Positions 1 through 64,000 of a DNA stretch of 64,000 nucleotides are shown piece after piece. Numbering within the stretch: the first letter of the stretch is position 1; each line of letters starts with the position of its first letter. This stretch comes from Alphaproteobacteria bacterium (GTDB lineage Bacteria > Pseudomonadota > Alphaproteobacteria > Micavibrionales > Micavibrionaceae), in NCBI GenBank assembly GCA_028282385.1, contig JANQIB010000098.1:4502-68501 (forward strand). Reading direction: 5' to 3'. Under the pieces are notes generated by a model. The model saw only the letters and a list, made by a program, of their open reading frames with translations. It did no database searches and was not told the origin of the DNA. The position numbers were made by a program, and so were the translations under genes.

Positions 1-2548
1 TACGGTGGATTGTCAGGGTTACATCCTGATGCGGTTTCATTCCTGCTTCAACTCCGGTTAAATCGAATGTTTCCTCACCAGTCAGTCCAAGGCTTTCACG
101 GCTGACCCCATCTTTAAAGACCAATGGCAAAACACCCATCCCGACAAGGTTAGAACGGTGGATCCGCTCAAAGCTCTCAGCGATAACCGCTTTCACACCC
201 AAAAGGTTTGTTCCTTTGGCTGCCCAGTCGCGGGAAGAACCCGTGCCGTATTCTTTTCCGCCGATAACGATAAGTGGCGTTCCTTCGGCCTGGTACTTCA
301 TCGAGGCGTCGTAAATCGGCATTTCTTCACCGCTCGGTACATGGACCGTATAACCGCCCTCTTTTCCATCCAGCATCAGATTTTTAATCCGGATATTGGC
401 AAAAGTTCCGCGCATCATCACTTCGTGGTTTCCGCGGCGAGAGCCGTAAGAGTTAAAGTTAACAACATCAACTCCGTTATCCAGAAGATACTTTCCTGCC
501 GGGCTGTCTTTTTTAATCGCACCGGCTGGAGAGATATGGTCAGTGGTCACACTATCACCAAGCAGCGCGAGAGCATGCGCGCCTTTAATATCTTTAACCT
601 CGCCAACCTCATGACCCATGCCGCTAAAGTAAGGCGGGTTTTGAACATAGGTCGAAGAGCTTTGCCAGCCATATGTTTCACCAGACGCATCACCGGCAAT
701 AGCCTGCCATTCAGACGTTCCGTCAAAGACGTTCGCATAGCGTGTTTCAAACATCTCACGCGTCAGGCAGGATTCGACTGTTTTTTGAATTTCCTCGTTG
801 CTCGGCCAGATATCTTTCAAAAAGACATCATTACCGTCCTGATCCTGACCAATCGGATCGTTGTATAGGTCAACTTTCATTGAACCTGCAATCGCATAAG
901 CTACGACTAACGGTGGAGAGGCCAGATAATTGGCTTTGACATGCGGGCTAATCCGGCCTTCAAAATTCCGGTTTCCGGACAGAACGCCGGAAACTGTTAA
1001 ATCACCTTCTTCAATTGCTTTTGCAATCGGTCCCGGCAACGGACCGGAATTTCCGATACAGGTTGTACATCCATAACCGACAAGGTTAAAACCAAGCGCA
1101 TCCAGGTCATCCTGCAAATCTGCTTTTTCAAGATAATCGGTAACGACCTGAGAGCCCGGCGCTAAAGACGTCTTCACCCAGGGCTTCACATTCAGACCTT
1201 TGGCCCGTGCATTTCGTGCAACAAGTCCTGCGGCCACCATGACAGATGGATTGGACGTATTCGTACAGGATGTAATTGCTGCAATCGTCACATGACCATC
1301 TGTCAGTTCATAATCTTCACCGTCTACCGAAATGGACTTGCCGCTCAGATCCAGTTTTGAAAACTCTTCAGCCGCCTTAGAAAGAAGGATACGATCCTGC
1401 GGACGTTTCGGTCCGGCCAGAGACGGTTCTACATCCCCAAGATCAAGCGAAAGTGTATCGGTAAAGCTTGGCTCATGACCAGACTCGCGCCACATGCCCT
1501 GCTCTTTGGCGTAAGCCTCAACAAGCTTAACACGCGCTTCATCACGACCTGTGAAACGCAGATAGCGCAGTGTTTCTTCATCAATCGGGAAGAAGCCACA
1601 CGTTGCGCCATATTCCGGTGCCATATTAGCAATCGTTGCACGGTCTGCCAGAGACATGGCATCAAGCCCATCACCGTAAAATTCAACAAATTTTCCAACA
1701 ACACCACGCTCACGCAGCATCTGCGTGACTGTTAGAACAACATCGGTTGCGGTTGTTCCTTCTTTTGGTTTACCGGTTAATTTGAATCCAATCACTTCAG
1801 GAATCAGCATCGAAATTGGCTGGCCAAGCATTGCCGCTTCGGCTTCAATTCCGCCAACACCCCAACCGAGAACAGCCAGACCATTGACCATTGTTGTATG
1901 TGAATCCGTCCCGACAAGTGTATCTGGGTAAGCTACCATCTTACCGTTCTGATCTTTTTCACACCAGATCGTTTGCGCCAGATATTCCAGATTAACCTGG
2001 TGGCAAATCCCGGTGCCCGGCGGGACCACGCGGAAATTATCAAATGCATCCTGACCCCAGCGCAGGAAGGCATAACGTTCCCCGTTACGCTCAAACTCTT
2101 TTTCAACATTTTGCTGAAAAGCACGCGGACTACCAAATTCATCCACCATCACAGAATGGTCAATCACAAGATCAACCGCACTTAGTGGATTAATCTTCTG
2201 CGCATCGCCGCCAAGATTTTTCATCGCTTCACGCATCGCGGCCAGATCAACCACAGCCGGCACACCGGTAAAGTCCTGCATTAAAACCCGCGCCGGACGG
2301 TAAGCAATTTCCCGGTCTGATTTTTTCTCTTTAAGCCAAGCTGCAGCCGCTTTGACATCATCGACACTCACCGAGCGATCATCTTCATAACGCAACAGGT
2401 TTTCCAGCAGCACCTTAAGTGTAAATGGAAGCCTAGAAAGATCCCCAAGTTCTTTTTCTGCTTCTTTCAGGCTGAAATAGTCGTATTCCTGACCGTTTAC
2501 AGTCAGCGTCTTACGGGTTTTCAGGCAGTCATGTCCGGTGCGTGTCAT
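1..2548 (-). CDS. acnA: aconitate hydratase (AcnA type); the 3' end runs off the window start
   Basis: Absent from the ORF track because there is no stop inside the window. Hand translation of the minus strand from the ATG at 2548-2546 gives [57 protein letters not shown]...[27 protein letters not shown], a typical aconitase N-terminus. An AGAGGA Shine-Dalgarno lies just upstream. The + strand ORFs here (158..868 and others) are antisense shadows. Confidence 0.9.
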
Positions 2549-2816
2549 GGCAAATAATCCTCTGGAATAAAATGGAGGGCGAATACCCTTGTTGAATAAC
2601 ACTATATCATGCGCCGGAAGGGATGAAAAAGTGGTTAATACATACAAATAAGGACCAAAAAATCTTTAAAAATCAGATCGATACTCATTTTTAAAGTTAT
2701 GACAAAATTGCCCATATTTCCGCCATAATCCTTTGGCATAGTTAAATTATAGAGATTACGACCGGGCCCTTCGTTTCCAGCCGGTACAAATACGCCGTAA
2801 TACTCCGCTCTTTAAT

Positions 2817-2851
2817 TAAAAACCGCTACCAGAACCGGTAGCGGTTTTTTT
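2817..2851 (-). terminator. rho-independent terminator (bidirectional shape) downstream of 2859..3521
   Basis: aaaaaccgctacc-agaacc-ggtagcggttttttt: a perfect GC-rich stem with an A-run on one side and a T-run on the other. Confidence 0.8.
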
Positions 2852-2858
2852 ATCACCT

Positions 2859-3521
2859 CTAAGGACACTGGTTGGAAACACGCCTATATTCCTCGGCAGT
2901 ATCAATACTTTGTTGAAGCTCACGGCGCTCTGCTGTCATTTGGTCAGTATTAGATGTCACAACCTTATCTAATTCGGCCTGAACCCTCTTTTGAACATCA
3001 TCCAGTTTTGACAGAGGAACCGGGCCAAAAGTTGATCCTATTTCGATGAGTTTTGCTTTAAGCTGTTCCCGGATAATCGCGGCGTATTTTGCCGCAACAT
3101 CCGCATCAACTTTTACATGTTTTTTTTCGTGCTCCACGATCGCTTTATGCTCACATGTTCCTTTTTTAAATTCCCTGGCAACATAAATTGTCGGATTAAC
3201 GTGAACAATCACATCAATCGTATCAATATGAACACACCCCTTCCCTGCATGCGCATATTTTTCGTGCATCATCCGCACCCGGCTTTCAACCCGGATTTCC
3301 CCGCTCATCAAACCGCCAATCTTTGCATCATGCCCCGGACCATAGGGAGACACCGTATCAATCTCGAACGTCTGAAGTTCTTCTTTATATTTTGAATAAT
3401 CATATTGGACAACGCTGCGCATCGGCTGAACCAGCACTTTAGGCGCAGCCTTGACGCGGCAGCTCACATCCATGGAAGCCAGCTGCAAAAGACCAGCTAC
3501 TGCGATATCCAGCCCAAACAT
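2859..3521 (-). CDS. secreted hypothetical protein with an HExxH motif (DUF922-like putative Zn-peptidase)
   Basis: 220-aa ORF with a hydrophobic N-terminus and HEKKH within CEHKAIVEHEKKHVKV. The family assignment is from memory only. Confidence 0.4.
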   Translation of the reverse strand: MFGLDIAVAGLLQLASMDVSCRVKAAPKVLVQPMRSVVQYDYSKYKEELQTFEIDTVSPYGPGHDAKIGGLMSGEIRVESRVRMMHEKYAHAGKGCVHIDTIDVIVHVNPTIYVAREFKKGTCEHKAIVEHEKKHVKVDADVAAKYAAIIREQLKAKLIEIGSTFGPVPLSKLDDVQKRVQAELDKVVTSNTDQMTAERRELQQSIDTAEEYRRVSNQCP

Positions 3522-3584
3522 GTGTCTTTTTGAGGCCTCCTCTTGAGATTTGCCACGCTATCCTATAGTAAGAATAGCATAATT

Positions 3585-3887
3585 ATGAAAGGATTTTCGC
3601 CGATGCTTGCCTCTCTTGGCCAATTATTAGTCTTTTTGCTGGATGTCTTTTTCTGGATTATCATTATCCAGGTCGTGCTGAGCTGGCTGATCGCCTTTGA
3701 CGTCATCAATATCAAAAACCCGCAGGCCCGTAATCTTGTTGCCCTGATCGAAAAAGCAACCAACCCGATCTATGCGCCGCTACGCCGTTTTATCCCACCC
3801 ATTGCCGGAATTGATATCACACCAATTATCGTGATTTTTGCAATTAAAATCCTGCAGGGGCTTATTATCAGTAACCTGATTTATTAA
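3585..3887 (+). CDS. yggT: YggT family membrane protein
   Basis: LLDVFFWIIIIQVVLSWLIAFDVIN...NPIYAPLRRFIPPIAGIDITPIIVIFAI is the typical YggT pattern. The ORF opens at 3543 (TTG). I prefer the ATG at 3585; 3603 is also possible. Confidence 0.8.
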   Translation: MKGFSPMLASLGQLLVFLLDVFFWIIIIQVVLSWLIAFDVINIKNPQARNLVALIEKATNPIYAPLRRFIPPIAGIDITPIIVIFAIKILQGLIISNLIY

Positions 3888-3898
3888 CGGGCACAAGA

Positions 3899-4753
3899 AT
3901 GACCACAACACAAATCATAGACGGGAAAGCTATCGCTGCCGCGCTGCGCGCAGAGATCAAAACCGAAGCTGAGCAATTGACGAAAGGCGGAACGCAGCCC
4001 TGTTTCGCCGTTATTTTGGTCGGCGACGACCCGGCCAGTAAAGTCTACGTGAAAAGTAAAATCAAAGCGTGTCGCGAAGCCGGCATTGAAAGCTATGAAA
4101 AACGCCTGCCGGAAGAAAGCACTGCAGAAGAAATCTGTCACGTCATCAAAAATCTGAACATGAACCCAAAAGTTCACGGCATTTTATTGCAACTTCCTTT
4201 ACCGGATCATTTAAAAGGTGATCAGGAAGATTTGGTGCAGATGATCGACCCGGCCAAGGATGTGGATGGACTAACCATTACGAATGCCGGAAAATTATTT
4301 CTCGGCGTTGAAGGGGGGCATGTCCCGTGTACACCGCAAGGCTCATTGATGTTGATTAAATCTGTCAAAGAAGATTTAACGGGCTTAAATGCCGTTGTGA
4401 TTGGCCGGTCCAACCTGTTTGGCAAACCGATGGCCCAGCTCCTCCTGAAAGAAAATTGCACGGTTACGACAGCGCATTCGAAAACCAAAGACTTGCCTGC
4501 CGTCTGTGCGCAGGCCGATATCCTGATTGCCGCCGTTGGCCGCGAAAAGATGGTCAAAGGGGACTGGATCAAACCGGGCGCAATTGTCATTGATGTCGGG
4601 ATCAACCGGATGGAAAATGGCAGGCTCTGCGGTGATGTGGATTTTGAAGACGCGCAGGGGATCGCCGCGCACATCTCGCCTGTCCCCGGCGGCGTCGGCC
4701 CGATGACCATTGCGTGTCTATTAAAGAATACGGTGAAAGCAGCAAAAGGGTAG
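3899..4753 (+). CDS. folD: bifunctional methylenetetrahydrofolate dehydrogenase/cyclohydrolase
   Basis: 284 aa. IIDGKAIA...FAVILVGDDPASKVYVKSK...ILLQLPLP...VVIGRSNLFGKPMA...PVPGGVGPMT are FolD hallmarks. Confidence 0.95.
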   Translation: MTTTQIIDGKAIAAALRAEIKTEAEQLTKGGTQPCFAVILVGDDPASKVYVKSKIKACREAGIESYEKRLPEESTAEEICHVIKNLNMNPKVHGILLQLPLPDHLKGDQEDLVQMIDPAKDVDGLTITNAGKLFLGVEGGHVPCTPQGSLMLIKSVKEDLTGLNAVVIGRSNLFGKPMAQLLLKENCTVTTAHSKTKDLPAVCAQADILIAAVGREKMVKGDWIKPGAIVIDVGINRMENGRLCGDVDFEDAQGIAAHISPVPGGVGPMTIACLLKNTVKAAKG

Positions 4754-4755
4754 CG

Positions 4756-6189
4756 TTATTCGCCCTGCGCCTTCGTGTACCCGGCTTCGCCGTCAAAGCT
4801 GTATAGATTTTCGGTGCCCGTAAAATCAAGCCCAGCTTCATGAAGTTTTGAGAGTTGTGCGGCGATCTGAGTGTGCGTTGCCGTATCACCAATCATCCGC
4901 AAACGCCAACTATCAGAACAGAATGTTTCCGGTGCGCCGTCAGGCCAAACCTTAACGCCGCGGTTGGAAATAATTTTCAGTGTTAACCCGTCTGCGAGAT
5001 TGTCATTAATGATTGCGGCCAGGTCATCGGGCGCACCTTCCCAATCGACAAAGACGTCAACACCGTCGAGAACCTTTTTCTGCGTGACGCGCTCGCGCAC
5101 CGGCGGCAATTTCAATGCGCCGCCGCCTGATCCGTAATCCCGAACAGGTAGTTTTTCAGGCTTTTCGCCCATACGCTCAATCACCGCTTTGGCAAATTCA
5201 TCCGTGCCGACATTGCGCGCGCTTATGCCATCTTTATAAAGATCGCCTGTGTGAATACCATCCTCAATCGTTTTGAGCCAGGCATTATGAACCTTGCCCG
5301 CCACATCATTCTGACCGATATGCACCAGCATCATTACCGCGCCGAGCAGTAAACCTGACGGATTGGCAATCCCCTGCCCGGCAATATCGGGCGCTGTGCC
5401 GTGCATCGCTTCAAACATCGCGCCGTGATCTCCAATATTAGCTGAAATCCCAAGCCCGACAGAGCCGGTCACTTCGGCGGCAATATCGGAAATAATATCG
5501 CCGTAGAGATTTTCCGTGACCACCACGTCAAAATCACCGGGCCGCGCGGCGATGCGCGCCGCACCGATATCAATAATGTAACGTTCTTTTTCAATGTCCG
5601 GATAATCTTCGCCGATTTCCTGAAAGACCTGATAGAACAGCCCGTCCGCCACCTTCATAATATTGTCTTTAATCATGCAGGTGACTTTTTTGCGGTTATT
5701 GGCCTTCGCATATTCAAAGGCATAACGGATAATCCGTTCCGACCCCGGACGAGAAATGACTTTTAAAGCGGTCCGCACATCCTGCGTATTGCGGTATTCG
5801 ATTCCCGCGTAAAGATCTTCTTCATTTTCCCGTACGACAACCATATCCATATCCGGAAACAGGGAATCTACATATGGCGCGTAAGCCACGCATGGGCGGA
5901 CATTGGCATAAAAGCCCATTGTTTTGCGAACAGTTACATTCAGGCTTTTAAAACCACCGCCCATGGGAGTAAAAATTGGCGCCTTTAAAAAGACTTTGGT
6001 TTTGCGCAAAGAAGCCCAGCTGGAATCTTCAATTCCGGTCATCACCCCGCGCTCATACACTTTTTCGCCGATCTCGATTTCTTCCGTATCGAGCTGCGCA
6101 CCACCTGCTTCAAGAATTTGCAGCGTCGCATCCATGATTTCCGGGCCGATCCCGTCGCCCCGTGCAATTGTAATAGGTGTCTTTGTCAT
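4756..6189 (-). CDS. icd: isocitrate dehydrogenase, long (~475 aa) alphaproteobacterial form
   Basis: 477 aa. ITIARGDGIGPEIM, NLYGDIISD and HGTAPDIAG belong to the isocitrate/isopropylmalate dehydrogenase fold, followed by a C-terminal extension of about 100 aa. Confidence 0.9.
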   Translation of the reverse strand: MTKTPITIARGDGIGPEIMDATLQILEAGGAQLDTEEIEIGEKVYERGVMTGIEDSSWASLRKTKVFLKAPIFTPMGGGFKSLNVTVRKTMGFYANVRPCVAYAPYVDSLFPDMDMVVVRENEEDLYAGIEYRNTQDVRTALKVISRPGSERIIRYAFEYAKANNRKKVTCMIKDNIMKVADGLFYQVFQEIGEDYPDIEKERYIIDIGAARIAARPGDFDVVVTENLYGDIISDIAAEVTGSVGLGISANIGDHGAMFEAMHGTAPDIAGQGIANPSGLLLGAVMMLVHIGQNDVAGKVHNAWLKTIEDGIHTGDLYKDGISARNVGTDEFAKAVIERMGEKPEKLPVRDYGSGGGALKLPPVRERVTQKKVLDGVDVFVDWEGAPDDLAAIINDNLADGLTLKIISNRGVKVWPDGAPETFCSDSWRLRMIGDTATHTQIAAQLSKLHEAGLDFTGTENLYSFDGEAGYTKAQGE

Positions 6190-6191
6190 AT

Positions 6192-7475
6192 CTAAGCCTG
6201 TGCTTGTTGAGTGGTTTGCTGTGGCAATGGACCAAATCTTAATAACAGAAATGCCAGAACGGCAGATGCTATTGATCCTACCAGAACACCGAGTCTGACG
6301 CTAGCCTGCATCTCAACCCCCTCAAAGGCCAGCCCGCCGATAAAGAGCGACATGGTAAAGCCGACCCCACACAACAGCGAAACCGCATAAAGCTGAACCC
6401 AGTTTGTCCCTTCGGGTTTTGGCGACAACCCGGTTACAATCGTAAGCCAGAGAATACCAAACACCCCGATCTGTTTACCCACAAACAGACCTGCAGCAAT
6501 CCCGAGCGTGACAGGCTCAAGCAGAGAATTCCACCCCATCCCGTCAAACGGAACGCCCGCATTGGCAAAACCGAAAATCGGTAAAATCATGAAGGCCACC
6601 CACGGGTGGAGGCCATGTTCCAGGTGTTTCACAGGTGAATATTCATGGTTGGTTTTACAGCGCATCGGGATCATCAGCGCTATAATAACGCCGGCCAAAG
6701 TGGCATGTACGCCGGATTTCAGTACAGCTACCCAGAGAATAATACCTAAAAGAATATAGGGCGCGGTATTTGAAACCCCCCTGCGATTTAAAAGGAATAA
6801 TCCAAGGAACGGGATAAGCGCAAACAGCAAGGCACTCACCTCAAGATAATCAGAATAGAAAATCGCGATGATTAAAATCGCGCCGATATCATCAATAATG
6901 GCGATCGCGGTTAGAAGAATTTTAAGAGAAACGGGCGCACGGCTTCCTACCAGAGCCAAAATGCCAAGCGCAAAGGCAATATCAGTCGCCGCCGGAATGG
7001 CCCAGCCACCAAGAAGTTCAGGCGTATCCATATTGATGTAGTAATAAATCGCCGCCGGTACAGCCATTCCGCCAATAGCCGCCAAAGCTGGCAGAAGAGC
7101 TTTTTTGGGGGTCGACAGTTCCCCTTCCAGAACCTCACGTTTGATCTCCAGACCGACCAGGAAAAAGAAGACGGCCATCATCCCGTCATTGATCCAGAGC
7201 AGGATGGATTTATGAATTTCGGTATCCAGCGCACCGATATCTGAAAAACCGATCCGGAAATCGACTTCATTGAAAATATAATTATAAAGGCCAAACGCTG
7301 GAGAATTCGCGATAATCAGCGCCAACGCAGAGGCAAAGACCAGAACAAGTCCACCTGCCGCTTCCAGCCGGAAGAATTCCAAAGTCATATCGACCAGCTT
7401 TTTCGGCTGAGCCGCTATGTTTACAGCTGTTTCAACAGTATTTTCAGATTTTTTTGAGACTACATCAGTGTTCAT
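6192..7475 (-). CDS. nhaA: Na+/H+ antiporter NhaA
   Basis: Polytopic membrane protein with FFLLVGLEIKRE-like (FFFLVGLEIKREV) and AIIDDIGAI motifs. The ORF extends to 7574. The internal ATG at 7475 (MNTDVVSK) avoids overlap with the divergent gene. Confidence 0.9.
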   Translation of the reverse strand: MNTDVVSKKSENTVETAVNIAAQPKKLVDMTLEFFRLEAAGGLVLVFASALALIIANSPAFGLYNYIFNEVDFRIGFSDIGALDTEIHKSILLWINDGMMAVFFFLVGLEIKREVLEGELSTPKKALLPALAAIGGMAVPAAIYYYINMDTPELLGGWAIPAATDIAFALGILALVGSRAPVSLKILLTAIAIIDDIGAILIIAIFYSDYLEVSALLFALIPFLGLFLLNRRGVSNTAPYILLGIILWVAVLKSGVHATLAGVIIALMIPMRCKTNHEYSPVKHLEHGLHPWVAFMILPIFGFANAGVPFDGMGWNSLLEPVTLGIAAGLFVGKQIGVFGILWLTIVTGLSPKPEGTNWVQLYAVSLLCGVGFTMSLFIGGLAFEGVEMQASVRLGVLVGSIASAVLAFLLLRFGPLPQQTTQQAQA

Positions 7476-7562
7476 AGGCGATCTTTTTCGGATAGTAAGA
7501 CTATAGAATTTTATATAGTATATCTGAAAAAGTGATCTACCAAAACGGCTTTTGACATCCTG

Positions 7563-8444
7563 ATGAAATCTCATTCAACCCTTTTCCTGATCGGCCTGAT
7601 ATTGCTGGGCTGGAGCAGTTATTCGATGGCTGACACGCTCTCGAAATACCTGTCCGCAAGCTACACGATCCCGCAAATCCTGATGTCCACCAGCTTTCTT
7701 GGATCAATTTTTGCCGGAAGCTGGATTTTTCTCAAAAAAGGTTTCAGGGGTTTCATAACGCCAAAACTAAAATGGCATGTGATGAGGGGCTTCATCATTG
7801 TGATTATCTCTTATAGTATCGTTCACGCTTTTTCCCTTGCGCCCATGGCAGATGTATATGGCATTACATTTACATCTCCTTTTATCACCCTGATTCTGAT
7901 TTATTTTATTTTAAAGGAAAAGATTGGATTTCACAGATGGCTGGCCGTGTTTATAGGATTCACAGGCGCCTTCATTCTAGCGGGACCGCAATTTGAAACT
8001 TTGAGCATAGGCCTTATCTATGCCGCTATCTCATCTTTTTTTATAGCTGTCACAACAATCATCATCCGAAAAATCGGCAAGGAGGAATATCTCCCTTTAT
8101 ATCCGTTCTTTCCCCTCATATGCATTTTCTTGTTTAACGCACCGATGGCAGTACCTCACTTTATTATGCCTCAGGGCCTCGATATCCTTTTATTTTTAAT
8201 TCATGCCTGTGTCGTCATGGGCGGTCTTTTAATGGTGACCTATGCGATCGCCCATATTGAAGAAACAGCTATTCTCTCTCCGTTTATTTATATTCAGATC
8301 GTCTGGGGAACCGTATTCGGCATTTTCCTGTTCGGTGATATCCCAACTTGGACAACAATTTTGGGGCTCATCCTGATTATCGGTGCAGGACTCTATTCAA
8401 TCTGGCGCGAGCATGTTCACTACAAAGAAGATCACTCATTATAA
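7563..8444 (+). CDS. EamA/DMT family transporter
   Basis: 293 aa with about 10 predicted TM helices arranged as two EamA-like halves. Confidence 0.75.
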   Translation: MKSHSTLFLIGLILLGWSSYSMADTLSKYLSASYTIPQILMSTSFLGSIFAGSWIFLKKGFRGFITPKLKWHVMRGFIIVIISYSIVHAFSLAPMADVYGITFTSPFITLILIYFILKEKIGFHRWLAVFIGFTGAFILAGPQFETLSIGLIYAAISSFFIAVTTIIIRKIGKEEYLPLYPFFPLICIFLFNAPMAVPHFIMPQGLDILLFLIHACVVMGGLLMVTYAIAHIEETAILSPFIYIQIVWGTVFGIFLFGDIPTWTTILGLILIIGAGLYSIWREHVHYKEDHSL

Positions 8445-9007
8445 CCGGGCCGCGCCATTGTTACATTTGACATTTTTGTTCCATGTGGAACATGTTCTTC
8501 TTCAATCAAATAAGACTTTTTAAATAATTTTTTATCTTCACTACGCTTGTAAACATATATTCCAAGAACCGACAACCCGACTGCCCAGATTGCAGACAGG
8601 GAAGACATGCCCTGTAAAACCGAAGCTGCTTTATCTGTTTCAAAGATAACAACGTAAGCCAGTCCGAACATCTGCGCCGCCCAGGTAAAAGCCATAAGAT
8701 AGCCGAATGTTGGACGCATCCGCCGTACATAAGGATCGTTGGAGGCGACTTCAGCGCGCAAAGACTGATTAACCTCAGCAATACCCGCCTGACGTTCTTT
8801 CATCGCCAGCTCAGCCATCGCTTCCGCATGACGGTTCGCTTCGGCCATTTGCTCATTAGAAATCAACCCGCCCGCCAGCGCCGCATCAAGTTCGCCAAGC
8901 GCGCGGGCCGCACTTTGCGCCGCCGGATGATCAATTTTTCCAATGGAACGGCCGATAATATCAATAATAATCGGCAGGCCGACTTTTGCTAAAATAGATT
9001 CCAGCAT
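8432..9007 (-). CDS. 3-TM holin of the GTA-release type (DUF3154 / GTA_holin_3TM-like)
   Basis: 191 aa. N-terminal LPIIIDIIG, a helical middle, then AEVASNDPYVRRMRPTFGYLMAFTW followed by hydrophobic helices. It lies next to the endolysin. The stop overlaps the convergent eamA-like gene by 13 nt. Confidence 0.6.
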   Translation of the reverse strand: MLESILAKVGLPIIIDIIGRSIGKIDHPAAQSAARALGELDAALAGGLISNEQMAEANRHAEAMAELAMKERQAGIAEVNQSLRAEVASNDPYVRRMRPTFGYLMAFTWAAQMFGLAYVVIFETDKAASVLQGMSSLSAIWAVGLSVLGIYVYKRSEDKKLFKKSYLIEEEHVPHGTKMSNVTMARPGYNE

Positions 9008-9009
9008 GT

Positions 9010-9501
9010 TTATGCCTCCACTAACTTATAAAAAATATGCCGCCCAATAATTATGACCGGCTCTTCGCCTTCCGCCCAGTAAGGTGAAACATAATCCGCA
9101 TGATAATGCGTTGCCCCTTTTGTCCGGTCAGGTAGAACGTTATTGACGGCGCGCCGGGAAATTCGCTGGCAGGTTACAAATTTCTTATCCTGCTCCGTAA
9201 CCGCAATAAGCTTGCGGTAATTCGGATCAGATCTGTTCCAGCAGGAAAACTGATAAGGTTTCTGGCATACGCTAATAATGTCATTCCCCCACCAATATTT
9301 TCCACCGCGCGCCTGTGCAACGCGCACACGATTCAGCACGACACTGGCAACTGCTTCCATACCCTCCAGGCTTTCCGCGCGCGCCTCTCCCCAGATTGTC
9401 CGGGCAAGCACATCTACCGCAAGCTCATTATAAAAAGAGACAGACTCTACTTCATCCGCTTCTTCTTTCGTGAAGAGCGGTTTTAAAAACCGTATAACCA
9501 T
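9010..9501 (-). CDS. cell wall hydrolase, SleB/Hydrolase_2 family (endolysin)
   Basis: LARTIWGEARAESLEGMEAVASVVLNRV...CQKPYQFSCWN is the SleB-type signature. Confidence 0.8.
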   Translation of the reverse strand: MVIRFLKPLFTKEEADEVESVSFYNELAVDVLARTIWGEARAESLEGMEAVASVVLNRVRVAQARGGKYWWGNDIISVCQKPYQFSCWNRSDPNYRKLIAVTEQDKKFVTCQRISRRAVNNVLPDRTKGATHYHADYVSPYWAEGEEPVIIIGRHIFYKLVEA

Positions 9502-9511
9502 TTAAATTTTC

Positions 9512-9835
9512 CTATTCCTGTTTAGATCGTAGCGCTTCTGCTTTCAGCGCGGTTTGGTCAAGTTTTGTTTCAATTCGTAAAAGATGCGTTACAATCCGTT
9601 CTTCCAGATCCCTGACATCTGTCACGGATGCATAACTTTTTGCGACCTCCAGTTTAAACGCATAAAGCGCTTCGCGTAGCTGCGAACACCGCAGTTCAAG
9701 ATTATCATGCAGTATGCCGATTGATTTTCCAGACTCCTGACGCCCCTTCCAGATCAGCCAGAACAGCGCAGACATGGCCGGTAAATCAACCGCCGTAATC
9801 CACCAGATTAATCCGCTATCAAGTAGTGTATTCAT
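9512..9835 (-). CDS. N-terminally membrane-anchored coiled-coil protein (possible i-spanin or lysis accessory)
   Basis: 107 aa. A TM segment (LIWWITAVDLPAMSALFWLIW) is followed by heptad-like helices. It sits between terminase and endolysin. Confidence 0.35.
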   Translation of the reverse strand: MNTLLDSGLIWWITAVDLPAMSALFWLIWKGRQESGKSIGILHDNLELRCSQLREALYAFKLEVAKSYASVTDVRDLEERIVTHLLRIETKLDQTALKAEALRSKQE

Positions 9836-9849
9836 TCATAAATTTCCTT

Positions 9850-11340
9850 TTAGACTTCAAATTCCGTTTTAGCTGAGTGCATTTGTCCGCCGCCTTGCCA
9901 CTGAAGACGGTCCGTGTGATAACTTCGCTGAACACGCACAGATTGCTGGGACAGGGCACCAGCAACCGCATCAAGCCCATCATCCTTCTGCCCTTTAAGA
10001 CCAGGGCGCCAATCCTGCATTTCAGTTATAAAGGGCGTTTTGTAGACACGTTCATGTACATGCAGCGCGCGCGCAGCGAGCACCGCATCAAAACCTTCTA
10101 AAATACGCAAATCTTTTGCCCGTGATGAATTGACCTCTGTAACTGCGCACGGGACTTTTTGCTCTGCCATCTGCGTACGCAAAATGGCCGGCAAAAACTT
10201 TCCAATGCCGTTTGTTTCTACGGTAACCGAGGGAATAAAATGCTCCCGCGCAATTCGTGCCACCTGCATGGACTGACTTACCGCTTCTTCTTCAGCCAAA
10301 GCCGGATCGTGCCGTAAATAAACCAGATCATGTAAATAATACTGCCCGACTTCATCACAAAAAATCACAGCCAGAACGGACGCATCTCCTTTTGCGCTTC
10401 CAAAAGAAGGATCCCACCAGGCCGAACAAGACACGAGACGCCGCCCTTCCAAACGAAGCTGCAATGTCTGCTGACTTTCTGAGGATTGCAGCTGCGATCC
10501 GTAACGCCTGAGTAAATTCGGATCCAGGCGGCTTTCACTCACATTGAGCGGCTCCAACAACATTTGTGAGGCAAATTTTTGCGGACCTGTCTGCGTTTTT
10601 ATCTGCTTAATATCTTGAAGTGTAAATTTCTCAGGCCAGCTACTTTCTCCATCCTGATCAATCAGGGGGATAACAAGGCGCTTATAATCTTTTAAAAAAA
10701 TGTCTTCTATTCCAAGTTCCGGCTTTGGTGCATCAAGATAAATAGACTCCCATGTATGAGGTGTACCTAAATAAATCTGTACGCCGCCCGGAACAAGAAT
10801 ATAAGATGTCTCTTCAAGCCGTTCTCTAAGATCTTGCCGCTTCTCCGGAGTCTCGCATGTATTAGGAACCTCAACATCATCACAAATGATAATATCGGCC
10901 CGAAGTCCTGTAATATTGGAATGAATACCGCGCGCAATCACCGAAGGGTCACGCTGGACCTGCCCCCGCTTAACGGTCAGACGATCTGCCGCCCACTCCT
11001 CCTTTTTCTTCGGAATGAGAGGCTTCGTTAAAGGATGTGTCTGGATGATCTTGCGAATATTGCGGACCATCTTGGACGCCAGCGTCTGTTCGGCCGCTAA
11101 CACCAGGATACGCAAATCCGGATCCCTGTAGAGCAGCCATGCCGAGAACAGAGTGGTGAGCGACGACTTGCCGCTTCCGCGAAAGGCCTTCAGCAGTAGC
11201 CGCGTCTCTCCATGCGCCCAACACACTTCGAACCAGCGCGCGATTCTGAAGTGAATCAGGGGTGTTGAATAATTTTGTGTCCTGTTCCATAGCGCTAAGA
11301 ATACTCCAAAATCGACTTCTTTTGTAGTGTTTTTATCCAT
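9850..11340 (-). CDS. phage terminase large subunit
   Basis: 496 aa. Walker A is FRGSGKSS and Walker B is ADIIICDDVE, with a C-terminal RNaseH-like nuclease region (AWWDPSFGSAKGDASVLAV). Confidence 0.85.
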   Translation of the reverse strand: MDKNTTKEVDFGVFLALWNRTQNYSTPLIHFRIARWFEVCWAHGETRLLLKAFRGSGKSSLTTLFSAWLLYRDPDLRILVLAAEQTLASKMVRNIRKIIQTHPLTKPLIPKKKEEWAADRLTVKRGQVQRDPSVIARGIHSNITGLRADIIICDDVEVPNTCETPEKRQDLRERLEETSYILVPGGVQIYLGTPHTWESIYLDAPKPELGIEDIFLKDYKRLVIPLIDQDGESSWPEKFTLQDIKQIKTQTGPQKFASQMLLEPLNVSESRLDPNLLRRYGSQLQSSESQQTLQLRLEGRRLVSCSAWWDPSFGSAKGDASVLAVIFCDEVGQYYLHDLVYLRHDPALAEEEAVSQSMQVARIAREHFIPSVTVETNGIGKFLPAILRTQMAEQKVPCAVTEVNSSRAKDLRILEGFDAVLAARALHVHERVYKTPFITEMQDWRPGLKGQKDDGLDAVAGALSQQSVRVQRSYHTDRLQWQGGGQMHSAKTEFEV

Positions 11341-11348
11341 ATTAGAAA

Positions 11349-11657
11349 CTAATAATCTTTCTCTGTGCCAAGCGTTTTCATAGCGCCATCATATTCCTGC
11401 CTTGCTTCTGACAAACTTGCTTTGAGCAGCATATTATCTTCCATGCTTTCAAGGTTTTCATATTCAGCCAGCTTCAATAATAATTCGAGATGAGCTAAAG
11501 CTGCCCGGCAGGCTTTATGATGCTCACCAAACTCTTTAGACTCATTTGGAGCGATTTGACCTGAAAAATTCCGGTAAGAATTTACCGCTCTTGAAATTGC
11601 AACCGGTAAAAAGGTTGCAATTTTCCTGCGCTCCTGCGCATCAATCCGATCATCCAT
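11349..11657 (-). CDS. hypothetical protein in the small-terminase position
   Basis: 102-aa helical ORF immediately upstream of the large terminase, as T7 gene 18 is. Assigned by position only. Confidence 0.3.
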   Translation of the reverse strand: MDDRIDAQERRKIATFLPVAISRAVNSYRNFSGQIAPNESKEFGEHHKACRAALAHLELLLKLAEYENLESMEDNMLLKASLSEARQEYDGAMKTLGTEKDY

Positions 11658-11667
11658 ACTGAAAGCC

Positions 11668-13692
11668 TTAATTATGTTTTGAGACGATGTACCAGGCAGC
11701 CCCGTTAGACACGACTGTAATCGCGCTATACTGGCTGGATAATGGCTGAGCAGAATTATCCGGACCTGTTCCGCCCTGCTCCGTCACTGTTACAGCGTTG
11801 GCAGAACTATCTGTTTTCTTGATCGTGATCGTCCGGCCAATTGCTTCTGCTGCATTCGCTGGCGGAAGTTGTGCCGTGACAACGCCGCCAAAGGATGAAA
11901 TCAGATACGTATCGACTGCCATATCAATATTGTATGTTCCGGTTCCTTCAAAAAATCGGGTGTTGCCGGGTGCCCGGTTTGAAGAGATAACAAACCATTC
12001 CGCGCCATTTGAAATCATCTGGACAAAATCATTTTCTGCGCCCAGGTAATAGCTACGCCCATCCGGTCCGCTTCCACCTGTTTCACCAATCGTAATCACA
12101 TTCGCAGAACTATCGATTTTTTTAACCACCATCATCATGCCTTGCGCATCAGATGCGTTTGGCAAATTCACTGTAAGAGCGCCGCCAAAAGATGAAATCA
12201 AATGCACAGAATGAGATTCATCAAGATTTAACGTTCCGGAAGTGTCCGCGTATTCCGTATCATAGCGCTGCACTGTTGCGTTGATATCTGTGACAGTTGT
12301 CTGTTGAAAACGGTTCTTATACGGATAACCTGCATTATAGGCGGTATATTCCCCGCCGGAAAGATCCCAGATTGCCGATCCGTCCGATGCAGAAAGTAAA
12401 TTATAAATCGCTGTTTCAATCGATCCGCTTTCAAGTTTTACATTCGGCACACCGTTATTGGATTCTGCGTAAGGATTCACCAGCAATGTCTTATTTGATC
12501 CTGCGCCAATGATAAAGCACCCTTGCGCCGTCCCTTTGACATTGGCCTCACAATCAATAAAAGCATTATTGAATGAGCCATGCTCAACATAAAACCCGGC
12601 ACCCGTGATATCTGCGCCCAGAGAATAAACCCGGCAGGCATGAAACTTGTTCGCATTGGGTGTATCTCCAGCCCCGCTTTTAGCCAGGTGAAATCCATGT
12701 GTATTCGGCTGCACCACTAAAACACGGTTAAAGTTATTCCAGTAACAGGGCTTGGCCGTATCCGTATACCCGTCCAGCTTCACTCCAACATTGGCCTGCC
12801 AGATTGTGACATCGACAATAGAAGTCTGGACACAAGGACGATCTTTCCCGTACAGCAAAATCCCATTATCGCTGTTTTCTATTCTAAGGTTAGAGATAGA
12901 GGCATAATCCGCCGGCACTTCAATTGCGTTAAAGCTGTTATCCTGGCAGGAAAGAACAGAAGTTTGGCCGGCCCCGAACAAAGTTTGACGCTCCCCGACC
13001 GTGATTGTCCCGGTGATAAAATAACTACCAGGCGGAATATAGACGCTGTCATGCGCTGTTAAAGCCTGCTGGATCGCCAGCGTATCATCGGTTAGTCCGT
13101 CACCTTTTGCACCAAAATCTTTGACTGACACGAAATCAGAAAATTTATCGCTTGAGGTTCGCGTGACCGCACCCGTACCGGAGGCTGTATAATCCGGCGA
13201 TGCCATCGATCCTTCCAGAGACACTGCAACCGGGTCACCATCACCATCAAATCCCAGCGCTTTATTCGCGCGTTGCGTGCGATCTGGCAGCACCGTTTCT
13301 CCCGGCGTTTCATAATCGCTATAGCGCAGCATCGGTGAAAGATCCCGATCTACCTGCTGAAGACCTGCTGTCAGATAGTCCAGTTCCGTATTTATAGCCG
13401 CGGCAGAGAAACCTCCACCTTCAAGAAAGTCTGTTAGCCGCTCAAACGGCAGTCGGCGCTCAAGCGTAAGAACGATACCGCTTGATGGCGCAATATCAAA
13501 AGTGACAGTTCCGCCAGATGTTTCTCCAACATCAGAAATATCGTAACCACTTGTCTGCAATGCGCCATCAAAATAAATTTTTAAATCTTCACTGGCAAAA
13601 ATTGAAAAAGGGTAAGTAAAAACGGTTTGTGAACCATTGGCAACGTAGCGCACAAGCGGTTCTACCGCCGGCACCTTAACATGCTCAGTCAT
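11668..13692 (-). CDS. tail fiber/tailspike with a pectate-lyase-like beta-helix and a duplicated C-terminal module
   Basis: 674 aa. The N-terminus (RYVANGSQTVFTYPFSIF..DLKIYFDG) is typical of phage fibers. VKDFGAKGDGLTDDTLAIQQAL is the Pectate_lyase_3 motif. Two C-terminal repeats of about 80 aa follow. Confidence 0.8.
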   Translation of the reverse strand: MTEHVKVPAVEPLVRYVANGSQTVFTYPFSIFASEDLKIYFDGALQTSGYDISDVGETSGGTVTFDIAPSSGIVLTLERRLPFERLTDFLEGGGFSAAAINTELDYLTAGLQQVDRDLSPMLRYSDYETPGETVLPDRTQRANKALGFDGDGDPVAVSLEGSMASPDYTASGTGAVTRTSSDKFSDFVSVKDFGAKGDGLTDDTLAIQQALTAHDSVYIPPGSYFITGTITVGERQTLFGAGQTSVLSCQDNSFNAIEVPADYASISNLRIENSDNGILLYGKDRPCVQTSIVDVTIWQANVGVKLDGYTDTAKPCYWNNFNRVLVVQPNTHGFHLAKSGAGDTPNANKFHACRVYSLGADITGAGFYVEHGSFNNAFIDCEANVKGTAQGCFIIGAGSNKTLLVNPYAESNNGVPNVKLESGSIETAIYNLLSASDGSAIWDLSGGEYTAYNAGYPYKNRFQQTTVTDINATVQRYDTEYADTSGTLNLDESHSVHLISSFGGALTVNLPNASDAQGMMMVVKKIDSSANVITIGETGGSGPDGRSYYLGAENDFVQMISNGAEWFVISSNRAPGNTRFFEGTGTYNIDMAVDTYLISSFGGVVTAQLPPANAAEAIGRTITIKKTDSSANAVTVTEQGGTGPDNSAQPLSSQYSAITVVSNGAAWYIVSKHN
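11671..12216 (-). repeat. intragenic tandem duplication (two modules of about 80 aa) at the tailspike C-terminus
   Basis: HLISSFGGALTVNLPNASDAQGMMMVVKKIDSSANVITIGETGGSGPDG...NGAEWFVISSN compared with YLISSFGGVVTAQLPPANAAEAIGRTITIKKTDSSANAVTVTEQGGTGPDN...NGAAWYIVSKHN. Confidence 0.85.
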
Positions 13693-13715
13693 AATGATCT
13701 CCTCTATAATATAAG

Positions 13716-14255
13716 TTATAACAGGCTAATAATGGAATTCGCGTTTCCTAAAAGCCCTTGCGCAAAGGAATTTGCATTTGAAACATTGCTCAGTTTTTGA
13801 CGCTCTTTTAGTTGTGTTTGCTGTAAAACATTCAGACGTTTACGCTGGGCCAGGTCAGTATCCAGGGCGTTGAGACGCAAGTTATCAAGCGCTTCACGCT
13901 CCTGCCTCTCCTCTTCTGATTCTTCAAACAAACCAAGCAAAACCGCCTGGGCTGAACCACCCGCATTTGTATCAATACCGCTTGCTCCAAATTTTGCGCG
14001 CTGACGTGCTGTTGCCCGCTTTAATGCATCACGACGTTCTTTTTCCGCCGATTCTGATTCAAGCTTGATTTTTTCACGTTCAAGCGCTGCGTTTTCTTTA
14101 GCTACACGCAACTCCGCCTGTTGTTTTTGTTGAAGCTCTTTAAGCGCAAGATCTTGCGCCTCACTCTGATCATTATACCCACTCACCGTATCAACAAGTC
14201 CTGACACAATGCTAAGCCCCTGTATCACCGGGGCGATACCACTCAAACCGGCCAT
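13716..14255 (-). CDS. coiled-coil virion protein candidate (internal/ejection protein position)
   Basis: 179 aa. A Gly/hydrophobic N-terminus is followed by a long charged coiled coil. It sits between tubular B and the tailspike. Confidence 0.35.
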   Translation of the reverse strand: MAGLSGIAPVIQGLSIVSGLVDTVSGYNDQSEAQDLALKELQQKQQAELRVAKENAALEREKIKLESESAEKERRDALKRATARQRAKFGASGIDTNAGGSAQAVLLGLFEESEEERQEREALDNLRLNALDTDLAQRKRLNVLQQTQLKERQKLSNVSNANSFAQGLLGNANSIISLL

Positions 14256-14277
14256 ATCAATCTCCTTTGATTTACAA

Positions 14278-16176
14278 TTAGTCGTTAAATTTAATTTCCG
14301 CAGTCACGGATAAAAGCGTGAAAGGGTAAGGGATGCTCTGCTCGATTTCCCAAAGAGCATCGACACCGTTTTTCTGCCAGCCAAGTGAACGAACAGCAAT
14401 ATCCCCACTGATTACCGGCGGCGGCGCATCCAGAATTTCATCTTCACCAAAATCTTTCAGCGCGATATCCTGAAGCCCTCTTCCCGTATCAAGGCGTAAA
14501 GCCTGCGTTTCCTTCAAACGGAAAATCGCTTCGATCAATCTGAGCTTAATACCAAATCCGCCTTCTCCAGCAGATGTTGGCGGCAAAGGTTTAATCTTGT
14601 GCGTATAAGACAGGCCGATTTCAACTTTCAAAGCAGGCTCTGATAAAATCACTGCACCTGAAGAAACAGCTTGATCATCCTGAACAATATCATCTGCGAT
14701 GATAGAAACAGTTTGCCCTTCAAGATGATCTAAGCCGGACCATGTTGCAGTTGCCGTTCCAACCTCTCCCGTTAAAGCCGAGTCTAAAGTAAGAGCATCA
14801 TCAAATAGCTCAATCATGTAAGAGCCATCTCGCTCTACTAGAAGATAAACATCATCTCCAACCACAGAAACCGATTTCACATTTCCCTGTGTTTCATGAA
14901 GAGTCCAGGCTGCGACCTGCTCCGCCCGATAAACAGTGAGTGTTGCAAATTTTCCATCTTCCCGAACAATAAAGAGAAGCCGGCGCGTTGCATCAAAATC
15001 CTGATCCACCGGATCAATAATAATGTGCCGGGAAAGCAAAGCCAGATCTGTCGCCTGATAAGCTTGTTCAATATCGGTATAAAGAAATTCACGAATTTCA
15101 TTCTTATTCCGGGCAACAAACAAAGTTGCACCATCGACCGTTACCGGCGGTATATAGCGGTCAATCACAGATCCAACACGTGTCTGTCGATTAAGCTGAA
15201 CCGTTTCCGGAGTTAGAGGATCTCCAGTAACCATCCATTCCGCACCAGAGGTAAAAACCTGCAAGTGACGGCCGGAAAAAATACCCCGGATCGCGTTGAC
15301 CTGATCAGACAAAATCGCAAATTCAATAGATTCATCATCCAACCCCTCGCCAATATCAAAATTGAAGAGATCTCCAGATTTTGAAAACCAAAGCCGGTTC
15401 GGAAGATCACGAGAACCTCCAATCACCAGCCTATCCTGGTGAAAGGCAACCGAAACCGGATAACCGCGCACCGGGCTAAAGGCCTGCTCCTGCCAGTCAA
15501 TCGTTGCATCCGTTGAGAGCAAATCTTCAATCGTTGTGACTGTCACAACAGTCGGTGAATCATAACTTGTAATTTCAACTTCTTTTCCTCCAACGCGCAG
15601 ACGGGTTCCCGCATGCAGCGGATCAAAACTATCTGCAGATGCCGTCAGTGTAATTGACCCTGTGGTGCCACTTGGCGTTAAGGTTACCGTGCTTTCTGCA
15701 AATTTATAATAAGGCTGATAGACGATATTCTTATCCGTAAAAAAATCCCAATCCAGAAGGGAAAATGTTCCCCCGCTATCACGGATCAGTCTTTTCGGCG
15801 CATAATCAGGATGTGTCATCAAAAGCGTATCGGCGCTCTGTGTCCAGGCAACCTGACTGATTGTACTCGCCGGCCATGGACTTGAAAGCGTACTTACCTT
15901 AACACCGGAAGCATAAATATCAATTTGGCTGTCCGTTAGCACAAGCAGATAAGTTTGCTGTGTGTTGAATTCAAAAGCGATTAAACGCCCGTCCCCGGCC
16001 GCCGTATCGATATAAGAGAGCCCTGCGCGGCGGGTTACACCGCCGGTTGGAAAGATAAAAAGGTTGCGCAATTCCTGCGCACCGTTTTCATAGGCGCGGA
16101 GATCACCCCGCCCCAAAAGCTCGGGTGAAACCTCCCCGGCGGTAAAATTGGTTTTAACTTGCCTGATCCGTGTCAT
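14278..16176 (-). CDS. tail tubular protein B-like (nozzle)
   Basis: 632 aa. The N-terminus (VKTNFTAGEVSPELLGRGDLRAYENGA) parallels the T7 gp12 N-terminal pattern, and the gene follows the tubular A gene. Confidence 0.55.
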   Translation of the reverse strand: MTRIRQVKTNFTAGEVSPELLGRGDLRAYENGAQELRNLFIFPTGGVTRRAGLSYIDTAAGDGRLIAFEFNTQQTYLLVLTDSQIDIYASGVKVSTLSSPWPASTISQVAWTQSADTLLMTHPDYAPKRLIRDSGGTFSLLDWDFFTDKNIVYQPYYKFAESTVTLTPSGTTGSITLTASADSFDPLHAGTRLRVGGKEVEITSYDSPTVVTVTTIEDLLSTDATIDWQEQAFSPVRGYPVSVAFHQDRLVIGGSRDLPNRLWFSKSGDLFNFDIGEGLDDESIEFAILSDQVNAIRGIFSGRHLQVFTSGAEWMVTGDPLTPETVQLNRQTRVGSVIDRYIPPVTVDGATLFVARNKNEIREFLYTDIEQAYQATDLALLSRHIIIDPVDQDFDATRRLLFIVREDGKFATLTVYRAEQVAAWTLHETQGNVKSVSVVGDDVYLLVERDGSYMIELFDDALTLDSALTGEVGTATATWSGLDHLEGQTVSIIADDIVQDDQAVSSGAVILSEPALKVEIGLSYTHKIKPLPPTSAGEGGFGIKLRLIEAIFRLKETQALRLDTGRGLQDIALKDFGEDEILDAPPPVISGDIAVRSLGWQKNGVDALWEIEQSIPYPFTLLSVTAEIKFND

Positions 16177-16195
16177 ATTTACTCCTTTTCACACA

Positions 16196-16222
16196 TAAAA
16201 AAACCGCCCTCAAAGGGGCGGC
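16196..16222 (-). terminator. rho-independent terminator after 16247..16654
   Basis: On the minus strand: ccgcccc-tttg-agggcgg followed by TTTTTTAT. Confidence 0.75.
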
Positions 16223-16246
16223 TTAACAAAAATAATTTTTTTATAC

Positions 16247-16654
16247 TTATTTTTCACGCTCAATAGCTTTATCGGCCTGCTCAAAGGTCGCAATGAACAA
16301 ATCTTTAAAATAAATTTTCAAATCTGCGACAATATCTGATTGAACATCTTCGACTGTACTATCTGGACTAGAATTATGCTCATACTTGTTTTGATAGACT
16401 TCTTCGGCATACCTACGAATATATTGATCGCATTCTTTTATGGAATATTTTAGAGACCGGTTTAAAAGCACATCACGGTCTACAATCTTCGCTAGATTGT
16501 CTGACATAAAATCAACGGCTTTTTCTTCTACACACAATAACGATTTCTGCCTATAACCAGTCATATAAATAAGATCAGGGCGCAAAATATGAATAAGCGC
16601 CATTGTGTAGATAAACAAAAAAATCATAAATATTGAAATGGATTTTTTATTCAT
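16247..16654 (-). CDS. small N-terminally anchored protein, partner of the 180-aa PG-binding protein (immunity-like candidate)
   Basis: 135 aa. The TM segment is ISIFMIFLFIYTMALIHIL. The start overlaps the upstream stop (ATGA-type coupling at 16651-16654). The region is AT-rich by eye. Confidence 0.4.
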   Translation of the reverse strand: MNKKSISIFMIFLFIYTMALIHILRPDLIYMTGYRQKSLLCVEEKAVDFMSDNLAKIVDRDVLLNRSLKYSIKECDQYIRRYAEEVYQNKYEHNSSPDSTVEDVQSDIVADLKIYFKDLFIATFEQADKAIEREK

Positions 16655-17193
16655 ATAACACCATCATCATTTTCTCTCTGATGTTTAATAATTTCTTCCA
16701 TAATCTTAAATTGAGGATTCAATTTTCCCCCACTTTTTAAGAAGTCAAAAATCTTCTTATGGTCTTTTAGTTGCTCTATAAGATCTTTGACTTTTTCATT
16801 ATCTTTTAGATTATCCATTGTTTCCTTTAGAGAATCAAAGAAATTATCATCCTTACCAAAATCCGGCTTTCTTTCCGGCAAAGGCGGTTTCGATGGCTTC
16901 TTTGGTGGAATGGGGGGAAGTTCAGATTCAGGTGTATCATCGCTTTGAGTTTGTTTTAACACTGTATTCAAAGCAACTTCTGTTTCCCCGCCGGGGTTCA
17001 TAATCCGGTCCGGTTTAAGATCATTGTCATACTGAAAAGCTAAAATCGCATCGTCGAGCTCCCGGTCGATAATCCCGTTTTCAACCGGGCGGTTATAATA
17101 GCCGGCCTTCGAAAAAGCCCGCTTTGCCTGCAATACGTCTTCATCATCATTCTCCAGGTTATTTCCGACAGGGCGGTTTATTTTAAAACGCAT
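16651..17193 (-). CDS. peptidoglycan-binding-module protein with a PPLPERKPDF junction and a short variable C-terminal domain
   Basis: 180 aa. PVGNNLENDDEDV...GYYNRP..GIIDRELDDAILAFQYDNDLKPDRIMNPGGETE is PG_binding_1-like and paralogous to modules in 21466..23475. Confidence 0.6.
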   Translation of the reverse strand: MRFKINRPVGNNLENDDEDVLQAKRAFSKAGYYNRPVENGIIDRELDDAILAFQYDNDLKPDRIMNPGGETEVALNTVLKQTQSDDTPESELPPIPPKKPSKPPLPERKPDFGKDDNFFDSLKETMDNLKDNEKVKDLIEQLKDHKKIFDFLKSGGKLNPQFKIMEEIIKHQRENDDGVI

Positions 17194-17195
17194 TC

Positions 17196-17765
17196 CTACC
17201 CCCTCACATCAATCAACGTAAAGTTTTCAAGCCTGTTCGGACTATCCTGCTGCGCATCAACCTGACGCGCGGCGGCAAATTCCTTTTCAGCCATCCGGGT
17301 TAGCGTTTCAGCGCGTGATGTGCTTTCGGTAACCGGAATACAAAACTCGGCTGCCAAACGGGCTATCAAAGCCGTATCAAAGAACGGTGGAAACTCTTCC
17401 TCCTGAGGCTGATAAATATAAGTTAAAATAACTTCATCCGCATTAGCATGCAGCTGTCCTTGTAAAATACGGTAATGAAGCCCACGCCCTTTACCGCCAT
17501 TGCCGGCAGAAATGGCACGTAGAAAATCACTCGGCAGTTGAAAAGCGTTTTGATAATCTGCAAGCGGACTCTCGCTCAGCTTGTTTAACTCCACCTGCCC
17601 TGTTGCAAATGTCCAGGGATAAGCCGATAACAAAGCATCGCGCGCAGGCGCATAAAGAATCGAAGCAATTTCTGATTCTGCTGTGCCGTCATCAAATGAA
17701 CTAATCGGGGCGGCGCCAAGACGCACAAGCGCACGGCTGCAAAGCCCAACATCGTTGAGTGCCAT
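17196..17765 (-). CDS. tail tubular protein A-like (adaptor)
   Basis: 189 aa. MALNDVGLCSRALVRLGAAPISSFDDGTAESEIA...YPWTF parallels the T7 gp11 N-terminal pattern. Confidence 0.6.
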   Translation of the reverse strand: MALNDVGLCSRALVRLGAAPISSFDDGTAESEIASILYAPARDALLSAYPWTFATGQVELNKLSESPLADYQNAFQLPSDFLRAISAGNGGKGRGLHYRILQGQLHANADEVILTYIYQPQEEEFPPFFDTALIARLAAEFCIPVTESTSRAETLTRMAEKEFAAARQVDAQQDSPNRLENFTLIDVRG

Positions 17766-17789
17766 ATTTTTTCTCCTGTTGTTAATGAA

Positions 17790-17822
17790 TAAAAAAAGCG
17801 GCCTTATGGCCGCTTAAAAAAT
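17790..17822 (-). terminator. rho-independent terminator after 17839..18243
   Basis: aagcggcc-ttat-ggccgctt flanked by A and T runs. Confidence 0.8.
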
Positions 17823-17838
17823 ATTGGTTTCAAATTTA

Positions 17839-18243
17839 TTACGCTGCCAGCAAGGGTTCGTAACGTGGAGCGTTTTGCATTGAAGTTCCAAGGTTATAGT
17901 TTCCTGATCCCTCTCCTGCATGAGCTCGACGAAAATCCGTCATCATAAAATCTGCAACTTTAATCTGCGTAGTTTGCAAGTTTTGTGAATGCTCTTCTTT
18001 CACTTTTTCATTAGAATTAAGCATGTCATATACTGCCCATGCCTGTATTTCAGTGCCCCTAAAGACTGCTCCCTGAGGCGTATAAATAACATTCAAAATG
18101 CCGTGACGAGCAAAAGCTTCAGAAAGCTTTTCTGTTGGTTCTCTTTCTTCTTCAAAAGAAATATCTTCCGGACGCACACTGGCAGGAAACCCGCCGCTAT
18201 GCGGAATTGAATAATAACCCGTCTGCAATGCCTGCACAGACAT
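17839..18243 (-). CDS. hypothetical protein (moron-like, bracketed by terminators)
   Basis: 134-aa ORF with no recognisable motif. Confidence 0.4.
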   Translation of the reverse strand: MSVQALQTGYYSIPHSGGFPASVRPEDISFEEEREPTEKLSEAFARHGILNVIYTPQGAVFRGTEIQAWAVYDMLNSNEKVKEEHSQNLQTTQIKVADFMMTDFRRAHAGEGSGNYNLGTSMQNAPRYEPLLAA

Positions 18244-18329
18244 GAATATTTCACACCCTTTTTGTTTTTAGTTGATGATTTTCTAAAATATCAGCATTAC
18301 TAAAGACAAATTTACTTTCTAAACACTTG

Positions 18330-18381
18330 TTAAATAAAAGAAATTTCCGCCCTGACCCAACAGGGCCAAAAGGCGGAAATC
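18330..18381 (-). terminator. rho-independent terminator downstream of the capsid gene plus 79-aa gene
   Basis: On the minus strand: atttccgcc...ggcggaaat stem followed by TTCTTTTATTT. Confidence 0.65.
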
Positions 18382-18494
18382 CCGGTTAATACAAAACGGA
18401 CGCTTTCTCAAACGCGCCCAAAGACTGCTTTAGGGGGGTTCGTGAAGGGGAGGAAAAGTAGAACACTCACCTAAACAGTCCGCACACCCAACGA

Positions 18495-18734
18495 TTAGGC
18501 GTACACCGCAATCGTCACTGCGCCGCTTGTAATATCGGTCACAATATAAAATTTTGTGGCCGGCGTGCCGTCTGTATCAACATTCGCAATGATGAGGTCG
18601 TTGACATTCATCATATCGGCTGCGTTATCAAAGTAGTTAGCTGTGGTGACAGCATCATCAGCTGTTGTGTAATGCCACAGCGTAAAGTTGTTCGCATAAG
18701 CGAGCACACTTAAATCAGAAAGTTTTAAAGCCAT
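18495..18734 (-). CDS. small protein following the capsid gene (possible head decoration or minor capsid protein)
   Basis: 79-aa ORF starting 30 nt after the capsid stop. Assigned by position only. Confidence 0.35.
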   Translation of the reverse strand: MALKLSDLSVLAYANNFTLWHYTTADDAVTTANYFDNAADMMNVNDLIIANVDTDGTPATKFYIVTDITSGAVTIAVYA

Positions 18735-18764
18735 TGCTTATCTCCTTTTATGTTAGCTGTGGTT

Positions 18765-19607
18765 TTAAACAGGGGTTTCGTCACAATCGATAACGACAAT
18801 TCCTGTATCATCGACAAGAGCAGCGCCCTGACTCATCATATTGTTGACGAAATGCGCCGCACGATCTCCATGCCAGGTTACATCTGTTTGAACATCAGAA
18901 CCTGACGCATGGCCGATAGCCGTTTTGTGATAATAGAAACAGGAACGCACACCACCAGCATCTACCGGAAGTCCGGAATGCGGGATCCAGATCGTTCCAA
19001 GCCACATCTTGGCCTGTGTGATACTTGAATATGGAAGCTCCGTATTGCCAATATAGTCAGCATTGACGAACTCTTCGATTTGCAGCAAATCGCTCCATTG
19101 TTTCCAGCCGACGACTGCAAAACGCTGACCGTCATCCGGAACATCGGTATCCCCGAAAATTTCAAATGCTTCGAGGACTTTATCTTTCGTCAGACCAGTA
19201 TTCGCATCGGCAATTGTATTCGTAGACGCCGTTGCAAGCGCATCAATAACCAACTCATCGGTTTTACGGCCCAGCGCATGTGCACCGGCAGACGCAATCA
19301 CCTGACGTTCGTCATGGTTAATTTTCAGCTCATCCATTTTATCAACCCAGTCACCGGCATAAAAATCTTCAAGCAGACATTCAATGCTGGAGTGAGCCAG
19401 GTTCATCACAGGAACCATTCCGTGTGTTGACTTGGTCGAAGCCGTTCCCTTACCGACTTTTTGGAAAGTCGTTGAGGCGCCTTTAACATTGCCGACAGTA
19501 CGCACAGTGTTCCTAAGCTTGGACCCCTGGCGTTGATAGGCTTCGTGCACTTCGCGCTCGAACTGCTTGACGAAGGCCTGATCAATAGTGACAGACATAT
19601 TCTTCAC
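18765..19607 (-). CDS. major capsid protein (T7 gp10-like, short form)
   Basis: 280 aa. FVKQFEREVHEAYQRQGSKLRNTVRTVGNVKGASTTFQKVGKGTA mirrors the gp10 pattern F..EV..A....L...VR...G...F...G...A. The late YYHKTAIGHASG resembles FMHRSAVG. Confidence 0.7.
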   Translation of the reverse strand: MKNMSVTIDQAFVKQFEREVHEAYQRQGSKLRNTVRTVGNVKGASTTFQKVGKGTASTKSTHGMVPVMNLAHSSIECLLEDFYAGDWVDKMDELKINHDERQVIASAGAHALGRKTDELVIDALATASTNTIADANTGLTKDKVLEAFEIFGDTDVPDDGQRFAVVGWKQWSDLLQIEEFVNADYIGNTELPYSSITQAKMWLGTIWIPHSGLPVDAGGVRSCFYYHKTAIGHASGSDVQTDVTWHGDRAAHFVNNMMSQGAALVDDTGIVVIDCDETPV

Positions 19608-19926
19608 CTTTCGTAAAAGTTAAAATTTAGAGAAGTTCAGTTGCACGGGACTTTGGGTTGGCAGCCAGCAAATGCGACCGGCCCGTCACGGCAAACAGGT
19701 CTGCCCACAGGCGGCAATCATCTCAAAGAAGAGAAAAACCGTTTTCTGATCAGCAGATATAAATAGGGAAAAACCGCTACGTCGGCGGAATGGCAGAAGC
19801 CAAAAAGACGCAGTTATGGCGTTGATAACTCTACTTATAGGAATAATTTCTTATTTTGTCAAGAAATAAATTGCATTTTTTGCAAAAATCTTTATATATA
19901 TACATAATTAAAGATGGAGAGAGAAA

Positions 19927-20313
19927 ATGTTTACATCCCTCGCACGCGTCCTGAAAACAAGGGACTTTGAAAATCAGGCATCGAACCGTCGCATCGCGCC
20001 CCGGCGTGAGGTCGACCAGTGCGTTGGCATGATTGAGGGCAAAAACTATCCGGTCGAAAACTGGAGCGATACGGGCATACTCTTTGCCGGTAACGATAAA
20101 CTCTTTTCAATCGGAGAACCAAAATCCATCGACCTGAAATTTAAACTTGCCGAAAAAGTGATTACAGTTTCGCACCGGGGTAAGATCGTCCGCAAAGCCA
20201 AAAATAAATTTGCGATCGAATTTGAACCTCTCACCCGTGATATTCAAAACAAATTTCAACAAATCGTCGACGATTTCGTCACCCAGGAATTTGCCGACTC
20301 TCAGATGGTTTAG
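19927..20313 (+). CDS. PilZ domain protein (c-di-GMP receptor candidate)
   Basis: 128 aa. RRIAPRRE fits the RxxxR motif and NWSDTG fits the D/NxSxxG motif with appropriate spacing. It is on the opposite strand to the phage genes and has an AT-rich upstream region. Confidence 0.7.
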   Translation: MFTSLARVLKTRDFENQASNRRIAPRREVDQCVGMIEGKNYPVENWSDTGILFAGNDKLFSIGEPKSIDLKFKLAEKVITVSHRGKIVRKAKNKFAIEFEPLTRDIQNKFQQIVDDFVTQEFADSQMV

Positions 20314-20536
20314 TTTCCTCTCTAATCATCCGTCCCGTGGCATCGAAGATTGGTTTTTCTTTTGGAAGAGGCGGCGTGTCTTCGCTTTCCTCAAACGCGA
20401 AAGTGCCGTTTGAAGTAAAGACGGAGTTGCTTTCACTGCGCTCAACCCTGCCCGTTTCGGCAGGACTATTGGCATCAGCTTGTTGTTTTGCCTTTAACGT
20501 TTCAAGCGCCCCAGCACCAGATGCCCCGGTCTTGTT
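20279..20536 (-). pseudogene. orphan fragment of the 669-aa gene (central region through PPLPKEKPIFDATGRMIR), without a start codon
   Basis: Hand translation gives NKTGASGAGALETLKAKQQADANSPAETGRVERSESNSVFTSNGTFAFEESEDTPPLPKEKPIFDATGRMIREETKPSESRQIPG*. It is preceded by an in-frame TAA and has no ATG. Confidence 0.8.
20322..20512. repeat. direct repeat copy A (191 bp, 8 mismatches versus copy B)
   Basis: Aligned by eye against 22160..22350. There are no indels and the offset is 1838 bp. Confidence 0.9.
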
Positions 20537-20566
20537 TTATACCTAATTATTACTTATTCTACATTT

Positions 20567-21007
20567 ATGTTCAGAATAATTTTTATTGCTCTTGTGTTTT
20601 TTTCTTCTGCTACGCAAGCTGCAGAAGATTTCTGGGACAAACCGCCACACCCTAACGGGTGGTATGGTTATGATGAAACACTCCCTGATCTGCTGAACAT
20701 CAAAGGCTTAACCTACCATGAGGCAAGGCCCATTATCATTGGTGCCGGCTGGGAACCATTGCAAACTCTTCAGGAGGGCACACATGATTACGAACAAGGT
20801 ATAACCCTGTCCGGAGATGGCCCAAAGTTTTGGAACAAAAGTTATTATGAACTGCAAACATGCACTGGATCAGGTATGGCATACTGTGCTTTTCTTTTCC
20901 AAAACAAAAATGGCGACCGGCTTCGTATCGTAACTAAATATGAAGAGCATGAAGAATATTCATCTTTTGCTAAAGTCGCAGGCTACAGATTTATGCCCCA
21001 AGACTAA
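20567..21007 (+). CDS. secreted hypothetical protein
   Basis: 146 aa with the signal peptide MFRIIFIALVFFSSATQAAE. The gene is AT-rich and on the opposite strand. Confidence 0.5.
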   Translation: MFRIIFIALVFFSSATQAAEDFWDKPPHPNGWYGYDETLPDLLNIKGLTYHEARPIIIGAGWEPLQTLQEGTHDYEQGITLSGDGPKFWNKSYYELQTCTGSGMAYCAFLFQNKNGDRLRIVTKYEEHEEYSSFAKVAGYRFMPQD

Positions 21008-21204
21008 TTTTTCTCCAGAAAATCCTTTAAAGTTTTGAAATCAGTCAGCGCTTTATTGTTTAAAACGCCATCATAACGACTTTTATTTGAAGCATCTGGT
21101 GGAAGTGATGCCCATTCACTGGCTAATTCTTCTATCAATTTTTTCGTGCTGATTTTACCGGATTTATATTTATCAAACCCTCTGTATTCCAAAAGCCTAT
21201 ACAC
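21004..21204 (-). CDS. small ORF resembling the C-terminal part of a lambda-R-type (GH104) lytic transglycosylase; probably a gene remnant
   Basis: LASEWASLPPDASNKSRYDG..NKALTDFKTLKDFLE compared with lambda R CSNIWASLPGAGYGQFEHKADSLIAKFKEAGG. The N-terminal catalytic part is absent. Confidence 0.3.
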   Translation of the reverse strand: MYRLLEYRGFDKYKSGKISTKKLIEELASEWASLPPDASNKSRYDGVLNNKALTDFKTLKDFLEKN

Positions 21205-21252
21205 TTCATATCTTTGATAAAAAAGACAGCCTAAAAATCAGCGGTACACTTT

Positions 21253-21453
21253 CTAGTAAGCTAAAAACAATCCCACAACTATTGCTAAAACCATAAGGCT
21301 CAGAATACATCCGGTAAAGGCTCCTAGAAAAACACCTCGCCAAACAGGTTCCTGTTTCCTTGCAAAAGAAACACAACCGACTAACGCCCCTACAACCATC
21401 AAGAAGAAGAGAAAGAAAGCCGTTAACATTTCAATATCAAAAGAGCCATCCAT
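21253..21453 (-). CDS. two-TM small membrane protein directly downstream of the 669-aa gene (immunity-like candidate)
   Basis: 66 aa with two hydrophobic helices (FFLFFLMVVGALVGCVSF and GAFTGCILSLMVLAIVVGLFLAY). The gap after the upstream stop is 12 nt. Confidence 0.45.
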   Translation of the reverse strand: MDGSFDIEMLTAFFLFFLMVVGALVGCVSFARKQEPVWRGVFLGAFTGCILSLMVLAIVVGLFLAY

Positions 21454-21465
21454 ATTCTGAAACCC

Positions 21466-23475
21466 TTATTTGTTTTCTTCAGCATCCTCCCATGTTAGTC
21501 TTGGATTTACAAGCTCGCCTCCTTTGATCTGGACAGTACCTGTCACTTTTTGTTGCCATTGAGAGTTTATATCAAAACTTTTTGCGCGCCCTTCTTTTTC
21601 AAGAATGGTGGCCCCTCCTCCTCCACTTTGCAAAGGGTCAAAATTGTATTTATCTGTCCATTGATGAGTGACCGTACCATCAATCAAAATAGTATTTCCT
21701 TTTCTTTTTACTTTAAAGTCACCTCCAGACTTAACAGAACTTGTTCCTGTTGCCAAAGCTTCATCCAAATCCCCCTTCAAAAGATGACTTCTGGATAGAT
21801 CTGCATTACGAATCATCGTTTTAATTGGAAAATTTCCAACTTTATAATCCCAATTATCTTTCACTTCCATTACTTCATCCTCTTTCATATTTAACAATTT
21901 AGAGCCTATACCTTTCTTGTCTGTGAAAGATTTTGTGAATCTATCTCGGTTAACTCTTTCTCCATTACGCACAAAAAGCTTTTCACGAACCTGATCTCGA
22001 CTAAGCGCCTTATCTTCTCCTGATCCGTCTAAAAAATGCTCCAGATTATCTGCCGCTTCATTTAAACCTTTTTTATGTCCTTGATCTACATATTCTCTAT
22101 AAACATTTTCAATTGTGTCCAAATATTTTTCTTTATCGTAGCCTCCAAGCTCCTCCTTCCTAATCATCCTTCCCGTAGCATCGAAGATTGGTTTTTCCTT
22201 TGGAAGAGGCGGCGTGTCTTCGCTTTTCTCAAACGCGAAAGTGCTGTTTGACGTGAAGACGGAGTTGCTTTCACTGCGCTCAACCCTGCCCGTTTCGGCA
22301 AGACTATTGGCATCAGCTTGTTGTTTTGCCTTTAACGTTTCAAGCGCCCCGGACGGTCCGCCCGTTTCACCGCCGCCGTCAAACAGGCCAGACGCCGCAC
22401 TGCCCAAACTCCCGGCCAGCCCCTGCGCCGCCTGTGCCCCCGATGCAACGGCAGGCAGGATTTCATTGATTTTGGTCAGCACATCACCGTCGCTCTCCAG
22501 AGCGTCTTTCGTATTAAAGAAAGCCTGCGTGCCGCTTAAGGCCTGGGATGCAATCCCGGCAATCGGCCCGCCAACCGCGCTCAATCCCATCGAAACAACA
22601 GGCGCAAAGGCGTTAATCTTATCCGCTGTTGAACCTTCACCTTTAACGGCATCGATAACACCTTTAACAAAAGACGCAGCTTGAGCAAAAGCTTGCTGTG
22701 TTTTTTCCTCGCCTTGCAGGCGCATAACATTTTTTATAGCTTCAATACCCTGCTCCGTCTCACCGCCCGGGTGAACCAGTCCATCCTCTTTCAGACCCAG
22801 TTGACGTTGAATATTCTTAATAGCATCGCTCGTTTCCCGGTCAAGAAAGCCTGTCGGGTCACTGAGTTTATCTTTTGGCAAAAGTCCAAACTCTCCCAGC
22901 CTGCCCTGAAGGCCGATCACATCACGCTTGCCATTTTCAAGGTTATTTCCAACAGGACCTAAAAGTATGGGTTCCCTGACATTTATCAGGATATCGTCAT
23001 CTTCTTCAAAACCATTTTCCGGCTCACGTGGGAGATAACCGTTTTCTAAAATACGATCATACCAACCAGTAATACCTTCATCCAAATCATCATCTTGTTT
23101 TTCCATGGTGCGCAACGGTGGTGGTTTATCCGTATCAAGCATAATTGAATGATGTGGCTCATCGAATTGTGTAGATTCGTCTGCCTCAAGTGTCTGCATT
23201 GTCTCCCCATCTGGCTTGATGATCCCGTCAACTTTCAAGCCCTTATCTTTTTGATATTGTTTGATACCATCGAACAGTGCTTCGTCCGTATAGGGCGTGA
23301 TGCCGTAATCGGGGAGATCGTAATAACCGCGCGAGCGTAAAGCGTCTTTAATTTTCAAAACATCTCTACCGCGCGCCGCGCTATTGGAAGAAATAATATT
23401 ACTTATTCTTAACATTGAAAAAAACCTCTTAAAAAAATCCCCCGCGCAGGGAATGCGCGAGGGGAAGTTGCTCAT
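21466..23475 (-). CDS. modular protein: two peptidoglycan-binding modules, a Gly/Ala-rich region, a PPLPKEKPIF junction and a ~230-aa C-terminal domain of unknown function
   Basis: 669-aa ORF. An AAGAGG Shine-Dalgarno favours the internal ATG at 23415 (649 aa). The PG_binding_1-like segments are GRDVLKIKDALRSRGYYDLPDYGI..ALFDGIKQYQKDKGLKVDGIIKPDGET and PVGNNLENGKRDVIGLQGRLGEFG...SDAIKNIQRQLGLKEDGLVHPGGETE. Confidence 0.65.
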   Translation of the reverse strand: MSNFPSRIPCAGDFFKRFFSMLRISNIISSNSAARGRDVLKIKDALRSRGYYDLPDYGITPYTDEALFDGIKQYQKDKGLKVDGIIKPDGETMQTLEADESTQFDEPHHSIMLDTDKPPPLRTMEKQDDDLDEGITGWYDRILENGYLPREPENGFEEDDDILINVREPILLGPVGNNLENGKRDVIGLQGRLGEFGLLPKDKLSDPTGFLDRETSDAIKNIQRQLGLKEDGLVHPGGETEQGIEAIKNVMRLQGEEKTQQAFAQAASFVKGVIDAVKGEGSTADKINAFAPVVSMGLSAVGGPIAGIASQALSGTQAFFNTKDALESDGDVLTKINEILPAVASGAQAAQGLAGSLGSAASGLFDGGGETGGPSGALETLKAKQQADANSLAETGRVERSESNSVFTSNSTFAFEKSEDTPPLPKEKPIFDATGRMIRKEELGGYDKEKYLDTIENVYREYVDQGHKKGLNEAADNLEHFLDGSGEDKALSRDQVREKLFVRNGERVNRDRFTKSFTDKKGIGSKLLNMKEDEVMEVKDNWDYKVGNFPIKTMIRNADLSRSHLLKGDLDEALATGTSSVKSGGDFKVKRKGNTILIDGTVTHQWTDKYNFDPLQSGGGGATILEKEGRAKSFDINSQWQQKVTGTVQIKGGELVNPRLTWEDAEENK
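22160..22350. repeat. direct repeat copy B (inside the 669-aa gene, codons ~375-439)
   Basis: See copy A at 20322..20512. Confidence 0.9.
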
Positions 23476-23480
23476 GAAAA

Positions 23481-24116
23481 TTAACTATAGAGTTTCTGGA
23501 AGCCTTCTGTGACCTTGGCAATGAAAGACGGATCTTTATCTCTCCAGTAACGCGGATCGCGCATCATCGATTGCAAGTCGAGCTCGGCGCCGTCTGGGCC
23601 ACTTTCGCCTTTAGAAGTCTCTAGACCAGGCTCCTCACCCTTCATCATATTATGAAGTGCGAGTATGCCCTCAAAGGAGCTGGCCAACGTATCGAGGACA
23701 TCCTCAGGCAGTTGTTTTTGACCAAAGGCTAAAAGCTGCCGTGACATTTCAGCCCATTTTTCGGGCCCACCAAAATGGTTGACAAGTTTTTCAATTTCCC
23801 GGTCAGCTTCGTAATCGGAAGCCATTTGAACAATCATCGGCACCATTTTTTCTGCTGCCAAATCGTAGATAAACTGCACTTGATCTTGGGTAAATCCTTT
23901 CTGATGAAGCCGTTCATTCAACTCCTCATCAGCATCAAACAGACCGTGCTTACAATCCACACAATATTCTTTGGCGCTTTTGGGAGGCCGGGGCTGACGT
24001 GAAAATCTCTGTTCAAGTTCGTTATAAGATTTTACAAGGTTATCAAGATTTACATTACCTGTTTCCGGATCTTTAAACTTTTCCGGAACAGAAGTTTCTA
24101 AAAGTGTTTCAGTCAT
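23481..24116 (-). CDS. capsid assembly scaffolding protein
   Basis: 211 aa. VPEKFKDPETGNVNLDNLVKSYNELE is the typical podovirus scaffold N-terminus. The protein is acidic and helical and lies downstream of the portal gene. Confidence 0.65.
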   Translation of the reverse strand: MTETLLETSVPEKFKDPETGNVNLDNLVKSYNELEQRFSRQPRPPKSAKEYCVDCKHGLFDADEELNERLHQKGFTQDQVQFIYDLAAEKMVPMIVQMASDYEADREIEKLVNHFGGPEKWAEMSRQLLAFGQKQLPEDVLDTLASSFEGILALHNMMKGEEPGLETSKGESGPDGAELDLQSMMRDPRYWRDKDPSFIAKVTEGFQKLYS

Positions 24117-24146
24117 TATTTTCTCCTTTGATTGAAATATTAAAAT

Positions 24147-24428
24147 TTATGAATTCCGGCCACGGTCAATCATGCGCATGATGGTAGCAACCAAGGTACG
24201 CTGCCCTTCGGAAAAACGAATTTGTTCATCCGGCGTTGAGCCGCCCTGAGCGCGCTGAAATGTTATCACCTGGAGCCAGGCCAGTGCTTTTTTGCCATCT
24301 TCCGTAGAAAAGGTTCGGGTCAAAATCCGTTCGATTTCTTTTTGCTCAAGGCGTGACACATGAGCCGTATAGGTAAGCCCCTTTACGGCTTCTGATAAAT
24401 CTGATCTTCGCTTATGAAATAGTCTCAT
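24147..24428 (-). CDS. small conserved phage protein following the portal gene
   Basis: 93 aa. The start overlaps the portal stop by 17 nt. It has a FSTEDGKKALAWL...EGQRTLVATIMRMI pattern. Confidence 0.4.
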   Translation of the reverse strand: MRLFHKRRSDLSEAVKGLTYTAHVSRLEQKEIERILTRTFSTEDGKKALAWLQVITFQRAQGGSTPDEQIRFSEGQRTLVATIMRMIDRGRNS

Positions 24429-25944
24429 TTTGCACCTCCTGTGTTGGTATAATTTCGGATAGAGGAATTTCTTTTTGAATTAAATCACTTGGTACACCCA
24501 GCGCCTCTCCAAGAAATTGGGCCGCCCTTGGCATATTGACGCTCAGAGCTGCTTGAGGCCCCATAGCAATCACTGATTCAATCCATGTGAGAGTATTTTG
24601 AACGGATCGTTGCCCTTGAGCACGAGCAAGCGGCGAACGATAATCCAGAACAACATAACGGCCATCAAGCGCAATGTCAGGAATTTCACCGCGCCTTTTC
24701 AGAATATTGAAAGCTCTTTTCACAAGCGGCGTTAAAAGCTCTGATTGTAAGCGGCCATAAGTCGCTCCCAAGATCAGCGCCATTTCGGCTGAACGCTCAA
24801 GCACTTCAGTTGCCGTCATACGCCGGTCGTTCATTTGGCCTAACTTATCAGCCAATAAAGCATGGCGAATCCGGCTACGCAGATCATTCAGAACAAGTTC
24901 GGATACATCAAAACGCGCCGGCATTTCCAAAGGCTTCAACCCTTGTGAACCCACGGCTTTGGGAATAATAGCTCCCGGAACCAGTTCAATATTTGCTGGA
25001 TTCAAAACCCCGTCATCATCAGCCTGCCAAATTCCTGTTACAGAAATTGAAGCATTTTTAAGAATAAGTTCAACAACCTTATTGGCTGTCTTGATATCTG
25101 GTAAAGCTTTCATCACTGGAGAACGTCCGTAGATCTCTCCCGGCGATTTCATCCAGCGAAAAGAAATTGCCGGATTATCACCAAATCGGCCTTGTGCTAA
25201 AAGCGCATTCTGGCCCCCCTCAAAAAGAAGCGCAGTATAATTATATACGCCTTCTTCTGGCAGAATAAATTCTAGAACCTTAAAGCGTGATTGCGTATCT
25301 TTTTCACCACTACCTATTATTGACGGCGAAATAACGGCAAAAGGATAGCGTGATTTTATTTGTGTTAGCGTGAGTTCGATTTCACGGAATATCGTATCAA
25401 GAAACCCATTTTCGCCTTCTTCTAAAACAGCATTTTGCAGTGGAACAGCCGAAAATTTAAAGGCAGATAAAGATCCTGGCTCCGCCTCTTCAAACATAAG
25501 TGTTGCGGTTCCGCCAACAACAAGATCCAGGAAACATTGGTGCAGCTCAACGCTAAAATTTGAATGATCAAAATGATCTTGAATAATCTTAGCACTCTCT
25601 TCCAGGACTGGCGCCAGCTTTTCAGCTTCCGCCGGAGACAGATCAGGTCCTGGCTTAAAACCAAACCATTGTGTCCAGGGAGGTGTTAAATTACCCAGTA
25701 AACTTGCTGCAAGCTGATCAACCGCATCCAGCGCCGTACCATCATAAAGTTTGTCTGTACGCTTTCCGCCTATAACAGATGACCCAATAAAATCACCGCG
25801 CTGGGGCAGAGCATAGTCGTAGCATTCCTGCCAGTGTGTTTTCCAAGTGTTATGGCGCTCTCGTGATTTATTATAACGTTCTATTAAATCACTATAATCT
25901 TTCAAATTGTCCTGGCGGTGTTGCTCTAAATTAACATTATTCAT
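24412..25944 (-). CDS. portal (head-to-tail connector, T7 gp8-like)
   Basis: 510 aa, positioned upstream of the scaffold gene. The N-terminal helical YNKSRERHNTWKTHWQECYDYALPQR pattern is typical of podovirus connectors. Confidence 0.7.
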   Translation of the reverse strand: MNNVNLEQHRQDNLKDYSDLIERYNKSRERHNTWKTHWQECYDYALPQRGDFIGSSVIGGKRTDKLYDGTALDAVDQLAASLLGNLTPPWTQWFGFKPGPDLSPAEAEKLAPVLEESAKIIQDHFDHSNFSVELHQCFLDLVVGGTATLMFEEAEPGSLSAFKFSAVPLQNAVLEEGENGFLDTIFREIELTLTQIKSRYPFAVISPSIIGSGEKDTQSRFKVLEFILPEEGVYNYTALLFEGGQNALLAQGRFGDNPAISFRWMKSPGEIYGRSPVMKALPDIKTANKVVELILKNASISVTGIWQADDDGVLNPANIELVPGAIIPKAVGSQGLKPLEMPARFDVSELVLNDLRSRIRHALLADKLGQMNDRRMTATEVLERSAEMALILGATYGRLQSELLTPLVKRAFNILKRRGEIPDIALDGRYVVLDYRSPLARAQGQRSVQNTLTWIESVIAMGPQAALSVNMPRAAQFLGEALGVPSDLIQKEIPLSEIIPTQEVQNETIS

Positions 25945-25948
25945 ATTT

Positions 25949-26224
25949 TTACTCTCCTAATAAACTTTTTCGTGATGGCGCCTCATCCGATAACCCAAGC
26001 ACCCCCCTAAACCCGCTTAAAATTGTTCCAATACGGCTACGGTCACGCCTTAAAAGATTCTGCGTTCGGTTTTCAGATTTTTGTTCATCAGTTAAAACTG
26101 TCGTATCTTCAGCTTCACTTGAAGTATTTGAAGATTCTACCGTTGTCTCTGTTGATGTATTTTGCGGCACATAAACTATTTGAGGCTGCGTAGGGGCCCG
26201 CGGGGTTATGCTTCTACTTCCCAT
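25949..26224 (-). CDS. small Ser/Thr-rich phage protein
   Basis: 91 aa. The C-terminal RRDRSRIGTILSGFRGVLG...KSLLGE resembles the RRGR.STILT motif of small podovirus virion proteins. Confidence 0.35.
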   Translation of the reverse strand: MGSRSITPRAPTQPQIVYVPQNTSTETTVESSNTSSEAEDTTVLTDEQKSENRTQNLLRRDRSRIGTILSGFRGVLGLSDEAPSRKSLLGE

Positions 26225-26235
26225 TTTTTTTCTCC

Positions 26236-26655
26236 TTATACTGTTTCGAATTGAAATGATTTCACCTGTTTAAGGTGTTTATAGAGCTGCCAAGGCGTAT
26301 AAATCAGGCGCTTATGAACGCCTATCAAACGTTTTACAGCCTCAACGCACGTAAAAATCATAAACGGCGCAGGCTTTTTTAGATCTCTGCAGATCGGTGT
26401 TGAAAGGACTGTTTGGCCTTGTTGCTCAAGCCAGCCCGGTAAATCAAAGTTGATCGGCACATGATGATGGATTGCCACTTCAGTCAGATGAGATAAAGGA
26501 TCTATACTCGCCCAACGCTTTCCATCATTCAGCAATACATAGCAATGGCGAAATCCGGGTTTTAAAATCTTAAGCCAGCCAATATCTGTCCGTCCGCTAA
26601 AGACAACCCAGGCCTTCTGGTTCAACAAAAACTTATCAGAATAATCATCACTCAT
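26236..26655 (-). CDS. hypothetical protein (second gene of the cluster)
   Basis: The ORF opens at 26712. The ATG at 26655 (MSDDYSDKF) overlaps the upstream stop (TATGAGTGA), which indicates translational coupling. Confidence 0.45.
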   Translation of the reverse strand: MSDDYSDKFLLNQKAWVVFSGRTDIGWLKILKPGFRHCYVLLNDGKRWASIDPLSHLTEVAIHHHVPINFDLPGWLEQQGQTVLSTPICRDLKKPAPFMIFTCVEAVKRLIGVHKRLIYTPWQLYKHLKQVKSFQFETV

Positions 26656-27136
26656 AACAAGCTCCATAAATATGTGATGAATTCTGAGCCTGATCGTAAA
26701 TAACCGCACCATGAATCCAATATTTGTTAGGATTAGGAGCTGTTAGTTTTTTAAAACGCACGATTTTTTTTTGAATAAGCATTGGCTCCAGCCGTTCGAA
26801 TGCTTCTTCCCAGAGCTTATGTGCCCTGACCTCTTTGCTTCGATTAGGATCAGGCGCCATCTGCCGCCGGCCATAATGGCGAAGAACCAGGAGGTGATCC
26901 ATGCTCAACCGCCTGGATCTATAAAGCCGGTTAAGGATATTCAAAATATCACCGGGCTCACATGGCCGGGGAGTAGCACTCAGGCCACTTACAAACCTGG
27001 CTCCATCGACTCGCGCCTGCTGCGCTGTTATGAACCAAAACCATGCCTCTAACGCATTTTCAAATGGCACAGATTCCTGGTTCACGCATGATTTTGGGAT
27101 ATATTTGCTCTTATCACTCATTTCTACATATTCCAA
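26648..27136 (-). CDS. hypothetical protein (first gene of the cluster)
   Basis: 162-aa ORF next to the divergent control region. I could not assign a family. Confidence 0.45.
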   Translation of the reverse strand: MEYVEMSDKSKYIPKSCVNQESVPFENALEAWFWFITAQQARVDGARFVSGLSATPRPCEPGDILNILNRLYRSRRLSMDHLLVLRHYGRRQMAPDPNRSKEVRAHKLWEEAFERLEPMLIQKKIVRFKKLTAPNPNKYWIHGAVIYDQAQNSSHIYGACYE

Positions 27137-27143
27137 TTTTTAG

Positions 27144-27174
27144 CAAAAGCAGGATTTATGTTCTGCTTTTGTTC
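27144..27174. promoter_or_regulatory. candidate operator: GTTC-N7-GTTC (alphaproteobacterial SOS-box form) overlapping a 9-bp inverted repeat
   Basis: GTTC at 27160-27163, tgctttt, then GTTC at 27171-27174. The inverted repeat is CAAAAGCAG (27144-27152) and CTGCTTTTG (27163-27171). The site lies 24-38 nt upstream of the first cluster gene and about 85 nt upstream of the divergent repressor. Confidence 0.5.
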
Positions 27175-27258
27175 TATTTATGGGGCAACTTCACGCCCAT
27201 GTCAAGGAATTTTTTCCTAATGCTGTAAGAGACGTAGGATGATATACCTACAGACATT

Positions 27259-27906
27259 ATGCTAACACACGAAAATATCTGGACTGCAATTGACCGTTTA
27301 GCGGCAAGCTTTGGGTATTCTGCCTCCGGTCTTGCAAAACAGGCAGGACTTGACCCCACCTCTTTTAACAAAAGTAAACGAATAAGCCCTGAAGGCAAAC
27401 CCAGATGGCCTTCTACAGAAAGTATATCGCGTATTCTAACTGCCACAGGCGCAACGATGAATGATTTCATAGCACTCATCGATTCTGACGCCAGTACTCA
27501 TTCAAATAAAGCGGAACAAACCCTTCCGCTTATTCATTTTACACAGACCAAACAAAAAGAAGTTTTTGATAAAAACGGAAACCCAACCGGAGATTTATGG
27601 GACCATGTACAATTCCCGGATATGGAGATGAATAAGACTAATATTTTTGCCATTGAAGTAAGTGGTAATTCACTGATGCCGCTATACCGGAACGGAGATA
27701 TTCTGATCGTTTCTCCAAACGCCCCTATCCGTCGCGGTGACCGTATTGTGATAAGAAACGCAAAAGGAGTTCTCTCTGTTCAGGAGGTGCTTAAAAAGCA
27801 AGCCCGGAAACTTGATCTAAAATCTGTTTGCGCAAAGAAAAAAACCATATCATACACATCAAAAGATATTGACTGGACCGCACGCATTCTCTGGGTTAGT
27901 CAATAA
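27259..27906 (+). CDS. HTH plus S24 (LexA/CI-like) peptidase-domain repressor
   Basis: 215 aa. The N-terminus is IWTAIDRLAASFGYSASGLAKQAGLDPTSFNKSKR (HTH). The C-terminus is IFAIEVSGNSLMPLYRNGDILIVSP...GDRIVIR....VQEVLKK (S24 Ser/Lys pattern). Confidence 0.8.
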   Translation: MLTHENIWTAIDRLAASFGYSASGLAKQAGLDPTSFNKSKRISPEGKPRWPSTESISRILTATGATMNDFIALIDSDASTHSNKAEQTLPLIHFTQTKQKEVFDKNGNPTGDLWDHVQFPDMEMNKTNIFAIEVSGNSLMPLYRNGDILIVSPNAPIRRGDRIVIRNAKGVLSVQEVLKKQARKLDLKSVCAKKKTISYTSKDIDWTARILWVSQ

Positions 27907-27925
27907 TGCGAACAGAGAAAGAAAA

Positions 27926-28591
27926 ATGACATCAAAAGAGATAGCAAAACAGTCTGCAAAAATTTTACTTGATACAAAATCGGTCTTATTCAATGCAGAT
28001 GAACCCTTCACCTATACTTCAGGTGCAATAGGTCCTGTTTATGTTGATTGCCGCCGGCTTATTTCCTTTCCCAAAGAAAGAGATGCGCTGATGAGCTTTG
28101 CTGAAAGCCTGCTTAAAGATCTGCCTATCGACTTTGTTGCGGGCGGGGAAACTGCCGGTATTCCTTATGCTGCTTTCTTAGCAGAACGGATGAATAAAGC
28201 TATGCTTTATATTCGTAAAAAACCTAAGGGGTTTGGCCGCATGGCACAGATTGAAGGTTACTTCGAAGAAGGATCAAATCCCAATGTGCTTCTGGTTGAA
28301 GATCTTCAGCGTGATGGTGGCAGTAAGGTTCCTTTTGTTGAGGCTTTACGAGACGCGGGAGCGAACGTAGAACATTCTTTTGTTGTTTTTCATTATGGAA
28401 CGTTCCCCAAAAGTGAGGAACGCATGAAAGAGTTGGGCCTCAATCTTCACACTTTAGCAACCTGGTGGGATGTTCTGGATATTGCAAAAGAAGAAGATTA
28501 CTTCGACACTAAAACAATTGAATCGGTTGAATTCTTTTTAAAAGAACCTGATGCATGGGCCGCTCAAAACGCAGACAAAGCTCATGGTTAA
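27926..28591 (+). CDS. pyrE: orotate phosphoribosyltransferase
   Basis: The PRPP motif is VLLVEDLQRDGGSK and GGETAGIPYAAFLA is present. The ORF opens earlier (27869), but MTSKEIAK at 27926 fits. Confidence 0.85.
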   Translation: MTSKEIAKQSAKILLDTKSVLFNADEPFTYTSGAIGPVYVDCRRLISFPKERDALMSFAESLLKDLPIDFVAGGETAGIPYAAFLAERMNKAMLYIRKKPKGFGRMAQIEGYFEEGSNPNVLLVEDLQRDGGSKVPFVEALRDAGANVEHSFVVFHYGTFPKSEERMKELGLNLHTLATWWDVLDIAKEEDYFDTKTIESVEFFLKEPDAWAAQNADKAHG

Positions 28592-29345
28592 AATTAGTTT
28601 TTTTGCATCAGGCACACCGGAAGCTCAGACTGCGCTTGAAGATCTAACGTCCCTATACAAAAACACACCCGTTGAAGAATCTGACATAATTGTTGTTATA
28701 GGGGGTGACGGGACGATGCTTGAAACCCTTCACAAAACAAACGCACACGGAAAACCTGTCTATGGTATGAATTGCGGCTCTGTTGGGTTTTTAATGAATC
28801 CCTATAGCCTTCAAAATTTACCCGAACGGCTTGATAAAGCAGGTAAGGTTACAATTTATCCGCTACGTATGAATGTTACAGACAAAAACGGTAAAAAACA
28901 CGAAGCGATTGCCTTTAATGAAGTTTCGTTACTGCGTGAAACGCGGCAGGCTGCAAAACTAAAAATCAGCGTTGATAATACAGTTCGTATCCCTGAGCTT
29001 ATTTGTGATGGGGCTCTTTTATCGACACCTGCAGGAAGCACCGCCTATAACCTTTCTGCACGCGGTCCGATCTTACCCTTAAGTGCAAATGTCCTTGCTT
29101 TAACTCCGATCAGTGCTTTCCGCCCGCGCCGCTGGCACGGCGCACTGTTGCCCCGTCATGTCACGGTGCGTTTTGATATTCTTGAAGATGAGAAAAGACC
29201 CGTCAGCGCCACCGCCGATTTCACCGAAATCCGCGACGTTAAAACAGTAGAGATCCGGCAATCCCGTAGTATTGCCAGCACGCTGCTTTTCAACCCCGAT
29301 CATCACCTTGAAGACCGGATTTTAAACGAACAATTTACGAACTAA
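28584..29345 (+). CDS. nadK: NAD kinase
   Basis: DIIVVIGGDGTML, NCGSVGFL and STPAGSTAYNLSARGPI are present. The ATG at 28584 overlaps the pyrE stop. Confidence 0.9.
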   Translation: MVKISFFASGTPEAQTALEDLTSLYKNTPVEESDIIVVIGGDGTMLETLHKTNAHGKPVYGMNCGSVGFLMNPYSLQNLPERLDKAGKVTIYPLRMNVTDKNGKKHEAIAFNEVSLLRETRQAAKLKISVDNTVRIPELICDGALLSTPAGSTAYNLSARGPILPLSANVLALTPISAFRPRRWHGALLPRHVTVRFDILEDEKRPVSATADFTEIRDVKTVEIRQSRSIASTLLFNPDHHLEDRILNEQFTN

Positions 29346-29402
29346 CTATTGACATAATTTTTAACTTCTTGTACTTTTCACTTTTTTGTAAAGGAAAATA
29401 CA

Positions 29403-29615
29403 ATGGGACGAACAGCAGATGAGCGCCTAACCAGAATAGAAATAAGATCATTGGCCGAACAGCCATTTGGTTGGGCGTCGTCAGATTTAGATGAAATAGA
29501 GAAGCTAGAAGAAGAAGCCAACACAATGGCACAAGAAGAACACATGTCACTTGAAGAGGCTATAAGAATTCTTACAGGACAAACCAAACTACCCTACGGT
29601 TCTCCGAAACGTTAA
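29403..29615 (+). CDS. small acidic hypothetical protein
   Basis: 70-aa ORF with an AAAGGAAAA Shine-Dalgarno-like sequence upstream. Its 3' end overlaps the convergent purC stop. No family was recognised. Confidence 0.3.
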
Positions 29616-30472
29616 GCCTTCCGCGGTTTCGATGGTGGTTGGGAAACGGCCCTGCGACGACGCTCCTTTGCCAGTTCATTTTCGATTTCATCCAGCCCGG
29701 CAGCAAGTTGTTCATCAATATTTCCACCCTGGATAATCCCGCCTTCGGGTACAAGTCCCAGCCGCTTTGCGATTTCCTGATACCCCTCAACAAGGTCGCC
29801 AAGATCCTGTCGAAAACGATCTTTATCCAACTTCTCCCCTGTTTTGGAATCCCACAGACGGCAATTATCTGGAGAAACCTCATCGGCAAGCACAATATAA
29901 AGCTCATCATATTCTCCCCATAGGCGGCCAAATTCTAATTTGAAGTCAGCCAGCGTCAGACCAATCCCGGAAAACAACCCCGACATGTAATCATTCACCC
30001 GGTAAGTCAGACCAACAATCTCCTCCAGCTCAAACGGATCTGCCCAACCAAATGTCAGAATATGATTTTCTGAAACAATAGGATCATTAAGCTCGTCTTT
30101 TTTGTAATAAAACTCGACAAGAGGCTGTGGAAAATAAGTTCCTTCTTTAACCCCCAATCTTTCACATATCGAACCGGCAGCAATATTTCTGACAACCACC
30201 TCTAATGGAATAATTTCAACCTGACGGACAAGCTGCTCTCTCATATTCAGAGAACGTATAAAATGAGTAGGTATTCCCATCCCCTCAAGTTTTGTCATAA
30301 TATGAGATGAGATGCGGTTATTCAGCACCCCCTTACCCGAAATAACCGCTTTTTTCTTTGCATTAAAAGCGGTGGCATCATCCTTGAAATACTGGACAAC
30401 AGTTCCCGGTTCCGGCCCTTCATAGATAATTTTAGCCTTCCCCTCATATAATTGCTTGCGTCTGCCGTTCAT
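29612..30472 (-). CDS. purC: phosphoribosylaminoimidazole-succinocarboxamide synthase
   Basis: [12 protein letters not shown]...VRNIAAGS...[13 protein letters not shown]. It carries a basic C-terminal tail of about 30 aa. Confidence 0.9.
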
Positions 30473-30581
30473 TGAAATATCCAATCTGTTTGATTATATC
30501 TTCCATATAACAATGGATTTCAAAGAATTCAAATGATACAAACAAAATAGAGACAAAAGACTATGGGAAAGGACCTTCTGA

Positions 30582-30914
30582 ATGAGCTCTCTTGACGACC
30601 GTAAATCTGCTTTTGAAAATAAATATGCCCACGATCAGGAACTCATATTCCGTGTAGAAGCAAGGGCCTGTAAGCTTTTTGGCCTCTGGCTGGCCGGCGA
30701 AATGGGACTGAGCGGCGCAGAAGCTGAAAGTTATGCCAAAACCGTTGTGACGGCTAATCTTGATGAGCCAGGATTTGACGATGTTGTGCGTGCCGTCCGG
30801 CCTGATATTGACAAAAAAGGGCTTGAGATTTCAGATCACCTGATCAATTCACAGCTTGAAAAGTTTATGGCGGATGCAAAACAACAGATCATGGAAGAAG
30901 ACGAAGCAGCATAA
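30582..30914 (+). CDS. DUF1476 / F1-ATPase inhibitor zeta subunit family
   Basis: FENKYAHDQELIFRVEARACKLFGLWLAGEMGLSG..AESYAK is the family pattern in alphaproteobacteria. Confidence 0.8.
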   Translation: MSSLDDRKSAFENKYAHDQELIFRVEARACKLFGLWLAGEMGLSGAEAESYAKTVVTANLDEPGFDDVVRAVRPDIDKKGLEISDHLINSQLEKFMADAKQQIMEEDEAA

Positions 30915-30924
30915 GGCAACCCAC

Positions 30925-31164
30925 ATGGCAATGGACGCACAAACGATCAAGAATATGATATTAGACGGCATTCCCGATGCCGAAGTAAAAATTGAAGATT
31001 TGCGAGGAGACGGCGATCACTACGCCGCTCATATCATTTCTCCTTCATTTGAAGGTTTAAACCGTGTCCAGCAACACCAAATGGTCTATCAGGCACTGCA
31101 AGGGAAAATGGGAAACGAGCTTCATGCCCTTGCCATTCAAACATCTGCCCCTACTCAAAGTTAA
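30925..31164 (+). CDS. bolA: BolA family protein
   Basis: EDLRGDGDHYAAHIISPSFEGLNRVQQHQMVYQAL....IHALAIQT. The start was chosen at MAMDAQT. Confidence 0.85.
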   Translation: MAMDAQTIKNMILDGIPDAEVKIEDLRGDGDHYAAHIISPSFEGLNRVQQHQMVYQALQGKMGNELHALAIQTSAPTQS

Positions 31165-31210
31165 TTTTATCAGGGTAATTTAAGTAATTTTTAAGTGAAA
31201 GGACGTCCTA

Positions 31211-31546
31211 GTGGAAAATATTATCTTCGACCAAATCCAAAAAGAGATAAATGAAAATGATGTTGTTCTTTATATGAAAGGAACAGCAGTCTTCCCTCAA
31301 TGCGGTTTTTCAGCAGCGGTTGTGCAAATTCTTTCGCAGATGGGGACCCCTTTCAAAGATGTAAACGTTCTTGATGATTCTACAATCCGCCAAGGCATTA
31401 AAGACTTCACGAATTGGCCCACAATCCCACAGCTATACGTCAAAGGAGAATTTGTTGGAGGCTGTGATATTATTCGTGAAATGTATGAGAACGGCGAACT
31501 CCAAGAATTATTTACTCAAAAGGGAATTCAATCAGCAGCAGCTTAA
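31211..31546 (+). CDS. grxD: monothiol glutaredoxin (Grx4/GrxD)
   Basis: VVLYMKGTAVFPQCGFSAAVVQIL and TIPQLYVKGEFVGGCDI, with a CGFS active site. Confidence 0.95.
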   Translation: MENIIFDQIQKEINENDVVLYMKGTAVFPQCGFSAAVVQILSQMGTPFKDVNVLDDSTIRQGIKDFTNWPTIPQLYVKGEFVGGCDIIREMYENGELQELFTQKGIQSAAA

Positions 31547-31550
31547 ACTC

Positions 31551-32681
31551 CTACATTCTAGGTAACTTTGCATCCCTGTGAACATTGCAACACTGAATTA
31601 AGCCAAAACTTATCAAAATTGCCAACATTGAGGTCCCGCCGTAAGATACCAATGGCAAAGGCGCCCCGACAACAGGGATCAGCCCCATCACCATCGCAAT
31701 ATTTATAAAAACATAGAGGGAATAATTAACTGTTAATCCCAAAGCCATGAGTGACCCAAAAGCGTGCCTGCATTTTAAAGAAATCCGAATCCCATAGTAA
31801 AAAATCAAACCTGCAATCAACAGTAAAAACACCCCTCCTATCAGCCCCCATTCTTCAGCCCAAAGTGTAAAAATAAAATCTGTCTGTTTTTCTGGTAAAA
31901 AATTAAGCCTGCTCTGCGTTCCATCTAAAAAACCTTTCCCTTCAACACCTCCTGAACCCAAAGCAATTTTAGATTGTATAATATGATACCCCGAACCTAA
32001 CGGATCAGATTCAGGATTTAAAAATGTTAAAACTCTCTGCTTTTGATAATCATGCATAAACATCCAGCCTATAGGGGCCGCTGCAGCCGCTATCCCTCCT
32101 GCTATAATAAAGTAAAGAATTGGAGCGCCTGCTAAAAAAACCATAATAATACCGGCCATAATAATCATTAAGGATGTTCCAAGATCGGGTTGTAACAAAA
32201 CAAGGGAAACCGGTGCCAATATCAAAATAGCGGCCGGCAATAAAAAACGAAAAGACGCCATATCATCACGTGTTGCTGCATGAAAATATTTTGCCAGCGC
32301 CAACACAACTGCAATTTTCATTAATTCTGAGGGTTGAAGCTGTATAAAACCAAGATTAATCCACCGCTGCGCCCCCATACCAACCTGCCCCATGATCTCA
32401 ACGATAACCAAGAGAAACAAACCGATAAAATAAATAGGATAAGCAAGTTTATACCACCAACGAATGTCAACCATTGCCACGATGAGTAAAGCAACCAGGC
32501 CAATCAAAAATCTGGTTAATTGCCTTGAGGCCCATGGATCCATATTTCCACCACCAGCAGAATAAAGAGCAGAAAATCCTATACATGCCATCACCACGGT
32601 TAGCACAATAAAAGTCCAATTGAGATGTGTAAGCTTATAGATAATACTGCTCTCGTCTTGAAGCTTAATCCCGTTTGCCAT
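31551..32681 (-). CDS. rodA: SEDS peptidoglycan glycosyltransferase RodA
   Basis: 376 aa. QPSELMKI, PDLGT, TDFIF and PLPLVSYGGTSM are present. Confidence 0.9.
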   Translation of the reverse strand: MANGIKLQDESSIIYKLTHLNWTFIVLTVVMACIGFSALYSAGGGNMDPWASRQLTRFLIGLVALLIVAMVDIRWWYKLAYPIYFIGLFLLVIVEIMGQVGMGAQRWINLGFIQLQPSELMKIAVVLALAKYFHAATRDDMASFRFLLPAAILILAPVSLVLLQPDLGTSLMIIMAGIIMVFLAGAPILYFIIAGGIAAAAAPIGWMFMHDYQKQRVLTFLNPESDPLGSGYHIIQSKIALGSGGVEGKGFLDGTQSRLNFLPEKQTDFIFTLWAEEWGLIGGVFLLLIAGLIFYYGIRISLKCRHAFGSLMALGLTVNYSLYVFINIAMVMGLIPVVGAPLPLVSYGGTSMLAILISFGLIQCCNVHRDAKLPRM

Positions 32682-32685
32682 CTTT

Positions 32686-34587
32686 TTATCCCCCTATCAT
32701 CCCGGGCTTCCTGCGTGGAAGCTCTTCTATACCGTTACCCTCATTGGGATCTTTTAATGGCTCAGTTCCCGGATCGCGTTTTTGTGCCATTATCAGCAAA
32801 TCTTTTGCAATGGGCGCAGCAGCCGTTGATCCACCTCCACCGTGTTCAACAACAACAGCGCAAACATAACGCGGATTATCCACGGGAGCATATCCAACAA
32901 ACAAAGCATGATGACGAAATTGCCAGGCCAAATCTTCATTCCTGATTCCTGCTGCACGCTCTTGCTTGGTAATTCTTTTAACCTGCGCAGTTCCAGTTTT
33001 GCCCCCCATAGCCATAATTGAATCTTCAATTCTAGAACTATAAGCAGTTCCCTTTTTGATATTTACAACTTGATACATACCTTTTTTGATCAAATCCAAA
33101 TGCGCCTGATTAAGCTCAAGCTTAGGCCATGACGTATCTAATCCTGAGTTAGTCCCAACAAACCCTGTAACCCATGGCTTCACAGCATATCCCCCATTCA
33201 CTAAGCGACAAGTCATTGTTGCAAGTTGCAGTGGCGTTGTCAGAATATACCCTTGTCCGATACTTGCGACAATTGTTTCACCTGGTTGCCATTTTTGACC
33301 AAAGCGGCCACGCTTCCAGTCTTTATCTGGCATCAATCCAGGCTTTTCTTCGGATAACTCAAAACCTAAACGTTCCCCTAGTCCCAACCTGTGAGCCATG
33401 TCAGCAATACGGTCTATACCAATATCAGTGGCTATTTTATAAAAATAAGTGTCACAGGATTGGGCAAGAGCGCTTTCCAAATTGACAATTCCATGCCCTC
33501 CCCTTTTCCAGCAATGAAACCTGTCGCTTCCTAAATCATAGTGACCTGGACAATTGAAAGCAGAACGCGACGTTATAATACCCGCCTCTAGTCCTGCTAA
33601 AGCCGTTACCATTTTAAAAGTTGATCCTGGCGGGTATTGTCCTGCAATCGATTTATTCGTCAGAGGAAACGCAGGGTCATTCAAAAGCTCCTCCCATCGC
33701 TCAGCACTTATGCCGGATGTAAATTCATTTGGGTCAAAACTAGGATAAGAATTAAGAGCATAAACAGCTCCCGTTCTGGCATCCATAATAACGGATGATG
33801 CACTACGCGTTGTCGATAATCTTTGCTGCGCATAAAGCTGCAATTCAGCATCAATGGTGAGTACAATACGTTTTCCGGTCATACTTTTTTTATTTTTAAG
33901 CTCCCTGACTTCTCGTCCAATAACATTTACTTCCATCTCCGCACGGCCAGCTTCTCCCCGCAGATTTTTATCATAAGCCTTTTCAATACCGGTTTTTCCT
34001 ATTCTAAAGCCTGGGAGAGTTAACATCTTATCCTGGTCTATTTCTGATTCATTAACCGCGCCCACATATCCAACAATATGTGCAGTTGCTTCCTTAAAAG
34101 GATAATTTCTTATTTCACCAACATCCGTACCAACGCCCGGAAGATCTGTAATATTTACCTCAACTTTAGAAATATCCTCCCAAGATAAATTGTCTCTAAC
34201 TTCTACAGGCAAAAAAGACGCTGACTTTTTTGCCACTTGTAAAACATGCTTAATATCTTTTTGATTTAATTCAATAATTTTTGATAGCTTCTTTAGGCTA
34301 TCTTCAAGACCATCCGTCTGCTCAGGTATTATCAAAACTCTAAAATTTTGATTATTAACCGCAAACGGCACACCAAAACGATCAACAATTTCTCCGCGAG
34401 AAGGCGCAACCATTTTAACGTTAATTCTGTTTTTTTCGGCAAGTGTTTTATATCTTGTTCCTTGAGCTACCTGAAGCCAGGCCAAACGACCGGCCAAAAC
34501 ACCGAGCAACAAGCCCTGCCCTGCGCCTATTATAAAAGCACGCCGGGTAAAACTCTTTCCACGGTCATTTTCTTTCTCCATAGCCAT
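32686..34587 (-). CDS. mrdA: penicillin-binding protein 2
   Basis: 633 aa. PPGSTFK (SxxK), the SxN region and KTGTAQ are present. It lies between mreD and rodA. Confidence 0.9.
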   Translation of the reverse strand: MAMEKENDRGKSFTRRAFIIGAGQGLLLGVLAGRLAWLQVAQGTRYKTLAEKNRINVKMVAPSRGEIVDRFGVPFAVNNQNFRVLIIPEQTDGLEDSLKKLSKIIELNQKDIKHVLQVAKKSASFLPVEVRDNLSWEDISKVEVNITDLPGVGTDVGEIRNYPFKEATAHIVGYVGAVNESEIDQDKMLTLPGFRIGKTGIEKAYDKNLRGEAGRAEMEVNVIGREVRELKNKKSMTGKRIVLTIDAELQLYAQQRLSTTRSASSVIMDARTGAVYALNSYPSFDPNEFTSGISAERWEELLNDPAFPLTNKSIAGQYPPGSTFKMVTALAGLEAGIITSRSAFNCPGHYDLGSDRFHCWKRGGHGIVNLESALAQSCDTYFYKIATDIGIDRIADMAHRLGLGERLGFELSEEKPGLMPDKDWKRGRFGQKWQPGETIVASIGQGYILTTPLQLATMTCRLVNGGYAVKPWVTGFVGTNSGLDTSWPKLELNQAHLDLIKKGMYQVVNIKKGTAYSSRIEDSIMAMGGKTGTAQVKRITKQERAAGIRNEDLAWQFRHHALFVGYAPVDNPRYVCAVVVEHGGGGSTAAAPIAKDLLIMAQKRDPGTEPLKDPNEGNGIEELPRRKPGMIGG

Positions 34588-34636
34588 CAGGTTACCCTAA
34601 AGATTTAAGTGTATAAACCATCAATCAAAACACCGC

Positions 34637-35155
34637 TCAGGCATGCACAGGTAATATTTTATGCACACCAAGAAGCAAGAAGGTAACAAGAGGAAAAACA
34701 AAAATTGATGTGAGCGCAGAAAGTAAAGCTGATGAAAAAGGTAGGACGCTCAATGTTAAAAGACTAACAATGCTCCACTTAAAAATAATGACGCCAAAAA
34801 CAGCAACCATAAAACCTATCCATAATCCTATAAAAGACTGCCCAACCAAGAAGAGTCTTTGTCTTTGTACCAACCATTGAAGAAGAAGAAGAGCGGCCGC
34901 ATTTAAACCTATTGGCAACCCAGAAACGATATCAATGATCAGACCCAATATAAAAACAAAAAGAGGGCTTATCAGAGTAGGTCTATAAACTGCCCAGTAA
35001 TATACAAGCATCATAAAAAATTCAGGCCTGACAGAAGAAGCATAAGGCAAAGAAAAACTCATAAGGGATAAGATTAAAAAAAATCCGGTAACGCTTTGAG
35101 CCAGCATCAACCTAAACAGTAAAATTATATTCTCAGGGAGGAAACGCTCACGCAT
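34637..35155 (-). CDS. mreD: rod shape-determining protein MreD
   Basis: 172-aa polytopic membrane protein downstream of mreC. Confidence 0.75.
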   Translation of the reverse strand: MRERFLPENIILLFRLMLAQSVTGFFLILSLMSFSLPYASSVRPEFFMMLVYYWAVYRPTLISPLFVFILGLIIDIVSGLPIGLNAAALLLLQWLVQRQRLFLVGQSFIGLWIGFMVAVFGVIIFKWSIVSLLTLSVLPFSSALLSALTSIFVFPLVTFLLLGVHKILPVHA

Positions 35156-35170
35156 CTTTTAGTTAAATCT

Positions 35171-36052
35171 TTATTTAATTTGACCACGCAGCAAATTTGG
35201 ATCAGTTTTAGCATTTAAGACACGAACATGAGTGATACGGTTAATATCGGCGTGTAGCTGTACTTTATATTCATTTCCCTTGCCTTGTTGAACAATCCCA
35301 ACAGCCAAACCAGGAGGAAAAATTCCGCCATGCCCGGAGGTAATGATCCGCATCCCTTTTTCTACTGCCGTGTCAGGCGGCAAGTGTTTTAGAACAGGAT
35401 AGTCTGTGTTATTTCCTGCAAGAATAGCGCGCTGCCTGCTACCCTCAATCATAACGGGAACCCGGGAGTTAAAATCAGTTAACAGTAAAACTCTTGAAGC
35501 ATTATTTCCCACTTCAACCACACGCCCAATAAGCCCATCCCCGGATATAACAGCCTGGCTTTTTTCAACACCATTCTCATGACCTGCTTCTGTAAGAACA
35601 CTTTTAACATAGGCATTTCCACTATCGGCTATGATACGCGTCGAGATATATTCGTGGTGAGGCTCTACCTTCAAATTTAACAGTTCTTTTAAAGACTGGT
35701 TTTCAGACTGCATAACCAACGCTGCCTGATACCATTCCCGTAATCGTGTATTCTCAGCCTGCAACTTTGCATTCTCTGCACGCAATTCAGCCATCCCCGA
35801 AACATTTCCAACAAAATCCACAGCAGCATAAAAAGGTCCGGTAAATGTTGTAATAATCGGTGAGATACTATCTGTGACCTGCATTCGGAAACCACTTAGG
35901 CCTCCTGACTGGATTGATGAAAAGACAATAAAAATAAGAGAGACGGCAAGCAAAGCAAAAGGCGCACCTATTGCAGCTACAATTTGTTGGGCAGCTACAC
36001 CGGAAAATATTTTTGATTTACCACGACGCTTCAAAATTCTCTCTTGGGGCAT
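35171..36052 (-). CDS. mreC: rod shape-determining protein MreC
   Basis: 293 aa. An N-terminal TM is followed by the coiled coil ENAKLQAENTRLREW and beta domains with GIFPPGLAVG. Confidence 0.85.
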   Translation of the reverse strand: MPQERILKRRGKSKIFSGVAAQQIVAAIGAPFALLAVSLIFIVFSSIQSGGLSGFRMQVTDSISPIITTFTGPFYAAVDFVGNVSGMAELRAENAKLQAENTRLREWYQAALVMQSENQSLKELLNLKVEPHHEYISTRIIADSGNAYVKSVLTEAGHENGVEKSQAVISGDGLIGRVVEVGNNASRVLLLTDFNSRVPVMIEGSRQRAILAGNNTDYPVLKHLPPDTAVEKGMRIITSGHGGIFPPGLAVGIVQQGKGNEYKVQLHADINRITHVRVLNAKTDPNLLRGQIK

Positions 36053-36125
36053 CAGATGAAACGGACACTTCTAAAGAAAGGTACAGGAAATACGGAAACC
36101 CCGCAATGCTTGCCTTTGAGTTATC

Positions 36126-37175
<1,050 letters not shown>

Positions 37176-37291
37176 CTACGATTACAATATTATATGCCTA
37201 GATCTTCGCTGATCTATAGCAAAGAACAAAAACCTTCGCATTAAGAGATTTACGGTTCTCCACGCTTAATACAAATCCTGTCTGTATGCAG

Positions 37292-37319
37292 CAAAAAACC
37301 CGCCTCTAAAAGCGGGTTT
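37292..37319 (-). terminator. rho-independent terminator after rpmJ
   Basis: On the minus strand: aacccgc-ttttagag-gcgggtt followed by TTTTTT. Confidence 0.8.
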
Positions 37320-37346
37320 CCATTCAGACAAGCTAATAAAATTCCC

Positions 37347-37472
37347 TTAACCTTGGCGAGCCTTGAAACGCTTGTTGGTTTTATTAATCACATAAACGCG
37401 GCCACGGCGACGTATGACGCGGCAATTACGGTCACGTTTTTTCAATGTCTTCAAAGAGTTAGAAACCTTCAT
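37347..37472 (-). CDS. rpmJ: 50S ribosomal protein L36
   Basis: Too short for the ORF track. Hand translation gives [41 protein letters not shown]. Confidence 0.9.
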
Positions 37473-37555
37473 CGGGGTCTTCCTTACTTAAAAATTCAAA
37501 TTCCGGGCGGAAAATACACGCCCAAAGGGTAATTTGTCAAGCTTTCCGGAGCTAT

Positions 37556-37981
37556 TTAGCTAAGAACTACCCCGCCACTATAGATAACAACTATAATGAC
37601 ATAAGCAAGATGCGTTAAATTATGAGCTTCCTGATCTGCTCCCATCGCCCACCAAAAGTAGGTATCTTTAGGCATCCAGCCCATTTTACGGGTCAACACT
37701 CCCTTTGTTCTGTCAATGAAGCTGTGAAGAATAAAATCAGCCAAACCCAGCCAAATCAGCCCTGGAGCAAAGACAAGCATAATAAGGCAAGTTGCAATCG
37801 CATGGATTGCTGTATGAGTAAATAAAGCTTTATAACCTTCTTTACCCGGGGCGCTTTTGCTTAAAGCCATCCATTCTGTTTGTAGAATAAAATCACAAAT
37901 CAGCTGTTTAAGCCGGAAAGCAAGGTATAAAAAAATGATCGAAACAGGGGTCATAGCTATACTGAGTATGGCGTTATTCAC
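37556..37981 (-). CDS. DUF3307-like membrane protein
   Basis: 141 aa with 4 hydrophobic segments. The motifs are LICDFILQTEWMALSK and HSFIDRTKG. Confidence 0.5.
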   Translation of the reverse strand: MNNAILSIAMTPVSIIFLYLAFRLKQLICDFILQTEWMALSKSAPGKEGYKALFTHTAIHAIATCLIMLVFAPGLIWLGLADFILHSFIDRTKGVLTRKMGWMPKDTYFWWAMGADQEAHNLTHLAYVIIVVIYSGGVVLS

Positions 37982-38108
37982 TCAATATTCCAAGAAAATT
38001 TCCAAGGACTGATCTAGAGAGGTTGTTGATTTTCAATCGAAACAGCCTCACAATTAACTTTCTGATAAATGTTCTTTGCTATGTCTTAATATCTAAAGTC
38101 AAAATTCT

Positions 38109-39347
38109 ATGGGAGCTATGGAAACAGTACAAACATATAAAAGCTATAAGTCTGGCGACATTATTATGACGCAAGGCGAGCAAGGTGATTGTGCTTACCT
38201 GATCGAAGAGGGCCAGGTTGAAATTTTAATTGAAAAAAGTGATGGTTCAATCGAACGTCTTGCCACACGCGGACCAGGCACTGTGATCGGCGAAATGGCA
38301 ATTGTTGACGACGCACCAAGGGTTGCCACAGTCCAGGCCGTCGAAGATTGTAAACTTCTTGAGATTTCCAGGGAAGACTTTAACCGCAGGCTGGATAGCG
38401 CTGATCCGGTCATTAAGATGATTGCACAAATCATTCTGACGAGATACCGGGACATGCTTGTCAGAGCTTCTATTTTTAATGATCCTGATAGCGTTCCCAC
38501 ACCGGAAGATCTTGAACGGAAAGTTGTTCAACAAAATAATGCCGGTGAAATGATTAAAATGGCCAATGACTTTAAAATCGCCATTGAAAGCAATCAGCTC
38601 CAACTTCACTACCAGCCAATTATAGACTTTGAGACAACTGAACTAAAGGGATTTGAGGCCTTAATGCGGTGGAAACACCCCGAACAAGGCATGATCCCCC
38701 CCGGTGTCTTTATCCCCGTTGCCGAAGATAGCGGATTAATTGTACAGGCCAGCCGGTGGGCATTGCGTGAAGCTTGTCAGGCCCTGAACCGTATTCAGGG
38801 ACAAACAGGCTATGATTTTGATTTAACGATGAGCGTAAATTTCTCAAGCACTGATTTTGCCGATGAAAATTTTCTTGAGCAGGTTTATCTGATTTTAAGT
38901 GAAACAGATATTGAACCAAATCGTATCAACCTTGAAATCACAGAACGATTACTCATGACACAACCTGATAATGCAAAAGAAACCCTATCAATGTGCCGGC
39001 AAGCAGGTTTGGGGATTTCAATTGATGATTTCGGCACAGGATATTCATCTCTCAGCTATCTTCATTATTACCCGATTGACACATTGAAAGTTGATCAAAC
39101 ATTTGTCCGAAATATGCGCGCCGATGACAGTGCCCGTGAGCTGGTAAAATCAATCATCGCCCTGGGCAAAAACATGCAAATGAAGACAATTGCCGAAGGC
39201 GTTGAAGATCTGGAAGATGCTCAAATCCTGAAGGAAATGGGCTGCGATCAATCACAGGGTTATTATTTTTCAAGACCTCTGCCTGAACATGAAATCGTCG
39301 ATTTTGTCAGAGACTGGGACATCAACCCCCTTAAAAGCTCCTTTTAA
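38109..39347 (+). CDS. cyclic-nucleotide-binding domain plus EAL domain protein (predicted c-di-GMP phosphodiesterase)
   Basis: The CAP_ED-like part is GDCAYLIEEGQVEI...GEMAIVDDAPRVATV. The EAL set is GFEALMRW, NFS, LEITER, DDFGTGYSSLSYL, KVDQTFV, EGVED and QGYYFSRP. Confidence 0.85.
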   Translation: MGAMETVQTYKSYKSGDIIMTQGEQGDCAYLIEEGQVEILIEKSDGSIERLATRGPGTVIGEMAIVDDAPRVATVQAVEDCKLLEISREDFNRRLDSADPVIKMIAQIILTRYRDMLVRASIFNDPDSVPTPEDLERKVVQQNNAGEMIKMANDFKIAIESNQLQLHYQPIIDFETTELKGFEALMRWKHPEQGMIPPGVFIPVAEDSGLIVQASRWALREACQALNRIQGQTGYDFDLTMSVNFSSTDFADENFLEQVYLILSETDIEPNRINLEITERLLMTQPDNAKETLSMCRQAGLGISIDDFGTGYSSLSYLHYYPIDTLKVDQTFVRNMRADDSARELVKSIIALGKNMQMKTIAEGVEDLEDAQILKEMGCDQSQGYYFSRPLPEHEIVDFVRDWDINPLKSSF

Positions 39348-39471
39348 CTAAAATTTTAGACGTTTTTTAAGCCCCTTTAAGCTTTGCTCTCTATAATTGA
39401 TAAGATAGGGAGAGTTATTGAATAGGCTAAATTTAACCTATTGATTGTAAACAATAATAAGGGTTTGGAAT

Positions 39472-42400
39472 ATGGCGCGCATTGTGGATGGACTGGGTTC
39501 TGGAAGCTCATCAGGAAATACAAATCATGAAATTATTGCGGTTGACGGTGCGGAAATAATTTCCGTACCCGGCAGCGAATTCACTGGCGATGCACAGATG
39601 ACCCGTGAAGGTCACGATCTTATTCTTGAAGCTCCAAATGGCAAAATTATTGTAATCGAAGGATATTTTTTAGCCGAGCCTGCTCCTGTTATCCAGGCTG
39701 CAGATGGAAGCGCTTTAACGCCTCAACTTATAGAGTCTTTCACGAAATCTCCCATGCAATTCGCGCAAACAGGCTCAATGGTCGATGAAAGCCCGGTCGG
39801 CGCAATCGAGGAAGTAAAAGGTGATGCCGTTATCATCCGCGCTGATGGAACACAAGAGCCTGCCACAATCGGAACGCCGGTGTATCAGGGCGATATTGTT
39901 GAAACGTCAAAAAGCGGCGCTGTAAATATTGTCTTTTTAGATGAAACAAGCATGGCCATCAGTGAAGATGCCCGCTTTGCCGTCAATGAATATACATTCG
40001 ATCCTGCGAGTGAAAGCGGTACGACAAACTTTTCCGTCCTGCGCGGCGTCTTTGTTTTCACAAGCGGTTTGATTGGACGGGATGATCCTGATGATGTCGA
40101 AATCGAAACACCTGTCGGATCAATCGGTATTCGTGGAACAATCATTGCTGGAAACATTAAACCCGGCGGTGAAACGGAAATTTCCGTTCTTGAAGGGGCT
40201 ATCGTTGTCCGGAACGGTTTTGGCGAAAAAACGCTCTCTACACAATTTGAAGCTATCAAGATTAGCGGCTTTGATCAGCCGATGTCAGACAGCTTTGTGA
40301 TGAGTGCAAATGATATCGGAAATAAATTCGGTGCGGTCAGAGATGTTGCGCCTACATTGTTCAGCGCCGTAAATGATAGTGCCAAAGAACCAGGCAATAA
40401 TACGCCACAGGAAAATAATAAGACAGATCCGGAAGCGCAAGGTGAACAAGAAGGTGAAGGCAAAGCCCCTGAATCCGGAGAATCTAAAAATCCGGCTGAT
40501 ATAAATATGCAGGACAATAAAGAAGCCGGTAATGTAAACCAGCCAGTAGATCCAGCTGCTCCTGAAGGAGAGGCTCCACCTGTCCCACCGCCTACAACAG
40601 ATCCAATTTTGCAAACTGGTTGGGAAACTCCAGAATTCGATAACTCAAAAACAAATGGTGACGGCCTACCCTCTCACTTACCAAGCAATGATGCTTTAGG
40701 AACAGGCTTTGAAGCCCGTCCGGCAGAACCCATTGATGTAAAGCCCCCCCAGAACACTGAAGGTGAAGAAACAAATACAGATGAGGTTCTTCCTCCACCA
40801 CCCGACACAACCAACAACAACACAGTTGACACAACCCTCTACATTAACGCACCGAATGCCGCGCGCGGCGTGAGTGTCATTATTGATGATATCGGCAACC
40901 ATATTGGTTTTGATCTCGCAGCGCTTGGTGATCTCAATAATGACGGTTTTGCCGATTTCATGTTTACAAATAATACGACAAATGCCGCACAAAATCACAG
41001 CTATGTCGTTTATGGAGCTGGAGCTGGAGGCCCTTCCGGCCTCGTTCCCAATCTGGTTGATAATACAATCGCAGCCTTGAATGATATCGACGCAGATCCA
41101 GGAGAAATCGGCGTATTAGGTAATAACACATCAAATGCTAATTTCTCTCACACGTTAGTGGCCGGGATTGGTGATTTCGATGGTGACGGGGTTGAAGACT
41201 ATGTGATTACTCAAAAAAATAATAACAGCGGCACAGCGGGAACGGGAGATGCGGCAATCGTCAGCGGAGCGTCTGGCAATTCTAGCACCTTCGTAGGCTT
41301 AACAGGTGGTGATCTCTTCGGCGCCTCCGTTGCTGGTGTTGGCGATATCAATAATGACGGTTATGACGATGTTCTGATCGGCGCGCCGGGCGCAGATGGT
41401 GCCTTTACGGATGGTGGGAAAGCCTATCTCGTCTATGGTGGGCAAAACCCGCTTGGAACAAATATTTCGGAAACATCTCTGATGAGCGCTACAGGCCTGA
41501 CCTTCGAAGGCGGTGCAAATAATGAGAATTTCGGCGCAGCTGTCACCGGGCTGGGTGATTTTGACGGCGACGGCGGAAGAGATTTTGCCATCGGCGCACC
41601 GGACGGAAACCGTGTCAATGTCCATCTGGATAGCGGCATTATCGATATTCACCACATGACAGCCGGATATAATTTCGGCAGCGAGCTTAGTGGCTTGGGT
41701 GATATAAATGGAGATGGCTTATCTGATATGGTCATTGCTAGCGCTACTGTTCAGAATGAAGCCTATTTTGTTTCCGGGGGAAGTACTTCTATTTCAGATA
41801 TTGACGCTGCAACAGCTAATGCCAATGTCTTTAAAATCAACACAGGACCGCACAATATCCTTGGCGCCGGCGCTATCGGGGACTGGAACGGGGATGGCTT
41901 TGATGATTTTGCACTGGCTGTTTCAAGTGGAGCCGATGCAAATGTGTATGTTCTCTACGGAAAGCAGAATATTTTTGCAAATGACACAATAGATCTGAGC
42001 TTCCTAAACAACCCGCAAAATGCTTTTAAAATGGTTTATCAGGGCGGGAATGCTCTTCATTTCACAATAGAAGGCCTGGGCGATATCGACAGCGACGGAT
42101 TTGATGATCTGGGTATCGGTATTGAAAATTTCAATGAACCAAACAGCACAGGTACTGTAAATGACGGAAAAGTTATTGTGGTTGAAGGGAGAGATGCAAC
42201 AGACTCTGTCCTTGAAGGCAGCAATACATCTGCAAATAACCTGACAGCAAATGCTAATAATCAGAGTATCGTCGGCGGCAAATTCAATGACTATGTTCAT
42301 GATGGTGGCAATTCTGGTCTAAGTGTAAAAGGAGCTGCAGGAGATGATGTTGTCGAAATCACAAATACAAATTTCCGTTCAATAGATGGTGGATTTGGCC

Positions 42401-42795
42401 ATGATACAATCCTGCTGGGCGCAAATGGTCTGGACTTTGGCAATATTGAATTTGAAAAAATCAGCTCTGTCGAAAAACTGGAAATGACACAGGCAGGGCA
42501 AACAGTTCGCCTAACCCTCGAAAATATCTTTAATCTTCTCGAAACAGCCGAAGGTCACGAACTTAAGATCGATGCAAACGGATTTGGCGGCACGACATTA
42601 GTTTTGGATATTGACGGTGACGGCACAGATGATGTTGCTGGAAATCCAAATACAGCAGCTGAATTAAGTACAGCCATAAACAGTGTCGGCCACGCCTCTT
42701 CGGTCAATGGCTCACCGCCAACAGGCTATGTCCAGTTTGATATAGGAAACAATACTCTATATATCGATGCAAACATCGCAGTTGACGCACAATAA
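39472..42795 (+). CDS. large type I secretion substrate: N-terminal module, FecR-like domain, acidic/Pro-rich linker, seven FG-GAP repeats, RTX-like C-terminal secretion region
   Basis: 1107 aa. The FecR-like part is VKGDAVIIRADGTQEPATIGTPVYQGDIVETSKSGAVNIVF...IGIRGT...VLEGAIVV. Seven GD(L/F/I/W)(N/D)xDGxxD(F/Y/V/M/L) motifs are present. GGFGHDTILLG and the ending NNTLYIDANIAVDAQ fit a T1SS C-terminal target. There is no N-terminal signal peptide. Confidence 0.75.
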   Translation: MARIVDGLGSGSSSGNTNHEIIAVDGAEIISVPGSEFTGDAQMTREGHDLILEAPNGKIIVIEGYFLAEPAPVIQAADGSALTPQLIESFTKSPMQFAQTGSMVDESPVGAIEEVKGDAVIIRADGTQEPATIGTPVYQGDIVETSKSGAVNIVFLDETSMAISEDARFAVNEYTFDPASESGTTNFSVLRGVFVFTSGLIGRDDPDDVEIETPVGSIGIRGTIIAGNIKPGGETEISVLEGAIVVRNGFGEKTLSTQFEAIKISGFDQPMSDSFVMSANDIGNKFGAVRDVAPTLFSAVNDSAKEPGNNTPQENNKTDPEAQGEQEGEGKAPESGESKNPADINMQDNKEAGNVNQPVDPAAPEGEAPPVPPPTTDPILQTGWETPEFDNSKTNGDGLPSHLPSNDALGTGFEARPAEPIDVKPPQNTEGEETNTDEVLPPPPDTTNNNTVDTTLYINAPNAARGVSVIIDDIGNHIGFDLAALGDLNNDGFADFMFTNNTTNAAQNHSYVVYGAGAGGPSGLVPNLVDNTIAALNDIDADPGEIGVLGNNTSNANFSHTLVAGIGDFDGDGVEDYVITQKNNNSGTAGTGDAAIVSGASGNSSTFVGLTGGDLFGASVAGVGDINNDGYDDVLIGAPGADGAFTDGGKAYLVYGGQNPLGTNISETSLMSATGLTFEGGANNENFGAAVTGLGDFDGDGGRDFAIGAPDGNRVNVHLDSGIIDIHHMTAGYNFGSELSGLGDINGDGLSDMVIASATVQNEAYFVSGGSTSISDIDAATANANVFKINTGPHNILGAGAIGDWNGDGFDDFALAVSSGADANVYVLYGKQNIFANDTIDLSFLNNPQNAFKMVYQGGNALHFTIEGLGDIDSDGFDDLGIGIENFNEPNSTGTVNDGKVIVVEGRDATDSVLEGSNTSANNLTANANNQSIVGGKFNDYVHDGGNSGLSVKGAAGDDVVEITNTNFRSIDGGFGHDTILLGANGLDFGNIEFEKISSVEKLEMTQAGQTVRLTLENIFNLLETAEGHELKIDANGFGGTTLVLDIDGDGTDDVAGNPNTAAELSTAINSVGHASSVNGSPPTGYVQFDIGNNTLYIDANIAVDAQ

Positions 42796-42800
42796 TTTAA

Positions 42801-45059
42801 CTACTTTGTTTTAGCTTCAAAAACCCCGTCCCAGTCATCAGGTGGCGGGGTTTTCAAATAATCTCCAATCCGTCCTGAAAACAGATCATAATAACCTTGC
42901 AGCATGTCACCAGCTAATTCACGTGCCTCTTTCAAATCCTGGGCAGCACAGTCAAAATCACCAGCCCGATAAGCTGCCAGCATGCCCTCATGCGCTGTTT
43001 TCCACTTTAAATAGGAAGGGTCTTTCGCATATATTTCATTGCCAAGCAGCGTATAAATTCTGGCCGGCTGTTCTTTTCCTTTAACCTTGATCAGATCCAG
43101 TTCCAGAAAAGCCAGATCTTTTGCAGCTTTAACTGTCTCTTCGCCAACTAGTACCTGAACACCATAAGCTTTCGTTTGCCCTTCCAAGCGGGAGGCCAAA
43201 TTTACAGCATCCCCAAGGGCCGAATAGGCAAAACGCTGACGGGATCCCATATTTCCAACACTACACGGGCCGGTATTAATTCCAATACCCGCGTTTAAAA
43301 GAACAGCATTTTGGCCTGTCTCTTGCGCTTTCTTTTTTATGGCCTCATTAATCGGCACCAAAGCCTCATTCATGCGCAGCGCACTTAGACAAGCATTGCG
43401 GGCATGATGAGAATCCTCAAGTGGTGCATTCCAAAACGCCATCATGGCATCACCCATATATTTATCAATCGTTCCCCTGTTTTCCATGACCAAGTCAGAC
43501 ATAGGCGTTAGAAAATCATTCATCAGCTGAATAAGCTCTTCAGGACTTAAACTTTCTGAAATCGTTGTAAAACTCCTTATATCGGTAAACATCACCGTTA
43601 AATCACGAACTTCACCACCCAGTTTCAATTTGTCCGGGTTATTTTCCAGTTCTTCCATAAAGTCAGGAGAAATATAAAGCCCGAAAGCCTCCCGCACCTG
43701 TTTTCGCTCAGATTCAATTCTAAGATAACTCAACAAGGACGAAACCAGAAAAAGAGCAGAAAGAGAAATGCTGGGATAAACAGGATCAAGCAATAATCCC
43801 ATTTGAGTATAAAAATTCCAGGACCCGAAAAACATCCCTCCCATCATCAGAAGGGCAAAGAAACCAAGCCAGATCACACTGACAAACGGGGCCAGTAAAA
43901 TAATCAATAAACCTGCGCCGGCGATAATCAACGCCTCGACACCGACAATCAAATCCGGGCGTTGTAAAAATTTACCTTGTAAGATTTGTTCAACAACATT
44001 GACGTGAACCTCAACCCCCGGAACAAAAATGTCCAGAGGTGTTGACCGTATATCCCGTAAACCTTCTGCGCTCGTCCCAACAAAAACAATCTTGTCTTGG
44101 ATTTTATCCCGCACCTCTTTTCTTGCACTTTCATCATAAAGCTTCCAGGCTGGGATATATTCATCGTCAGAAATATGGCGATAATACACCCAGAGTTTTG
44201 AATTTCTTTCGACAGGGATTTCATACTCGGATAAAGAAATAAGATAATCCGTATCGAAAATTTTCTTATTTTTTCTCTGCTTAACCAGAAAACGCGCCTT
44301 TGGATCCACATGAACACGCAGCGCTTCAATTCCTAACATCGGATAAAGAGTCGAATTATATTCTTCAGTATTCTCCGGCGGAAACTTAACAAGAAGTGAG
44401 ACTTCACGAATAAGACCGTCAATATCGGGCGTTGCCATAAAGCTTCCATTTCCAGCTGCAGCTTGTGAAAACTCAGGAAGATTAGTTGCCACCCCAGGTG
44501 CTGCAAAAGAATATTCTTCAAAAGGTGTTTTATCCTTAAGCAAAAAAGTTGGCTTAACGTTTTGATATGGCGCCCTTAAAGTTTCTCCCGGTTTTGCGCG
44601 GGTAAATCCTGTGACAACATTACCAGCGTCCCTGATAGACTCTGCAAAAAGCTGATCGTGTGCAGGAAGCGCCAAAAGACTATTTTTTATTTCTTCAAAA
44701 TTATTAACTTCACGAAAGTGATGAACAACGCTTTCAGGAGATGTTCTGTCCTTTTCTGCAAAGACAACATCAAATGCAATAGAGCTGGCGCCCATTTCTG
44801 CCAATTCGTCTACCATTTGGGCCATAACATTTCTGGGCCATGGAAACTGACCCATTTTTTTTAACGATTCCTCATCAATATCTATGATAACGATCTGATC
44901 ACTCTTTTCTCTGGGATAGAGCTGATTGAATGTATCAAATGTTACATATTGAAGACGCTTTCTTAGCTCAGAATCAGAACCACTAAAAACAACGCAGGCA
45001 ACCAAAAGTACGAGTAATATAAGAAAATGGAACCAGCGATTTACCAGAATATTAGTCAT
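42801..45059 (-). CDS. CHASE2 sensor domain plus class III adenylate/guanylate cyclase
   Basis: 752 aa. An N-terminal TM and periplasmic CHASE2-like region (IVIIDIDEESL..FPWPR) are followed by 3 TM helices, then LTVMFTDIRSFTTISE, GDAMMAFWNAP, IGINTGPCSVGNMGS and YSALGDAVNLASRLEG. Confidence 0.85.
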   Translation of the reverse strand: MTNILVNRWFHFLILLVLLVACVVFSGSDSELRKRLQYVTFDTFNQLYPREKSDQIVIIDIDEESLKKMGQFPWPRNVMAQMVDELAEMGASSIAFDVVFAEKDRTSPESVVHHFREVNNFEEIKNSLLALPAHDQLFAESIRDAGNVVTGFTRAKPGETLRAPYQNVKPTFLLKDKTPFEEYSFAAPGVATNLPEFSQAAAGNGSFMATPDIDGLIREVSLLVKFPPENTEEYNSTLYPMLGIEALRVHVDPKARFLVKQRKNKKIFDTDYLISLSEYEIPVERNSKLWVYYRHISDDEYIPAWKLYDESARKEVRDKIQDKIVFVGTSAEGLRDIRSTPLDIFVPGVEVHVNVVEQILQGKFLQRPDLIVGVEALIIAGAGLLIILLAPFVSVIWLGFFALLMMGGMFFGSWNFYTQMGLLLDPVYPSISLSALFLVSSLLSYLRIESERKQVREAFGLYISPDFMEELENNPDKLKLGGEVRDLTVMFTDIRSFTTISESLSPEELIQLMNDFLTPMSDLVMENRGTIDKYMGDAMMAFWNAPLEDSHHARNACLSALRMNEALVPINEAIKKKAQETGQNAVLLNAGIGINTGPCSVGNMGSRQRFAYSALGDAVNLASRLEGQTKAYGVQVLVGEETVKAAKDLAFLELDLIKVKGKEQPARIYTLLGNEIYAKDPSYLKWKTAHEGMLAAYRAGDFDCAAQDLKEARELAGDMLQGYYDLFSGRIGDYLKTPPPDDWDGVFEAKTK

Positions 45060-45065
45060 GAGATA

Positions 45066-46382
45066 TTAGCGCTCCGTAAAAGCCCTGTCACGCGCGCGTA
45101 AAATCGGTTTAAGCAAATATTCTAAAATTGTCCGTTTACCCGTTATAACTTCCGTTTCGGCAACCATGCCCGGTGTTATCGGCATTTTATTTTTCTCATT
45201 GCCCATATAATTCTTATCGCTACGCACTTCTATTTCAAAAAAGATATTCCCTTCCCGATCTGTCACGCTATTTGCCCCGATGCGCGTAAGTTTGCCCTCC
45301 AAAGACCCATAACGCTGCGGATCGTAAGCTGTAATTTTAACTTTTACATCTTGGCCAGTCCGCAAAAAACCAATTTCATGGGGCGCAACCTTTGCCATTA
45401 TTTTTAACTCATCATCCAAAGGAACAATTTCAACAAGCCTCATTGCCGGCTCAACAACCCCACCCTTCGTTTTGAGCATGATTTTATTGACAACACCGCG
45501 AACCGGACTACGTAATTCTGTTCTGAAAACACGGTCTCCAATCGCTGTGAGGCTTTCTTCAAGCTGGCTGATCTGTGTTTCAACCTCATTCAATTCTCCC
45601 AGCGCCTGAGATTTAAACTTTGTTTCTCTGTCTTCACGTTCTTTTTTGGCGCCGCGCAGTTCTGCTTCTAAAGCACCTCTTCTTTGAACAGCTTCACTGA
45701 TTTGCCCGGATACATCATTCACTTCCCGGCGCAATCGTATTTCTTCCAGCTCAGGAACGGCACGCTTTCTCACCATCTCGGCAGTTATCTTAAGCTCTTT
45801 TTGCAAGGAAGAACGATTGCTGGACAATCTTGAGATTTTGGCTCTTACCTCAGCCAATTCAGATTGAGCACGGCTGATATTATTATCCAAAATAGACATC
45901 GCGTTTTTAAGTTCCTGCTGCCGTGATCTATATAAATTTTCTTCGTTCCGCGCAATCTCAGGCGCATTTTCTTTTATGTTTTCCGGCAATACGAAGTCGG
46001 ATCCATTTGCTTCCGCTTCCAGCCTGACGCGCTTGGCTTTTAAAGCATAGCTACGCGCTTCTGTTCCACGCTCTTCAGAGGCAAACGCAACGTCACTGAT
46101 CCGCATTAGAATCTGATCTTTTTCGACAATCTCGCCTTCCTGAACATTGAGCTCTGCAAGAATCCCCCCCTCTAAACTTTGAACAATCTGGATCTCACTT
46201 GTCGGCACAACCTGCCCCATGCCGCGCGTAATTTGCTCAACTTTGGAAAACCCTGCCCAGACAAAAAAGAAAACAACAAGCGCCAGAACGGAAAACAACA
46301 TCAGAAGAGACGCCAGCGAAGGTTTCAGGTTCGCCGCTGCCTCCAATTCATTCATAAAATCTGTGTCTTTTCTGTTTTGCAT
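45066..46382 (-). CDS. HlyD-family type I secretion membrane fusion protein
   Basis: 438 aa with an N-terminal TM, a long coiled coil and a C-terminal beta-barrel, ending ITGKRTILEYLLKPI. Confidence 0.85.
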   Translation of the reverse strand: MQNRKDTDFMNELEAAANLKPSLASLLMLFSVLALVVFFFVWAGFSKVEQITRGMGQVVPTSEIQIVQSLEGGILAELNVQEGEIVEKDQILMRISDVAFASEERGTEARSYALKAKRVRLEAEANGSDFVLPENIKENAPEIARNEENLYRSRQQELKNAMSILDNNISRAQSELAEVRAKISRLSSNRSSLQKELKITAEMVRKRAVPELEEIRLRREVNDVSGQISEAVQRRGALEAELRGAKKEREDRETKFKSQALGELNEVETQISQLEESLTAIGDRVFRTELRSPVRGVVNKIMLKTKGGVVEPAMRLVEIVPLDDELKIMAKVAPHEIGFLRTGQDVKVKITAYDPQRYGSLEGKLTRIGANSVTDREGNIFFEIEVRSDKNYMGNEKNKMPITPGMVAETEVITGKRTILEYLLKPILRARDRAFTER

Positions 46383-48520
46383 TACGTGTCTTTTGGAACT
46401 TCAATCCCTTGCTTGCTTAGCGCTTTTAAAACCTCATCGCGTTTCCCGTCTAAAACCACTCTTCCCTGATCCATTAAAATCAGGCGCTCAACTAGCGGTA
46501 AAAGCTGAAAACGATGTGTAATAAGGATAAGTGTTTTGCCCTTAGTTTGGTCAAAAAGATGTTTTGTAAAAGCCGTTTCAGCCTGTACATCCATCGCATT
46601 TGTCGGTTCATCACAAATATAGATTGAGGGATCCAGCAGCATTGCCCGCGCGAGCGCGATAGATTGCCGCTGCCCGCCGCTTAAACCTTCGCCGCGCTCA
46701 CCCACCGGAGCATCATACCCCATAGGATGCTGGGAAATAAAATCATGAACGCCAGATAGTCTTGATACTCGTAATACATCCTCTTCACTGGCATGTGGCA
46801 TACTGGCGGTAATATTGTCACGGACCGTCCCGCTAAATAAAACAACATCCTGGGAGATATAGCCTGTATTGCGCCTTAGATCGGCCGGGTCAATTTGTTT
46901 ATAATCCGTTTCATCATATAAAACGGTTCCCTCTTCAGGCTCATAAAGCCCAACCATCAACCTGGCAAGTGTACTTTTCCCTGAGCCAATCCTGCCGATT
47001 ACACCGATTTTTTCTCCCGGACCAATAGAAAAGCTGACATGATCTAAAACTTTGCGGCCTGCATTTGGATAAGAAAAAGACACATTTTTAAACGCGATCT
47101 GTCCCTTTAGGTCAGGACGATGAAGAAACTGTATTTCCGCCGGGCGCTCAACAGGCTGTGCCATAATTCCGTTTAATGTTTTTAAAGCAGACTTTGCACC
47201 ATGATACCGACTCATCAAGTTTGCCACCTGGCCGATTGGGGCTATGGCCCGACTTCCAAGCATAACGCAAGCAATGAGTCCGCCCATGGTCAGATTTTGA
47301 TCTTTAACAAGATACATGCCTGTTAAAACAACCAGGATTGAGGCAATTTGCTGTAGAAAAGTTGCCGCATTCACACCCAACGCAGATATAAAACGTGATT
47401 TCTGTCCATAAGCCGCGTTCTCACCAATATATTGCCCATAGCGAGCACGGAGCTTTCCTTCCGCTCCAATTGCTTTTAAAGTTTCTAAACCGGAGATTGT
47501 TTCAACCAACAAACCGTGTTTTGCTTCGGAAGATTTTGTTGCTTTACGAACAACGGATTTTAAAGGGGCTTGAAGCATGACGCCGATCGCAAAAACAATT
47601 ACAATCAAACAAAATAGAAGCAATGCAATGGATCCGCCAATGAGCCAAATGATAAACAAAAAGAAAAGAGCAAATGGAAGATCGACAATCGCCGTTAATG
47701 TTGCCGAAGTATAAAAATCCCTGACCGTATCGAACTCCCGCAGCATGTTTGCAAAAGCGCCACTTGAAGCCGGACGAAAAGCCAACCTCATATTTAAAAG
47801 TTGATCATAAATCCGCCGCGCCGCAATCACATCTGCCTTGCGACCGGCAAGGTCGATAAAATATCCACGCAGTGTGCGCATTAAAAAATCAAAAGAAAAT
47901 ACCGTTAAAGCACCAACTCCTAAAACCCAACCGGTTTCCAGCGCATTGTTGGGAATAACGCGGTCATACACATTCATAATAAAAATCGGGCTGGTCAAAG
48001 CAAACAGATTGATGAGCACAGAGGCTATCGCCACATTCCTATAAAGTGGTTTTGATTGCAAAACAGGACCCCAGAACCAATGCTGACCGGCCTCTTGATT
48101 CTCTTCATTTGTTTTTCCTGAGAAATCAGCGCGTGGATGAACCAATATACAATAACCGTCATATCGACTCTGCAGATCAGTTAAGGATAAAGAGCTTTTC
48201 TGCTGCCCTTCCGGAGACCAGATAATTGCTTCACCCTCGCTTTGCTCCAGAAGAACACAGGCTTCATTTCCCTTTAAAATTAAAACAGCCGGCAAAACTG
48301 CATTCTGAAGTTTTTTTATATTCTCACGATGGGTTATCTTGCTTTTAAGACCTATTTTATCAGCCGCTTCACAAAATAGGTTTGGTCCCATATTTTTTTC
48401 ATCATACGGCAAACCTGCTGTTAATGATGGCGCAGAACGAGCCTTCCCGTAATGACCCGTAAGGAAGACAAGGCATTCTAGTAATGGGTCTCCTTGATGC
48501 TTGTCTGTTGAATCGTTCAT
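46382..48520 (-). CDS. type I secretion ABC transporter (permease/ATPase) with an N-terminal C39-like domain
   Basis: 712 aa. Walker A is GRIGSGKST, the signature is LSGGQRQ and Walker B is IYICDEPT. The N-terminal ~130 aa are C39-like. The start and stop overlap the neighbouring genes. Confidence 0.85.
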   Translation of the reverse strand: MNDSTDKHQGDPLLECLVFLTGHYGKARSAPSLTAGLPYDEKNMGPNLFCEAADKIGLKSKITHRENIKKLQNAVLPAVLILKGNEACVLLEQSEGEAIIWSPEGQQKSSLSLTDLQSRYDGYCILVHPRADFSGKTNEENQEAGQHWFWGPVLQSKPLYRNVAIASVLINLFALTSPIFIMNVYDRVIPNNALETGWVLGVGALTVFSFDFLMRTLRGYFIDLAGRKADVIAARRIYDQLLNMRLAFRPASSGAFANMLREFDTVRDFYTSATLTAIVDLPFALFFLFIIWLIGGSIALLLFCLIVIVFAIGVMLQAPLKSVVRKATKSSEAKHGLLVETISGLETLKAIGAEGKLRARYGQYIGENAAYGQKSRFISALGVNAATFLQQIASILVVLTGMYLVKDQNLTMGGLIACVMLGSRAIAPIGQVANLMSRYHGAKSALKTLNGIMAQPVERPAEIQFLHRPDLKGQIAFKNVSFSYPNAGRKVLDHVSFSIGPGEKIGVIGRIGSGKSTLARLMVGLYEPEEGTVLYDETDYKQIDPADLRRNTGYISQDVVLFSGTVRDNITASMPHASEEDVLRVSRLSGVHDFISQHPMGYDAPVGERGEGLSGGQRQSIALARAMLLDPSIYICDEPTNAMDVQAETAFTKHLFDQTKGKTLILITHRFQLLPLVERLILMDQGRVVLDGKRDEVLKALSKQGIEVPKDT

Positions 48521-50103
48521 TATTCTCCCAGATCAGGATAAACCCGCTCATCACTAATCGGATCGAGTTTCTCTTCTTTTATTTCGATATCAGGCACAGG
48601 CTCCGGTGTCTGATTAACCTCATCTGGATCAACTTCAGAAGGACTGTCTACTGCCTTCGGAGTTGGGGCAACGAGCCCTTTGAAAACGCCTTCCCGAATA
48701 ACTTTATCGTCAATCTGTTTAGGAGGGAAAGGTTCTGATTCAACTTCTTCATAGATCTGTTTTTCTTCCATTGTAGACACAATCTCTGCAGGCACATCAG
48801 ATACCAGCGCTTGTTGCAAACGCCCGGCGCTTGCCAGCGCTGCATATTCCGTCAGGAACAAGGTGTATTCTGCGTTTAAATTTGCAAGACGAGCCCCAAA
48901 AAGCTGGTTGTCCGCCTGCATTAATTGCAAAAGCCTGATACGCGCACCTTCAAACTGTGCCTCATAAGACTCAAATAAGTTTTTTGTAATTTTTTCACGT
49001 TTTTCAGAAATCGCTTTTTGTTTCCTGGCTGTATTCAAAGCCTGATAGGATAAGGCAATATCACGTTCAACCTGACGCAATGTCTCCTGATGTTTGGCCA
49101 GCTTTTCCGAATGCTGTGCTTTCACTTTGCGAACACGCGCAAAATCACCGCCGCCCGTTGCAAAATCCCAACTCAGACGAAGTAAAGCACGCGCATCCTC
49201 AAGTTCTCCACCAATCTCTTCTTTTTGATCACGCTGCTGGTAAGAAAGTTCACCATCCAGATCAGGGAGTATAACACCCTGCTCTGCATCAACATCATAG
49301 CCTGCGGCTTCAATTTCTTTTAGGCTGGAAAGAATGGAGGGATGATTTGTTTTTGCAAAATCATTTGCCTCATCAGCCGTTGGAAATAAAAGCGGGCTGC
49401 TTGCTTTTGGTTTTTCAAGCCGGCTTTCCGGCATCCGGCCAACAATCTCTTTATAAGTGGCGAGCGCTGCTTCGGCCTGCCCCTGGGTCTGCGCCAGTGT
49501 TTCATCCAAAAGCAAATTAATGTTCCGAGCCTGGGCAGCCTCAACTTCATCGGCAGCACCTTCATCAACAAGAAGTTCAATACGGTCTAAATAATCTGAT
49601 AATTTGGATTTGTATGCTTTTACCTTTTCAACCGTTTCCTGAGCTTGCAGAACGCCAATATAAGCCTGCACAGCTTTTAAGGCGATATTCTCCCGGGCAT
49701 CAGCGACACTTAAATTCGCCGCCTCCATCCGCGCATTAGCCGCGTCAACGCGGTTAAATGTTTCCATGCCATCAAAGATTGGCTGCGTTAAAGATGCATT
49801 TCCTTCCCAAAGCCAGGAATAAGCTTCACCGCGATCTGTCGTTAACCCCCGGCTTGTACTGTTATCGGCAAACATACGGCCGCCGGTGATAGACGTACTC
49901 AGCGCAGGAAAAAAATCTGAACGTGCTTCCGCCCTGCCTTCCATCGCCGTTATCTCGGCAGCACGGGCCGCCTCGATTGTCGGATGATTATGAATTGCCA
50001 TCTGGACAGCCTCATGTAAGGTCTCTGCCTGCGCAGAAACAGATATTGCTGTCAGGCATAAAGACAGACCACCCAGAAAGAGTTTATTTCGGACATTAAA
50101 CAT
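48520..50103 (-). CDS. TolC-family outer membrane channel
   Basis: 527 aa with a signal peptide and two TolC repeats (LHEAVQMAIHNHPTIEAARA...), plus an acidic C-terminal extension. Confidence 0.8.
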   Translation of the reverse strand: MFNVRNKLFLGGLSLCLTAISVSAQAETLHEAVQMAIHNHPTIEAARAAEITAMEGRAEARSDFFPALSTSITGGRMFADNSTSRGLTTDRGEAYSWLWEGNASLTQPIFDGMETFNRVDAANARMEAANLSVADARENIALKAVQAYIGVLQAQETVEKVKAYKSKLSDYLDRIELLVDEGAADEVEAAQARNINLLLDETLAQTQGQAEAALATYKEIVGRMPESRLEKPKASSPLLFPTADEANDFAKTNHPSILSSLKEIEAAGYDVDAEQGVILPDLDGELSYQQRDQKEEIGGELEDARALLRLSWDFATGGGDFARVRKVKAQHSEKLAKHQETLRQVERDIALSYQALNTARKQKAISEKREKITKNLFESYEAQFEGARIRLLQLMQADNQLFGARLANLNAEYTLFLTEYAALASAGRLQQALVSDVPAEIVSTMEEKQIYEEVESEPFPPKQIDDKVIREGVFKGLVAPTPKAVDSPSEVDPDEVNQTPEPVPDIEIKEEKLDPISDERVYPDLGE

Positions 50104-50302
50104 AAGATGTTTGCCGCCAGGATAAGATTAAAAACGGAAGCATACTCGACCCCTTTGAATTTAAAGCTTTATCTGGTTCTATGCAAGAAGCCTGCCGCTT
50201 AAATAGCGGAATATTATAGATAACTATGATCCACACTCTTCACAAACTCTTGAATTTCAGGCAGTGTCTGCTAACTCATTAAGAAACAAAAAATATATAG
50301 GA

Positions 50303-51496
50303 ATGACGATTGTGGGTTTTACCATATCTATCTTAAAAGAAACCGCCCCTTACGAAGAGCGTGTTGCCGCAACGCCGGAAACGGTTAAAAAATTCGTTGC
50401 GATGGGTGCCAAAGCGCTTGTGGAAAAGGGAGCAGGCATAAAAGCCTCTATACCTGATGATGAATATGAAAAAGCAGGCGCGGAAATTTCTGAAACCGTC
50501 AAAGACACCGCCGATATTATTCTCTGTGTCCAGGCAAATACCGATACTTTAGAAGGAATGAAAACAGGATCTATTCTCATTGGACAGCTCGCACCGTATA
50601 ACAATGAGGATTTAATCAAAACCGCAGCGGATAAAAATATAACTGCTTTTTCTATGGAACTTGTGCCGCGCATTACCCGCGCTCAGGCAATGGATGTTCT
50701 GTCTTCTCAATCTAATCTGGCTGGGTATAAAGCTGTTCTTGATGCAGCTGAACACTATGGCAAGTCCTTTCCGATGATGATGACGGCTGCGGGAACAGTT
50801 CCACCAGCGAAAGTCTTTGTGATGGGCGCAGGCGTTGCCGGTCTGCAGGCTATCGCAACAGCCAAGCGCCTTGGCGCAATTGTTTCTGCAACCGATGTCC
50901 GCCCTGCCGCGAAAGAACAGGTTCAATCTTTAGGCGCAAGCTTTGTTGCTGTTGAAGATGATGAGTTTAAAGAAGCTGAAACAGCAGGTGGCTATGCCAA
51001 AGAAATGTCTGATGACTATAAGAAAAAGCAGGCTGCTCTCATTGAAGAAACGATCGCTAAACAGGATATTGTAATTACGACTGCTCTGATCCCCGGACGC
51101 CCGGCACCTAAACTGGTGACCGAAGCCATGGTCAAATCGATGAAACCGGGATCTGTCATTGTTGATCTTGCTGCGCCTACAGGCGGTAACTGTGAACTGA
51201 CAAAAGCAGATGAAATTGTTGAACAGCATGCCGTAACCATTATAGGTCATAGCAATACGGCTAGCCGCCTTGCAGCGTCCGCTTCTGCTCTGTACGCCAA
51301 AAATCTGCTGAACTTAATTGGGCTTATTATCGATACAGATTCCAAAGACATTAAAATTGACTGGGATGATGATATTATTAAAGGCATTGCCTTAACCAGA
51401 GATGGGAAAATTATTCATCCTGGTTTTGGCGGGCCAAAAGAAGCGCCAGAGAAAAAGCCCGAAGAGAAAAAAGACAATGATAAGGATGCAGCCTGA
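50303..51496 (+). CDS. pntA: NAD(P) transhydrogenase subunit alpha part 1
   Basis: [42 protein letters not shown] and [11 protein letters not shown] are present. The ORF opens at 50264 and I prefer MTIVGF at 50303. Confidence 0.9.
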
Positions 51497-51918
51497 TGGA
51501 AGAAAAAACAGATCCAACCCTGACAGATAAAGCTGTCGACATTGCCAATCAGGCCCGCGAACTGGCCGATGAAGCTGCGGCTCTTGCCGTTCAGTCAAGC
51601 CAGACAGCCCTTGACGCTGCAAACAGCCATGATGCCTCCTTCTTTTTAAGCGGCTTAACCGTTTTTGTTCTTGCCTGCTTTGTTGGCTATTACGTTGTCT
51701 GGCGCGTGACTCCCGCTCTGCACTCCCCGCTGATGGGCATCACAAACGCGATCTCTTCCGTCATCATTGTCGGCGCACTCATCGCGGCCGGACCGGCAGA
51801 AATGAACTTTTCAAAACTGATGGGCTTTCTGGCTGTCATTTTAGCCTCTATCAATATTTTCGGCGGCTTTATTGTTACACGCCGTATGCTCTCAATGTTT
51901 AAGAAGAAAGGCGCGTAG
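51496..51918 (+). CDS. NAD(P) transhydrogenase subunit alpha part 2 (membrane)
   Basis: 140 aa. [18 protein letters not shown] and the TM helices are present. The ATGA overlaps pntAA. Confidence 0.85.
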
Positions 51919-51921
51919 ATT

Positions 51922-53310
51922 ATGGATGGATTAGCAACACTGGCTTATCTGGTTTCTGCCGTCTGCTTTATTATGGCACTGCGCGGCCTATCACACCCTG
52001 AAAGCGCGCGCGGCGGATTAATTTACGGCGCTTCAGGTATGGTTCTTGCAATCGGAACCACAATCCTGATCGCAACGCAGTCCTGGCTTTTAATCGTTTT
52101 AGGAATCGCAATTGGCGGATCTATCGGGACGGTCATTGCACAAAAAATTCAGATGACAGCGCTGCCACAGCTCGTGGCAGCCTTTCACTCTCTCGTTGGT
52201 TTGGCAGCTGTCCTGGTTGCTGCTGCTGCCTTCTACAACCCCGAAGCCTACGGGATTGGCGTTAAGGGCGACATTGCCATTGGCAGCCTGATTGAAATGG
52301 CTTTGGGCGCTGCCATTGGGGCGGTCACTTTTACCGGATCCATTATTGCCTGGGGGAAACTACAAGGCACAATTTCCGGAAAACCTATTACTTTTCCTCA
52401 GCAGCACACATTTAATGCCGCGCTTGGCGGTCTTCTGATCTTTCTGATCTTCATGCTTTGTACGACTGAAGCCTCGTTCTTTTTCTGGACAGTGGTTCTA
52501 CTGGCTTTCGCCCTGGGTGTTTTGATGATTATTCCAATTGGCGGCGCCGATATGCCGGTGATTGTATCCATGCTGAACTCCTATTCAGGCTGGGCCGCGG
52601 CCGGGATTGGCTTTACCCTTCAAAACGACTTGCTTATCATCACAGGCGCGCTTGTTGGCTCTTCGGGGGCCATCCTTTCCTATATCATGTGTAAAGGGAT
52701 GAACCGCTCTTTCATTAGCGTTATTCTCGGCGGCTTCGGCGGCGAACAAGCCGCAGGTGGCAGCGCAGATCACGGGGACCGGAACGCGAATATCGGCGCA
52801 GCAGAAGATGCCTCTTTCATTATGAAGAATGCCTCCAAAGTCATTATCGTGCCCGGCTACGGCATGGCGGTTGCACAAGCTCAGCATGCCTTGCGTGAAA
52901 TGGCTGATCAACTCAAAGCCGAAGGCGTAGAAGTTAAATATGCCATTCATCCCGTTGCCGGACGGATGCCGGGCCATATGAATGTCCTGCTGGCTGAAGC
53001 CAATGTTCCCTATGATGAAGTCTTTGAACTGGAAGACATTAACCGTGATTTTGGACAGGCTGATGTTGCCTATGTGATTGGAGCCAATGACACAACCAAC
53101 CCGGCCGCTAAAAATGATAGCTCATCTCCAATTTACGGCATGCCGGTTCTGGATGTTGAAAAAGCCAAGACAGTCTTCTTTATTAAACGCTCCCTTGGTT
53201 CAGGTTATGCCGGAATTGATAACCCTCTCTTTTATGCCGACAACACTTATATGCTTTTAGGTGATGCCAAAAAAGTTACGGAAGATGTTGTCAAAGCGAT
53301 GGAAGAATAG
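51922..53310 (+). CDS. pntB: NAD(P) transhydrogenase subunit beta
   Basis: 462 aa. VPGYGMAVAQAQH, HPVAGRMPGHMNVLLAEA and GANDTTNPAA are present. Confidence 0.95.
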   Translation: MDGLATLAYLVSAVCFIMALRGLSHPESARGGLIYGASGMVLAIGTTILIATQSWLLIVLGIAIGGSIGTVIAQKIQMTALPQLVAAFHSLVGLAAVLVAAAAFYNPEAYGIGVKGDIAIGSLIEMALGAAIGAVTFTGSIIAWGKLQGTISGKPITFPQQHTFNAALGGLLIFLIFMLCTTEASFFFWTVVLLAFALGVLMIIPIGGADMPVIVSMLNSYSGWAAAGIGFTLQNDLLIITGALVGSSGAILSYIMCKGMNRSFISVILGGFGGEQAAGGSADHGDRNANIGAAEDASFIMKNASKVIIVPGYGMAVAQAQHALREMADQLKAEGVEVKYAIHPVAGRMPGHMNVLLAEANVPYDEVFELEDINRDFGQADVAYVIGANDTTNPAAKNDSSSPIYGMPVLDVEKAKTVFFIKRSLGSGYAGIDNPLFYADNTYMLLGDAKKVTEDVVKAMEE

Positions 53311-53312
53311 TT

Positions 53313-54263
53313 TTGAATCTGCCTGATCTTGAGCCCCGCTTTCTACCGCCTGAAGGTTGGGCCGAAGATTTTTTTGAAAACCCTGACAGCAAACACAAAA
53401 TTCGCTACGGCTTTGTAAAACACGAAACTCCTCTAGGAACAGTTGTTCTTTTGGGCGGTCTGAGCGAATTTGCAGAAAAATATTTTGAAACAATCCATGA
53501 TCTGATAGATCGTAAATTATCCGTCTTTACAATGGACTGGGCTTACCAGGGATTATCTACAAGGACCCACAAAAATATCCAGCGACGCCACAGTGACGGG
53601 TATGAGCAGGATATTTCTGATTTACACTTTTTTATAAATAACTATGTTCAGCCGCAATCGAAAGATTTACCCCTCATTCTCGTCGGGCATTCTATGGGAG
53701 GGCATATTGGTATCCGCTATCTTATGATGCATCCCGGCATTTTTAAAACCGCGGCCTTTTCTGCACCCATGCTGGGCATCAAACAAATCCAGCTCTTTGA
53801 AATAGGAATAAAAATACTTCTTATTCTTCTCAAACCTTTTAAAGATCGTTATGTTCCGGGTGGATCAGACTGGCATGAAAAAATGCGGAAAAGCGACGGA
53901 AGCGATATCTTTTCCTCTGACCCGCTCAGAGATCAAATCCACAATGCCTGGTGCCTTCATAACCCCAATCTGCAAGTTGGCAGTCCTACCCTGGGCTGGC
54001 TGTGGGAAAGCATGAATTCTATCCGGGCGCTTGACCGGAATGTTTTATCAAAAATACAAATACCGGCCTTATTAACCGCAGCAGGAGAAGATCAAATCGT
54101 TGTCAACCAGGCAATACAAGATGCTGCCACAAATATTCCTAACGCAGAATACCTCGAAATTCAGGGCGCTCACCACGAAATTCTCATGGAACAAGATCAA
54201 TATCGCATGCAGTTTTTTAAAGCCTTTGACGATCTCTTAAAACAGGCTAAAATCACTCCGTAA
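53313..54263 (+). CDS. alpha/beta hydrolase (lysophospholipase-like)
   Basis: 316 aa with the nucleophile elbow GHSMGG and a TTG start as in the ORF track. Confidence 0.7.
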   Translation: MNLPDLEPRFLPPEGWAEDFFENPDSKHKIRYGFVKHETPLGTVVLLGGLSEFAEKYFETIHDLIDRKLSVFTMDWAYQGLSTRTHKNIQRRHSDGYEQDISDLHFFINNYVQPQSKDLPLILVGHSMGGHIGIRYLMMHPGIFKTAAFSAPMLGIKQIQLFEIGIKILLILLKPFKDRYVPGGSDWHEKMRKSDGSDIFSSDPLRDQIHNAWCLHNPNLQVGSPTLGWLWESMNSIRALDRNVLSKIQIPALLTAAGEDQIVVNQAIQDAATNIPNAEYLEIQGAHHEILMEQDQYRMQFFKAFDDLLKQAKITP

Positions 54264-54281
54264 TTTAAGAAAGGCGCTCCA

Positions 54282-58248
<3,967 letters not shown>

Positions 58249-58265
58249 CTTCGGGCCGCCTTTTT

Positions 58266-59120
58266 CTAATCCGGTTTAAAGAGCGAGTCGACTGTCTTAT
58301 CGACAAATGAACGGTCGTCAAGAATCTGGCGCCGACTCTCTGCATCCAGAATTTTATAACTATCGTCGTACCACTCGGACCCAGGGTAGTTATGCCCCAG
58401 AACGGCAGCAATACGTGTCGCTTCTGTTTTTAAGCCCAGCGTTAAATAGGCTTCGATAAGACGGTGCAGCGCTTCCGGGATATGGGTTGTTGTCTGGTAA
58501 TCCCTAACAACCGCGCGAAAACGATTGATCGCCGCATTAATCTGCCCGCGGTTGAGATAATAGCGCCCAATCTCCATTTCCTTTCCGGCCAGGTGGTCCA
58601 GCGTCAGGTCTTTTTTAAGCTGGGCATCCCGCGAATACTGGCTTTCAGGAAAGCGCAGGATCAGGGTATTCAAAGCTTCCAGCGCATGCTGCGTCATCGC
58701 CTGATCGCGTGCCACATCAGAGATCTGCTCATAATAACAAAGCGCCTTCAGGTAATACGCATAATCAATATCTTCATTCCCCGGATGCAACTCAATAAAA
58801 CGGTCTAAAGCCAGGATGGCTTCATCATAACGATCATCCTGATAAGATGCATAAGCCGACATCAATTGGGATTTTGTCGCCCATTTGGAATAAGGATGCT
58901 GGCGCTCAACCTCTTCAAATTTATGTGTCGCCACTCTATAGTCTTTGGCCTCAAGCGCATCAGCTGCCTGATTATAGAGGACTTCAACAGGTGTGGTTTC
59001 GGAAGACTTCTTTTCAGCCTCCATCGCCTCTTCTTTGTCAGAAGAAGAGCACGCTGTCAGCAGGATCAGGCTCGTTGTCAAAACCAGGGTAAAAGCTTTT
59101 AAAACCATGCCTTTAGACAT
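58266..59120 (-). CDS. bamD: outer membrane protein assembly factor BamD
   Basis: 284 aa with a lipobox-like LLTACSS and TPR-like repeats (YYLKALCYYEQ, GRYYLNRGQINAAINRF). Confidence 0.85.
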   Translation of the reverse strand: MSKGMVLKAFTLVLTTSLILLTACSSSDKEEAMEAEKKSSETTPVEVLYNQAADALEAKDYRVATHKFEEVERQHPYSKWATKSQLMSAYASYQDDRYDEAILALDRFIELHPGNEDIDYAYYLKALCYYEQISDVARDQAMTQHALEALNTLILRFPESQYSRDAQLKKDLTLDHLAGKEMEIGRYYLNRGQINAAINRFRAVVRDYQTTTHIPEALHRLIEAYLTLGLKTEATRIAAVLGHNYPGSEWYDDSYKILDAESRRQILDDRSFVDKTVDSLFKPD

Positions 59121-59149
59121 AGCGCGTCAGCACCAAAATGGAAAGGGGT

Positions 59150-60073
59150 TTAAGCAGCAAAGGCGCTGTCTTTGTGGATTTGGGGATAAATCGCCCGGCC
59201 CGTTTCATCAAGATCAACATAATAATCAACGACTTCCCACGCCTCGGGATCGGCAAATAAAACCTTCAAAATCCGGTTATTCAGCTCATGCCCGGCCTTA
59301 ACACCATGGTAATGCCCTAAAACAGGACCACCTGCCAAAGCCAGGTCACCAACAGCATCCAGGACCTTGTGACGGATAAATTCATCTGTGCAGCGAAGCC
59401 CTTCTTCATTGATGACGCTGTCATCGGCTAAAACAATCGCATTGTCCAAAGATCCGCCAAGCGCCAGACCGGCGGCCCGCATGGCTTCAACATCTTTCAG
59501 AAAACCGAATGTCCGGCAATCGGACACATCATGTTTGAAATTTGCGCCAATCAAAGACAAAGAATAATCCTGAACACCAATATCCGGGTGATCATAATCT
59601 ATCCGGCCGCTATAAACCGGCATTGGTGAAGGAGAAAGACGGACAAATTTATCGCCGTCCTGATAACTCACTTCTTTAAGAACACGAATGGCGCGGCGCG
59701 GCGCAGATTGAGAAACAGCACCAGCCTCTTCAATGGCGTCGACAAAGAGACGAGCGCTGCCATCCATAATCGGCACCTCGGGCGCATCAACTTCGATCAG
59801 GGCATTATCAATCCCGCACCCCCGAAGAGCAGACATCAGATGCTCAATTGTCCCGACAGTTGCGCCAGTTTCATTCCCGATCACCGTACAAAGCTGTGTA
59901 TCGACAACATGGTCCCAACTTGCCGGAATAACATTATCCTGATCTGCAAGATCAACACGCTTAAAGACAATCCCATGGTCCACATCCGCAGGATGGATCG
60001 CCAGACGAACCGTTTTCCCGCTATGCAGGCCGGTTCCGGAAAGATGAATAGATGTCTCAAGTGTGTGTTGCAT
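59150..60073 (-). CDS. lpxC: UDP-3-O-acyl-N-acetylglucosamine deacetylase
   Basis: GTGLHSGK, TIEHLMSAL, IPIMDGSA and FIRHKVLDAVGDLAL are present. The start was chosen at MQHTLE (60073). Confidence 0.95.
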   Translation of the reverse strand: MQHTLETSIHLSGTGLHSGKTVRLAIHPADVDHGIVFKRVDLADQDNVIPASWDHVVDTQLCTVIGNETGATVGTIEHLMSALRGCGIDNALIEVDAPEVPIMDGSARLFVDAIEEAGAVSQSAPRRAIRVLKEVSYQDGDKFVRLSPSPMPVYSGRIDYDHPDIGVQDYSLSLIGANFKHDVSDCRTFGFLKDVEAMRAAGLALGGSLDNAIVLADDSVINEEGLRCTDEFIRHKVLDAVGDLALAGGPVLGHYHGVKAGHELNNRILKVLFADPEAWEVVDYYVDLDETGRAIYPQIHKDSAFAA

Positions 60074-60168
60074 AAGTCCTCTTTTTCTCACCCTAATATA
60101 TGGGAGCGCGCAAAAGCTTCTCAAATCACGCTTTGCAACGCTGTGTTACATTTATAAGGCGTTGATAT

Positions 60169-60202
60169 AAAAAAAAAAGAGGGCCAGCTTAGCTGGCCCT
60201 TA
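60169..60202 (-). terminator. rho-independent terminator after ftsZ
   Basis: On the minus strand: gggccagc-taa-gctggccc followed by a run of about 10 T. Confidence 0.85.
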
Positions 60203-60258
60203 GAAATCAGATTTTACTCTGGAGGACACCCGCAGGAACGCGGGATTCGTTTACTACC

Positions 60259-64000: not shown

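Follow-up and report, generated by a model that had tools for sequence, protein, structure and literature searches.

The window, a 64,000-nt stretch of an alphaproteobacterial genome (GCA_028282385.1), carries at 8432-27906 a head, tail, packaging and lysis module of the T7 supergroup together with a divergent CI/LexA-like repressor gene, flanked by eamA and pyrE (positions are those of the window; genes lie on its minus strand unless stated). At its stop end the holin gene shares 13 nt with the convergent eamA gene, and at the other end a genuine pyrE (NF001729, 302 bits) starts 20 nt past the repressor gene (27259-27906, plus strand), whose product combines an N-terminal HTH with an S24 peptidase domain (PF00717, phrog_4); the original prediction, made by a model reading the DNA, had described both junctions and the repressor. 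PHROG and Pfam profile searches found all the large ORFs that it named in place and with the proposed identities, but its list omitted a 669-aa protein, an opposite-strand PilZ gene and two low-GC insertions. It had also claimed that integrase, replication genes, tRNA and att repeat are missing. In agreement, the profile searches gave no integrase or replication-protein match among the ORFs of 8432-27906, no tRNA was found in the cluster span, and a repeat check of the flanks revealed no direct repeat flanking the cluster.

The operon opens, next to its regulatory region (27122-27258), with o162 (26648-27121, 157 aa; 63/63 loci), which encodes a conserved helical protein without assigned function. 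Its family comprises 733 proteins; no precomputed Pfam domain is present on the 120 homologs listed, the window protein has no PHROG match and no relatives among phage families, and its AF2 model (pLDDT 77) has no fold match in PDB or BFVD. The following o158 (26236-26655, 139 aa), with neither a PHROG match nor a PDB profile match, is conserved in all 63 of the 63 loci, and the small protein o91 (25949-26224, 91 aa) in 57 of them. Next come the portal, a T7 gp8-type head-tail connector (24412-25944; phrog_332 at 4.9e-109; PF12236) that is 67-84% identical to >100 alphaproteobacterial homologs, a Bbp19-like small protein (24147-24428; PF25181), and the scaffold, a T7 gp9-type capsid assembly protein (23481-24116; PF05396; 69/69 loci), after which a terminator scan placed a strong terminator-like hairpin (23439-23463). 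The HK97-fold major capsid protein (18765-19607; PF19821; phrog_3437 at 3.8e-74), 74-95% identical across 80 species-representative genomes, is followed by a conserved small head-associated protein, o79 (18495-18734; phrog_18004; 72/73 loci).

The tail is represented by tail tubular protein A, a gp11-like adaptor (17196-17765; phrog_394 at 4.4e-46; 68/68 loci), and tail tubular protein B, a gp12-like nozzle (14278-16176; phrog_376 at 3.4e-148). The predicted internal-protein candidate is indeed a coiled-coil ORF (13716-14255; 47/47 loci), but its match to T7 gp14 is weak (PF24072, 25.5 bits, just below the cut-off of 27). The tailspike (11668-13692; phrog_1640, PF12708) joins a T7 gp17-like N-terminal adaptor to a pectate-lyase-type beta-helix, and its phage homologs are confined to residues 15-223. 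In the position of T7 gp18, the small terminase, there is, as predicted, an ORF of about 100 aa (11349-11657, 102 aa); it is weakly conserved (mean identity 33%), belongs to a family of unknown function (phrog_31793), gave no match in a PDB search, and is a small-terminase candidate by position. The T7-type large terminase (9850-11340; phrog_38 at 3.6e-87; PF22530) precedes the lysis genes: o107 (9512-9835; phrog_29007), with a hydrophobic N-terminus and a coiled coil, present in Azospirillum too and possibly a spanin or lysis accessory protein; a SleB-type cell-wall hydrolase as endolysin (9010-9501; PF07486, phrog_938); and the holin (8432-9007; phrog_3427), with three hydrophobic (TM-like) segments by hydropathy, whose proposed likeness to the three-TM family linked to GTA release is borne out by PF11351 (GTA_holin_3TM, 36.6 bits).

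Several further genes vary among loci. An accessory 669-aa protein (21466-23475; start at ~23415 according to the L001 gene caller), with a lysozyme-like N-terminus and two PG_binding_1 domains, is found in just ~12 loci. The C-terminal third of its gene falls within a low-GC cassette, and the variable cassette (20316-21453, GC 0.37) contains, besides three ORFs, a 197-nt orphan copy of a portion of that gene (20316-20512). One of the ORFs, of 146 aa, lies on the plus strand (20567-21007); the other two are 66 aa long (21004-21204 and 21253-21453), and 21253-21453 has two transmembrane segments. The two low-GC insertions span ~20500-22150 and 16247-17193; the second comprises two genes, one for a PG_binding_1 protein of 180 aa and the other for a protein of 135 aa in which a single hydrophobic (TM-like) segment is predicted, and has its own terminator (16201-16224). 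Tubular A and B adjoin in L002/L006 and L003, and unrelated insertions occupy this spot in several other genomes. A 134-aa ORF (17839-18243), followed by a terminator-like hairpin (17796-17815, terminator scan), has no homolog in the other loci compared. The embedded PilZ-domain protein (19927-20313, plus strand, opposite to the cluster; PF07238) is present in 75/75 loci with conserved RxxxR and NxSxxG motifs and is a candidate c-di-GMP receptor; in Azospirillum, a gene for a GGDEF-EAL protein takes its spot. Variable, cargo-like genes at insertion hot spots, the polymorphic C-terminal cassette followed by a small two-TM ORF, and the predatory life of Micavibrio would suit a capsid that carries proteins or effectors, or displays a polysaccharide depolymerase, with the terminase kept for head maturation only. 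We regard such a non-DNA particle as improbable: Azospirillum, which is not predatory, has the same core; the motifs of the terminase for ATPase (Walker A FRGSGKS, Walker B IICDDVE) and nuclease (WWDPSFG and DDGLDA) keep most of their residues in at least 95% of 38 genomes; and we know of no podovirus capsid that functions without DNA.

The closest viral relatives are Pelagibacter podophages of the HTVC010P/EXVC031P Hodr type (portal 37%, capsid 49%). Scaffold, both tail tubular proteins and endolysin likewise have their closest viral relatives there, and the genes run in the same order. On gene content the module belongs to the T7 supergroup and to this pelagiphage kind; the original label "T7-type podovirus" holds for the supergroup, but membership in the Autographiviridae is rejected on the same relatives. 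The capsid of the IMG/VR contig L114 is 74% identical to that of the cluster. HTVC010P, Hodr and L114 are genuine viruses, 33-35 kb in size, whose terminase lies upstream of the portal, whereas the locus has a different, T7-type terminase at its distal end. L114 encodes a primase-helicase (shown in L114 alone, Hodr being unannotated), and both L114 and Hodr encode two gp15/gp16-like internal virion proteins of 750-1250 aa; the domesticated clusters have none of these, and in them the tailspike gene directly follows the gp14-like gene. The locus thus appears to have lost the virus functions for replication, integration and its own transcription, plus the large gp15/gp16-type DNA-ejection proteins, the gp14-like protein being the sole ejection-type protein kept. 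Its predicted products still include portal, scaffold, capsid, adaptor, nozzle, gp14-like protein, tailspike, terminase and a lysis cassette.

The same cluster occupies the same locus in ~60 species-level Micavibrionales-like genomes (counted as species representatives whose loci reach the flank), and locus and gene order are also the same in GCA_028289285 and Micavibrio sp. In the cultured M. aeruginosavorus ARL-13 the cluster is GMV_1830-1849, flanked as in the window by icd/nhaA and pyrE/nadK/purC, and collinear clusters occur in Azospirillum, Niveispirillum, Arboricoccus and one Acetobacteraceae MAG; close and distant relatives alike thus carry it. In dozens of species the large ORFs are unbroken and of conserved length, and early phage genes were never found beside the syntenic clusters. 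All cluster genes with estimable dS have dN/dS values far under 1 (0.02-0.19, pS 0.6-0.8); in six genes synonymous sites are too saturated for an estimate. Structural proteins are conserved at the level of the flanking housekeeping proteins (against L002, major capsid 95% and tubular B 92%, purC 95% and rodA 85%; against L003, major capsid 78% and tailspike 69%, purC 80% and rodA 61%). Cluster and host distances are correlated (Mantel r = 0.76, reached in 0/5000 permutations; mean p-distance 0.31 in the cluster, 0.29 in host genes), which, the host genes being cluster neighbours, shows co-inheritance of the neighbourhood, not whole-genome congruence. Composition matches the flanks, as had been judged by eye: GC3 is 0.425 against 0.411, and codon usage correlates with that of the host at 0.93, the host-versus-host baseline being 0.91, indicating codon usage ameliorated to the host.

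Damage does occur in single lineages: the tailspike is missing in 4/47 genomes, an IS disrupts the portal in some A. brasilense strains, and the window repressor is degenerate. The first two mean that maintenance of the cluster is not universal, and all three would fit a recently decayed, functionless prophage remnant, the null hypothesis of the original prediction. This least credible reading is refuted by the shared locus, housekeeping-level conservation, intact and length-conserved ORFs, dN/dS <=0.19 with saturated dS, host co-divergence, conserved regulatory DNA and host-like codon usage. Because it is inherited at one site and kept intact by selection in Micavibrio-like bacteria, a host-owned particle such as a GTA is the most likely explanation; synteny, intact ORFs and dN/dS bear out the prediction of a domesticated, repressor-controlled, structural-only module. 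Very improbable, too, is a helper-dependent (satellite/PICI-like) element or a temperate phage with its early genes elsewhere in the genome. In its favour, the part of this genome in view spans just 64 kb, GTAs and some elements have split loci, and exchange with phages occurs, the capsid gene being shared at 68-74% with two phage contigs, L114 and L115. Against it stand the lack of any integrase, att site or replication initiator found, the fixed site with overlapping host genes, and divergence at host rates over saturated synonymous distances; the ARL-13 genome paper, moreover, gives no mobile elements besides ICE-like islands and does not list the cluster region.

On the minus strand, 27122-27258 carries, in order, a palindrome (TAGGAAAAAATTCCT) overlapping the -35 element TTGACA, 17 nt, the -10 element CATAAAT and, downstream of it, an SOS-type box (GAACAAAAGCAGAAC, 27160-27174). 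GAAC-N7-GAAC lies at the same position in 49/58 related loci (background 0.055 per kb) and agrees with GTTCN7GTTC, given as the LexA box of Caulobacter in PMC9578287. The Azospirillum control region has the same layout, and A. brasilense carries GAAC-N4-GTTC in place of the box. A repressor homolog is present in 61/61 loci spanning pyrE to portal, and the S24 catalytic residues are conserved over the family, most members of which have AQAG, GDSM and AK(E/Q)L. The window repressor has TQTK, GNSL and VQEV, substitutions that hit both its Ala-Gly cleavage site and its catalytic Lys, and the operator is also altered, so SOS induction may fail in this genome. RNA-seq of ARL-13 shows expression of the PilZ gene and silence of the structural genes, whose GEI is 0-0.2 except for the scaffold gene GMV_1843 (up to 1.2).

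Gene content, fixed chromosomal site, purifying selection, host co-divergence, promoter/operator architecture and silence in the cultured relative are direct observations, and we consider it highly likely that the locus is domesticated and selectively maintained for making particles. Taken as a whole, the statement that it is an anciently domesticated, vertically inherited, podovirus-derived, host-controlled particle locus working like a GTA is our favoured explanation, held with some reserve. Repression would come from the divergent S24 repressor, host LexA or both, bound to the palindrome and to the GAAC-N7-GAAC box on either side of the sigma-70 promoter. DNA damage would lift it in part of the population and switch on the long operon, with c-di-GMP as a modulator acting via the embedded PilZ protein. 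The intact T7-type terminase would fill procapsids with chromosomal DNA, which must be the substrate because the locus has no replicon, and holin and endolysin would lyse the producer. The beta-helix tailspike would then bind particles to a conserved surface polysaccharide; delivered DNA would get to the periplasm at most, because a gp14-like outer-membrane component is all that is left, and further uptake would fall to host machinery, as in RcGTA. Judged from the genes, DNA packaging with release by lysis is somewhat probable, and status as a bona fide GTA is close to evenly balanced, tending to the doubtful side. If true, this GTA (viriform) would have arisen independently, from a podovirus. 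With a T=7 head of ~35-40 kb, however, its particles could accommodate the entire 19-kb locus, and the classical GTA criterion would then be broken.

Without gp15/gp16 the particle may just as well deliver no DNA, as with PBSX of Bacillus subtilis, a chromosomally fixed, SOS-inducible, repressor-controlled, lysis-released, non-propagating particle that the locus would resemble in these respects. PBSX itself is myovirus-like, has a Gram-positive host, kills without injecting DNA and is non-homologous to the cluster. A defective killer of this type, releasing by SOS-induced lysis head-bearing particles with random DNA and no injection, would attack competitors, or the envelopes of prey, with its tailspike depolymerase and with accessory proteins that act on peptidoglycan. 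It would account for the absence of gp15/gp16-type ejection proteins from every locus, the SOS-type appearance of the control region, the scar of a cassette replacement in the gene for the 669-aa peptidoglycan-binding protein, and accessory genes that recurrently encode PG_binding_1, GH108, RlpA or OmpA-like domains. We nevertheless consider it unlikely. Bacteriocin receptor-binding proteins usually diversify, whereas the tailspike is unusually conserved (mean pairwise identity 68%, full length, 48 genomes); purifying selection on terminase and portal is strong, which would be needless were DNA irrelevant; and the peptidoglycan-acting genes are accessory, not core. PBSX-type defective particles are described in PMC12946183, whose authors raise the same alternative for FpGTA of Faecalibacterium prausnitzii and leave DNA transfer versus PBSX-like action undecided.

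A GTA-like role would, on gene content, liken the locus to the RcGTA type (Rhodogtaviriformidae; Rhodobacterales, Rhizobiales, Caulobacterales, Sphingomonadales): both have alphaproteobacterial hosts, a ~15-19 kb structural, packaging and lysis locus without replication or integration genes, vertical inheritance under purifying selection, a PF11351-family holin, control apparently tied to host stress circuits and a probable need for host uptake functions. The structural genes, however, are non-homologous, RcGTA being an HK97-type siphovirus-like head-tail module and this locus a T7-supergroup podovirus one (PF12236, PF05396, PF22530), which, unlike RcGTA, has its own CI/LexA-like repressor and occurs in clades, Micavibrio and Rhodospirillales, from which RcGTA-type large clusters are reported absent (PMC5721377). 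The novelty that the original prediction saw in a podovirus-like GTA is partly outdated, tempered by FpGTA, published in 2026 (PMC12946183). Like the present locus, FpGTA is a GTA-like element of short-tailed-phage-type genes, with terminase, portal, scaffold, capsid and lysis genes, near-ubiquitous within a bacterial clade; the likeness is one of gene types and distribution. It differs in its Gram-positive Firmicute host, in its two separate operons (10.5 and 5.5 kb) and in its experimentally shown 40-nm particles, which contain ~8.5-kb host fragments (PMC12946183).

The podovirus-type cluster between eamA and pyrE is very probably a phage-derived, domesticated locus that encodes a particle and is selectively maintained by its host. 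Its ORFs form an unbroken run on the minus strand (27136 to 8432), and family assignments (Pfam, PHROG) bore out the genes named in the original prediction. In order, the run comprises three small conserved proteins without assigned function (o162, 26648-27121; o158, 26236-26655; o91, 25949-26224), a portal (PF12236, phrog_332), a Bbp19-like protein, a T7 gp9-type scaffold (PF05396), the major capsid protein (PF19821, phrog_3437), the 79-aa head-associated protein o79, tail tubular A (phrog_394) and B (phrog_376), a coiled-coil protein weakly resembling T7 gp14 (PF24072, 25.5 bits, below the cut-off of 27), a tailspike combining an N-terminus like that of T7 gp17 with a beta-helix of the pectate-lyase type, an ORF of 102 aa at the gp18 position, a large terminase of T7 type (phrog_38, PF22530), o107 (107 aa, hydrophobic N-terminus and coiled coil), a SleB-type endolysin, and a holin of the PF11351 'GTA holin' family with three hydrophobic (TM-like) segments by hydropathy. 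A repressor with HTH and S24 domains (CI/LexA-like; 27259-27906) is divergently transcribed. The predicted gene list was incomplete, having overlooked a 669-aa peptidoglycan-binding protein (21466-23475), an opposite-strand PilZ gene (19927-20313) and two low-GC insertions. For o162, neither PDB profile searches nor an AlphaFold model nor Foldseek against PDB and BFVD gave a significant match, and a resemblance to the Q21 antiterminator (TM 0.35) was not significant. Both flanks are housekeeping DNA, with eamA, nhaA and icd on the left and pyrE (NF001729), nadK (NF003406), then purC, an ATPase zeta inhibitor, bolA, grx, rodA, pbp2 and mreDCB on the right, and the remaining window is likewise of this kind (ligA, recN, ftsZ, pntAB, a type I secretion system). 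The 221-aa PRTase-like gene beside the repressor was considered as ComF, which would have linked the locus to competence; NCBIfam identifies it as a genuine pyrE.

No ORF in 8432-27906 matched an integrase, polymerase, primase or helicase family, and comparison of all ORFs with protein families found no replication, integration or excision genes in the cluster, as expected of a GTA or viriform without such genes of its own. There is no tRNA, and no flanking direct repeat (att) was found around the cluster. By homology, the cluster stands apart from RcGTA (Rhodogtaviriformidae), since its Pfam and PHROG families are T7-type podoviral rather than HK97-type siphoviral; none of its ORFs matched an RcGTA-type protease, tail tube or tape measure, and the holin family PF11351 is the only one in common. 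The late-gene order of the Autographiviridae is kept for portal, scaffold, capsid, tubular A and B, gp14-like gene, spike, gene in the small-terminase position and large terminase, but it lacks gp15 and gp16, its capsid is of the PF19821 family instead of that of T7 gp10, and the hallmark single-subunit RNA polymerase and DNA replication module are absent from both the cluster and the whole 64-kb window. A tailocin would be headless, but the cluster has a conserved capsid, portal, scaffold and terminase. A phage satellite of the PICI, cf-PICI or P4 type is likewise contradicted, as no integrase, att sites or replication initiator were found in the cluster.

The original prediction had proposed that the same cluster be sought at the same locus in relatives, and it was found there in about 60 species, including the cultured predator Micavibrio aeruginosavorus ARL-13, with an invariant core gene order. 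For the portal, over 100 homologs were found (67-84% identity), and several sit on alphaproteobacterial MAG contigs of megabase size. In GCA_028289285 and a Micavibrio sp., the cluster occupies the same place, in the order mreCD-pbp2-rodA, grx-bolA-zeta, purC, nadK, pyrE, S24 repressor, cluster. In ARL-13, it corresponds to GMV_1830-1849, between icd/nhaA and S24/pyrE/nadK/purC (Additional file 4, PMC3189940), and is not mentioned in the text of the genome paper (PMC3189940). When one genome per GTDB species was scanned, 511 genomes proved to encode a capsid relative; the best 80 of these all share 74-95% identity and come nearly all from Micavibrio, Micavibrionaceae or alphaproteobacterial MAGs, with three closed chromosomes among them. 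Counted only over loci spanning the position of each gene, homologs were found for the scaffold (69/69), PilZ (75/75), tubular A (68/68), the gp14-like gene (47/47), o162 and o158 (63/63 each), the repressor (61/61) and the tailspike (43/47). Four genomes (L009, L033, L048, L067) carry the cluster with no detectable tailspike between the gp14-like gene and the terminase. The MAG OFTM66 contains two diverged copies (contigs L058 and L077), each with its own purC flank, for which a bin mixing two species is a likelier explanation than duplication.

Beyond these genomes, IMG/VR holds about 246 relatives, many of them predicted proviruses of about 18 kb from isolate genomes. The high-GC (~70%) relatives examined have a collinear cluster: S24 repressor, o162, o158, portal, Bbp19-like gene, scaffold, variable region, capsid, o79, tubular A and B, gp14-position gene, spike, large terminase, o107 and endolysin. 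Exact-sequence look-up assigned the IMG/VR relatives to Azospirillum brasilense, argentinense, baldaniorum, rugosum, canadense, himalayense and halopraeferens, and further to Niveispirillum, Arboricoccus pini and an Acetobacteraceae MAG; for the capsid of the window itself (GTG start) it returned no match. In two A. brasilense strains (L167, 875-3419; L168, 513-2418), the portal is truncated by IS transposases of DDE families, and other Azospirillum strains (e.g., L145) retain the full 505-aa portal. RcGTA-type clusters are reported to be absent from Rhodospirillales and Micavibrio (PMC5721377), and the two kinds of locus therefore appear complementary. We found no description of this locus for Micavibrio, Azospirillum or Rhodospirillales in the literature.

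The structural proteins are as conserved as their housekeeping neighbours. Against one related locus (L002), identities are 95% for the capsid and 92% for tubular B, compared with 95% for purC, 85% for rodA and 75% for pbp2; against a second (L003), they are 78% for the capsid, 71% for the portal and 69% for the tailspike, compared with 80%, 61% and 64% for purC, rodA and pbp2. The dN/dS analysis suggested for the structural genes in the original prediction gave values of at most 0.19 for every cluster gene with estimable dS, and likewise for purC, rodA and eamA; because synonymous sites are saturated even in the closest pair, from which these values derive (pS 0.6-0.8, dN 0.02-0.30), they are meaningful only as upper bounds. 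Across 34 genomes, distances for the combined portal, capsid, tubular A/B and scaffold follow those for purC and rodA (Mantel r = 0.76, reached by none of 5000 permutations), with a mean divergence of 0.31 for the cluster and 0.29 for the host genes. Codon usage of the core cluster genes correlates with that of the host (r = 0.93) as closely as two halves of the host set do with each other (0.91); the accessory cluster genes have a lower GC3 (0.373). In the terminase, most residues of the Walker A, Walker B and nuclease motifs are kept in at least 95% of 38 genomes. Taken together, conservation, dN/dS, the Mantel test, codon usage and the terminase motifs reject the null hypothesis of a recently decayed prophage, and exhibit the vertical inheritance, host co-evolution and purifying selection that characterize GTAs and viriforms.

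Megablast of the entire cluster against a phage collection gave no match. Among isolated phages, EXVC031P Hodr of Pelagibacter is the nearest (portal 37%, capsid 49%), followed by HTVC010P-type pelagiphages. Hodr has counterparts, in identical order, of the portal, the Bbp19-like protein, the scaffold, the capsid, o79, tubular A/B and the endolysin, but encodes 783- and 1247-aa ORFs after the gp14-position gene that have no counterpart in the window. In the domesticated clusters, including those of Azospirillum, the gp14-like gene is followed by the tailspike, with small accessory ORFs between them in some genomes. The IMG/VR contig L114 (IMGVR_UViG_3300022693_004339), whose capsid is 74% identical to that of the cluster and whose other proteins are only about 30% identical, has genes for a primase, a primase-helicase and internal virion proteins, 750- and 780-aa ORFs, and a terminase gene that lies upstream of the portal; it looks like a true phage contig, and a second contig, L115, is probably one too. 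The capsid genes of these two contigs are 68-74% identical to those of domesticated clusters while their portal and tail genes reach only about 30%, which suggests exchange of capsid genes between phages and the domesticated locus. The terminase has at most 31% identity to any phage terminase, its nearest relatives being T7-like. The tailspike has phage homologs for its N-terminal adaptor only and is conserved as a whole within the clade; such full-length conservation is atypical of a phage receptor-binding protein. MT838907.1, a 5-kb 'Bacteriophage sp.' entry from human faeces, is closer to the window (portal 57%, capsid 60%) than any isolated phage, and perhaps represents a piece of such a chromosomal cluster that was filed as a virus.

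Upstream of the structural genes, the 137-bp region between the repressor and o162 carries a conserved promoter architecture. On the minus strand of the window it reads TAGGAAAAAATTCCT overlapping a -35 element (TTGACA), a 17-nt spacer, a -10 element (CATAAAT), and then GAACAAAAGCAGAAC. A GAAC-N7-GAAC box, nearly always GAACATAAAGnGAAC, lies directly past the -10 element in 49 of 58 related loci (background frequency, 0.055 per kb), preceded by a conserved -35 element and a TAGGAA...TTCCTA palindrome; the operator box of the window deviates, with GAACAAAAGCAGAAC in place of GAACATAAAGnGAAC. This AT-rich architecture persists in the 70%-GC Azospirillum genomes, where A. brasilense has GAACATGTGTTC as its box and other Azospirillum loci have GAACATAAGnnGAAC. 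The motif equals the Caulobacter LexA box GTTCN7GTTC (Table 1, PMC9578287) and is a candidate site for host LexA or the S24 protein. When a second LexA box was sought in the window (e.g., upstream of recN), the only other exact match was at the nadK end, at chance level. Most members of the repressor family keep the AQAG cleavage site, the serine in GDSM and the catalytic lysine. At these positions the repressor of the window has TQTK, GNSL and Q. Its identity to the closest relative is only 60%, against 76-95% for neighbouring genes, and the protein is therefore probably non-cleavable in this genome.

The PilZ protein retains both c-di-GMP-binding motifs in 71 species. Its gene lies between scaffold and capsid in the Micavibrio-type clusters. 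In A. brasilense, this slot (L167, 6700-9580; L168, 3581-6461) is occupied by the gene of a HAMP-PAS-GGDEF-EAL protein of 794 aa and by a PRC-barrel gene on the opposite strand, so that c-di-GMP components share this spot in two orders. With regard to the cellular control expected of a GTA, the locus shows the LexA-type box and the embedded PilZ gene, and it also bears its own S24 repressor. RNA-seq of ARL-13 in the attack and attachment phases gave expression indices of 0-0.2 for the structural genes, with up to 1.2 for the scaffold GMV_1843; the respective indices were 1.3 and 9.1 for PilZ, 1.5 and 2.2 for the repressor, and 1 and 10.6 for an accessory RlpA gene. Tight repression thus affects the particle genes but not the regulators and cargo genes, which are expressed. 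The scaffold gene and each accessory insertion are followed by strong terminator-like hairpins, and read-through or internal promoters would therefore be needed.

A GTA-like mechanism is the most economical account of these features. Stress would derepress the locus, the particle would assemble, and the terminase would package DNA, presumably chromosomal because the locus is without its own replicon; the producer cell would then be lysed, and the released particle would adsorb via the conserved spike. We consider it somewhat probable that the particle packages DNA and leaves the cell by lysis, and give the identification as a bona fide GTA close to an even chance. The loss of gp15 and gp16 bears on the last step. 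By analogy with RcGTA, DNA may be delivered to the periplasm only, with uptake left to the host; a PBSX-like particle that does not inject at all would also fit the lack of gp15/gp16-like proteins in the clusters. In its fullest form the GTA-like account is offered tentatively: the locus would represent a second, independent and ancient alphaproteobacterial GTA family, derived from a T7-supergroup podovirus, filling the RcGTA-free gap (Micavibrionales, Azospirillaceae and other Rhodospirillales sensu lato), induced by DNA damage and c-di-GMP, and stripped of the gp15/gp16 ejectosome so that DNA reaches only the periplasm for host-mediated uptake. A podovirus-like GTA-like element has already been published, FpGTA of Faecalibacterium (PMC12946183), and the locus is best rated as an independent podoviral lineage in Alphaproteobacteria alongside it. 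Particles that contain random pieces of host DNA of about 10 kb are reportedly released by Azospirillum lipoferum and strain B510 and were attributed, without proof, to HK97-type regions (PMC3899980); the locus might be the source of such particles, a lead rather than evidence.

If the locus is functional, most deep-branching Alphaproteobacteria thought to be GTA-free would own a GTA that arose independently from a virus, the domestication of phages to make particles would be convergent inside one class, and A. brasilense and M. aeruginosavorus ARL-13 would be tractable models. A podovirus that has lost its ejectosome offers a natural experiment on DNA passage across the envelope, and the conserved promoter/operator with the embedded c-di-GMP components constitutes a directly testable regulatory circuit. 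Prophage and virus predictors class such loci as viruses, as in IMG/VR, which inflates provirus counts for these clades.

Insertions recur at hot spots in the scaffold-capsid and tubular A-B intervals, behind o79, the gp14-like gene and the spike, and between the gene in the small-terminase position and the large terminase. Their cargo includes GH108 and PG_binding_1 proteins, a GNAT, OmpA-like proteins, RlpA and occasional IS1595 elements. A low-GC segment of the window is bracketed by a direct repeat of 197 nt (20316-20512 and 22154-22350, 95% identity), one copy lying inside the 669-aa peptidoglycan-binding gene and the other being an orphan just beyond the PilZ stop. The DNA between them encodes the last third of that protein at its C-terminus, a 146-aa ORF and two ORFs of 66 aa, one of which has 2 TM segments; the arrangement looks like the scar of a C-terminal cassette replacement of the kind seen in polymorphic toxins or receptor-binding proteins. 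Tubular A and B are separated by a two-gene insertion of low GC (0.38; 16247-17193). Its products are a PG_binding_1 protein and a 135-aa protein in which one hydrophobic (TM-like) segment is predicted, and it brings a terminator of its own (16201-16224). It is absent from the relatives' loci L002/L006 and L003, and unrelated insertions occupy the same spot in other genomes. Elsewhere in the window, 39472-50103 encodes a 1107-aa FecR/FG-GAP protein, a CHASE2-adenylate/guanylate cyclase and a type I secretion set (HlyD, C39-peptidase ABC exporter, TolC-like OEP), possibly a predator's secreted-effector system unrelated to the cluster.

Follow-up and report, generated by a model that had tools for sequence, protein, structure and literature searches.

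Temperate phages encode MuF polymorphic toxins within their morphogenesis modules (Jamet et al. 2017, PMC5576092; Zhang et al. 2012, PMC3482391). Among T6SS effectors that carry an adaptor domain at the N-terminus are PG_binding_1 fusions in vgrG loci (PMC10673891). The locus described here lies within the window (the whole 64,000-nt stretch of Micavibrionaceae DNA that was analysed) and comprises a gene for a 180-aa protein with a PG_binding_1 head and a gene for a 135-aa membrane protein. Like the MuF toxins, the 180-aa protein is encoded in a morphogenesis module and belongs to a family that joins a conserved N-terminal domain to hypervariable C-terminal domains. A small, putatively cognate gene adjoins it, and delivery by the particle can be proposed, as for MuF. 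However, the head is PG_binding_1 and not MuF, and Pfam finds no MuF (Phage_Mu_F) domain in the 180-aa protein, in its 669-aa relative in the window, or in 111 family proteins. The hosts are Alphaproteobacteria instead of Firmicutes, and the genes sit at the gp11-gp12 and scaffold-capsid junctions in a T7-like cluster. Many of the tails are envelope-directed or non-enzymatic, and PG-headed members are also found outside prophages.

The CdiA-CT/CdiI, Rhs, and T6SS polymorphic toxins show further likenesses to this family. C-terminal displacement at a conserved junction, orphan displaced tails, arrays of partner paralogues, and AT-rich imported blocks of tail plus partner are seen in both, and a shared N-terminal carrier bears unrelated C-termini, as expected of polymorphic toxins. 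In contrast to these systems, signal peptides are absent from all of the about 115 family proteins examined, and the flanks examined contain no secretion-system genes (T5SS, T6SS, T7SS), PAAR, Rhs, or LXG. A defined secretion or delivery route, which also characterizes polymorphic toxins, was not found here, and the 68-aa tail lacks a toxin domain. The locus resembles phage morons in its insertion between genes that are adjacent in relatives, in its deviant base composition (from the junction onward), and in having its own terminator. In contrast to morons, it has no promoter of its own above chance: promoter-like sites, one of which is at 16810-16838, number 17 against 16.9 expected, and none that could drive partner expression in a lysogen exceeds chance. 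In addition, the head, which is the 5' third of the 180-aa gene, has a phage-like composition and is coupled to gp11. Endolysins and virion-associated hydrolases such as phiKZ gp144 share the N-terminal fold according to Foldseek, and part of the family has lysozyme, SLT, or M23 domains as tails. The 180-aa protein itself, however, has no catalytic domain, and the element carries a separate endolysin. Architectures that combine PG binding with a hydrolase are also typical of endolysins and virion-associated hydrolases, and these are not toxins; this counts against an effector reading.

The host of the locus is a podovirus-type element of 19.5 kb (8432-27906) that encodes an S24/CI-type repressor together with complete sets of particle, packaging, and lysis genes. 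No integrase, replication genes, or gp15/gp16-type ejection genes were found in this element. The features of the locus and of a sister locus are listed in Table 1. The open reading frames of the pair, their minus-strand orientation, and the ATGA overlap of stop and start are as the sequence-only reading had given them, and the strong terminator that it saw before the tubular B gene is confirmed and placed at 16224-16201. The same pair, identical, is present in an assembly from an independent read set. A blastn search of 14000-19700 against GenBank phages gave only a 12% match at 66% identity to an unannotated fragment. The 180-aa protein had no match by tblastn against the same phages, so no annotated relative is present there.

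Table 1. Features of the 180-aa/135-aa locus, its flanks, the sister locus, and the lysis genes in the window.
Feature	Position	Strand	Remarks
Lysis genes (endolysin, holin-like protein)	8432-9835		endolysin at 9010-9501
Tail tubular protein B, gp12-like, 632 aa	14278-16176	minus	phrog_376, E=3e-148; downstream flank
Intrinsic terminator	16201-16224	minus	9-pair stem, 6 G-C, then TTTTTAT; 25 nt before gp12 start codon
Partner gene, 135 aa	16247-16654	minus	AT-rich; start overlaps 180-aa stop as ATGA
180-aa ORF	16651-17193	minus	between tail tubular A and B genes
Variable tail, residues 113-180 and stop codon	16651-16857	minus	charged, three helices (hairpin-like), AT-rich
Disordered proline-rich linker and junction, residues 81-112	16858-16953	minus	AF2 pLDDT below 50
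Head, residues 1-80	16954-17193	minus	PG_binding_1-type three-helix domain
Tail tubular protein A, gp11-like, 189 aa	17196-17765	minus	phrog_394, E=4e-46; upstream flank
146-aa secreted protein	20567-21007	plus	signal peptide; convergent to 669-aa locus
Orphan 3' fragment of displaced lysozyme-like tail	21004-21204	minus	E=2e-19
66-aa two-TM protein	21253-21453	minus	12 nt past 669-aa stop
669-aa protein	21466-23475	minus	two heads, Gly/Ala-rich middle, junction PPLPKEKPIFDATGRMIR (residue 422), AT-rich C-terminal 'domain X'

The 180-aa protein starts with a PG_binding_1 head, continues with a disordered proline linker that contains PP[LI]PxxKP, and ends in about 68 aa of helical tail. The head carries the family signature PVGNNLEN...MNPGGETE and matches Pfam PF01471 (PG_binding_1) over residues 17-66 with 31.2 bits against a cutoff of 23 (E=2.6e-7). 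AF2 models it at pLDDT 87-97, and the model together with Foldseek gives the three-helix PG-binding fold. Foldseek retrieves the PG-binding domains of SleB-N, CtpB, and phiKZ gp144 with probability 1.0, with a TM score of 0.86 and an rmsd of 2.0 for the SleB N-domain. This fold match comes from the structure search only, as the head profile has 0 matches among PDB sequences. The head module was claimed to be shared with the 669-aa protein, and BLASTP bears this out, matching both head copies of that protein (E=1e-10 and 4e-8). No lipobox, signal peptide, or embedded lipoprotein ORF is found in the 180-aa protein or its gene. The proposed helical tail of about 70 aa appears in the AF2 model as helices at residues 117-127, 133-153, and 160-174, at low confidence (pLDDT 46-66). 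No recognisable toxin or enzyme domain is found in the tail by Pfam, PHROGs (function known), NCBIfam, or PADLOC, and a homologue search with the tail found none.

Two motifs lie in the linker, PPIPPKKP (16894-16917) and PPLPERKP(DF) (16858-16887). The sequence-only reading had written the latter as KPPLPERKPDF at the same position; PPLPERKPDF is indeed there, but the leading K lies one codon further 5' (16888-16890). The reading had also taken the junction to be shared with the 669-aa protein. As a pairwise match between the two proteins the motif is not significant (E=0.074), whereas at the level of the family the claim holds: 8 of 111 family proteins contain PP[LIV]Px(1-3)[KR]P, compared with 0.20 +/- 0.47 after shuffling with the local composition kept, and the motif is also found in L092, L094, and L004. 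The alignment of the 180-aa protein with its homologue in L092 extends through the junction (E=4e-27). Despite the weak pairwise match, the PP[LI]PxxKP junction is a genuine motif of the family. To our knowledge, PP[LI]PxxKP followed by FDATGRM[IV]R has not been described as a pre-toxin motif. Past the junction, the window tail is only marginally similar to the L092 tail (z=2.4, a score attained by 16 of 500 shuffles), and the L094 tail shows no similarity to it. DNA identity between the two junctions of the window, which would mark recent recombination between paralogues, does not exceed about 10 nt.

The 3' end of the linker and junction is also the composition breakpoint when GC is followed along the 180-aa gene. 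The pair had been judged AT-rich by eye, and this is true past the junction, i.e., for the tail (GC 0.34, GC3 0.27) and the partner (GC 0.33, GC3 0.32), but not for the head, which is phage-like (GC 0.46, GC3 0.50). GC drops from 0.49 to 0.26-0.37 across 16800-16900, and the flanks of the cassette have a GC of 0.47-0.50. In both window proteins, the 180-aa and the 669-aa protein, the GC3 break falls exactly at the junction. Since GC3 remains low from the junction through the partner gene, the tail and its partner seem to have been imported as a unit. Co-acquisition and co-expression are favoured by the ATGA coupling and by the contiguous AT-rich block, which begins within the 180-aa gene. Because the head is phage-like in composition and coupled to gp11, the exchanged unit begins inside the gene and not between genes. 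The tail and the ATGA-coupled partner form one AT-rich block that runs from the junction to the terminator and sits at the gp11-gp12 hotspot. The stop of the gp11-like gene and the start of the 180-aa gene are 2 nt apart, expression of the 180-aa gene is coupled to gp11, and the locus ends in its own terminator; the block is coupled to late tail-gene expression.

The gp11-gp12 adjacency is interrupted at this locus, as the sequence-only reading had pointed out. The gap between the two genes is at most 21 nt in 69 of 74 related loci (median 2) and 1,019 nt in the window. The 180-aa gene is missing in about 90% of related clusters, close relatives among them. Other head-plus-tail genes with other neighbours occupy the same site in related elements (L005, L086, L087, L106, and a JGI locus), and unrelated small ORFs are found there in L006, L011, and L013. 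The gp11-gp12 junction is a general insertion hotspot.

The 135-aa partner has a TM helix at residues 3-24, in agreement with the N-terminal anchor claimed for it, beyond which about 110 aa form a helical domain that contains C41 and C75. An N-in/C-out topology is predicted because of the KK at the N-terminus. A single-sequence AF2 model (pLDDT 72.8) is all helical, with a coherent TM-plus-helical-bundle fold. The partner has no match in Pfam, PHROGs, NCBIfam, or PADLOC, Foldseek finds no match to its fold in the PDB (best E=1.1), and a word-indexed search of 5.8 billion proteins returned the self-match only. The partners of the window, L092, L094, and L093 all have an N-terminal TM segment, two similarly spaced Cys, and a C-terminal LKxxY[FY]xKD-like motif. 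Distant homology among these four was considered and set aside as unproven, with BLASTP E values of 0.17-1.6 outside the TM segment, Smith-Waterman z below 0.5, and a leave-one-out HMM that performed no better than shuffles. The partners of this tail class (window, L092, and L094) are thus alike in layout with no significant similarity.

The sister locus has a comparable organization. The 669-aa protein is homologous to P0032 up to the junction and different beyond it. Domain X, which has no PDB relative, is found only on PG-headed proteins or alone and not on classical toxin carriers. In each of the 3 loci examined, the gene after domain X encodes a homologous two-TM protein of 63-66 aa (E=2e-5 and 4e-7). 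An orphan displaced tail is present at this locus and not at 16247-17193; the fragment is 52% identical to the last 60 residues of P0078 and has in-frame stops upstream. Three paralogues of the 146-aa secreted protein stand beside a domain-X gene in the chromosomal island L105 (E=9e-72, 5e-14, and 3e-10).

The head profile retrieves 5,079 representative clusters (50% identity), 1,570 of them at E<=1e-10. The head is always N-terminal and occurs in one or two copies. The C-termini are hypervariable: when tabulated, 106 tails fall into 52 clusters, 37 of which are singletons. Among P0009, P0010, and P0162, head identity is 96-97% and tail identity 5-15%. Known tail domains include Phage_lysozyme, GH108, Peptidase_M23, DUF6973, and Ntox44, and further tails are SLT-like or glycine-zipper hairpins. 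A literature search for DUF6973 found no paper that mentions it. The N-terminal head and the proline-rich junction are kept across the family, and everything past the junction is replaced. The downstream neighbours have TM segments in 16 of 29 cases against a background of 21% (p=1.1e-4). Coiled-coil/Gly-zipper tails pair with Sel1-like secreted proteins (E about 1e-18), and TM-plus-4-Cys tails pair with the L089/L091 neighbour family, of which L089 has a tandem duplicate. In these sister classes, and in domain X with its two-TM and secreted neighbours, the kind of neighbour covaries with the kind of tail. Many partner genes are convergent with the head gene and not co-directional. Members of the family are also found in chromosomal loci without phage genes. 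In the chromosomal islets L092 and L094, a head, a PP[LI]P junction, and a short helical tail are accompanied by an N-anchored two-Cys protein of about 130 aa. A scan of viral_contigs with the head alignment found no further family loci, and a metagenome scan only 7. The family is large, unannotated, and previously undescribed, and it is distributed among Alphaproteobacteria and their podovirus-type prophage-like elements.

The two loci had been interpreted as members of a family of exchangeable effector/immunity-like cassettes. The exchangeable cassette, with a carrier head, a junction, a variable tail, and a small envelope protein, is well supported by the tail clusters, the near-identical heads with dissimilar tails, the GC break, the orphan tail, the covariation, and the TM enrichment of neighbours. 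The effector/immunity role is plausible but putative; against it stand the absence of a toxin domain in the tail, of partner homologues, and of a signal peptide or linked secretion system, together with the many convergent partners. We tentatively favour the reading that the 180-aa/135-aa pair is a cassette of a polymorphic PG-headed family, in which the tail is the business end and the partner its cognate, immunity-like neutraliser. The head would dock the 180-aa protein on periplasmic peptidoglycan, the proline linker would serve as an extended spacer, and the short helical tail would be the variable, active part. The N-in/C-out partner, whose helical domain would lie in the periplasm and is probably stapled by a disulfide, may act as the cognate binder of the tail and neutralise it, thereby shielding cells that carry the element. 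Other members would present the same head with a lysozyme, M23, SLT-like, DUF6973, Ntox44, or glycine-zipper hairpin tail and envelope-protein neighbours of their own.

Other explanations have to be weighed against this one. The two genes may be ordinary morons that move as companions but whose products do not interact specifically. The 135-aa protein would then serve in lysogenic conversion or superinfection exclusion, and the 180-aa protein would be a non-toxic peptidoglycan-binding accessory. AT-rich morons often encode small membrane proteins, and the unrelated small ORFs at the same hotspot, the AT-rich block with its own terminator, and a partner without homologues all fit this explanation. 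It is nevertheless unlikely, as the ATGA coupling and the start of the AT-rich block inside the 180-aa gene, the recurrence of the two-gene layout in the non-phage islets L092 and L094, and the TM enrichment and covariation of neighbours in sister classes count against it. We consider it quite unlikely that the 180-aa protein is a virion-associated or ejected accessory, a non-catalytic analogue of a hydrolase whose head anchors to peptidoglycan during genome ejection, with the 135-aa protein as an assembly chaperone or membrane helper. Its gene is translationally coupled to gp11 in the tail operon, the element lacks gp15/gp16-type ejection proteins, the lysozyme, SLT, and M23 tails elsewhere in the family are typical of virion-associated hydrolases, and the missing signal peptide fits particle delivery. 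However, about 90% of related clusters lack the gene, which is therefore not an essential structural part, family members occur in chromosomal loci without phage genes, and the tail has no catalytic domain.

A role in lysis timing or envelope tethering, with a bitopic protein like an i-spanin or antiholin and a peptidoglycan-bound partner, is improbable. An N-terminal TM segment, periplasmic helices, and two Cys resemble the layout of Rz-type i-spanins and T4 RI. Like o-spanins, the 180-aa protein is rich in proline, and expression is late. Yet the 180-aa protein has no lipobox or outer-membrane anchor, its gene contains no embedded lipoprotein ORF, and chromosomal copies exist outside any phage. 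A lysis-cassette or spanin reading was rejected, because the element has a separate endolysin and holin-like module, in which the pair is not located, and no lipoprotein. Finally, the tail and the 135-aa ORF could be relics or chance ORFs in an AT-rich spacer, given that neither has a homologue, that the element is possibly defective (no integrase or replication genes), and that an orphan tail fragment lies at the sister locus. Both frames are intact and tightly coupled, though, with a clean terminator after them; the partner has a coherent AF2 fold, and the pair is identical in the independent read-set assembly, which makes decay very improbable.

If the reading as tail and cognate neutraliser is right, a peptidoglycan-binding head without a signal peptide would be a new carrier for polymorphic effector systems. 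It would also be a second, independent case of such a system inside phage particle gene clusters, here in Alphaproteobacteria, the predatory Micavibrio included. A conservative reading still gives an unannotated family of about 5,000 clusters, a conserved recombination junction, and two insertion hotspots in the T7-like structural module; these three are useful for the annotation of prophage cargo, and the short tail with its partner is a small, directly testable system. There is a slight chance that the whole 19.5-kb element is a domesticated particle producer, i.e., an inter-bacterial weapon that would release or inject PG-headed effectors into the periplasm of neighbours, with the gp11-gp12 and scaffold-capsid cassettes as exchangeable warheads and their immunity genes protecting kin. 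Such an element would correspond, in Gram-negatives and with the envelope as its target, to the system proposed for MuF. For a head without a signal peptide, candidate routes to the peptidoglycan are particle ejection, holin lesions, and the flagellar export apparatus.

The gene pair is shown to be a genuine cassette from a large polymorphic family whose members combine a conserved head of the peptidoglycan-binding type with a conserved proline-rich junction and exchangeable tails; in the window, the tail and the partner gene were imported as a single block into a tail-gene hotspot. The genes around the pair form a T7-like cluster (portal, scaffold, major capsid, gp11, gp12, gp14-like protein, tailspike, and terminase). 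Since a second terminator-like hairpin lies upstream of gp11, gp11 and the cassette are flanked by two terminators within the late operon. The description of the pair in the sequence-only reading is borne out in all parts, apart from two corrections on the extent of AT-richness and the significance of the junction. AT-richness, claimed for the whole pair, holds after the junction (GC3 0.27 in linker and tail, 0.32 in the partner, against 0.41-0.44 in the flanking tail genes) and fails for the head (residues 1-80, 0.50). The GC3 drop starts directly after the junction motif both in the 180-aa protein and in the 669-aa protein of the sister locus.

Features of the cassette, its surroundings and related loci
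Feature	Locus	Positions	Strand	Remark
180-aa ORF	window	16651-17193	minus	starts 2 nt past gp11-like stop
135-aa ORF	window	16247-16654	minus	ATGA overlap with end of 180-aa ORF
gp11-like tail tubular A	window	17196-17765	minus	phrog_394, E=4e-46
gp12-like tubular B	window	14278-16176	minus	phrog_376, E=3e-148
Strong intrinsic terminator	window	16224-16201	minus	between 135-aa ORF and gp12-like gene
Strong terminator-like hairpin	window	17796-17815	minus	upstream of gp11
Phage-like element	window	8432-27906 (about)		portal, scaffold, capsid, gp11, gp12, gp14-like protein, tailspike, TerL, endolysin, holin-like gene
Endolysin	window	9010-9501		lysis module, separate from pair
Holin-like gene	window	8432-9007		lysis module, separate from pair
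PilZ-domain gene	window	19927-20313	plus	opposite strand, between scaffold and capsid
669-aa protein gene	window	21466-23475	minus	two heads, domain X
Two-TM protein	window	21253-21453	minus	63-66 aa, conserved
Two-TM protein	L105	7241-7432		63-66 aa, conserved
Two-TM protein	L106	7244-7441		63-66 aa, conserved
3' fragment	window	21004-21204	minus	no start codon; between two-TM gene and 146-aa gene
gp11-gp12 insert	L005			259-aa head-plus-coiled-coil protein, convergent 225-aa TM protein
gp11-gp12 insert	L086			274-aa family member, two Sel1-like secreted proteins, two-TM peptide
gp11-gp12 insert	JGI locus			114-aa head-only protein, two small genes
gp11-gp12 insert	L087			339-aa family member, three-TM protein
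gp11-gp12 insert	L106			293-aa family member, multi-TM protein
Cassette after gp14-like gene	L007	5784-6671		165-aa head-plus-helical-tail protein
Partner array	L105	7241-10641		three 146-aa-type secreted proteins
Partner array	L089	6546-8059		two copies, 73% identical
Partner array	L086	3289-4838		two Sel1-like proteins
Partner array	L098	6760-7872		two N-anchored proteins
Flagellar locus	L004	5524-6349		near FliG/FliMN/MotA/FlhA
Flagellar locus	L094	3999-6944		two genes past MotB

The head of the 180-aa protein scores above the Pfam PG_binding_1 cut-off, and its fold resembles the PG-binding domains of SleB, CtpB, and phiKZ gp144 (Foldseek, probability 1.0). In the AF2 model, residues 1-85 are well defined (pLDDT 87-97), the linker (86-115) is disordered, and the tail forms three helices (117-174) with low confidence. 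The protein has neither a signal peptide nor a TM segment. A database search returned 20 proteins that are alike over the first ~75 residues only, with 50-68% identity. A head profile matched 5,079 clusters among 1.84 billion representative proteins at E<=1e-3, and 1,570 at E<=1e-10. The head, in one or two copies, sits at the extreme N-terminus of all 111 examined members, and is followed by tails of 4-470 aa. BLAST sorts 106 of these tails into 52 clusters, 37 of them singletons. Recognisable tails are Phage_lysozyme, GH108, Peptidase_M23, DUF6973, and, in one case, Ntox44; inspection adds an SLT-like domain, many coiled-coil hairpins that are flanked by Cys and have a glycine-zipper loop, and a class combining a hydrophobic segment with four Cys. 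The clearest sign that a tail was recently replaced is given by three members (P0009, P0010, and P0162), whose heads share 96-97% identity over 80 residues and whose tails share 5-15%.

Hosts in identified genomes are Micavibrio, Rhodospirillales, and related MAGs. Across L088-L104, the family is concentrated in Micavibrio, which are epibiotic predators, and in Rhodospirillales-type MAGs (Curvivirga, Pelagibius, Magnetovibrio, Terasakiella, and Thalassospiraceae). Two chromosomal members, L004 and L094, lie in flagellar loci. The L004 head gene is probably interrupted by a frameshift, because the ORF downstream carries FDATGRMVR...PPLPQNKP.

The junction motif shared by the two window proteins is not significant as one pairwise match (E=0.074) but is significant as a recurring family motif. 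PP[LIV]Px(1-3)[KR]P occurs behind the head(s) in 8 of 111 members, against 0.20 +/- 0.47 (maximum 3) in shuffles that kept local composition; the motif is also present in L092, L094, and L004. In a longer version, KPxFDATGRM[IV]R, it is common to the 669-aa protein, P0032, P0168, P0020, and L004, whose tails differ. Homology between the 669-aa protein and P0032 extends up to this motif and not beyond. The 180-aa and 669-aa junctions share no extended identity at the DNA level; the motif is thus conserved at the protein level, and a recent exchange between the window paralogues is ruled out as its source.

The gp11-gp12 adjacency is interrupted in the window, as had been proposed. A scan for gp11 relatives gave 80 viral loci, 74 with both tail genes, and the gap is <=21 nt in 69 of these (median 2). 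Only four inserts exceed 100 nt, all in the clade nearest the window. Read from these and from three further elements reached via protein look-ups, the site is an insertion hotspot with changing cargo; the inserts of L006, L011, and L013 are unrelated small ORFs. The position after the gp14-like gene is a third hotspot for cassettes of the same kind: the close relative L007, which has no gp11-gp12 insert, carries a family member there beside a convergent four-TM protein (GC 0.22).

The 135-aa partner consists of KK, a TM helix (residues 3-24), and a ~110-aa helical domain with two Cys (single-sequence AF2 model, pLDDT 72.8). An N-in/C-out topology is predicted, which would place the helical domain in the periplasm. 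No homologue was found among 5.8 billion proteins, nor any family or fold match. The whole two-gene layout is repeated in two chromosomal islets of alphaproteobacterial MAGs. L092, between guaA and a pseudouridine synthase gene, encodes a 160-aa protein whose alignment with the 180-aa protein includes the junction (E=4e-27), and an overlapping 130-aa N-anchored two-Cys protein. L094, two genes past motB, encodes a 194-aa protein with PPLPQRKPKKPPLPGQKP; the 125-aa protein that overlaps it is convergent, N-anchored, and likewise has two Cys. The partners are not demonstrably homologous to one another, and the coupling of tail and partner therefore rests on repeated architecture, not sequence.

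The sister locus is the best case for tails and neighbours moving together. Domain X, the C-terminal domain of the 669-aa protein, has three relatives. In the window, the chromosomal island L105, and the related element L106, a two-TM protein gene lies 1-12 nt past the domain-X gene, and these proteins are homologous (E=2e-5 and 4e-7); the L106 gene is absent from the source's gene calls. L105 also contains three paralogues of the window's convergent 146-aa secreted protein (E=9e-72, 5e-14, and 3e-10). The product of the 3' fragment shares 52% identity with the final 60 residues of P0078's lysozyme-like tail (E=2e-19), and the fragment is an orphan of tail replacement, the relic of an earlier tail at this locus.

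Coiled-coil/Gly-zipper tails occur with Sel1-like secreted proteins, twice in L086 and in L106 (E about 1e-16 to 1e-21), and also with small multi-TM proteins. TM-plus-4-Cys tails occur with a ~165-aa protein family, tandemly duplicated in L089. Among 29 family genes with a neighbour within 300 nt, 16 have a TM-like segment in the neighbour, against 21% of similar-size ORFs in the same loci (Fisher p=1.1e-4; naive ORF calling). Downstream partner genes often form tandem or dispersed paralogue arrays.

In their way of working, polymorphic toxin/immunity systems are closest to the cassette. The tail may act as a variable effector that is bound or neutralised in the periplasm by its cognate, membrane-anchored partner, a reading to which we give slightly less than an even chance. 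Its main weaknesses are a 68-aa tail without any toxin signature, an orphan partner, and a head with neither a signal peptide nor a visible export route. MuF toxins, which are encoded in phage morphogenesis modules, are the nearest precedent (PMC5576092, PMC3482391), and PG_binding_1 has been described on some toxins, as an accessory domain or fused at the N-terminus (PMC3482391, PMC10673891). Unlike MuF toxins, the cassette protein has no MuF domain and is thus not a member; having no defined delivery system, the cassette is not classed as a bona fide polymorphic toxin.

Instead of an effector and its neutraliser, the two genes could be unrelated morons travelling together, which is unlikely, or, with a slightly smaller chance, a virion or ejection accessory with its helper protein. 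A lysis or envelope tether is improbable; the element has its own endolysin and holin-like gene, and a spanin or lysis role of the pair is therefore disfavoured. That both genes are non-functional relics is the most improbable reading.

By gene content, the window is bacterial chromosome (icd, nhaA, folD, PBP2, rodA, and an alphaproteobacterial ATPase zeta inhibitor), and the phage-like element covers only ~19.5 kb. It has a CI/S24-type repressor and particle, packaging, and lysis genes, and has no integrase, replication genes, gp15/gp16 homologues, or flanking tRNA. Possible identities are a defective prophage and a domesticated, GTA-like particle cluster. The EamA flank of the window recurs in L106, but the genes from gp12 to lysis are all absent there. 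L005, L106, and the JGI locus carry a PilZ gene in the same position as the window's, and such cyclic-di-GMP-related cargo, conserved within the head module, is unusual.

Follow-up and report, generated by a model that had tools for sequence, protein, structure and literature searches.

The locus described here lies in a 64,000-nucleotide stretch of an alphaproteobacterial contig, referred to throughout as the window (Table 1). Its main gene encodes, in order, two PG_binding_1 domains, a conserved Gly/Ala-rich helical middle region, a homology arm that runs up to a short junction motif, and a C-terminal domain designated CT1. The longest open reading frame corresponds to the gene of 669 amino acids named in the original prediction, but the true start is most likely the ATG at 23415, giving a product of 649 amino acids, because that codon is preceded by an AAGAGG ribosome-binding site and by a strong hairpin of terminator type (10 bp, 23463-23439, with a T-run after it); the 649-amino-acid product is also identical to the database protein P0001. 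Pfam and PHROGs searches of the main protein returned no domain besides PG_binding_1, and no signal peptide, known trafficking domain or T5SS, T6SS, T7SS or MuF marker was found in it. For the Gly/Ala-rich middle region, a word-based homologue search gave nothing, and the AF2 model (pLDDT 45) is unusable. A tie to the type I secretion genes of the window (45066-50103) was considered and set aside, as no feature supports it.

Table 1. Features of the variable locus and its surroundings (positions in the window).
Feature	Position	Strand	Basis
Lysis pair at the end of the phage-like element, Hydrolase_2 + GTA_holin_3TM	8432-9501		
Second AT-rich cargo: 180-aa PG_binding_1 protein + 135-aa membrane-anchored partner	16247..17193	-	Pfam, hydropathy
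PilZ-domain gene, distal boundary of the variable locus	19927..20313	+	Pfam PilZ
Repeat copy A: start-less arm + junction, no C-terminal domain	20322..20512	-	open frame 20279-20536
146-aa protein with signal peptide, putative periplasmic CT2 immunity protein	20567..21007	+	68% identity to P0004 neighbour
CT2 remnant (putatively displaced lambda-lysozyme-like tail), last ~63 codons	21004..21204	-	homology 21010-21198
66-aa protein, two transmembrane segments, putative CT1 immunity partner	21253..21453	-	hydropathy; neighbourhood in relatives
CT1, current C-terminal domain, about 230 aa	21466..22158	-	profile search; no Pfam model
Junction motif KPIFDATGRMIR	22159..22194	-	invariant columns in alignment of relatives; degenerate DNA motif
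Repeat copy B: homology arm within main gene	22160..22350	-	encodes GALETLKAKQQ...PPLPKEKPIFDATGRMIR
Conserved Gly/Ala-rich helical middle region of main gene	about 22351-22695		
PG_binding_1 in main gene, two stretches	about 23194-23373 and 22750-22953		Pfam, E 6e-16
Main gene, longest ORF 669 aa	21466..23475	-	Pfam; alignment with P0001-P0005

The arm of the main gene is one copy (copy B) of a direct repeat of 191 bp, the other (copy A) lying at an offset of 1838 bp. Base-by-base comparison aligns the copies without indels and with 8 mismatches (20332, 20339, 20360, 20389, 20407, 20414, 20417 and 20463). Within 18000-25000, a repeat finder returns this as the single long direct repeat (20316-20512 versus 22154-22350; 197 nt, 95% identity, spacing 1838), the runner-up families being 22-24 nt long and 79-82% identical, and its edges are sharp, with identity down to background on either side. 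Together, the two analyses reproduce the predicted length, mismatches, offset and lack of gaps exactly. As predicted, copy B falls inside the gene and ends at the junction; it covers codons 376-439 of the 669-amino-acid frame, the final ~64 residues ahead of KPxFDATGRMIR. The interval between the copies has a GC content of 38.6%, versus about 50% in the arms, 48.8% in the 5' part of the main gene and 45% in the whole phage-like element described below. Both its predicted AT-richness and its predicted contents were recovered, namely the C-terminal domain, the two-transmembrane (two-TM) gene, a lysozyme-like remnant and the gene for a protein with a signal peptide.

Copy A encodes the same peptide as copy B, followed by EETKPSESRQIPG and a stop. 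Its open frame is delimited by stops at 20537-20539 and 20279-20281 and contains no start codon in frame except the ATG of "MIR". The EETKPSESRQIPG tail is nothing other than the final codons of the convergent PilZ gene (end at 20313) read in antisense. Frame and translation agree with its earlier description as a start-less fragment abutting the 3' end of an opposite-strand gene. As the supposed leftover of a displaced 3' end, it retains the arm and junction, but the old C-terminal domain is not there, antisense PilZ sequence being found five codons past MIR. A degraded orthologous stub occupies the same PilZ-proximal place in the related locus L001 (13221-13277), and copy A is therefore old. 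The opposite-strand PilZ gene itself keeps its place between the genes for scaffold and capsid in L001, L006, L040, L041, L044, L048, L052 and L055.

The junction core FDATGRM does not vary among any of the relatives, although the underlying DNA shows many synonymous differences. Across five database homologues (28-65% identity), the alignment is constant through FDATGRM and diverges completely past it. A degenerate DNA motif for the junction occurs twice in the window, versus 0.05 occurrences expected, and is also present in 13 related loci. In IMG/VR, all 22 matches to the motif are unrelated, for example tape-measure proteins with FFDATGRMKPL. The search of metagenomes for further junction-bearing loci recovered only the L006 contig.

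A profile search with CT1 finds 814 cluster representatives at E<=1e-3, in nearly all of which the domain is C-terminal. RHS_repeat/SpvB and eCIS_core N-termini occur among these carriers; CT1, a toxin-type domain of putative activity, is thus common to Rhs and eCIS-core proteins. Its AF2 model reaches a pLDDT of 80.6, and Foldseek searches of this model against PDB and BFVD gave nothing significant (best E 0.13 and 0.005, TM scores <=0.3). The top matches were of the beta-pore-forming toxin type and are too weak to be counted as evidence for such an assignment. A profile search of the CT1 sequence against PDB likewise gave no match, and across the Pfam, fold and PDB searches no recognisable fold, active site or hydrolase signature emerged. 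The gene for the 66-amino-acid two-TM protein starts 12 nt past the CT1 stop codon. Homologues lie directly 3' of CT1 in L001, L006, L009 and L080, and the pairing is seen in five loci; L080 is a non-phage locus, yet the order from CT1 to two-TM protein is kept there. Given this conserved neighbourhood, the two-TM protein probably neutralises CT1.

Further along the interval, the CT2 remnant is 60% identical to residues 690-752 of P0004, the end of the CT2 domain of that protein, and the frame upstream of this homology is unrelated sequence. Full-length CT2 matches lambda lysozyme (1am7) with E 0.013. The neighbouring 146-amino-acid protein has an N-terminal signal-like segment by hydropathy and resembles (68% identity) the product of a 141-amino-acid gene convergent with P0004; members of this family also adjoin CT2 in L006 (two copies) and L043. 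The displaced tail in the window is thus the lysozyme-like CT2 remnant, with its cognate partner gene intact. The interval therefore records at least two successive exchange events, in this genome or in a donor array, and these could have arrived as one imported composite cassette or taken place as two events in situ.

The relatives of the main gene form a rare family in uncultured Alphaproteobacteria, all represented by metagenome-assembled genomes. At least seven tail types follow FDATGRM in the alignment and in the open reading frames of L006, L009 and L056: CT1, a CT1 paralogue, the lambda-lysozyme-like CT2, Phage_lysozyme (GH24), GH108, an SLT-like domain and DUF6973. The majority of the alternative tails are peptidoglycan hydrolases. 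In four independent assemblies (L001, L006, L009 and L056), the main gene is followed downstream by orphan arms, tails and partner genes. L006 carries six junction motifs on one strand, with arm families of 131-300 nt that are up to 96% identical, L009 carries three junction copies, and L001 has a start-less GH108 orphan, a 218-amino-acid open reading frame starting at the M of ...PVFDATGRMIR. In L006, homology between modules extends about 150 nt beyond the junction, and therefore the junction is not always the breakpoint.

Partner-gene families track tail type rather than locus. CT1 is paired with the two-TM protein and CT2 with the secreted 146-amino-acid family (four loci), and GH108, GH24 and SLT tails likewise have partners of their own. 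The non-CT1 tails pair with secreted, signal-peptide proteins and not with holin-like ones, and none of the partner proteins has a family in Pfam or NCBIfam. The original prediction that variable content would follow the same junction across relatives is borne out, with different tails and co-varying partner genes.

Polymorphic toxin systems have a generic definition (PMC3482391) against which the family can be compared. A shared N-terminal region is combined with unrelated C-terminal domains, and each C-terminal domain has a small adjacent gene, a linkage in which immunity is putative. Orphan cassettes occur as the GH108 orphan of L001, the arms of L006, and copy A with the CT2 remnant in the window. 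In addition, CT1 is a C-terminal domain shared with other delivery systems through its RHS_repeat/SpvB and eCIS_core carriers. The search for a recognisable secretion or trafficking module yielded PG_binding_1 only.

The locus is lodged in a conserved ~20-kb element of T7/BPP-1-like type, which is without replication and integration genes. The order of genes in this element is portal, Bbp19, scaffold and main gene, placing the main gene third after the portal gene. A gp14-like protein is present, gp15 and gp16 are not recognisable, and a separate lysis pair marks the end of the element. PG_binding_1-headed genes occur within the same element in at least 12 loci and at no fewer than six different positions, whereas P0003, P0004, P0005 and P0006 are encoded away from all head and tail modules. 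A second cargo of this kind is inserted between tail tubular genes A and B in the window, a position at which L001 has no insertion; its GC content is 36.7%, and its 180-amino-acid protein contains a PPLPERKPDF linker. In literature searches, neither this protein family nor the element was found to have been described.

The repeat, the variable tails, the co-varying partners, the junction-bearing orphans in independent assemblies and the presence of CT1 on Rhs and eCIS proteins suggest, with a probability of roughly three in four, that the locus is a polymorphic toxin/immunity system with cassette exchange, belonging to an undescribed family. This agrees with the cassette exchange first proposed for the interval. 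In such a system, a constant front, comprising the two PG_binding_1 domains, the Gly/Ala-rich region and the ~64-residue arm, would be joined after KPxFDATGRMIR to an exchangeable C-terminal effector. New tails would come as cassettes of arm, tail and partner gene, recombining with the resident gene via the arm, whose copies are 80-96% identical in DNA within arrays, and the older tail would be pushed downstream or partly deleted. Read in order, the history of the window would comprise CT1 as the active tail alongside its partner, then the final 63 codons of CT2 with an intact orphan immunity gene, and the tail-less copy A at PilZ. A direct repeat flanking the cassette would be expected from a single crossover of a circularised cassette, or from unequal exchange between arrays. 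Recombination of arm with arm would in turn remove the entire 1838 bp, and the protein would then have no tail; the predicted deletion product (NT flank, 185-197 nt and PilZ flank) had 0 matches in metagenome contigs.

By the established effector/immunity logic of the T6SS, periplasmic and membrane partners would be intelligible only with an effector that arrives at the envelope of sister cells from outside, which would speak for the toxin/immunity reading. As to delivery, the guess we prefer is release alongside or within particles of the phage-like element, though the odds are against it. A more far-reaching and rather doubtful proposal is that the element, instead of being an ordinary prophage, is a particle-making locus that Micavibrio-related Alphaproteobacteria have domesticated and inherit vertically (a viriform), with PG_binding_1-headed proteins as its exchangeable payload, so that a podovirus-derived capsid particle would carry polymorphic envelope-targeting toxins to neighbours while kin are protected by the cassette immunity proteins. 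If true, toxins would here be delivered by a route separate from T5SS, T6SS, T7SS, eCIS, tailocins and MuF.

The setting also invites readings in which the main protein serves the phage. It could be a structural or ejection protein of a phage-like particle, like T7 gp16 or phiKMV gp36, that opens the target wall with its PG-binding head and lytic tail during DNA delivery; tail diversity would then reflect an arms race, the partners would be inhibitors made by lysogens (superinfection exclusion), and the repeat would still be an exchange scar, in the service of the phage. The recurrence of PG_binding_1-headed genes in the element fits this account, as do the gp14-like protein in an element with no recognisable gp15 or gp16, and the preponderance of peptidoglycan hydrolases among the tails, enzymes that phages use for entry and lysis. 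It is also favoured by the separate lysis genes of the element, because of which the main protein is not needed for lysis. Nevertheless, we consider it unlikely: CT1, the tail in use here, is not a detectable hydrolase and is common to Rhs and eCIS toxins, four of the relatives are encoded outside head and tail modules, and the genes shift position within the element as accessory cargo does while core genes stay put. Furthermore, the main gene is set apart from the scaffold gene by a terminator and by a ribosome-binding site of its own, and beyond the PG-binding domain Pfam and PHROGs revealed no resemblance to known internal virion proteins. The same lysis genes speak against the scarcely credible alternative that the main gene and the two-TM frame are the endolysin and small class II holin of the element. 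PHROGs matches of the N-terminus to "endolysin" families, the small two-TM protein directly downstream and the GH24, GH108 or SLT tails of relatives recall such a pair, but the matches are confined to the PG-binding domain, CT1, which Rhs and eCIS proteins also carry, is without hydrolase signature, the two-TM protein keeps its place after CT1 even at a non-phage locus, and the other tails have signal-peptide partners.

A last account gives the repeat no biological role, taking it as an assembly chimera of two strain variants joined through the shared 191 bp, or as a neutral segmental duplication. The window probably stems from a metagenome-assembled genome, a single 70-kb NCBI contig is the only known source of P0001, and no deletion variant was found in public metagenome contigs; the repeat exceeds typical assembly k-mers, yet strain variants can be mis-joined at such sequence. 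This account is nonetheless very improbable in view of the same architecture in four independent assemblies, the degraded stub at the orthologous place in L001, and an interval that duplicates nothing and holds distinct cassette genes of lower GC.

Cassette shuffling is well known from polymorphic toxins, and it is the carrier protein family that has not been described before. Read as a toxin/immunity system, the locus would extend the known polymorphic toxins by a carrier family and a junction motif that are both new, and by at least one toxin-type domain (CT1) that is widespread and unannotated. Its hosts are uncultured, small-genome Alphaproteobacteria, in which almost nothing is known of inter-bacterial antagonism. 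Serial cassette displacement would be unusually legible here, in the form of an active module, an older toxin cut short beside its intact immunity gene, and an arm left empty, making the locus a good model of turnover. Additionally, the presence of the modules in a phage-derived element without replication and integration genes raises the testable possibility that phage-like particles carry or release toxins.

Among known systems, the virion lysins of podoviruses, such as T7 gp16 with its N-terminal transglycosylase and phiKMV gp36 with its C-terminal lysozyme, resemble the family in having a wall-degrading domain on a large protein encoded among T7-like structural genes. Sequence similarity to the window protein is limited to generic domains, however, and virion lysins are not known to vary at a fixed junction or to come with tail-specific partner genes or orphan arrays. 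The Tae/Tai and Tge/Tgi classes of the T6SS comprise peptidoglycan-hydrolase effectors with periplasmic immunity proteins. The likeness lies in lysozyme- or transglycosylase-type effectors, in small secreted or membrane-bound immunity proteins, and in orphan immunity genes that outlast their toxin, whereas the effector domains of the window family form one protein with a PG-binding carrier; neither the window nor related loci showed any T6SS genes or PAAR, VgrG or MIX markers.

The MuF polymorphic toxins of temperate phages similarly place a polymorphic toxin gene with a small downstream frame in the head-morphogenesis region of a prophage or prophage remnant, and capsid packaging has been proposed as their means of delivery (Jamet et al., 2017, PMC5576092; Zhang et al., 2012, PMC3482391). 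In contrast, the window protein has no MuF (SPP1 gp7-like) domain by Pfam and PHROGs, its gene is third after the portal gene instead of directly behind it, and the T7/BPP-1-type host element resembles a podovirus. The gene does lie in the head region, with a terminator-like hairpin ahead of it, and some relatives lie outside phage modules. Orphan arrays are a further difference, the word "orphan" being absent from the main text of the MuF paper (PMC5576092).

With CDI (cdiBAI) and Rhs systems, the family shares the plan of a constant N-terminal body and a variable C-terminal toxin that meet at a short conserved motif (VENN in CdiA, the autoproteolytic DPxGL in Rhs), an immunity gene beside the toxin, and downstream orphans that retain upstream homology and so permit recombination with the main gene. 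Unlike CDI, the window gene lacks haemagglutinin/FHA repeats by Pfam, has no CdiB, and is surrounded by phage structural genes; unlike Rhs proteins, its product contains no RHS_repeat by Pfam, such repeats being confined to distant CT1 carriers. The parallel originally drawn with CDI and Rhs orphan loci therefore stands for the genetic logic and falls for family membership, as no CdiA/CdiB or Rhs features are present. The window family is instead distinguished by its KPxFDATGRMIR junction, its PG_binding_1 N-terminus, its place inside a phage-like element, and its many tails that are cell-wall hydrolases with often convergent partner genes.

The variable locus appears to follow a toxin/immunity logic, with putative toxin tails that differ after a shared junction and putative immunity genes beside them. 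As the original prediction had it, two arms of 191 bp form a direct repeat with 8 mismatches and no indels in a position-by-position comparison. Within 18000-25000, a repeat finder returned a single long direct repeat (20316-20512 and 22154-22350, 197 nt, 95% identity, offset 1838), the remaining repeat families being of just 22-24 nt with about 80% identity; a few bases beyond either end of the 191 bp, identity is down to background level. Arm B lies in frame inside the 669-codon open reading frame (ORF) of the main PG_binding_1 gene and ends at the junction, ...PPLPKEKPIFDATGRMIR. Arm A encodes the same peptide with three substitutions in a start-less fragment, its sole in-frame start codon being the ATG of 'MIR', and its frame is closed by stop codons at 20537-20539 and 20279-20281. 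Beyond the junction this peptide runs EETKPSESRQIPG to its stop, a tail that consists of the final codons of the opposite-strand PilZ gene read in antisense. Arm A thus preserves no old domain and runs straight into the 3' end of PilZ. The segment between the arms is more AT-rich, as claimed, with 38.6% GC compared to about 50% in the arms, 48.8% in the 5' part of the gene and 45% in the surrounding element.

Positions of the variable locus, its host element and other neighbours in the window
Feature	Position (nt)	Strand	Remark
Host element	8432-28591		about 20 kb
Hydrolase_2 and GTA_holin_3TM genes	8432-9501		last genes of the element
Second AT-rich insertion	16247-17193	-	36.7% GC
Capsid gene	18765-19607		PF19821
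PilZ gene	19927-20313	+	after the variable locus, between scaffold and capsid genes
Arm A	20322-20512		against the PilZ 3' end
CT1 (current C-terminal domain)	21466-22158	-
Arm B	22160-22350	-	codons 376-439
Main gene start	23415	-	ATG of 649-aa form
Terminator-like hairpin	23463-23439	-	10 bp, 8 GC pairs, then a T-run
T7-type scaffold gene	23481-24116	-	followed by the variable locus
Portal gene	24412-25944	-	PF12236; first in element order
S24 repressor-like gene	27259-27906		opposite end of the element
Type I secretion set with adjoining genes	42801-50103
HlyD-type gene	45066-46382
C39-peptidase ABC transporter gene	46382-48520
Outer-membrane factor gene	48520-50103

A search of 5.8 billion database proteins yielded five relatives of the main protein, in whose alignment FDATGRM(I/M)R does not vary and follows a KP motif rich in proline and lysine; the sequences immediately after it are unrelated. 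The tail is CT1 in P0002, as in the window, SLT-like in P0003, CT2 (related to lambda lysozyme, E 0.013 to 1am7) in P0004 and a GH24 phage lysozyme in P0005. What follows the junction thus varies, the reverse of the plain duplication that would have counted against the original prediction. A one-genome-per-species scan added further loci, all from uncultured Alphaproteobacteria; the family is rare, and every related sequence stems from a metagenome assembly. A degenerate DNA motif for FDATGRM has two occurrences in the window, where 0.05 would be expected, two in the related locus L001, two in L009, which has LDATGRMIR as a third, variant copy, and six, all on one strand, in the 14.5 kb of L006 (JAOUOR010000036.1). 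The junction peptide is kept despite many synonymous changes, indicating conservation at the protein level. Furthermore, a 166-aa ORF with a different N-terminal domain (L055, 9870-10370, just before the spike gene) ends exactly in ...KRKPVFDATGRMIRD and a stop codon, so that the junction peptide can be a natural C-terminus. This suggests that the junction probably has a function of its own besides anchoring recombination, such as that of a processing or docking site. The heptapeptide of the junction also occurs in tape-measure-like phage proteins on four IMG/VR contigs (L058, L060, L061 and L069) as ...LG(L/I)(D/E/S)FFDATGRMK(P/D)L..., which is probably a coincidence.

In an all-against-all comparison, the small neighbour genes cluster by the type of tail that they accompany. 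A two-TM family of 66-71 aa follows CT1 in the window, L001, L006, L009 and L080, the last being a non-phage locus that adjoins ABC-transporter permease genes. A family of 146-aa proteins with signal peptides accompanies CT2, in either orientation, in the window, L002, L006 and L043, and the GH108, GH24 and SLT-like tails each have a separate partner family. CT1 itself, residues 440-669 of the main protein, had no sequence match in Pfam, NCBIfam or the PDB. A profile search of 1.84 billion cluster representatives found it in 814 proteins at E<=1e-3, of which 118 reach E<=1e-30, nearly always at the extreme C-terminus, and in the carriers sampled the front part consists of RHS repeats with SpvB (2645 aa) or an eCIS_core domain. 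Rhs and eCIS_core fronts are standard chassis of polymorphic or injected toxins. CT1 is a large C-terminal domain family that has no Pfam model and is common to Rhs and eCIS_core carriers. Among its conserved motifs are AADNLEHFLDGSG and a Y-D-F-D segment. In the AF2 model (pLDDT 80.6, pTM 0.70), long antiparallel strands form a sheet against which N-terminal helices pack, and the model has no significant structural neighbours in the PDB and BFVD. The membrane-embedded partner gives a hint, and only a hint, of a target in the envelope.

A very dense array is found in L006, where at least seven tail/partner modules within positions 1-14536 flank the scaffold gene on either side, the array ending at PilZ. 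Each has a junction, and they pair an SLT-like tail with a multi-TM partner, a CT1 paralogue with a TM partner, a GH24 tail with a secreted partner, CT1 with the 66-aa two-TM partner, CT2 with two secreted partners, a GH108 tail with a convergent secreted partner and a second SLT-like tail with TM partners; two further stubs are without tails. The arm repeats ahead of the modules measure 131-300 nt, some being 92-96% identical, and the PKPFGEEAIKKKL linker is repeated eight times. L001, which holds the same element at the same chromosomal site as the window, has P0002 with its CT1 tail, a 71-aa two-TM gene, an orphan GH108 ORF and a convergent secreted partner, in that order. The 218-aa orphan begins with the M of ...EPVFDATGRMIR, and the junction DNA is still present upstream.

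Read in the direction of transcription, the locus in the window has the constant front and arm B, then CT1 with its two-TM partner, the final 63 codons of CT2 and the intact CT2 partner, which is encoded on the opposite strand; after a spacer of 54 nt come arm A and the 3' end of PilZ. The CT2 remnant, a 66-aa ORF, is 60% identical to residues 690-752 of P0004, no CT2-like sequence being found upstream in its frame, and the 146-aa gene shares 68% identity with the one that converges on the P0004 gene. In combination, these similarities point to an older CT2 module whose immunity-type gene was kept: the incoming CT1 and its partner would have cost this module its first two-thirds and left the putative immunity-type gene intact. 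In L001, a degraded copy of arm A (...EKPIFNASSG*K*LSKPSVSRQIP, asterisks being stop codons) occupies the corresponding place beside PilZ, which dates the stub to before the split of the two genomes; the 96% identity of the window copy to the active arm was either retained or regained by conversion. A composite cassette (arm, CT1, partner, truncated CT2 and partner) may have left a donor array by excision and integrated through a single crossover, duplicating the arm in the process, or two successive events may have occurred in place, and these histories fit equally well. Under either, the whole 1838 bp would be lost if the arms recombined, and the protein would be without a tail; a search of metagenome contigs for the predicted deletion product found no such variant.

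The strong terminator-like hairpin directly after the scaffold gene stop falls within the first 12 codons of the 669-aa ORF, and an AAGAGG ribosome-binding site precedes the later ATG by 9 nt. The main gene, originally given as 669 aa, is therefore very probably 649 aa long, a form identical to the database protein P0001 and matching P0002 at its N-terminus. Given the hairpin, the gene is likely to be transcribed separately from the scaffold gene. Pfam recognizes two PG_binding_1 domains only, both in the N-terminal half; no signal peptide was found in the protein, and the one hydrophobic stretch it has, at residues 287-311, resembles a glycine zipper.

The locus belongs to the head region of a minus-strand gene set of T7/BPP-1-like type, in which a Bbp19-like gene stands between portal and scaffold, and the capsid gene is followed by tail tubular genes A and B, a gp14-like gene, a pectate-lyase-type spike and the large terminase. 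No integrase, replication genes, gp15 or gp16 were seen in the element. It occupies the same chromosomal site in distantly related MAGs (the window, L001, L040, L044 and L048), one of them from an uncultured Micavibrio sp.; on one side stand NAD kinase, a 240-aa gene and the S24 repressor, and on the other the holin, EamA and NhaA. These flanking genes are only 41-76% identical, a divergence about equal to that of the element's own proteins, and the element seems to be inherited vertically or domesticated (GTA- or viriform-like), unlike a typical prophage. The PilZ gene is a conserved component in at least eight loci, an unusual position for a c-di-GMP receptor, amid a head module. Between tubular genes A and B, the second AT-rich insertion encodes a 180-aa PG_binding_1 protein (PPLPERKPDF linker, short tail) and a 135-aa protein anchored in the membrane by its N-terminus. 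The insertion is missing at this place in L001 and probably represents one more cargo module of the superfamily, here lacking the FDATGRM junction. Elsewhere in the window, the type I secretion set lies beside a CHASE2-cyclase gene and a gene for a 1107-aa FecR/FG-GAP protein, with no evident link to the toxin locus.

Delivery or release of the main protein in association with a particle is given a chance of about one in three. Counted in its favour are the 12 or more loci in which this element contains PG_binding_1-headed genes, at six or more different positions (after Bbp19, after scaffold, after a small protein downstream of capsid, in the gap between tubular A and B, after tubular B and after spike), along with the second insertion in the window. 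Counted against it are P0003, P0004, P0005 and P0006, which lie outside any head or tail module, and the gene's own terminator-bounded expression signals. The main rival explanation holds that the main protein is an entry lysin and that the partners serve superinfection exclusion. A role as the element's endolysin was ruled out, since the element has a separate lysis pair, Hydrolase_2 and GTA_holin_3TM.

The likeness to CDI and Rhs orphan loci drawn in the original prediction stands for the genetic logic, which is shared with orphan arrays; however, the defining CdiA and Rhs domains are absent. MuF toxins (PMC5576092, PMC3482391) resemble the main gene in their phage setting, but their defining domain was looked for and is absent. 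In Zhang et al. (PMC3482391), PGB1 figures in toxin polypeptides only as an occasional adhesion domain. Given the absence of these defining domains, and as a literature search returned no paper on the main protein family, its junction or its host element, the locus is classed as a new family within a known polymorphic-toxin phenomenon. Cassette exchange as proposed here is ordinary for polymorphic toxins; what is new is the family, its junction, the CT1 domain and the host element.

Follow-up and report, generated by a model that had tools for sequence, protein, structure and literature searches.

A candidate polymorphic cell-envelope toxin/immunity locus in an alphaproteobacterial cluster for a GTA-like, podovirus-type particle

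A modular gene situated between the scaffold and capsid genes of a phage-type cluster, together with the ~3 kb of DNA downstream of it, probably constitutes a polymorphic toxin/immunity locus directed against the cell envelope, whose product would be delivered by the GTA-like particle that the cluster encodes, a reading to which we assign a probability of about 0.6. Within the window, which denotes the whole stretch of 64,000 nucleotides that was analysed, and in related loci, we find a carrier-and-payload architecture, variability that sets in at a defined junction, orphan tails, partner genes that co-vary with the payloads and a link to a particle cluster. It is the delivery domain by which a polymorphic toxin is classified and its action understood, and to our knowledge the phage-borne kinds known so far comprise the MuF toxins, found mostly in Firmicutes, and the Bxa type of Bacteroidaceae. 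The carrier described here, consisting of PG_binding_1 modules and a sharply conserved FDATGRMIR junction, showed no match to a delivery domain described so far, and our results suggest that Alphaproteobacteria possess a new family of toxins linked to virus-like particles.

ORF calling identifies a frame of 669 codons on the minus strand at 21466..23475, the interval for which a preliminary description had listed a 669-aa frame with no strand stated. The effector gene itself is assigned to 21466..23415 on this strand, since translation probably starts at the second ATG (23415, M21) of an open frame that extends to 23475. This codon is preceded ~9 nt upstream by the Shine-Dalgarno sequence AAGAGG, the first ATG is located 5 nt past the scaffold stop with no ribosome-binding site, and the second ATG is likewise the start of two database homologues, P0002 and P0001, the latter being 100% identical to the effector and beginning at M21. 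The binding site and the starts of both homologues therefore define a probable length of 649 aa. The effector gene begins 5–65 nt downstream of the T7-type scaffold gene (23481..24116, minus strand; Pfam Phage_T7_Capsid, E = 5e-14) and shares its strand. The segment separating scaffold and major capsid gene (18765..19607, minus strand; Pfam Phage_capsid_2, E = 7.5e-81) measures 3,873 nt (23480..19608), in agreement with the ~3.9 kb of extra DNA described before, and a frame encoding a 66-aa protein with two TM segments follows the effector gene at 21253..21453 (minus strand) after the 12 nt that had been indicated. The effector contains no signal peptide, and a tblastn search with the whole protein gave no match in 50,697 phage genomes.

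The gene resides in a small, conserved, GTA-like cluster of ~19.5 kb that encodes a podovirus-type particle in an alphaproteobacterium; this cluster has the form of a podoviral module of T7/BPP-1 type and contains no genes for replication or integration. An S24 repressor suggests that the cluster is induced by an SOS trigger. Adjoining the terminase gene are its own lysis genes (8432..9501), a GTA-type holin with three TM segments (8432-9007, minus strand; PF11351, E = 7e-9) and a Hydrolase_2 cell-wall hydrolase (9010-9501, minus strand; PF07486, E = 4e-20), and the 649-aa protein is therefore not the endolysin of the cluster. One protein is borderline similar to T7 gp14 (25.5 bits, with a cut-off of 27), and a large gp15/gp16-like frame was not found in the cluster, as had been remarked previously. 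The accompanying suggestion that the effector is a repurposed pilot protein of gp15/gp16 type was not supported in this form: neither Pfam nor PHROGs reveal a similarity to these T7 internal core proteins, and of 56 related clusters on viral contigs in which scaffold and capsid are both visible, none has the gene in the gap between them. This absence marks the gene as an accessory insertion and not as a core part of the virion, and the particle, by this comparison, does not need it to work. The closest related clusters hold a PilZ gene alone in the gap and, across related loci, this gene occupies the site in 27 of 80. The PilZ gene is the ancestral occupant of the gap, and in the window it persists as a neighbour outside the toxin locus (19927..20313, plus strand; Pfam PilZ). 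With a GGDEF-EAL gene found in the same place in locus L066, the gap collects host-type genes as a cargo hot spot would, and the toxin/immunity locus was probably inserted at this site into the head-assembly operon. No relevant account of a podovirus-type GTA emerged from the literature that was checked, with PMC10386132 treating other podoviral lineages.

The carrier part of the effector contains both PG_binding_1-like modules proposed in the preliminary description. Pfam PF01471 matches the protein in two stretches (E = 6e-16), the best of which defines module 1 (23194..23373, minus strand; aa 35-94 in the 669-aa numbering) and the second module 2 (22744..22965, minus strand; aa ~171-244). 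In comparisons with relatives, aa 35-96 and aa 171-244 each match one common PG-binding region, as is the case for the latter with the regions of L016, L001 and L004, and aa 181-268 match a PHROG endolysin family via the PG-binding region. The Gly/Ala-rich middle module (22321..22683, minus strand) is conserved, showing 63% identity to P0003 and P0004, and is not present in P0002, P0005 and the L016 genes. As already noticed from its composition, it is rich in small residues (G+A+S 45%, compared to 24% in the entire protein) and contains 23 small-xxx-small motifs. Although no other part of the effector is as hydrophobic, the hydrophobicity of this module is moderate, with a top 19-aa Kyte-Doolittle mean of only 1.5, so that no clear TM helix can be assigned; an AF2 model based on only four sequences has a pLDDT of 44 and is unusable. 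By its sequence, the N-terminal carrier is a paralogue of a 180-aa PG_binding_1 protein (Pfam; 16651..17193, minus strand) encoded between the tail tubular genes A and B, which is 41–47% identical to the N-termini of P0003, P0004 and P0005 and shows a similar PPxPxxKP linker.

The carrier terminates in a junction (22154..22350, minus strand) encoding GALETLKAKQQ and, further on, TPPLPKEKPIFDATGRMIR, where the homology to other family members stops. Its consensus reads PPxPxxKPxFDATGRMIR, and the conserved element recognized earlier is located, as DATGRMIR, at aa 432-439. Over the 60 aa upstream of DATGRMIR the effector is 59–66% identical to P0003, P0004 and P0005, whereas downstream it cannot be aligned with these proteins (global scores ≤10), hence identity is lost exactly after the junction, as the preliminary description had envisaged. 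P0002 displays the opposite pattern, with 40% identity upstream and 65% downstream, and the GC content falls at the junction from 0.49–0.50 to 0.37. Five unrelated tail types are found behind this one junction, namely GH108 (identified by Pfam), GH24 (Pfam and PHROG), a lysozyme-like tail, a transglycosylase-like tail and the domain termed CT_X. The lysozyme-like tail of P0004 matches PHROG 'endolysin'/virion lysozyme families (E = 1e-19), and the PHROG match of the transglycosylase-like tail is weak (E = 2e-3). Motif-based assignments of the P0003 tail as 'SLT' and the P0004 tail as 'lambda-lysozyme-like' found no confirmation in Pfam or PDB sequences, with PHROGs backing the latter strongly and the former weakly. 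As most alternative payloads are muralytic, the presumed toxins would aim at the cell envelope. Orphan tails retain the junction alone, as illustrated by 'EEPVFDATGRMIRDEE' followed by GH108 in L002 and by the orphans of L016, and arrays of at least five modules including orphans occur at family loci, where full proteins span 649–812 aa. The family thus combines two hallmarks of polymorphic toxins, a conserved N-terminal region followed by unrelated tails at a demarcation point and orphan tail/immunity modules with homology to the junction, which is probably the site of recombination events that swap payloads together with their partner genes. FDATGRMIR is also present in MuF-like head proteins with GH108 or GH24 tails from gut Alphaproteobacteria, MuF-like signals being confined to such other motif-bearing proteins (L012), and the motif has no match in any family or profile searched. 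At the DNA level, the junction pattern gave no match in IMG/VR viral contigs and six loci in metagenome contigs, of which one duplicates L016, one contributes a further copy of MuF type and the others match unrelated proteins by chance; four loci from a genome scan for the junction (L006, L014, L015, L018) were likewise discarded as chance matches.

Adjacent partner genes co-vary with the tail type. A homologous frame of 63–71 aa with two TM segments directly follows CT_X in five of five loci (window, L002, L016, L017, L109) and accompanies this domain only, not the lysozyme tails, which makes the 66-aa protein of the window a candidate immunity protein for CT_X. The lysozyme-like tail is paired with a secreted protein of the 'YHEAR..GW.P' kind (L001, window, L016, L109), the GH108 tail with a Cys-rich secreted protein (L002, L016, L109) and the transglycosylase-like tail with a multi-TM protein (L004, L025, L001), each of the partner families of tails other than CT_X being found in two to four loci, and L109 contains an island of orphan partner genes. 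We infer that these tail-adjacent genes confer immunity.

CT_X, the C-terminal toxin-type domain of the effector (230 aa; 21469..22158, minus strand), is a distant colicin-M-like candidate. These ~230 residues had initially been regarded as unplaceable in any family, and Pfam, NCBIfam, PHROG and PDB sequences indeed contain no significant match, be it to muralytic or to other families. An exhaustive representative search retrieved 491 representative clusters with CT_X, and in almost every one of the 150 that were listed the domain forms the C-terminus; word-indexed searches by domain or alignment gave few proteins. Of 108 proteins, 30 combine CT_X with PG_binding_1 and 5 with DUF4157/eCIS_core, and the domain also ends a genuine Rhs-core protein (P0072; TIGR03696). 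As a domain common to Rhs and DUF4157 proteins, it appears to be of toxin type. Together with the five tails, the orphans and the tail-specific partners, this occurrence supports the original idea of a carrier with exchangeable C-terminal payloads in the manner of polymorphic toxins. The AF2 model of CT_X has a pLDDT of 94.9, and a Foldseek search of PDB and BFVD returned no match at E ≤ 1e-3, the best having E ~1e-2 and TM-scores ≤0.35. Matches to HA70, Pap31 and RNA-phage maturation proteins were set aside as irrelevant long-β-strand proteins.

The colicin M family comprises lipid II-degrading bacteriocins that have been described as polymorphic toxins (PMC5821083, PMC8469651). A CT_X profile matches colicin M and PaeM in the PDB with E = 0.1–0.5, and two motifs are collinear, LEHFLxGSG corresponding to AHYLWGNG and DxYDF to DKYDF. 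When compared to colicin M with hhalign, CT_X obtains a score of 36.9 (55% probability, E = 1.2e-4), whereas column-shuffled controls score 12.4 ± 2.2 and none of 150 reached the real value; a collinear alignment of 138 columns, with 20% probability, covers the catalytic domain of colicin M. None of 30 CT_X members matched Pfam Colicin_M even at E ≤ 10, and colicin M is not among the 50 best Foldseek matches of the model. The active-site motif of the family is DxYD(x5)HR (PMC8469651). CT_X proteins conserve DxYDF, with D169 invariant and Y171 and D172 found in at least 90%, and the HR pair five residues past DxYD is not found in the CT_X family. In the effector itself the motif reads DKYNF, with N in place of D229, a residue that is essential in colicin M (PMC8469651). 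The sequence of CT_X resembles that of colicin M weakly yet clearly above background, and the domain is probably a remote relative of the lipid-II-cleaving domain of colicin M, albeit on statistically modest grounds. Locus and colicin M family would share a cell-wall target, and both show adjacent membrane or periplasmic immunity partners, which are candidates in our case, and shuffled domains. They differ in an extra N-terminal helical part of CT_X, in the absence of a TonB-box or receptor domain in the effector and in the partner, which is a 63–71-aa two-TM protein and not Cmi, PmiA or BmiA, although immunity proteins of the ColM family include multi-TM proteins (PMC5821083).

In the toxin/immunity reading, the effector would be made alongside the head proteins, travel as cargo of the particle and be released into the periplasm of neighbours. 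CT_X would presumably act from the periplasmic side and be neutralised by the 66-aa two-TM protein, with neighbours that carry the matching immunity gene surviving. Packaging of the effector into particles is plausible, and indirect support for the link comes from the tail-module paralogue, from the junction motif in MuF-like head proteins and from modules that recur next to particle genes. The family modules adjoin the scaffold gene in the window, L002 and L025, with an effector-type gene in the two latter placed as in the window, and they precede the tail tubular B gene in L017 and the tailspike gene in L019; at L001, L003, L004 and L109 the sequence covered includes no particle gene. A bolder version, which we hold tentatively and consider somewhat unlikely, describes the vertically inherited GTA-like podoviral particle as a protein-delivery weapon, in which head-loaded PG-binding carriers, perhaps docking through the FDATGRMIR motif, would bring exchangeable cell-wall toxins to the periplasm and kill cells without the matching immunity gene, and among these toxins would be a novel lineage within the colicin M superfamily that lacks a neighbour of solved structure. 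Also rather unlikely is the possibility that the effector is a bacteriocin-like cargo, unpackaged and co-expressed, which would be freed by lysis through the holin and endolysin of the cluster and enter its targets by itself in the way of colicin M-type proteins. The hot-spot character of the gap, with its PilZ and GGDEF-EAL occupants, the missing effector gene in most related clusters, the existence of standalone chromosomal loci and the holin and hydrolase of the cluster would all be compatible with such cargo, and a colicin M-like gene adjoins the holin gene in a phage-like record of Pseudomonas fluorescens Q8r1-96 (EU982300). However, neither a receptor-binding nor an outer-membrane translocation domain is recognised in the effector, the family modules occupy three positions within one structural cluster type, and both the paralogy of the carrier to a tail-module protein and the junction motif in head proteins argue for an association with the particle.

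It is very doubtful that the effector instead is a virion protein that degrades peptidoglycan during penetration and aids DNA delivery, with a shuffled catalytic tail and with partners that serve as superinfection-exclusion factors. All tail types except CT_X, four out of five, are domains of lysozyme or transglycosylase-like character, which PHROGs place in large virion proteins, the PG_binding_1 modules and the lack of gp15/gp16-type proteins in the cluster would fit such a function, and periplasmic or membrane partners would suit the exclusion of an ejected lysin. Conversely, related clusters work without the gene, module arrays with orphans and islands of orphan partners are typical of antagonism loci and not of a single penetration enzyme, toxins of Rhs and DUF4157 type also bear CT_X, and standalone loci exist. 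Modular Gram-negative endolysins carry an N-terminal PG_binding_1 and a C-terminal catalytic domain, and it is this order, along with the PHROG endolysin matches of the PG-binding region and the small two-TM protein downstream, that might suggest the endolysin of the element with its holin, an extremely improbable assignment that we rejected in view of the separate lysis genes at 8432-9501, a CT_X without recognised muralytic domain that also occurs on Rhs proteins, an excessive size of 649–812 aa with extra modules, orphan arrays and a two-TM protein that follows CT_X and not the lysozyme tails.

Among known systems, the MuF polymorphic toxins that temperate phages encode (Jamet et al., 2017; PMC5576092) resemble the locus in several respects: the gene belongs to the head/packaging module of a phage-type cluster, the N-terminal part of the product is conserved and its C-terminal toxin domain variable, an immunity gene, for which we have candidates, is adjacent, and delivery by particles has been proposed. 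In contrast to these toxins of Firmicute hosts, the effector originates from an alphaproteobacterium and a T7/BPP-1-type podoviral cluster, its payloads would target the envelope, and it contains no MuF domain (PF04233), with Pfam showing PG_binding_1 only. Rhs and CdiA loci equally exhibit a conserved demarcation motif ahead of the variable tail, orphan tails that retain an upstream conserved stretch and immunity genes, here candidates, following the tails, and one CT_X member (P0072) has an Rhs core, yet the effector lacks YD repeats and a VENN or PxxxxDPxGL motif, and neither type V nor type VI secretion forms part of the context of the locus. With T7 gp16 and phiKMV-type internal virion proteins, the effector would share the idea of a capsid-borne protein acting on periplasmic peptidoglycan of the recipient, and the cluster its borderline gp14-like protein, whereas sequence similarity is absent, the position between scaffold and capsid differs, and the effector is dispensable in relatives, with tails that are exchangeable along with immunity-like partners. 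Finally, the Bxa-type toxins of Bacteroidaceae (PMC11699363) are encoded by prophages and likewise combine a conserved N-terminal domain with diverse toxins and cognate immunity proteins (candidates in our locus), but they have an unrelated N-terminal domain, belong to a different phylum and carry a cytoplasmic ADP-ribosyltransferase as payload. To this repertoire the locus would add a set of payloads aimed at peptidoglycan, possibly lipid II, a family of tiny two-TM immunity candidates and, with CT_X, a widespread toxin-type domain with a confidently predicted fold and no solved neighbour. If the particle delivers the effector, domesticated virus-like elements would serve antagonism besides gene transfer, offering a testable answer to the question of how phage-encoded polymorphic toxins get to their targets and a particle-based route for toxins between Gram-negative bacteria that is distinct from tailocins, type VI secretion and contractile injection systems.

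The scaffold-capsid gap of the window appears to preserve three relics of earlier payloads: a fragment of a lysozyme tail, the gene for the secreted partner of this tail and a duplicate of the junction. The tail relic (21004..21204, minus strand) comprises the final 63 codons of a lysozyme-like tail that was displaced and is 60% identical to aa 690-752 of P0004 (E = 7e-25). Convergent with it on the plus strand (20567..21007), a gene for a 146-aa secreted protein encodes a candidate immunity protein for the displaced tail; it is 68% identical (E = 4e-72) to a 141-aa L001 gene that is convergent with and located directly past the lysozyme-like tail of P0004, and paralogues are found behind a lysozyme-like tail in L016 and inside the immunity island of L109. 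The orphan junction fragment (20279..20512, minus strand) ends with FDATGRMIR, 13 further codons and a stop, directly adjoining the PilZ gene at its 3' end. Its positions 20316-20512 form, with 22154-22350 in the effector gene, a direct repeat of 197 nt that is 95% identical, far beyond chance, and that had been overlooked in the preliminary description.

Within the podovirus-type cluster at positions 8432-27906 of the window (~19.5 kb), the gene under study was called as an ORF on the minus strand (21466..23475) and, as proposed in the preliminary description, it is modular and inserted between the scaffold and capsid genes, which are separated by 3,873 nt. It is preceded on the same strand by the genes of the portal (25944-24412), a Bbp19-like protein and, directly before it, a T7-type scaffold (24116-23481). 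The previously described two-TM ORF of 66 aa was confirmed 12 nt after its end and is followed by a further 66-aa ORF (21204-21004), both on the minus strand, by two genes on the opposite strand, encoding a secreted protein of 146 aa and a PilZ protein (19927-20313), and by the Phage_capsid_2 capsid gene (19607-18765, minus). The first ATG of the ORF is located 5 nt past the scaffold stop and lacks a ribosome-binding site. As a second ATG at 23415 is preceded by AAGAGG and coincides with the start of database homologues, the protein most likely encompasses 649 aa. Its two PG_binding_1 stretches, noted before from the sequence, are borne out by Pfam, and its Gly/Ala-rich part is equally real, with 63% identity to the homologues P0003 and P0004 and a structure prediction that is unusable (pLDDT 44). 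The DATGRMIR sequence at residues 432-439 (669-aa numbering) belongs to the junction, the motif where homology between family members ends.

Judged from sequence comparison, this junction is a recombination point. Only five full-length homologues of the window protein were found. Three of these (P0003, P0004 and P0005) share 59-66% identity with it over the 60 residues that precede the junction and are unalignable thereafter, thus displaying the collapse of identity anticipated at this position, while the identity pattern across the junction is reversed in P0002. Alternative tails following the junction include GH108 and GH24 domains (both Pfam) and, from PHROG matches, a lysozyme-like domain that occurs in large virion proteins (E = 1e-19) and a domain weakly resembling transglycosylases (E = 2e-3). 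On the DNA level, the N-terminal part has a GC content of 0.49-0.50, which drops to 0.37 in the part encoding the C-terminal domain. A 197-nt stretch within the gene (22154-22350), with the same GC content as the N-terminal part, is repeated directly, with 95% identity, further downstream (20316-20512), where it adjoins the PilZ gene and its reading frame continues past FDATGRMIR for 13 codons before the stop. When 185,579 species genomes were scanned for the junction DNA pattern, 15 stretches emerged, four of them chance hits and all others from Alphaproteobacteria MAGs. One contig (L016/L013/L025) harbors at least seven modules, several being orphans that start at the junction, and in its L025 part (8057-11903) a scaffold gene resides in the middle of a toxin array with modules on either side. 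The locus L002, which is syntenic with the window, contains an orphan starting with 'EEPVFDATGRMIRDEE...' and continuing into GH108.

The tails are accompanied by matching partner genes, the candidate immunity genes. Homologues of the two-TM protein (63-71 aa) directly follow the C-terminal domain of the window protein (CT_X) and its relatives in L002, L016, L017 and L109, and other membrane proteins follow the more divergent copies in L025 and L110. GH108 tails are paired with Cys-rich secreted proteins and transglycosylase-like tails with multi-TM proteins. Since the ORF at 21204-21004 matches the 63 C-terminal residues of the lysozyme-like tail of P0004 with 60% identity, and the gene following this tail in L001 shares 68% identity with the 146-aa secreted protein, the window retains the stump of a displaced payload together with its partner gene. 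The swapped tails and matching partners characterize the locus layout as that of a polymorphic toxin/immunity system, in line with one part of the earlier proposal; its other part, the repurposing of a pilot protein as carrier, is not shown. In L109 (10241-13641), five immunity-type genes form an island downstream of a single effector (P0156) and its two-TM partner; together the five represent all partner families, and one encodes a 287-aa protein in which two different partner domains are fused.

CT_X, comprising 230 aa, was found in 491 representative clusters in an exhaustive HMMER search and is located at the C-terminus in nearly all of the 150 matches listed. PG_binding_1 is present in 30 of 108 members and a DUF4157/eCIS-core domain in five, and in P0072 CT_X follows an Rhs core. 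The structure prediction suggested earlier for this domain, carried out in AlphaFold2 with the family alignment, yielded a model (pLDDT 94.9) with a predicted helical N-terminal part preceding a sheet of long strands and no Foldseek match with E <= 1e-3 in PDB or BFVD. In the PDB, the family profile matches colicin M and PaeM, its relative from Pseudomonas, via two collinear motifs, with LEHFLxGSG corresponding to AHYLWGNG of colicin M and HxWxDxYDF to its active-site stretch SYDDKYDF. A profile-profile comparison of the CT_X alignment A3 with a full-length alignment of four colicin M family members from annotated records (A4) gave a probability of 20% (E 1.1e-3, score 30.7, 138 columns), and that of a deeper alignment of 108 sequences with A4 cut to the catalytic domain 55% (E 1.2e-4, score 36.9, 69 columns), with 150 column-shuffled controls scoring 12.4 +/- 2.2 (maximum 22). 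The motif of the colicin M family is DxYD(x5)HR, whose five named residues are all essential in colicin M (PMC8469651). CT_X retains DxYDF but lacks HR, and the window copy contains DKYNF instead (21640-21654, residues 169-173 of the domain), with an Asn, also found in three of 30 aligned members, at the second Asp, which aligns with D229 of colicin M. The window copy may thus have an altered or reduced activity. In light of the profile similarity, the missing HR and the replaced Asp, we do not place CT_X in the colicin M family but consider it a probable distant, envelope-targeting relative of colicin M. Multi-TM immunity proteins are known in the colicin M family (PMC5821083). A module in L025 contains a divergent CT_X whose motifs, 'RHYLGGSG' and 'DRYDF', are nearer to colicin M; the multi-TM protein of 135 aa encoded next recalls PmiA-type immunity. 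The stretch of colicin M surrounding AHYLWGNG additionally matches PDB 5i8l_A (residues 55-94, E = 2e-5), a 145-aa chain named 'Lysozyme', and 'HYLxGxG' may therefore be an element shared with proteins outside this family.

The cluster starts with an S24 repressor and three small genes, which precede the portal, Bbp19-like and scaffold genes, the toxin locus, PilZ and the capsid, followed by tail tubular A, a 180-aa PG_binding_1 protein (16651-17193, minus), tail tubular B, a borderline gp14-like protein, the tailspike, the large terminase, a Hydrolase_2 enzyme and, at its end, a GTA-type holin ('GTA_holin_3TM'). No integrase, replication genes or tRNA were found within its bounds, and it is flanked by housekeeping genes; the ones adjoining its repressor end (NAD kinase, SAICAR synthase, RodA, PBP2) are found again in L002. 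Capsid relatives with 66-82% identity are found on 398 viral contigs in IMG/VR, many of ~18 kb, and the tailspike shows 50-72% identity between hosts of low and high GC content. The cluster has the appearance of a GTA-like podoviral element maintained by vertical inheritance, of which we found no description in the searched literature. Among 56 viral-contig loci showing both scaffold and capsid, the gap between them measures 150-300 nt in some; in most of the closest relatives it extends over ~700-1,100 nt and holds only PilZ, and in further loci it reaches 2.3-4.5 kb with other cargo. Because none of the 56 carries the toxin family in this gap, the effector gene is an accessory insertion and not an equivalent of gp15/gp16. 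Of 80 related loci, 27 have a PilZ-domain gene on the opposite strand in the gap, and in L066 (3666-6068) the gap holds the gene of an 800-aa protein that, judged from reading its sequence, resembles GGDEF-EAL proteins; the presence of such cyclic-di-GMP signalling genes hints at a tie between particle production and c-di-GMP.

Indirect evidence makes delivery of the window protein by the particle plausible. Family modules adjoin the scaffold gene in three genomes, those of the window, L002 and L025, and precede tail tubular B in L017 and the tailspike in L019, being located inside the cluster far more often than expected by chance for a ~19-kb target. The 180-aa PG_binding_1 protein is, in its N-terminus, 41-47% identical to effector N-termini elsewhere, contains a PPxPxxKP-like linker 'PPIPPKKPSKPPLPERKPDF' resembling the junction prefix and probably constitutes the ancestral virion protein that gave rise to the toxin carrier. 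As main rival, the protein could be freed by lysis, as bacteriocins are, with a precedent in a colicin M-like gene next to a holin in EU982300. The existence of standalone chromosomal loci and the behavior of the scaffold-capsid gap as cargo hot spot speak against particle delivery, whereas the separate lysis genes of the cluster and the absence of a signal peptide in the sequence of the window protein speak for it. Particle delivery is also favored by MuF-like minor head proteins (CxxC...HPNCRC) of gut Alphaproteobacteria, including Candidatus Enterousia (L005, L008, L012, L020), in which the exact FDATGRMIR sequence occurs close to the N-terminus and a GH108 or GH24 lysozyme domain forms the C-terminal end. 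The motif is thus not confined to pre-toxin boundaries and may act as a signal by which head-internal proteins are docked or processed. Conceptually, the MuF toxins of temperate phages (PMC5576092) come closest among known systems; the window protein, lacking a MuF domain, differs from them in its carrier. In a related cluster, a 166-aa protein of L019 (6351-6851, minus), with a muralytic-type domain (PHROG 'endolysin'/tail injection transglycosylase families), carries the motif at its C-terminus, ending exactly in ...KRKPVFDATGRMIRD before the stop, and is encoded 17 nt upstream of the tailspike gene.
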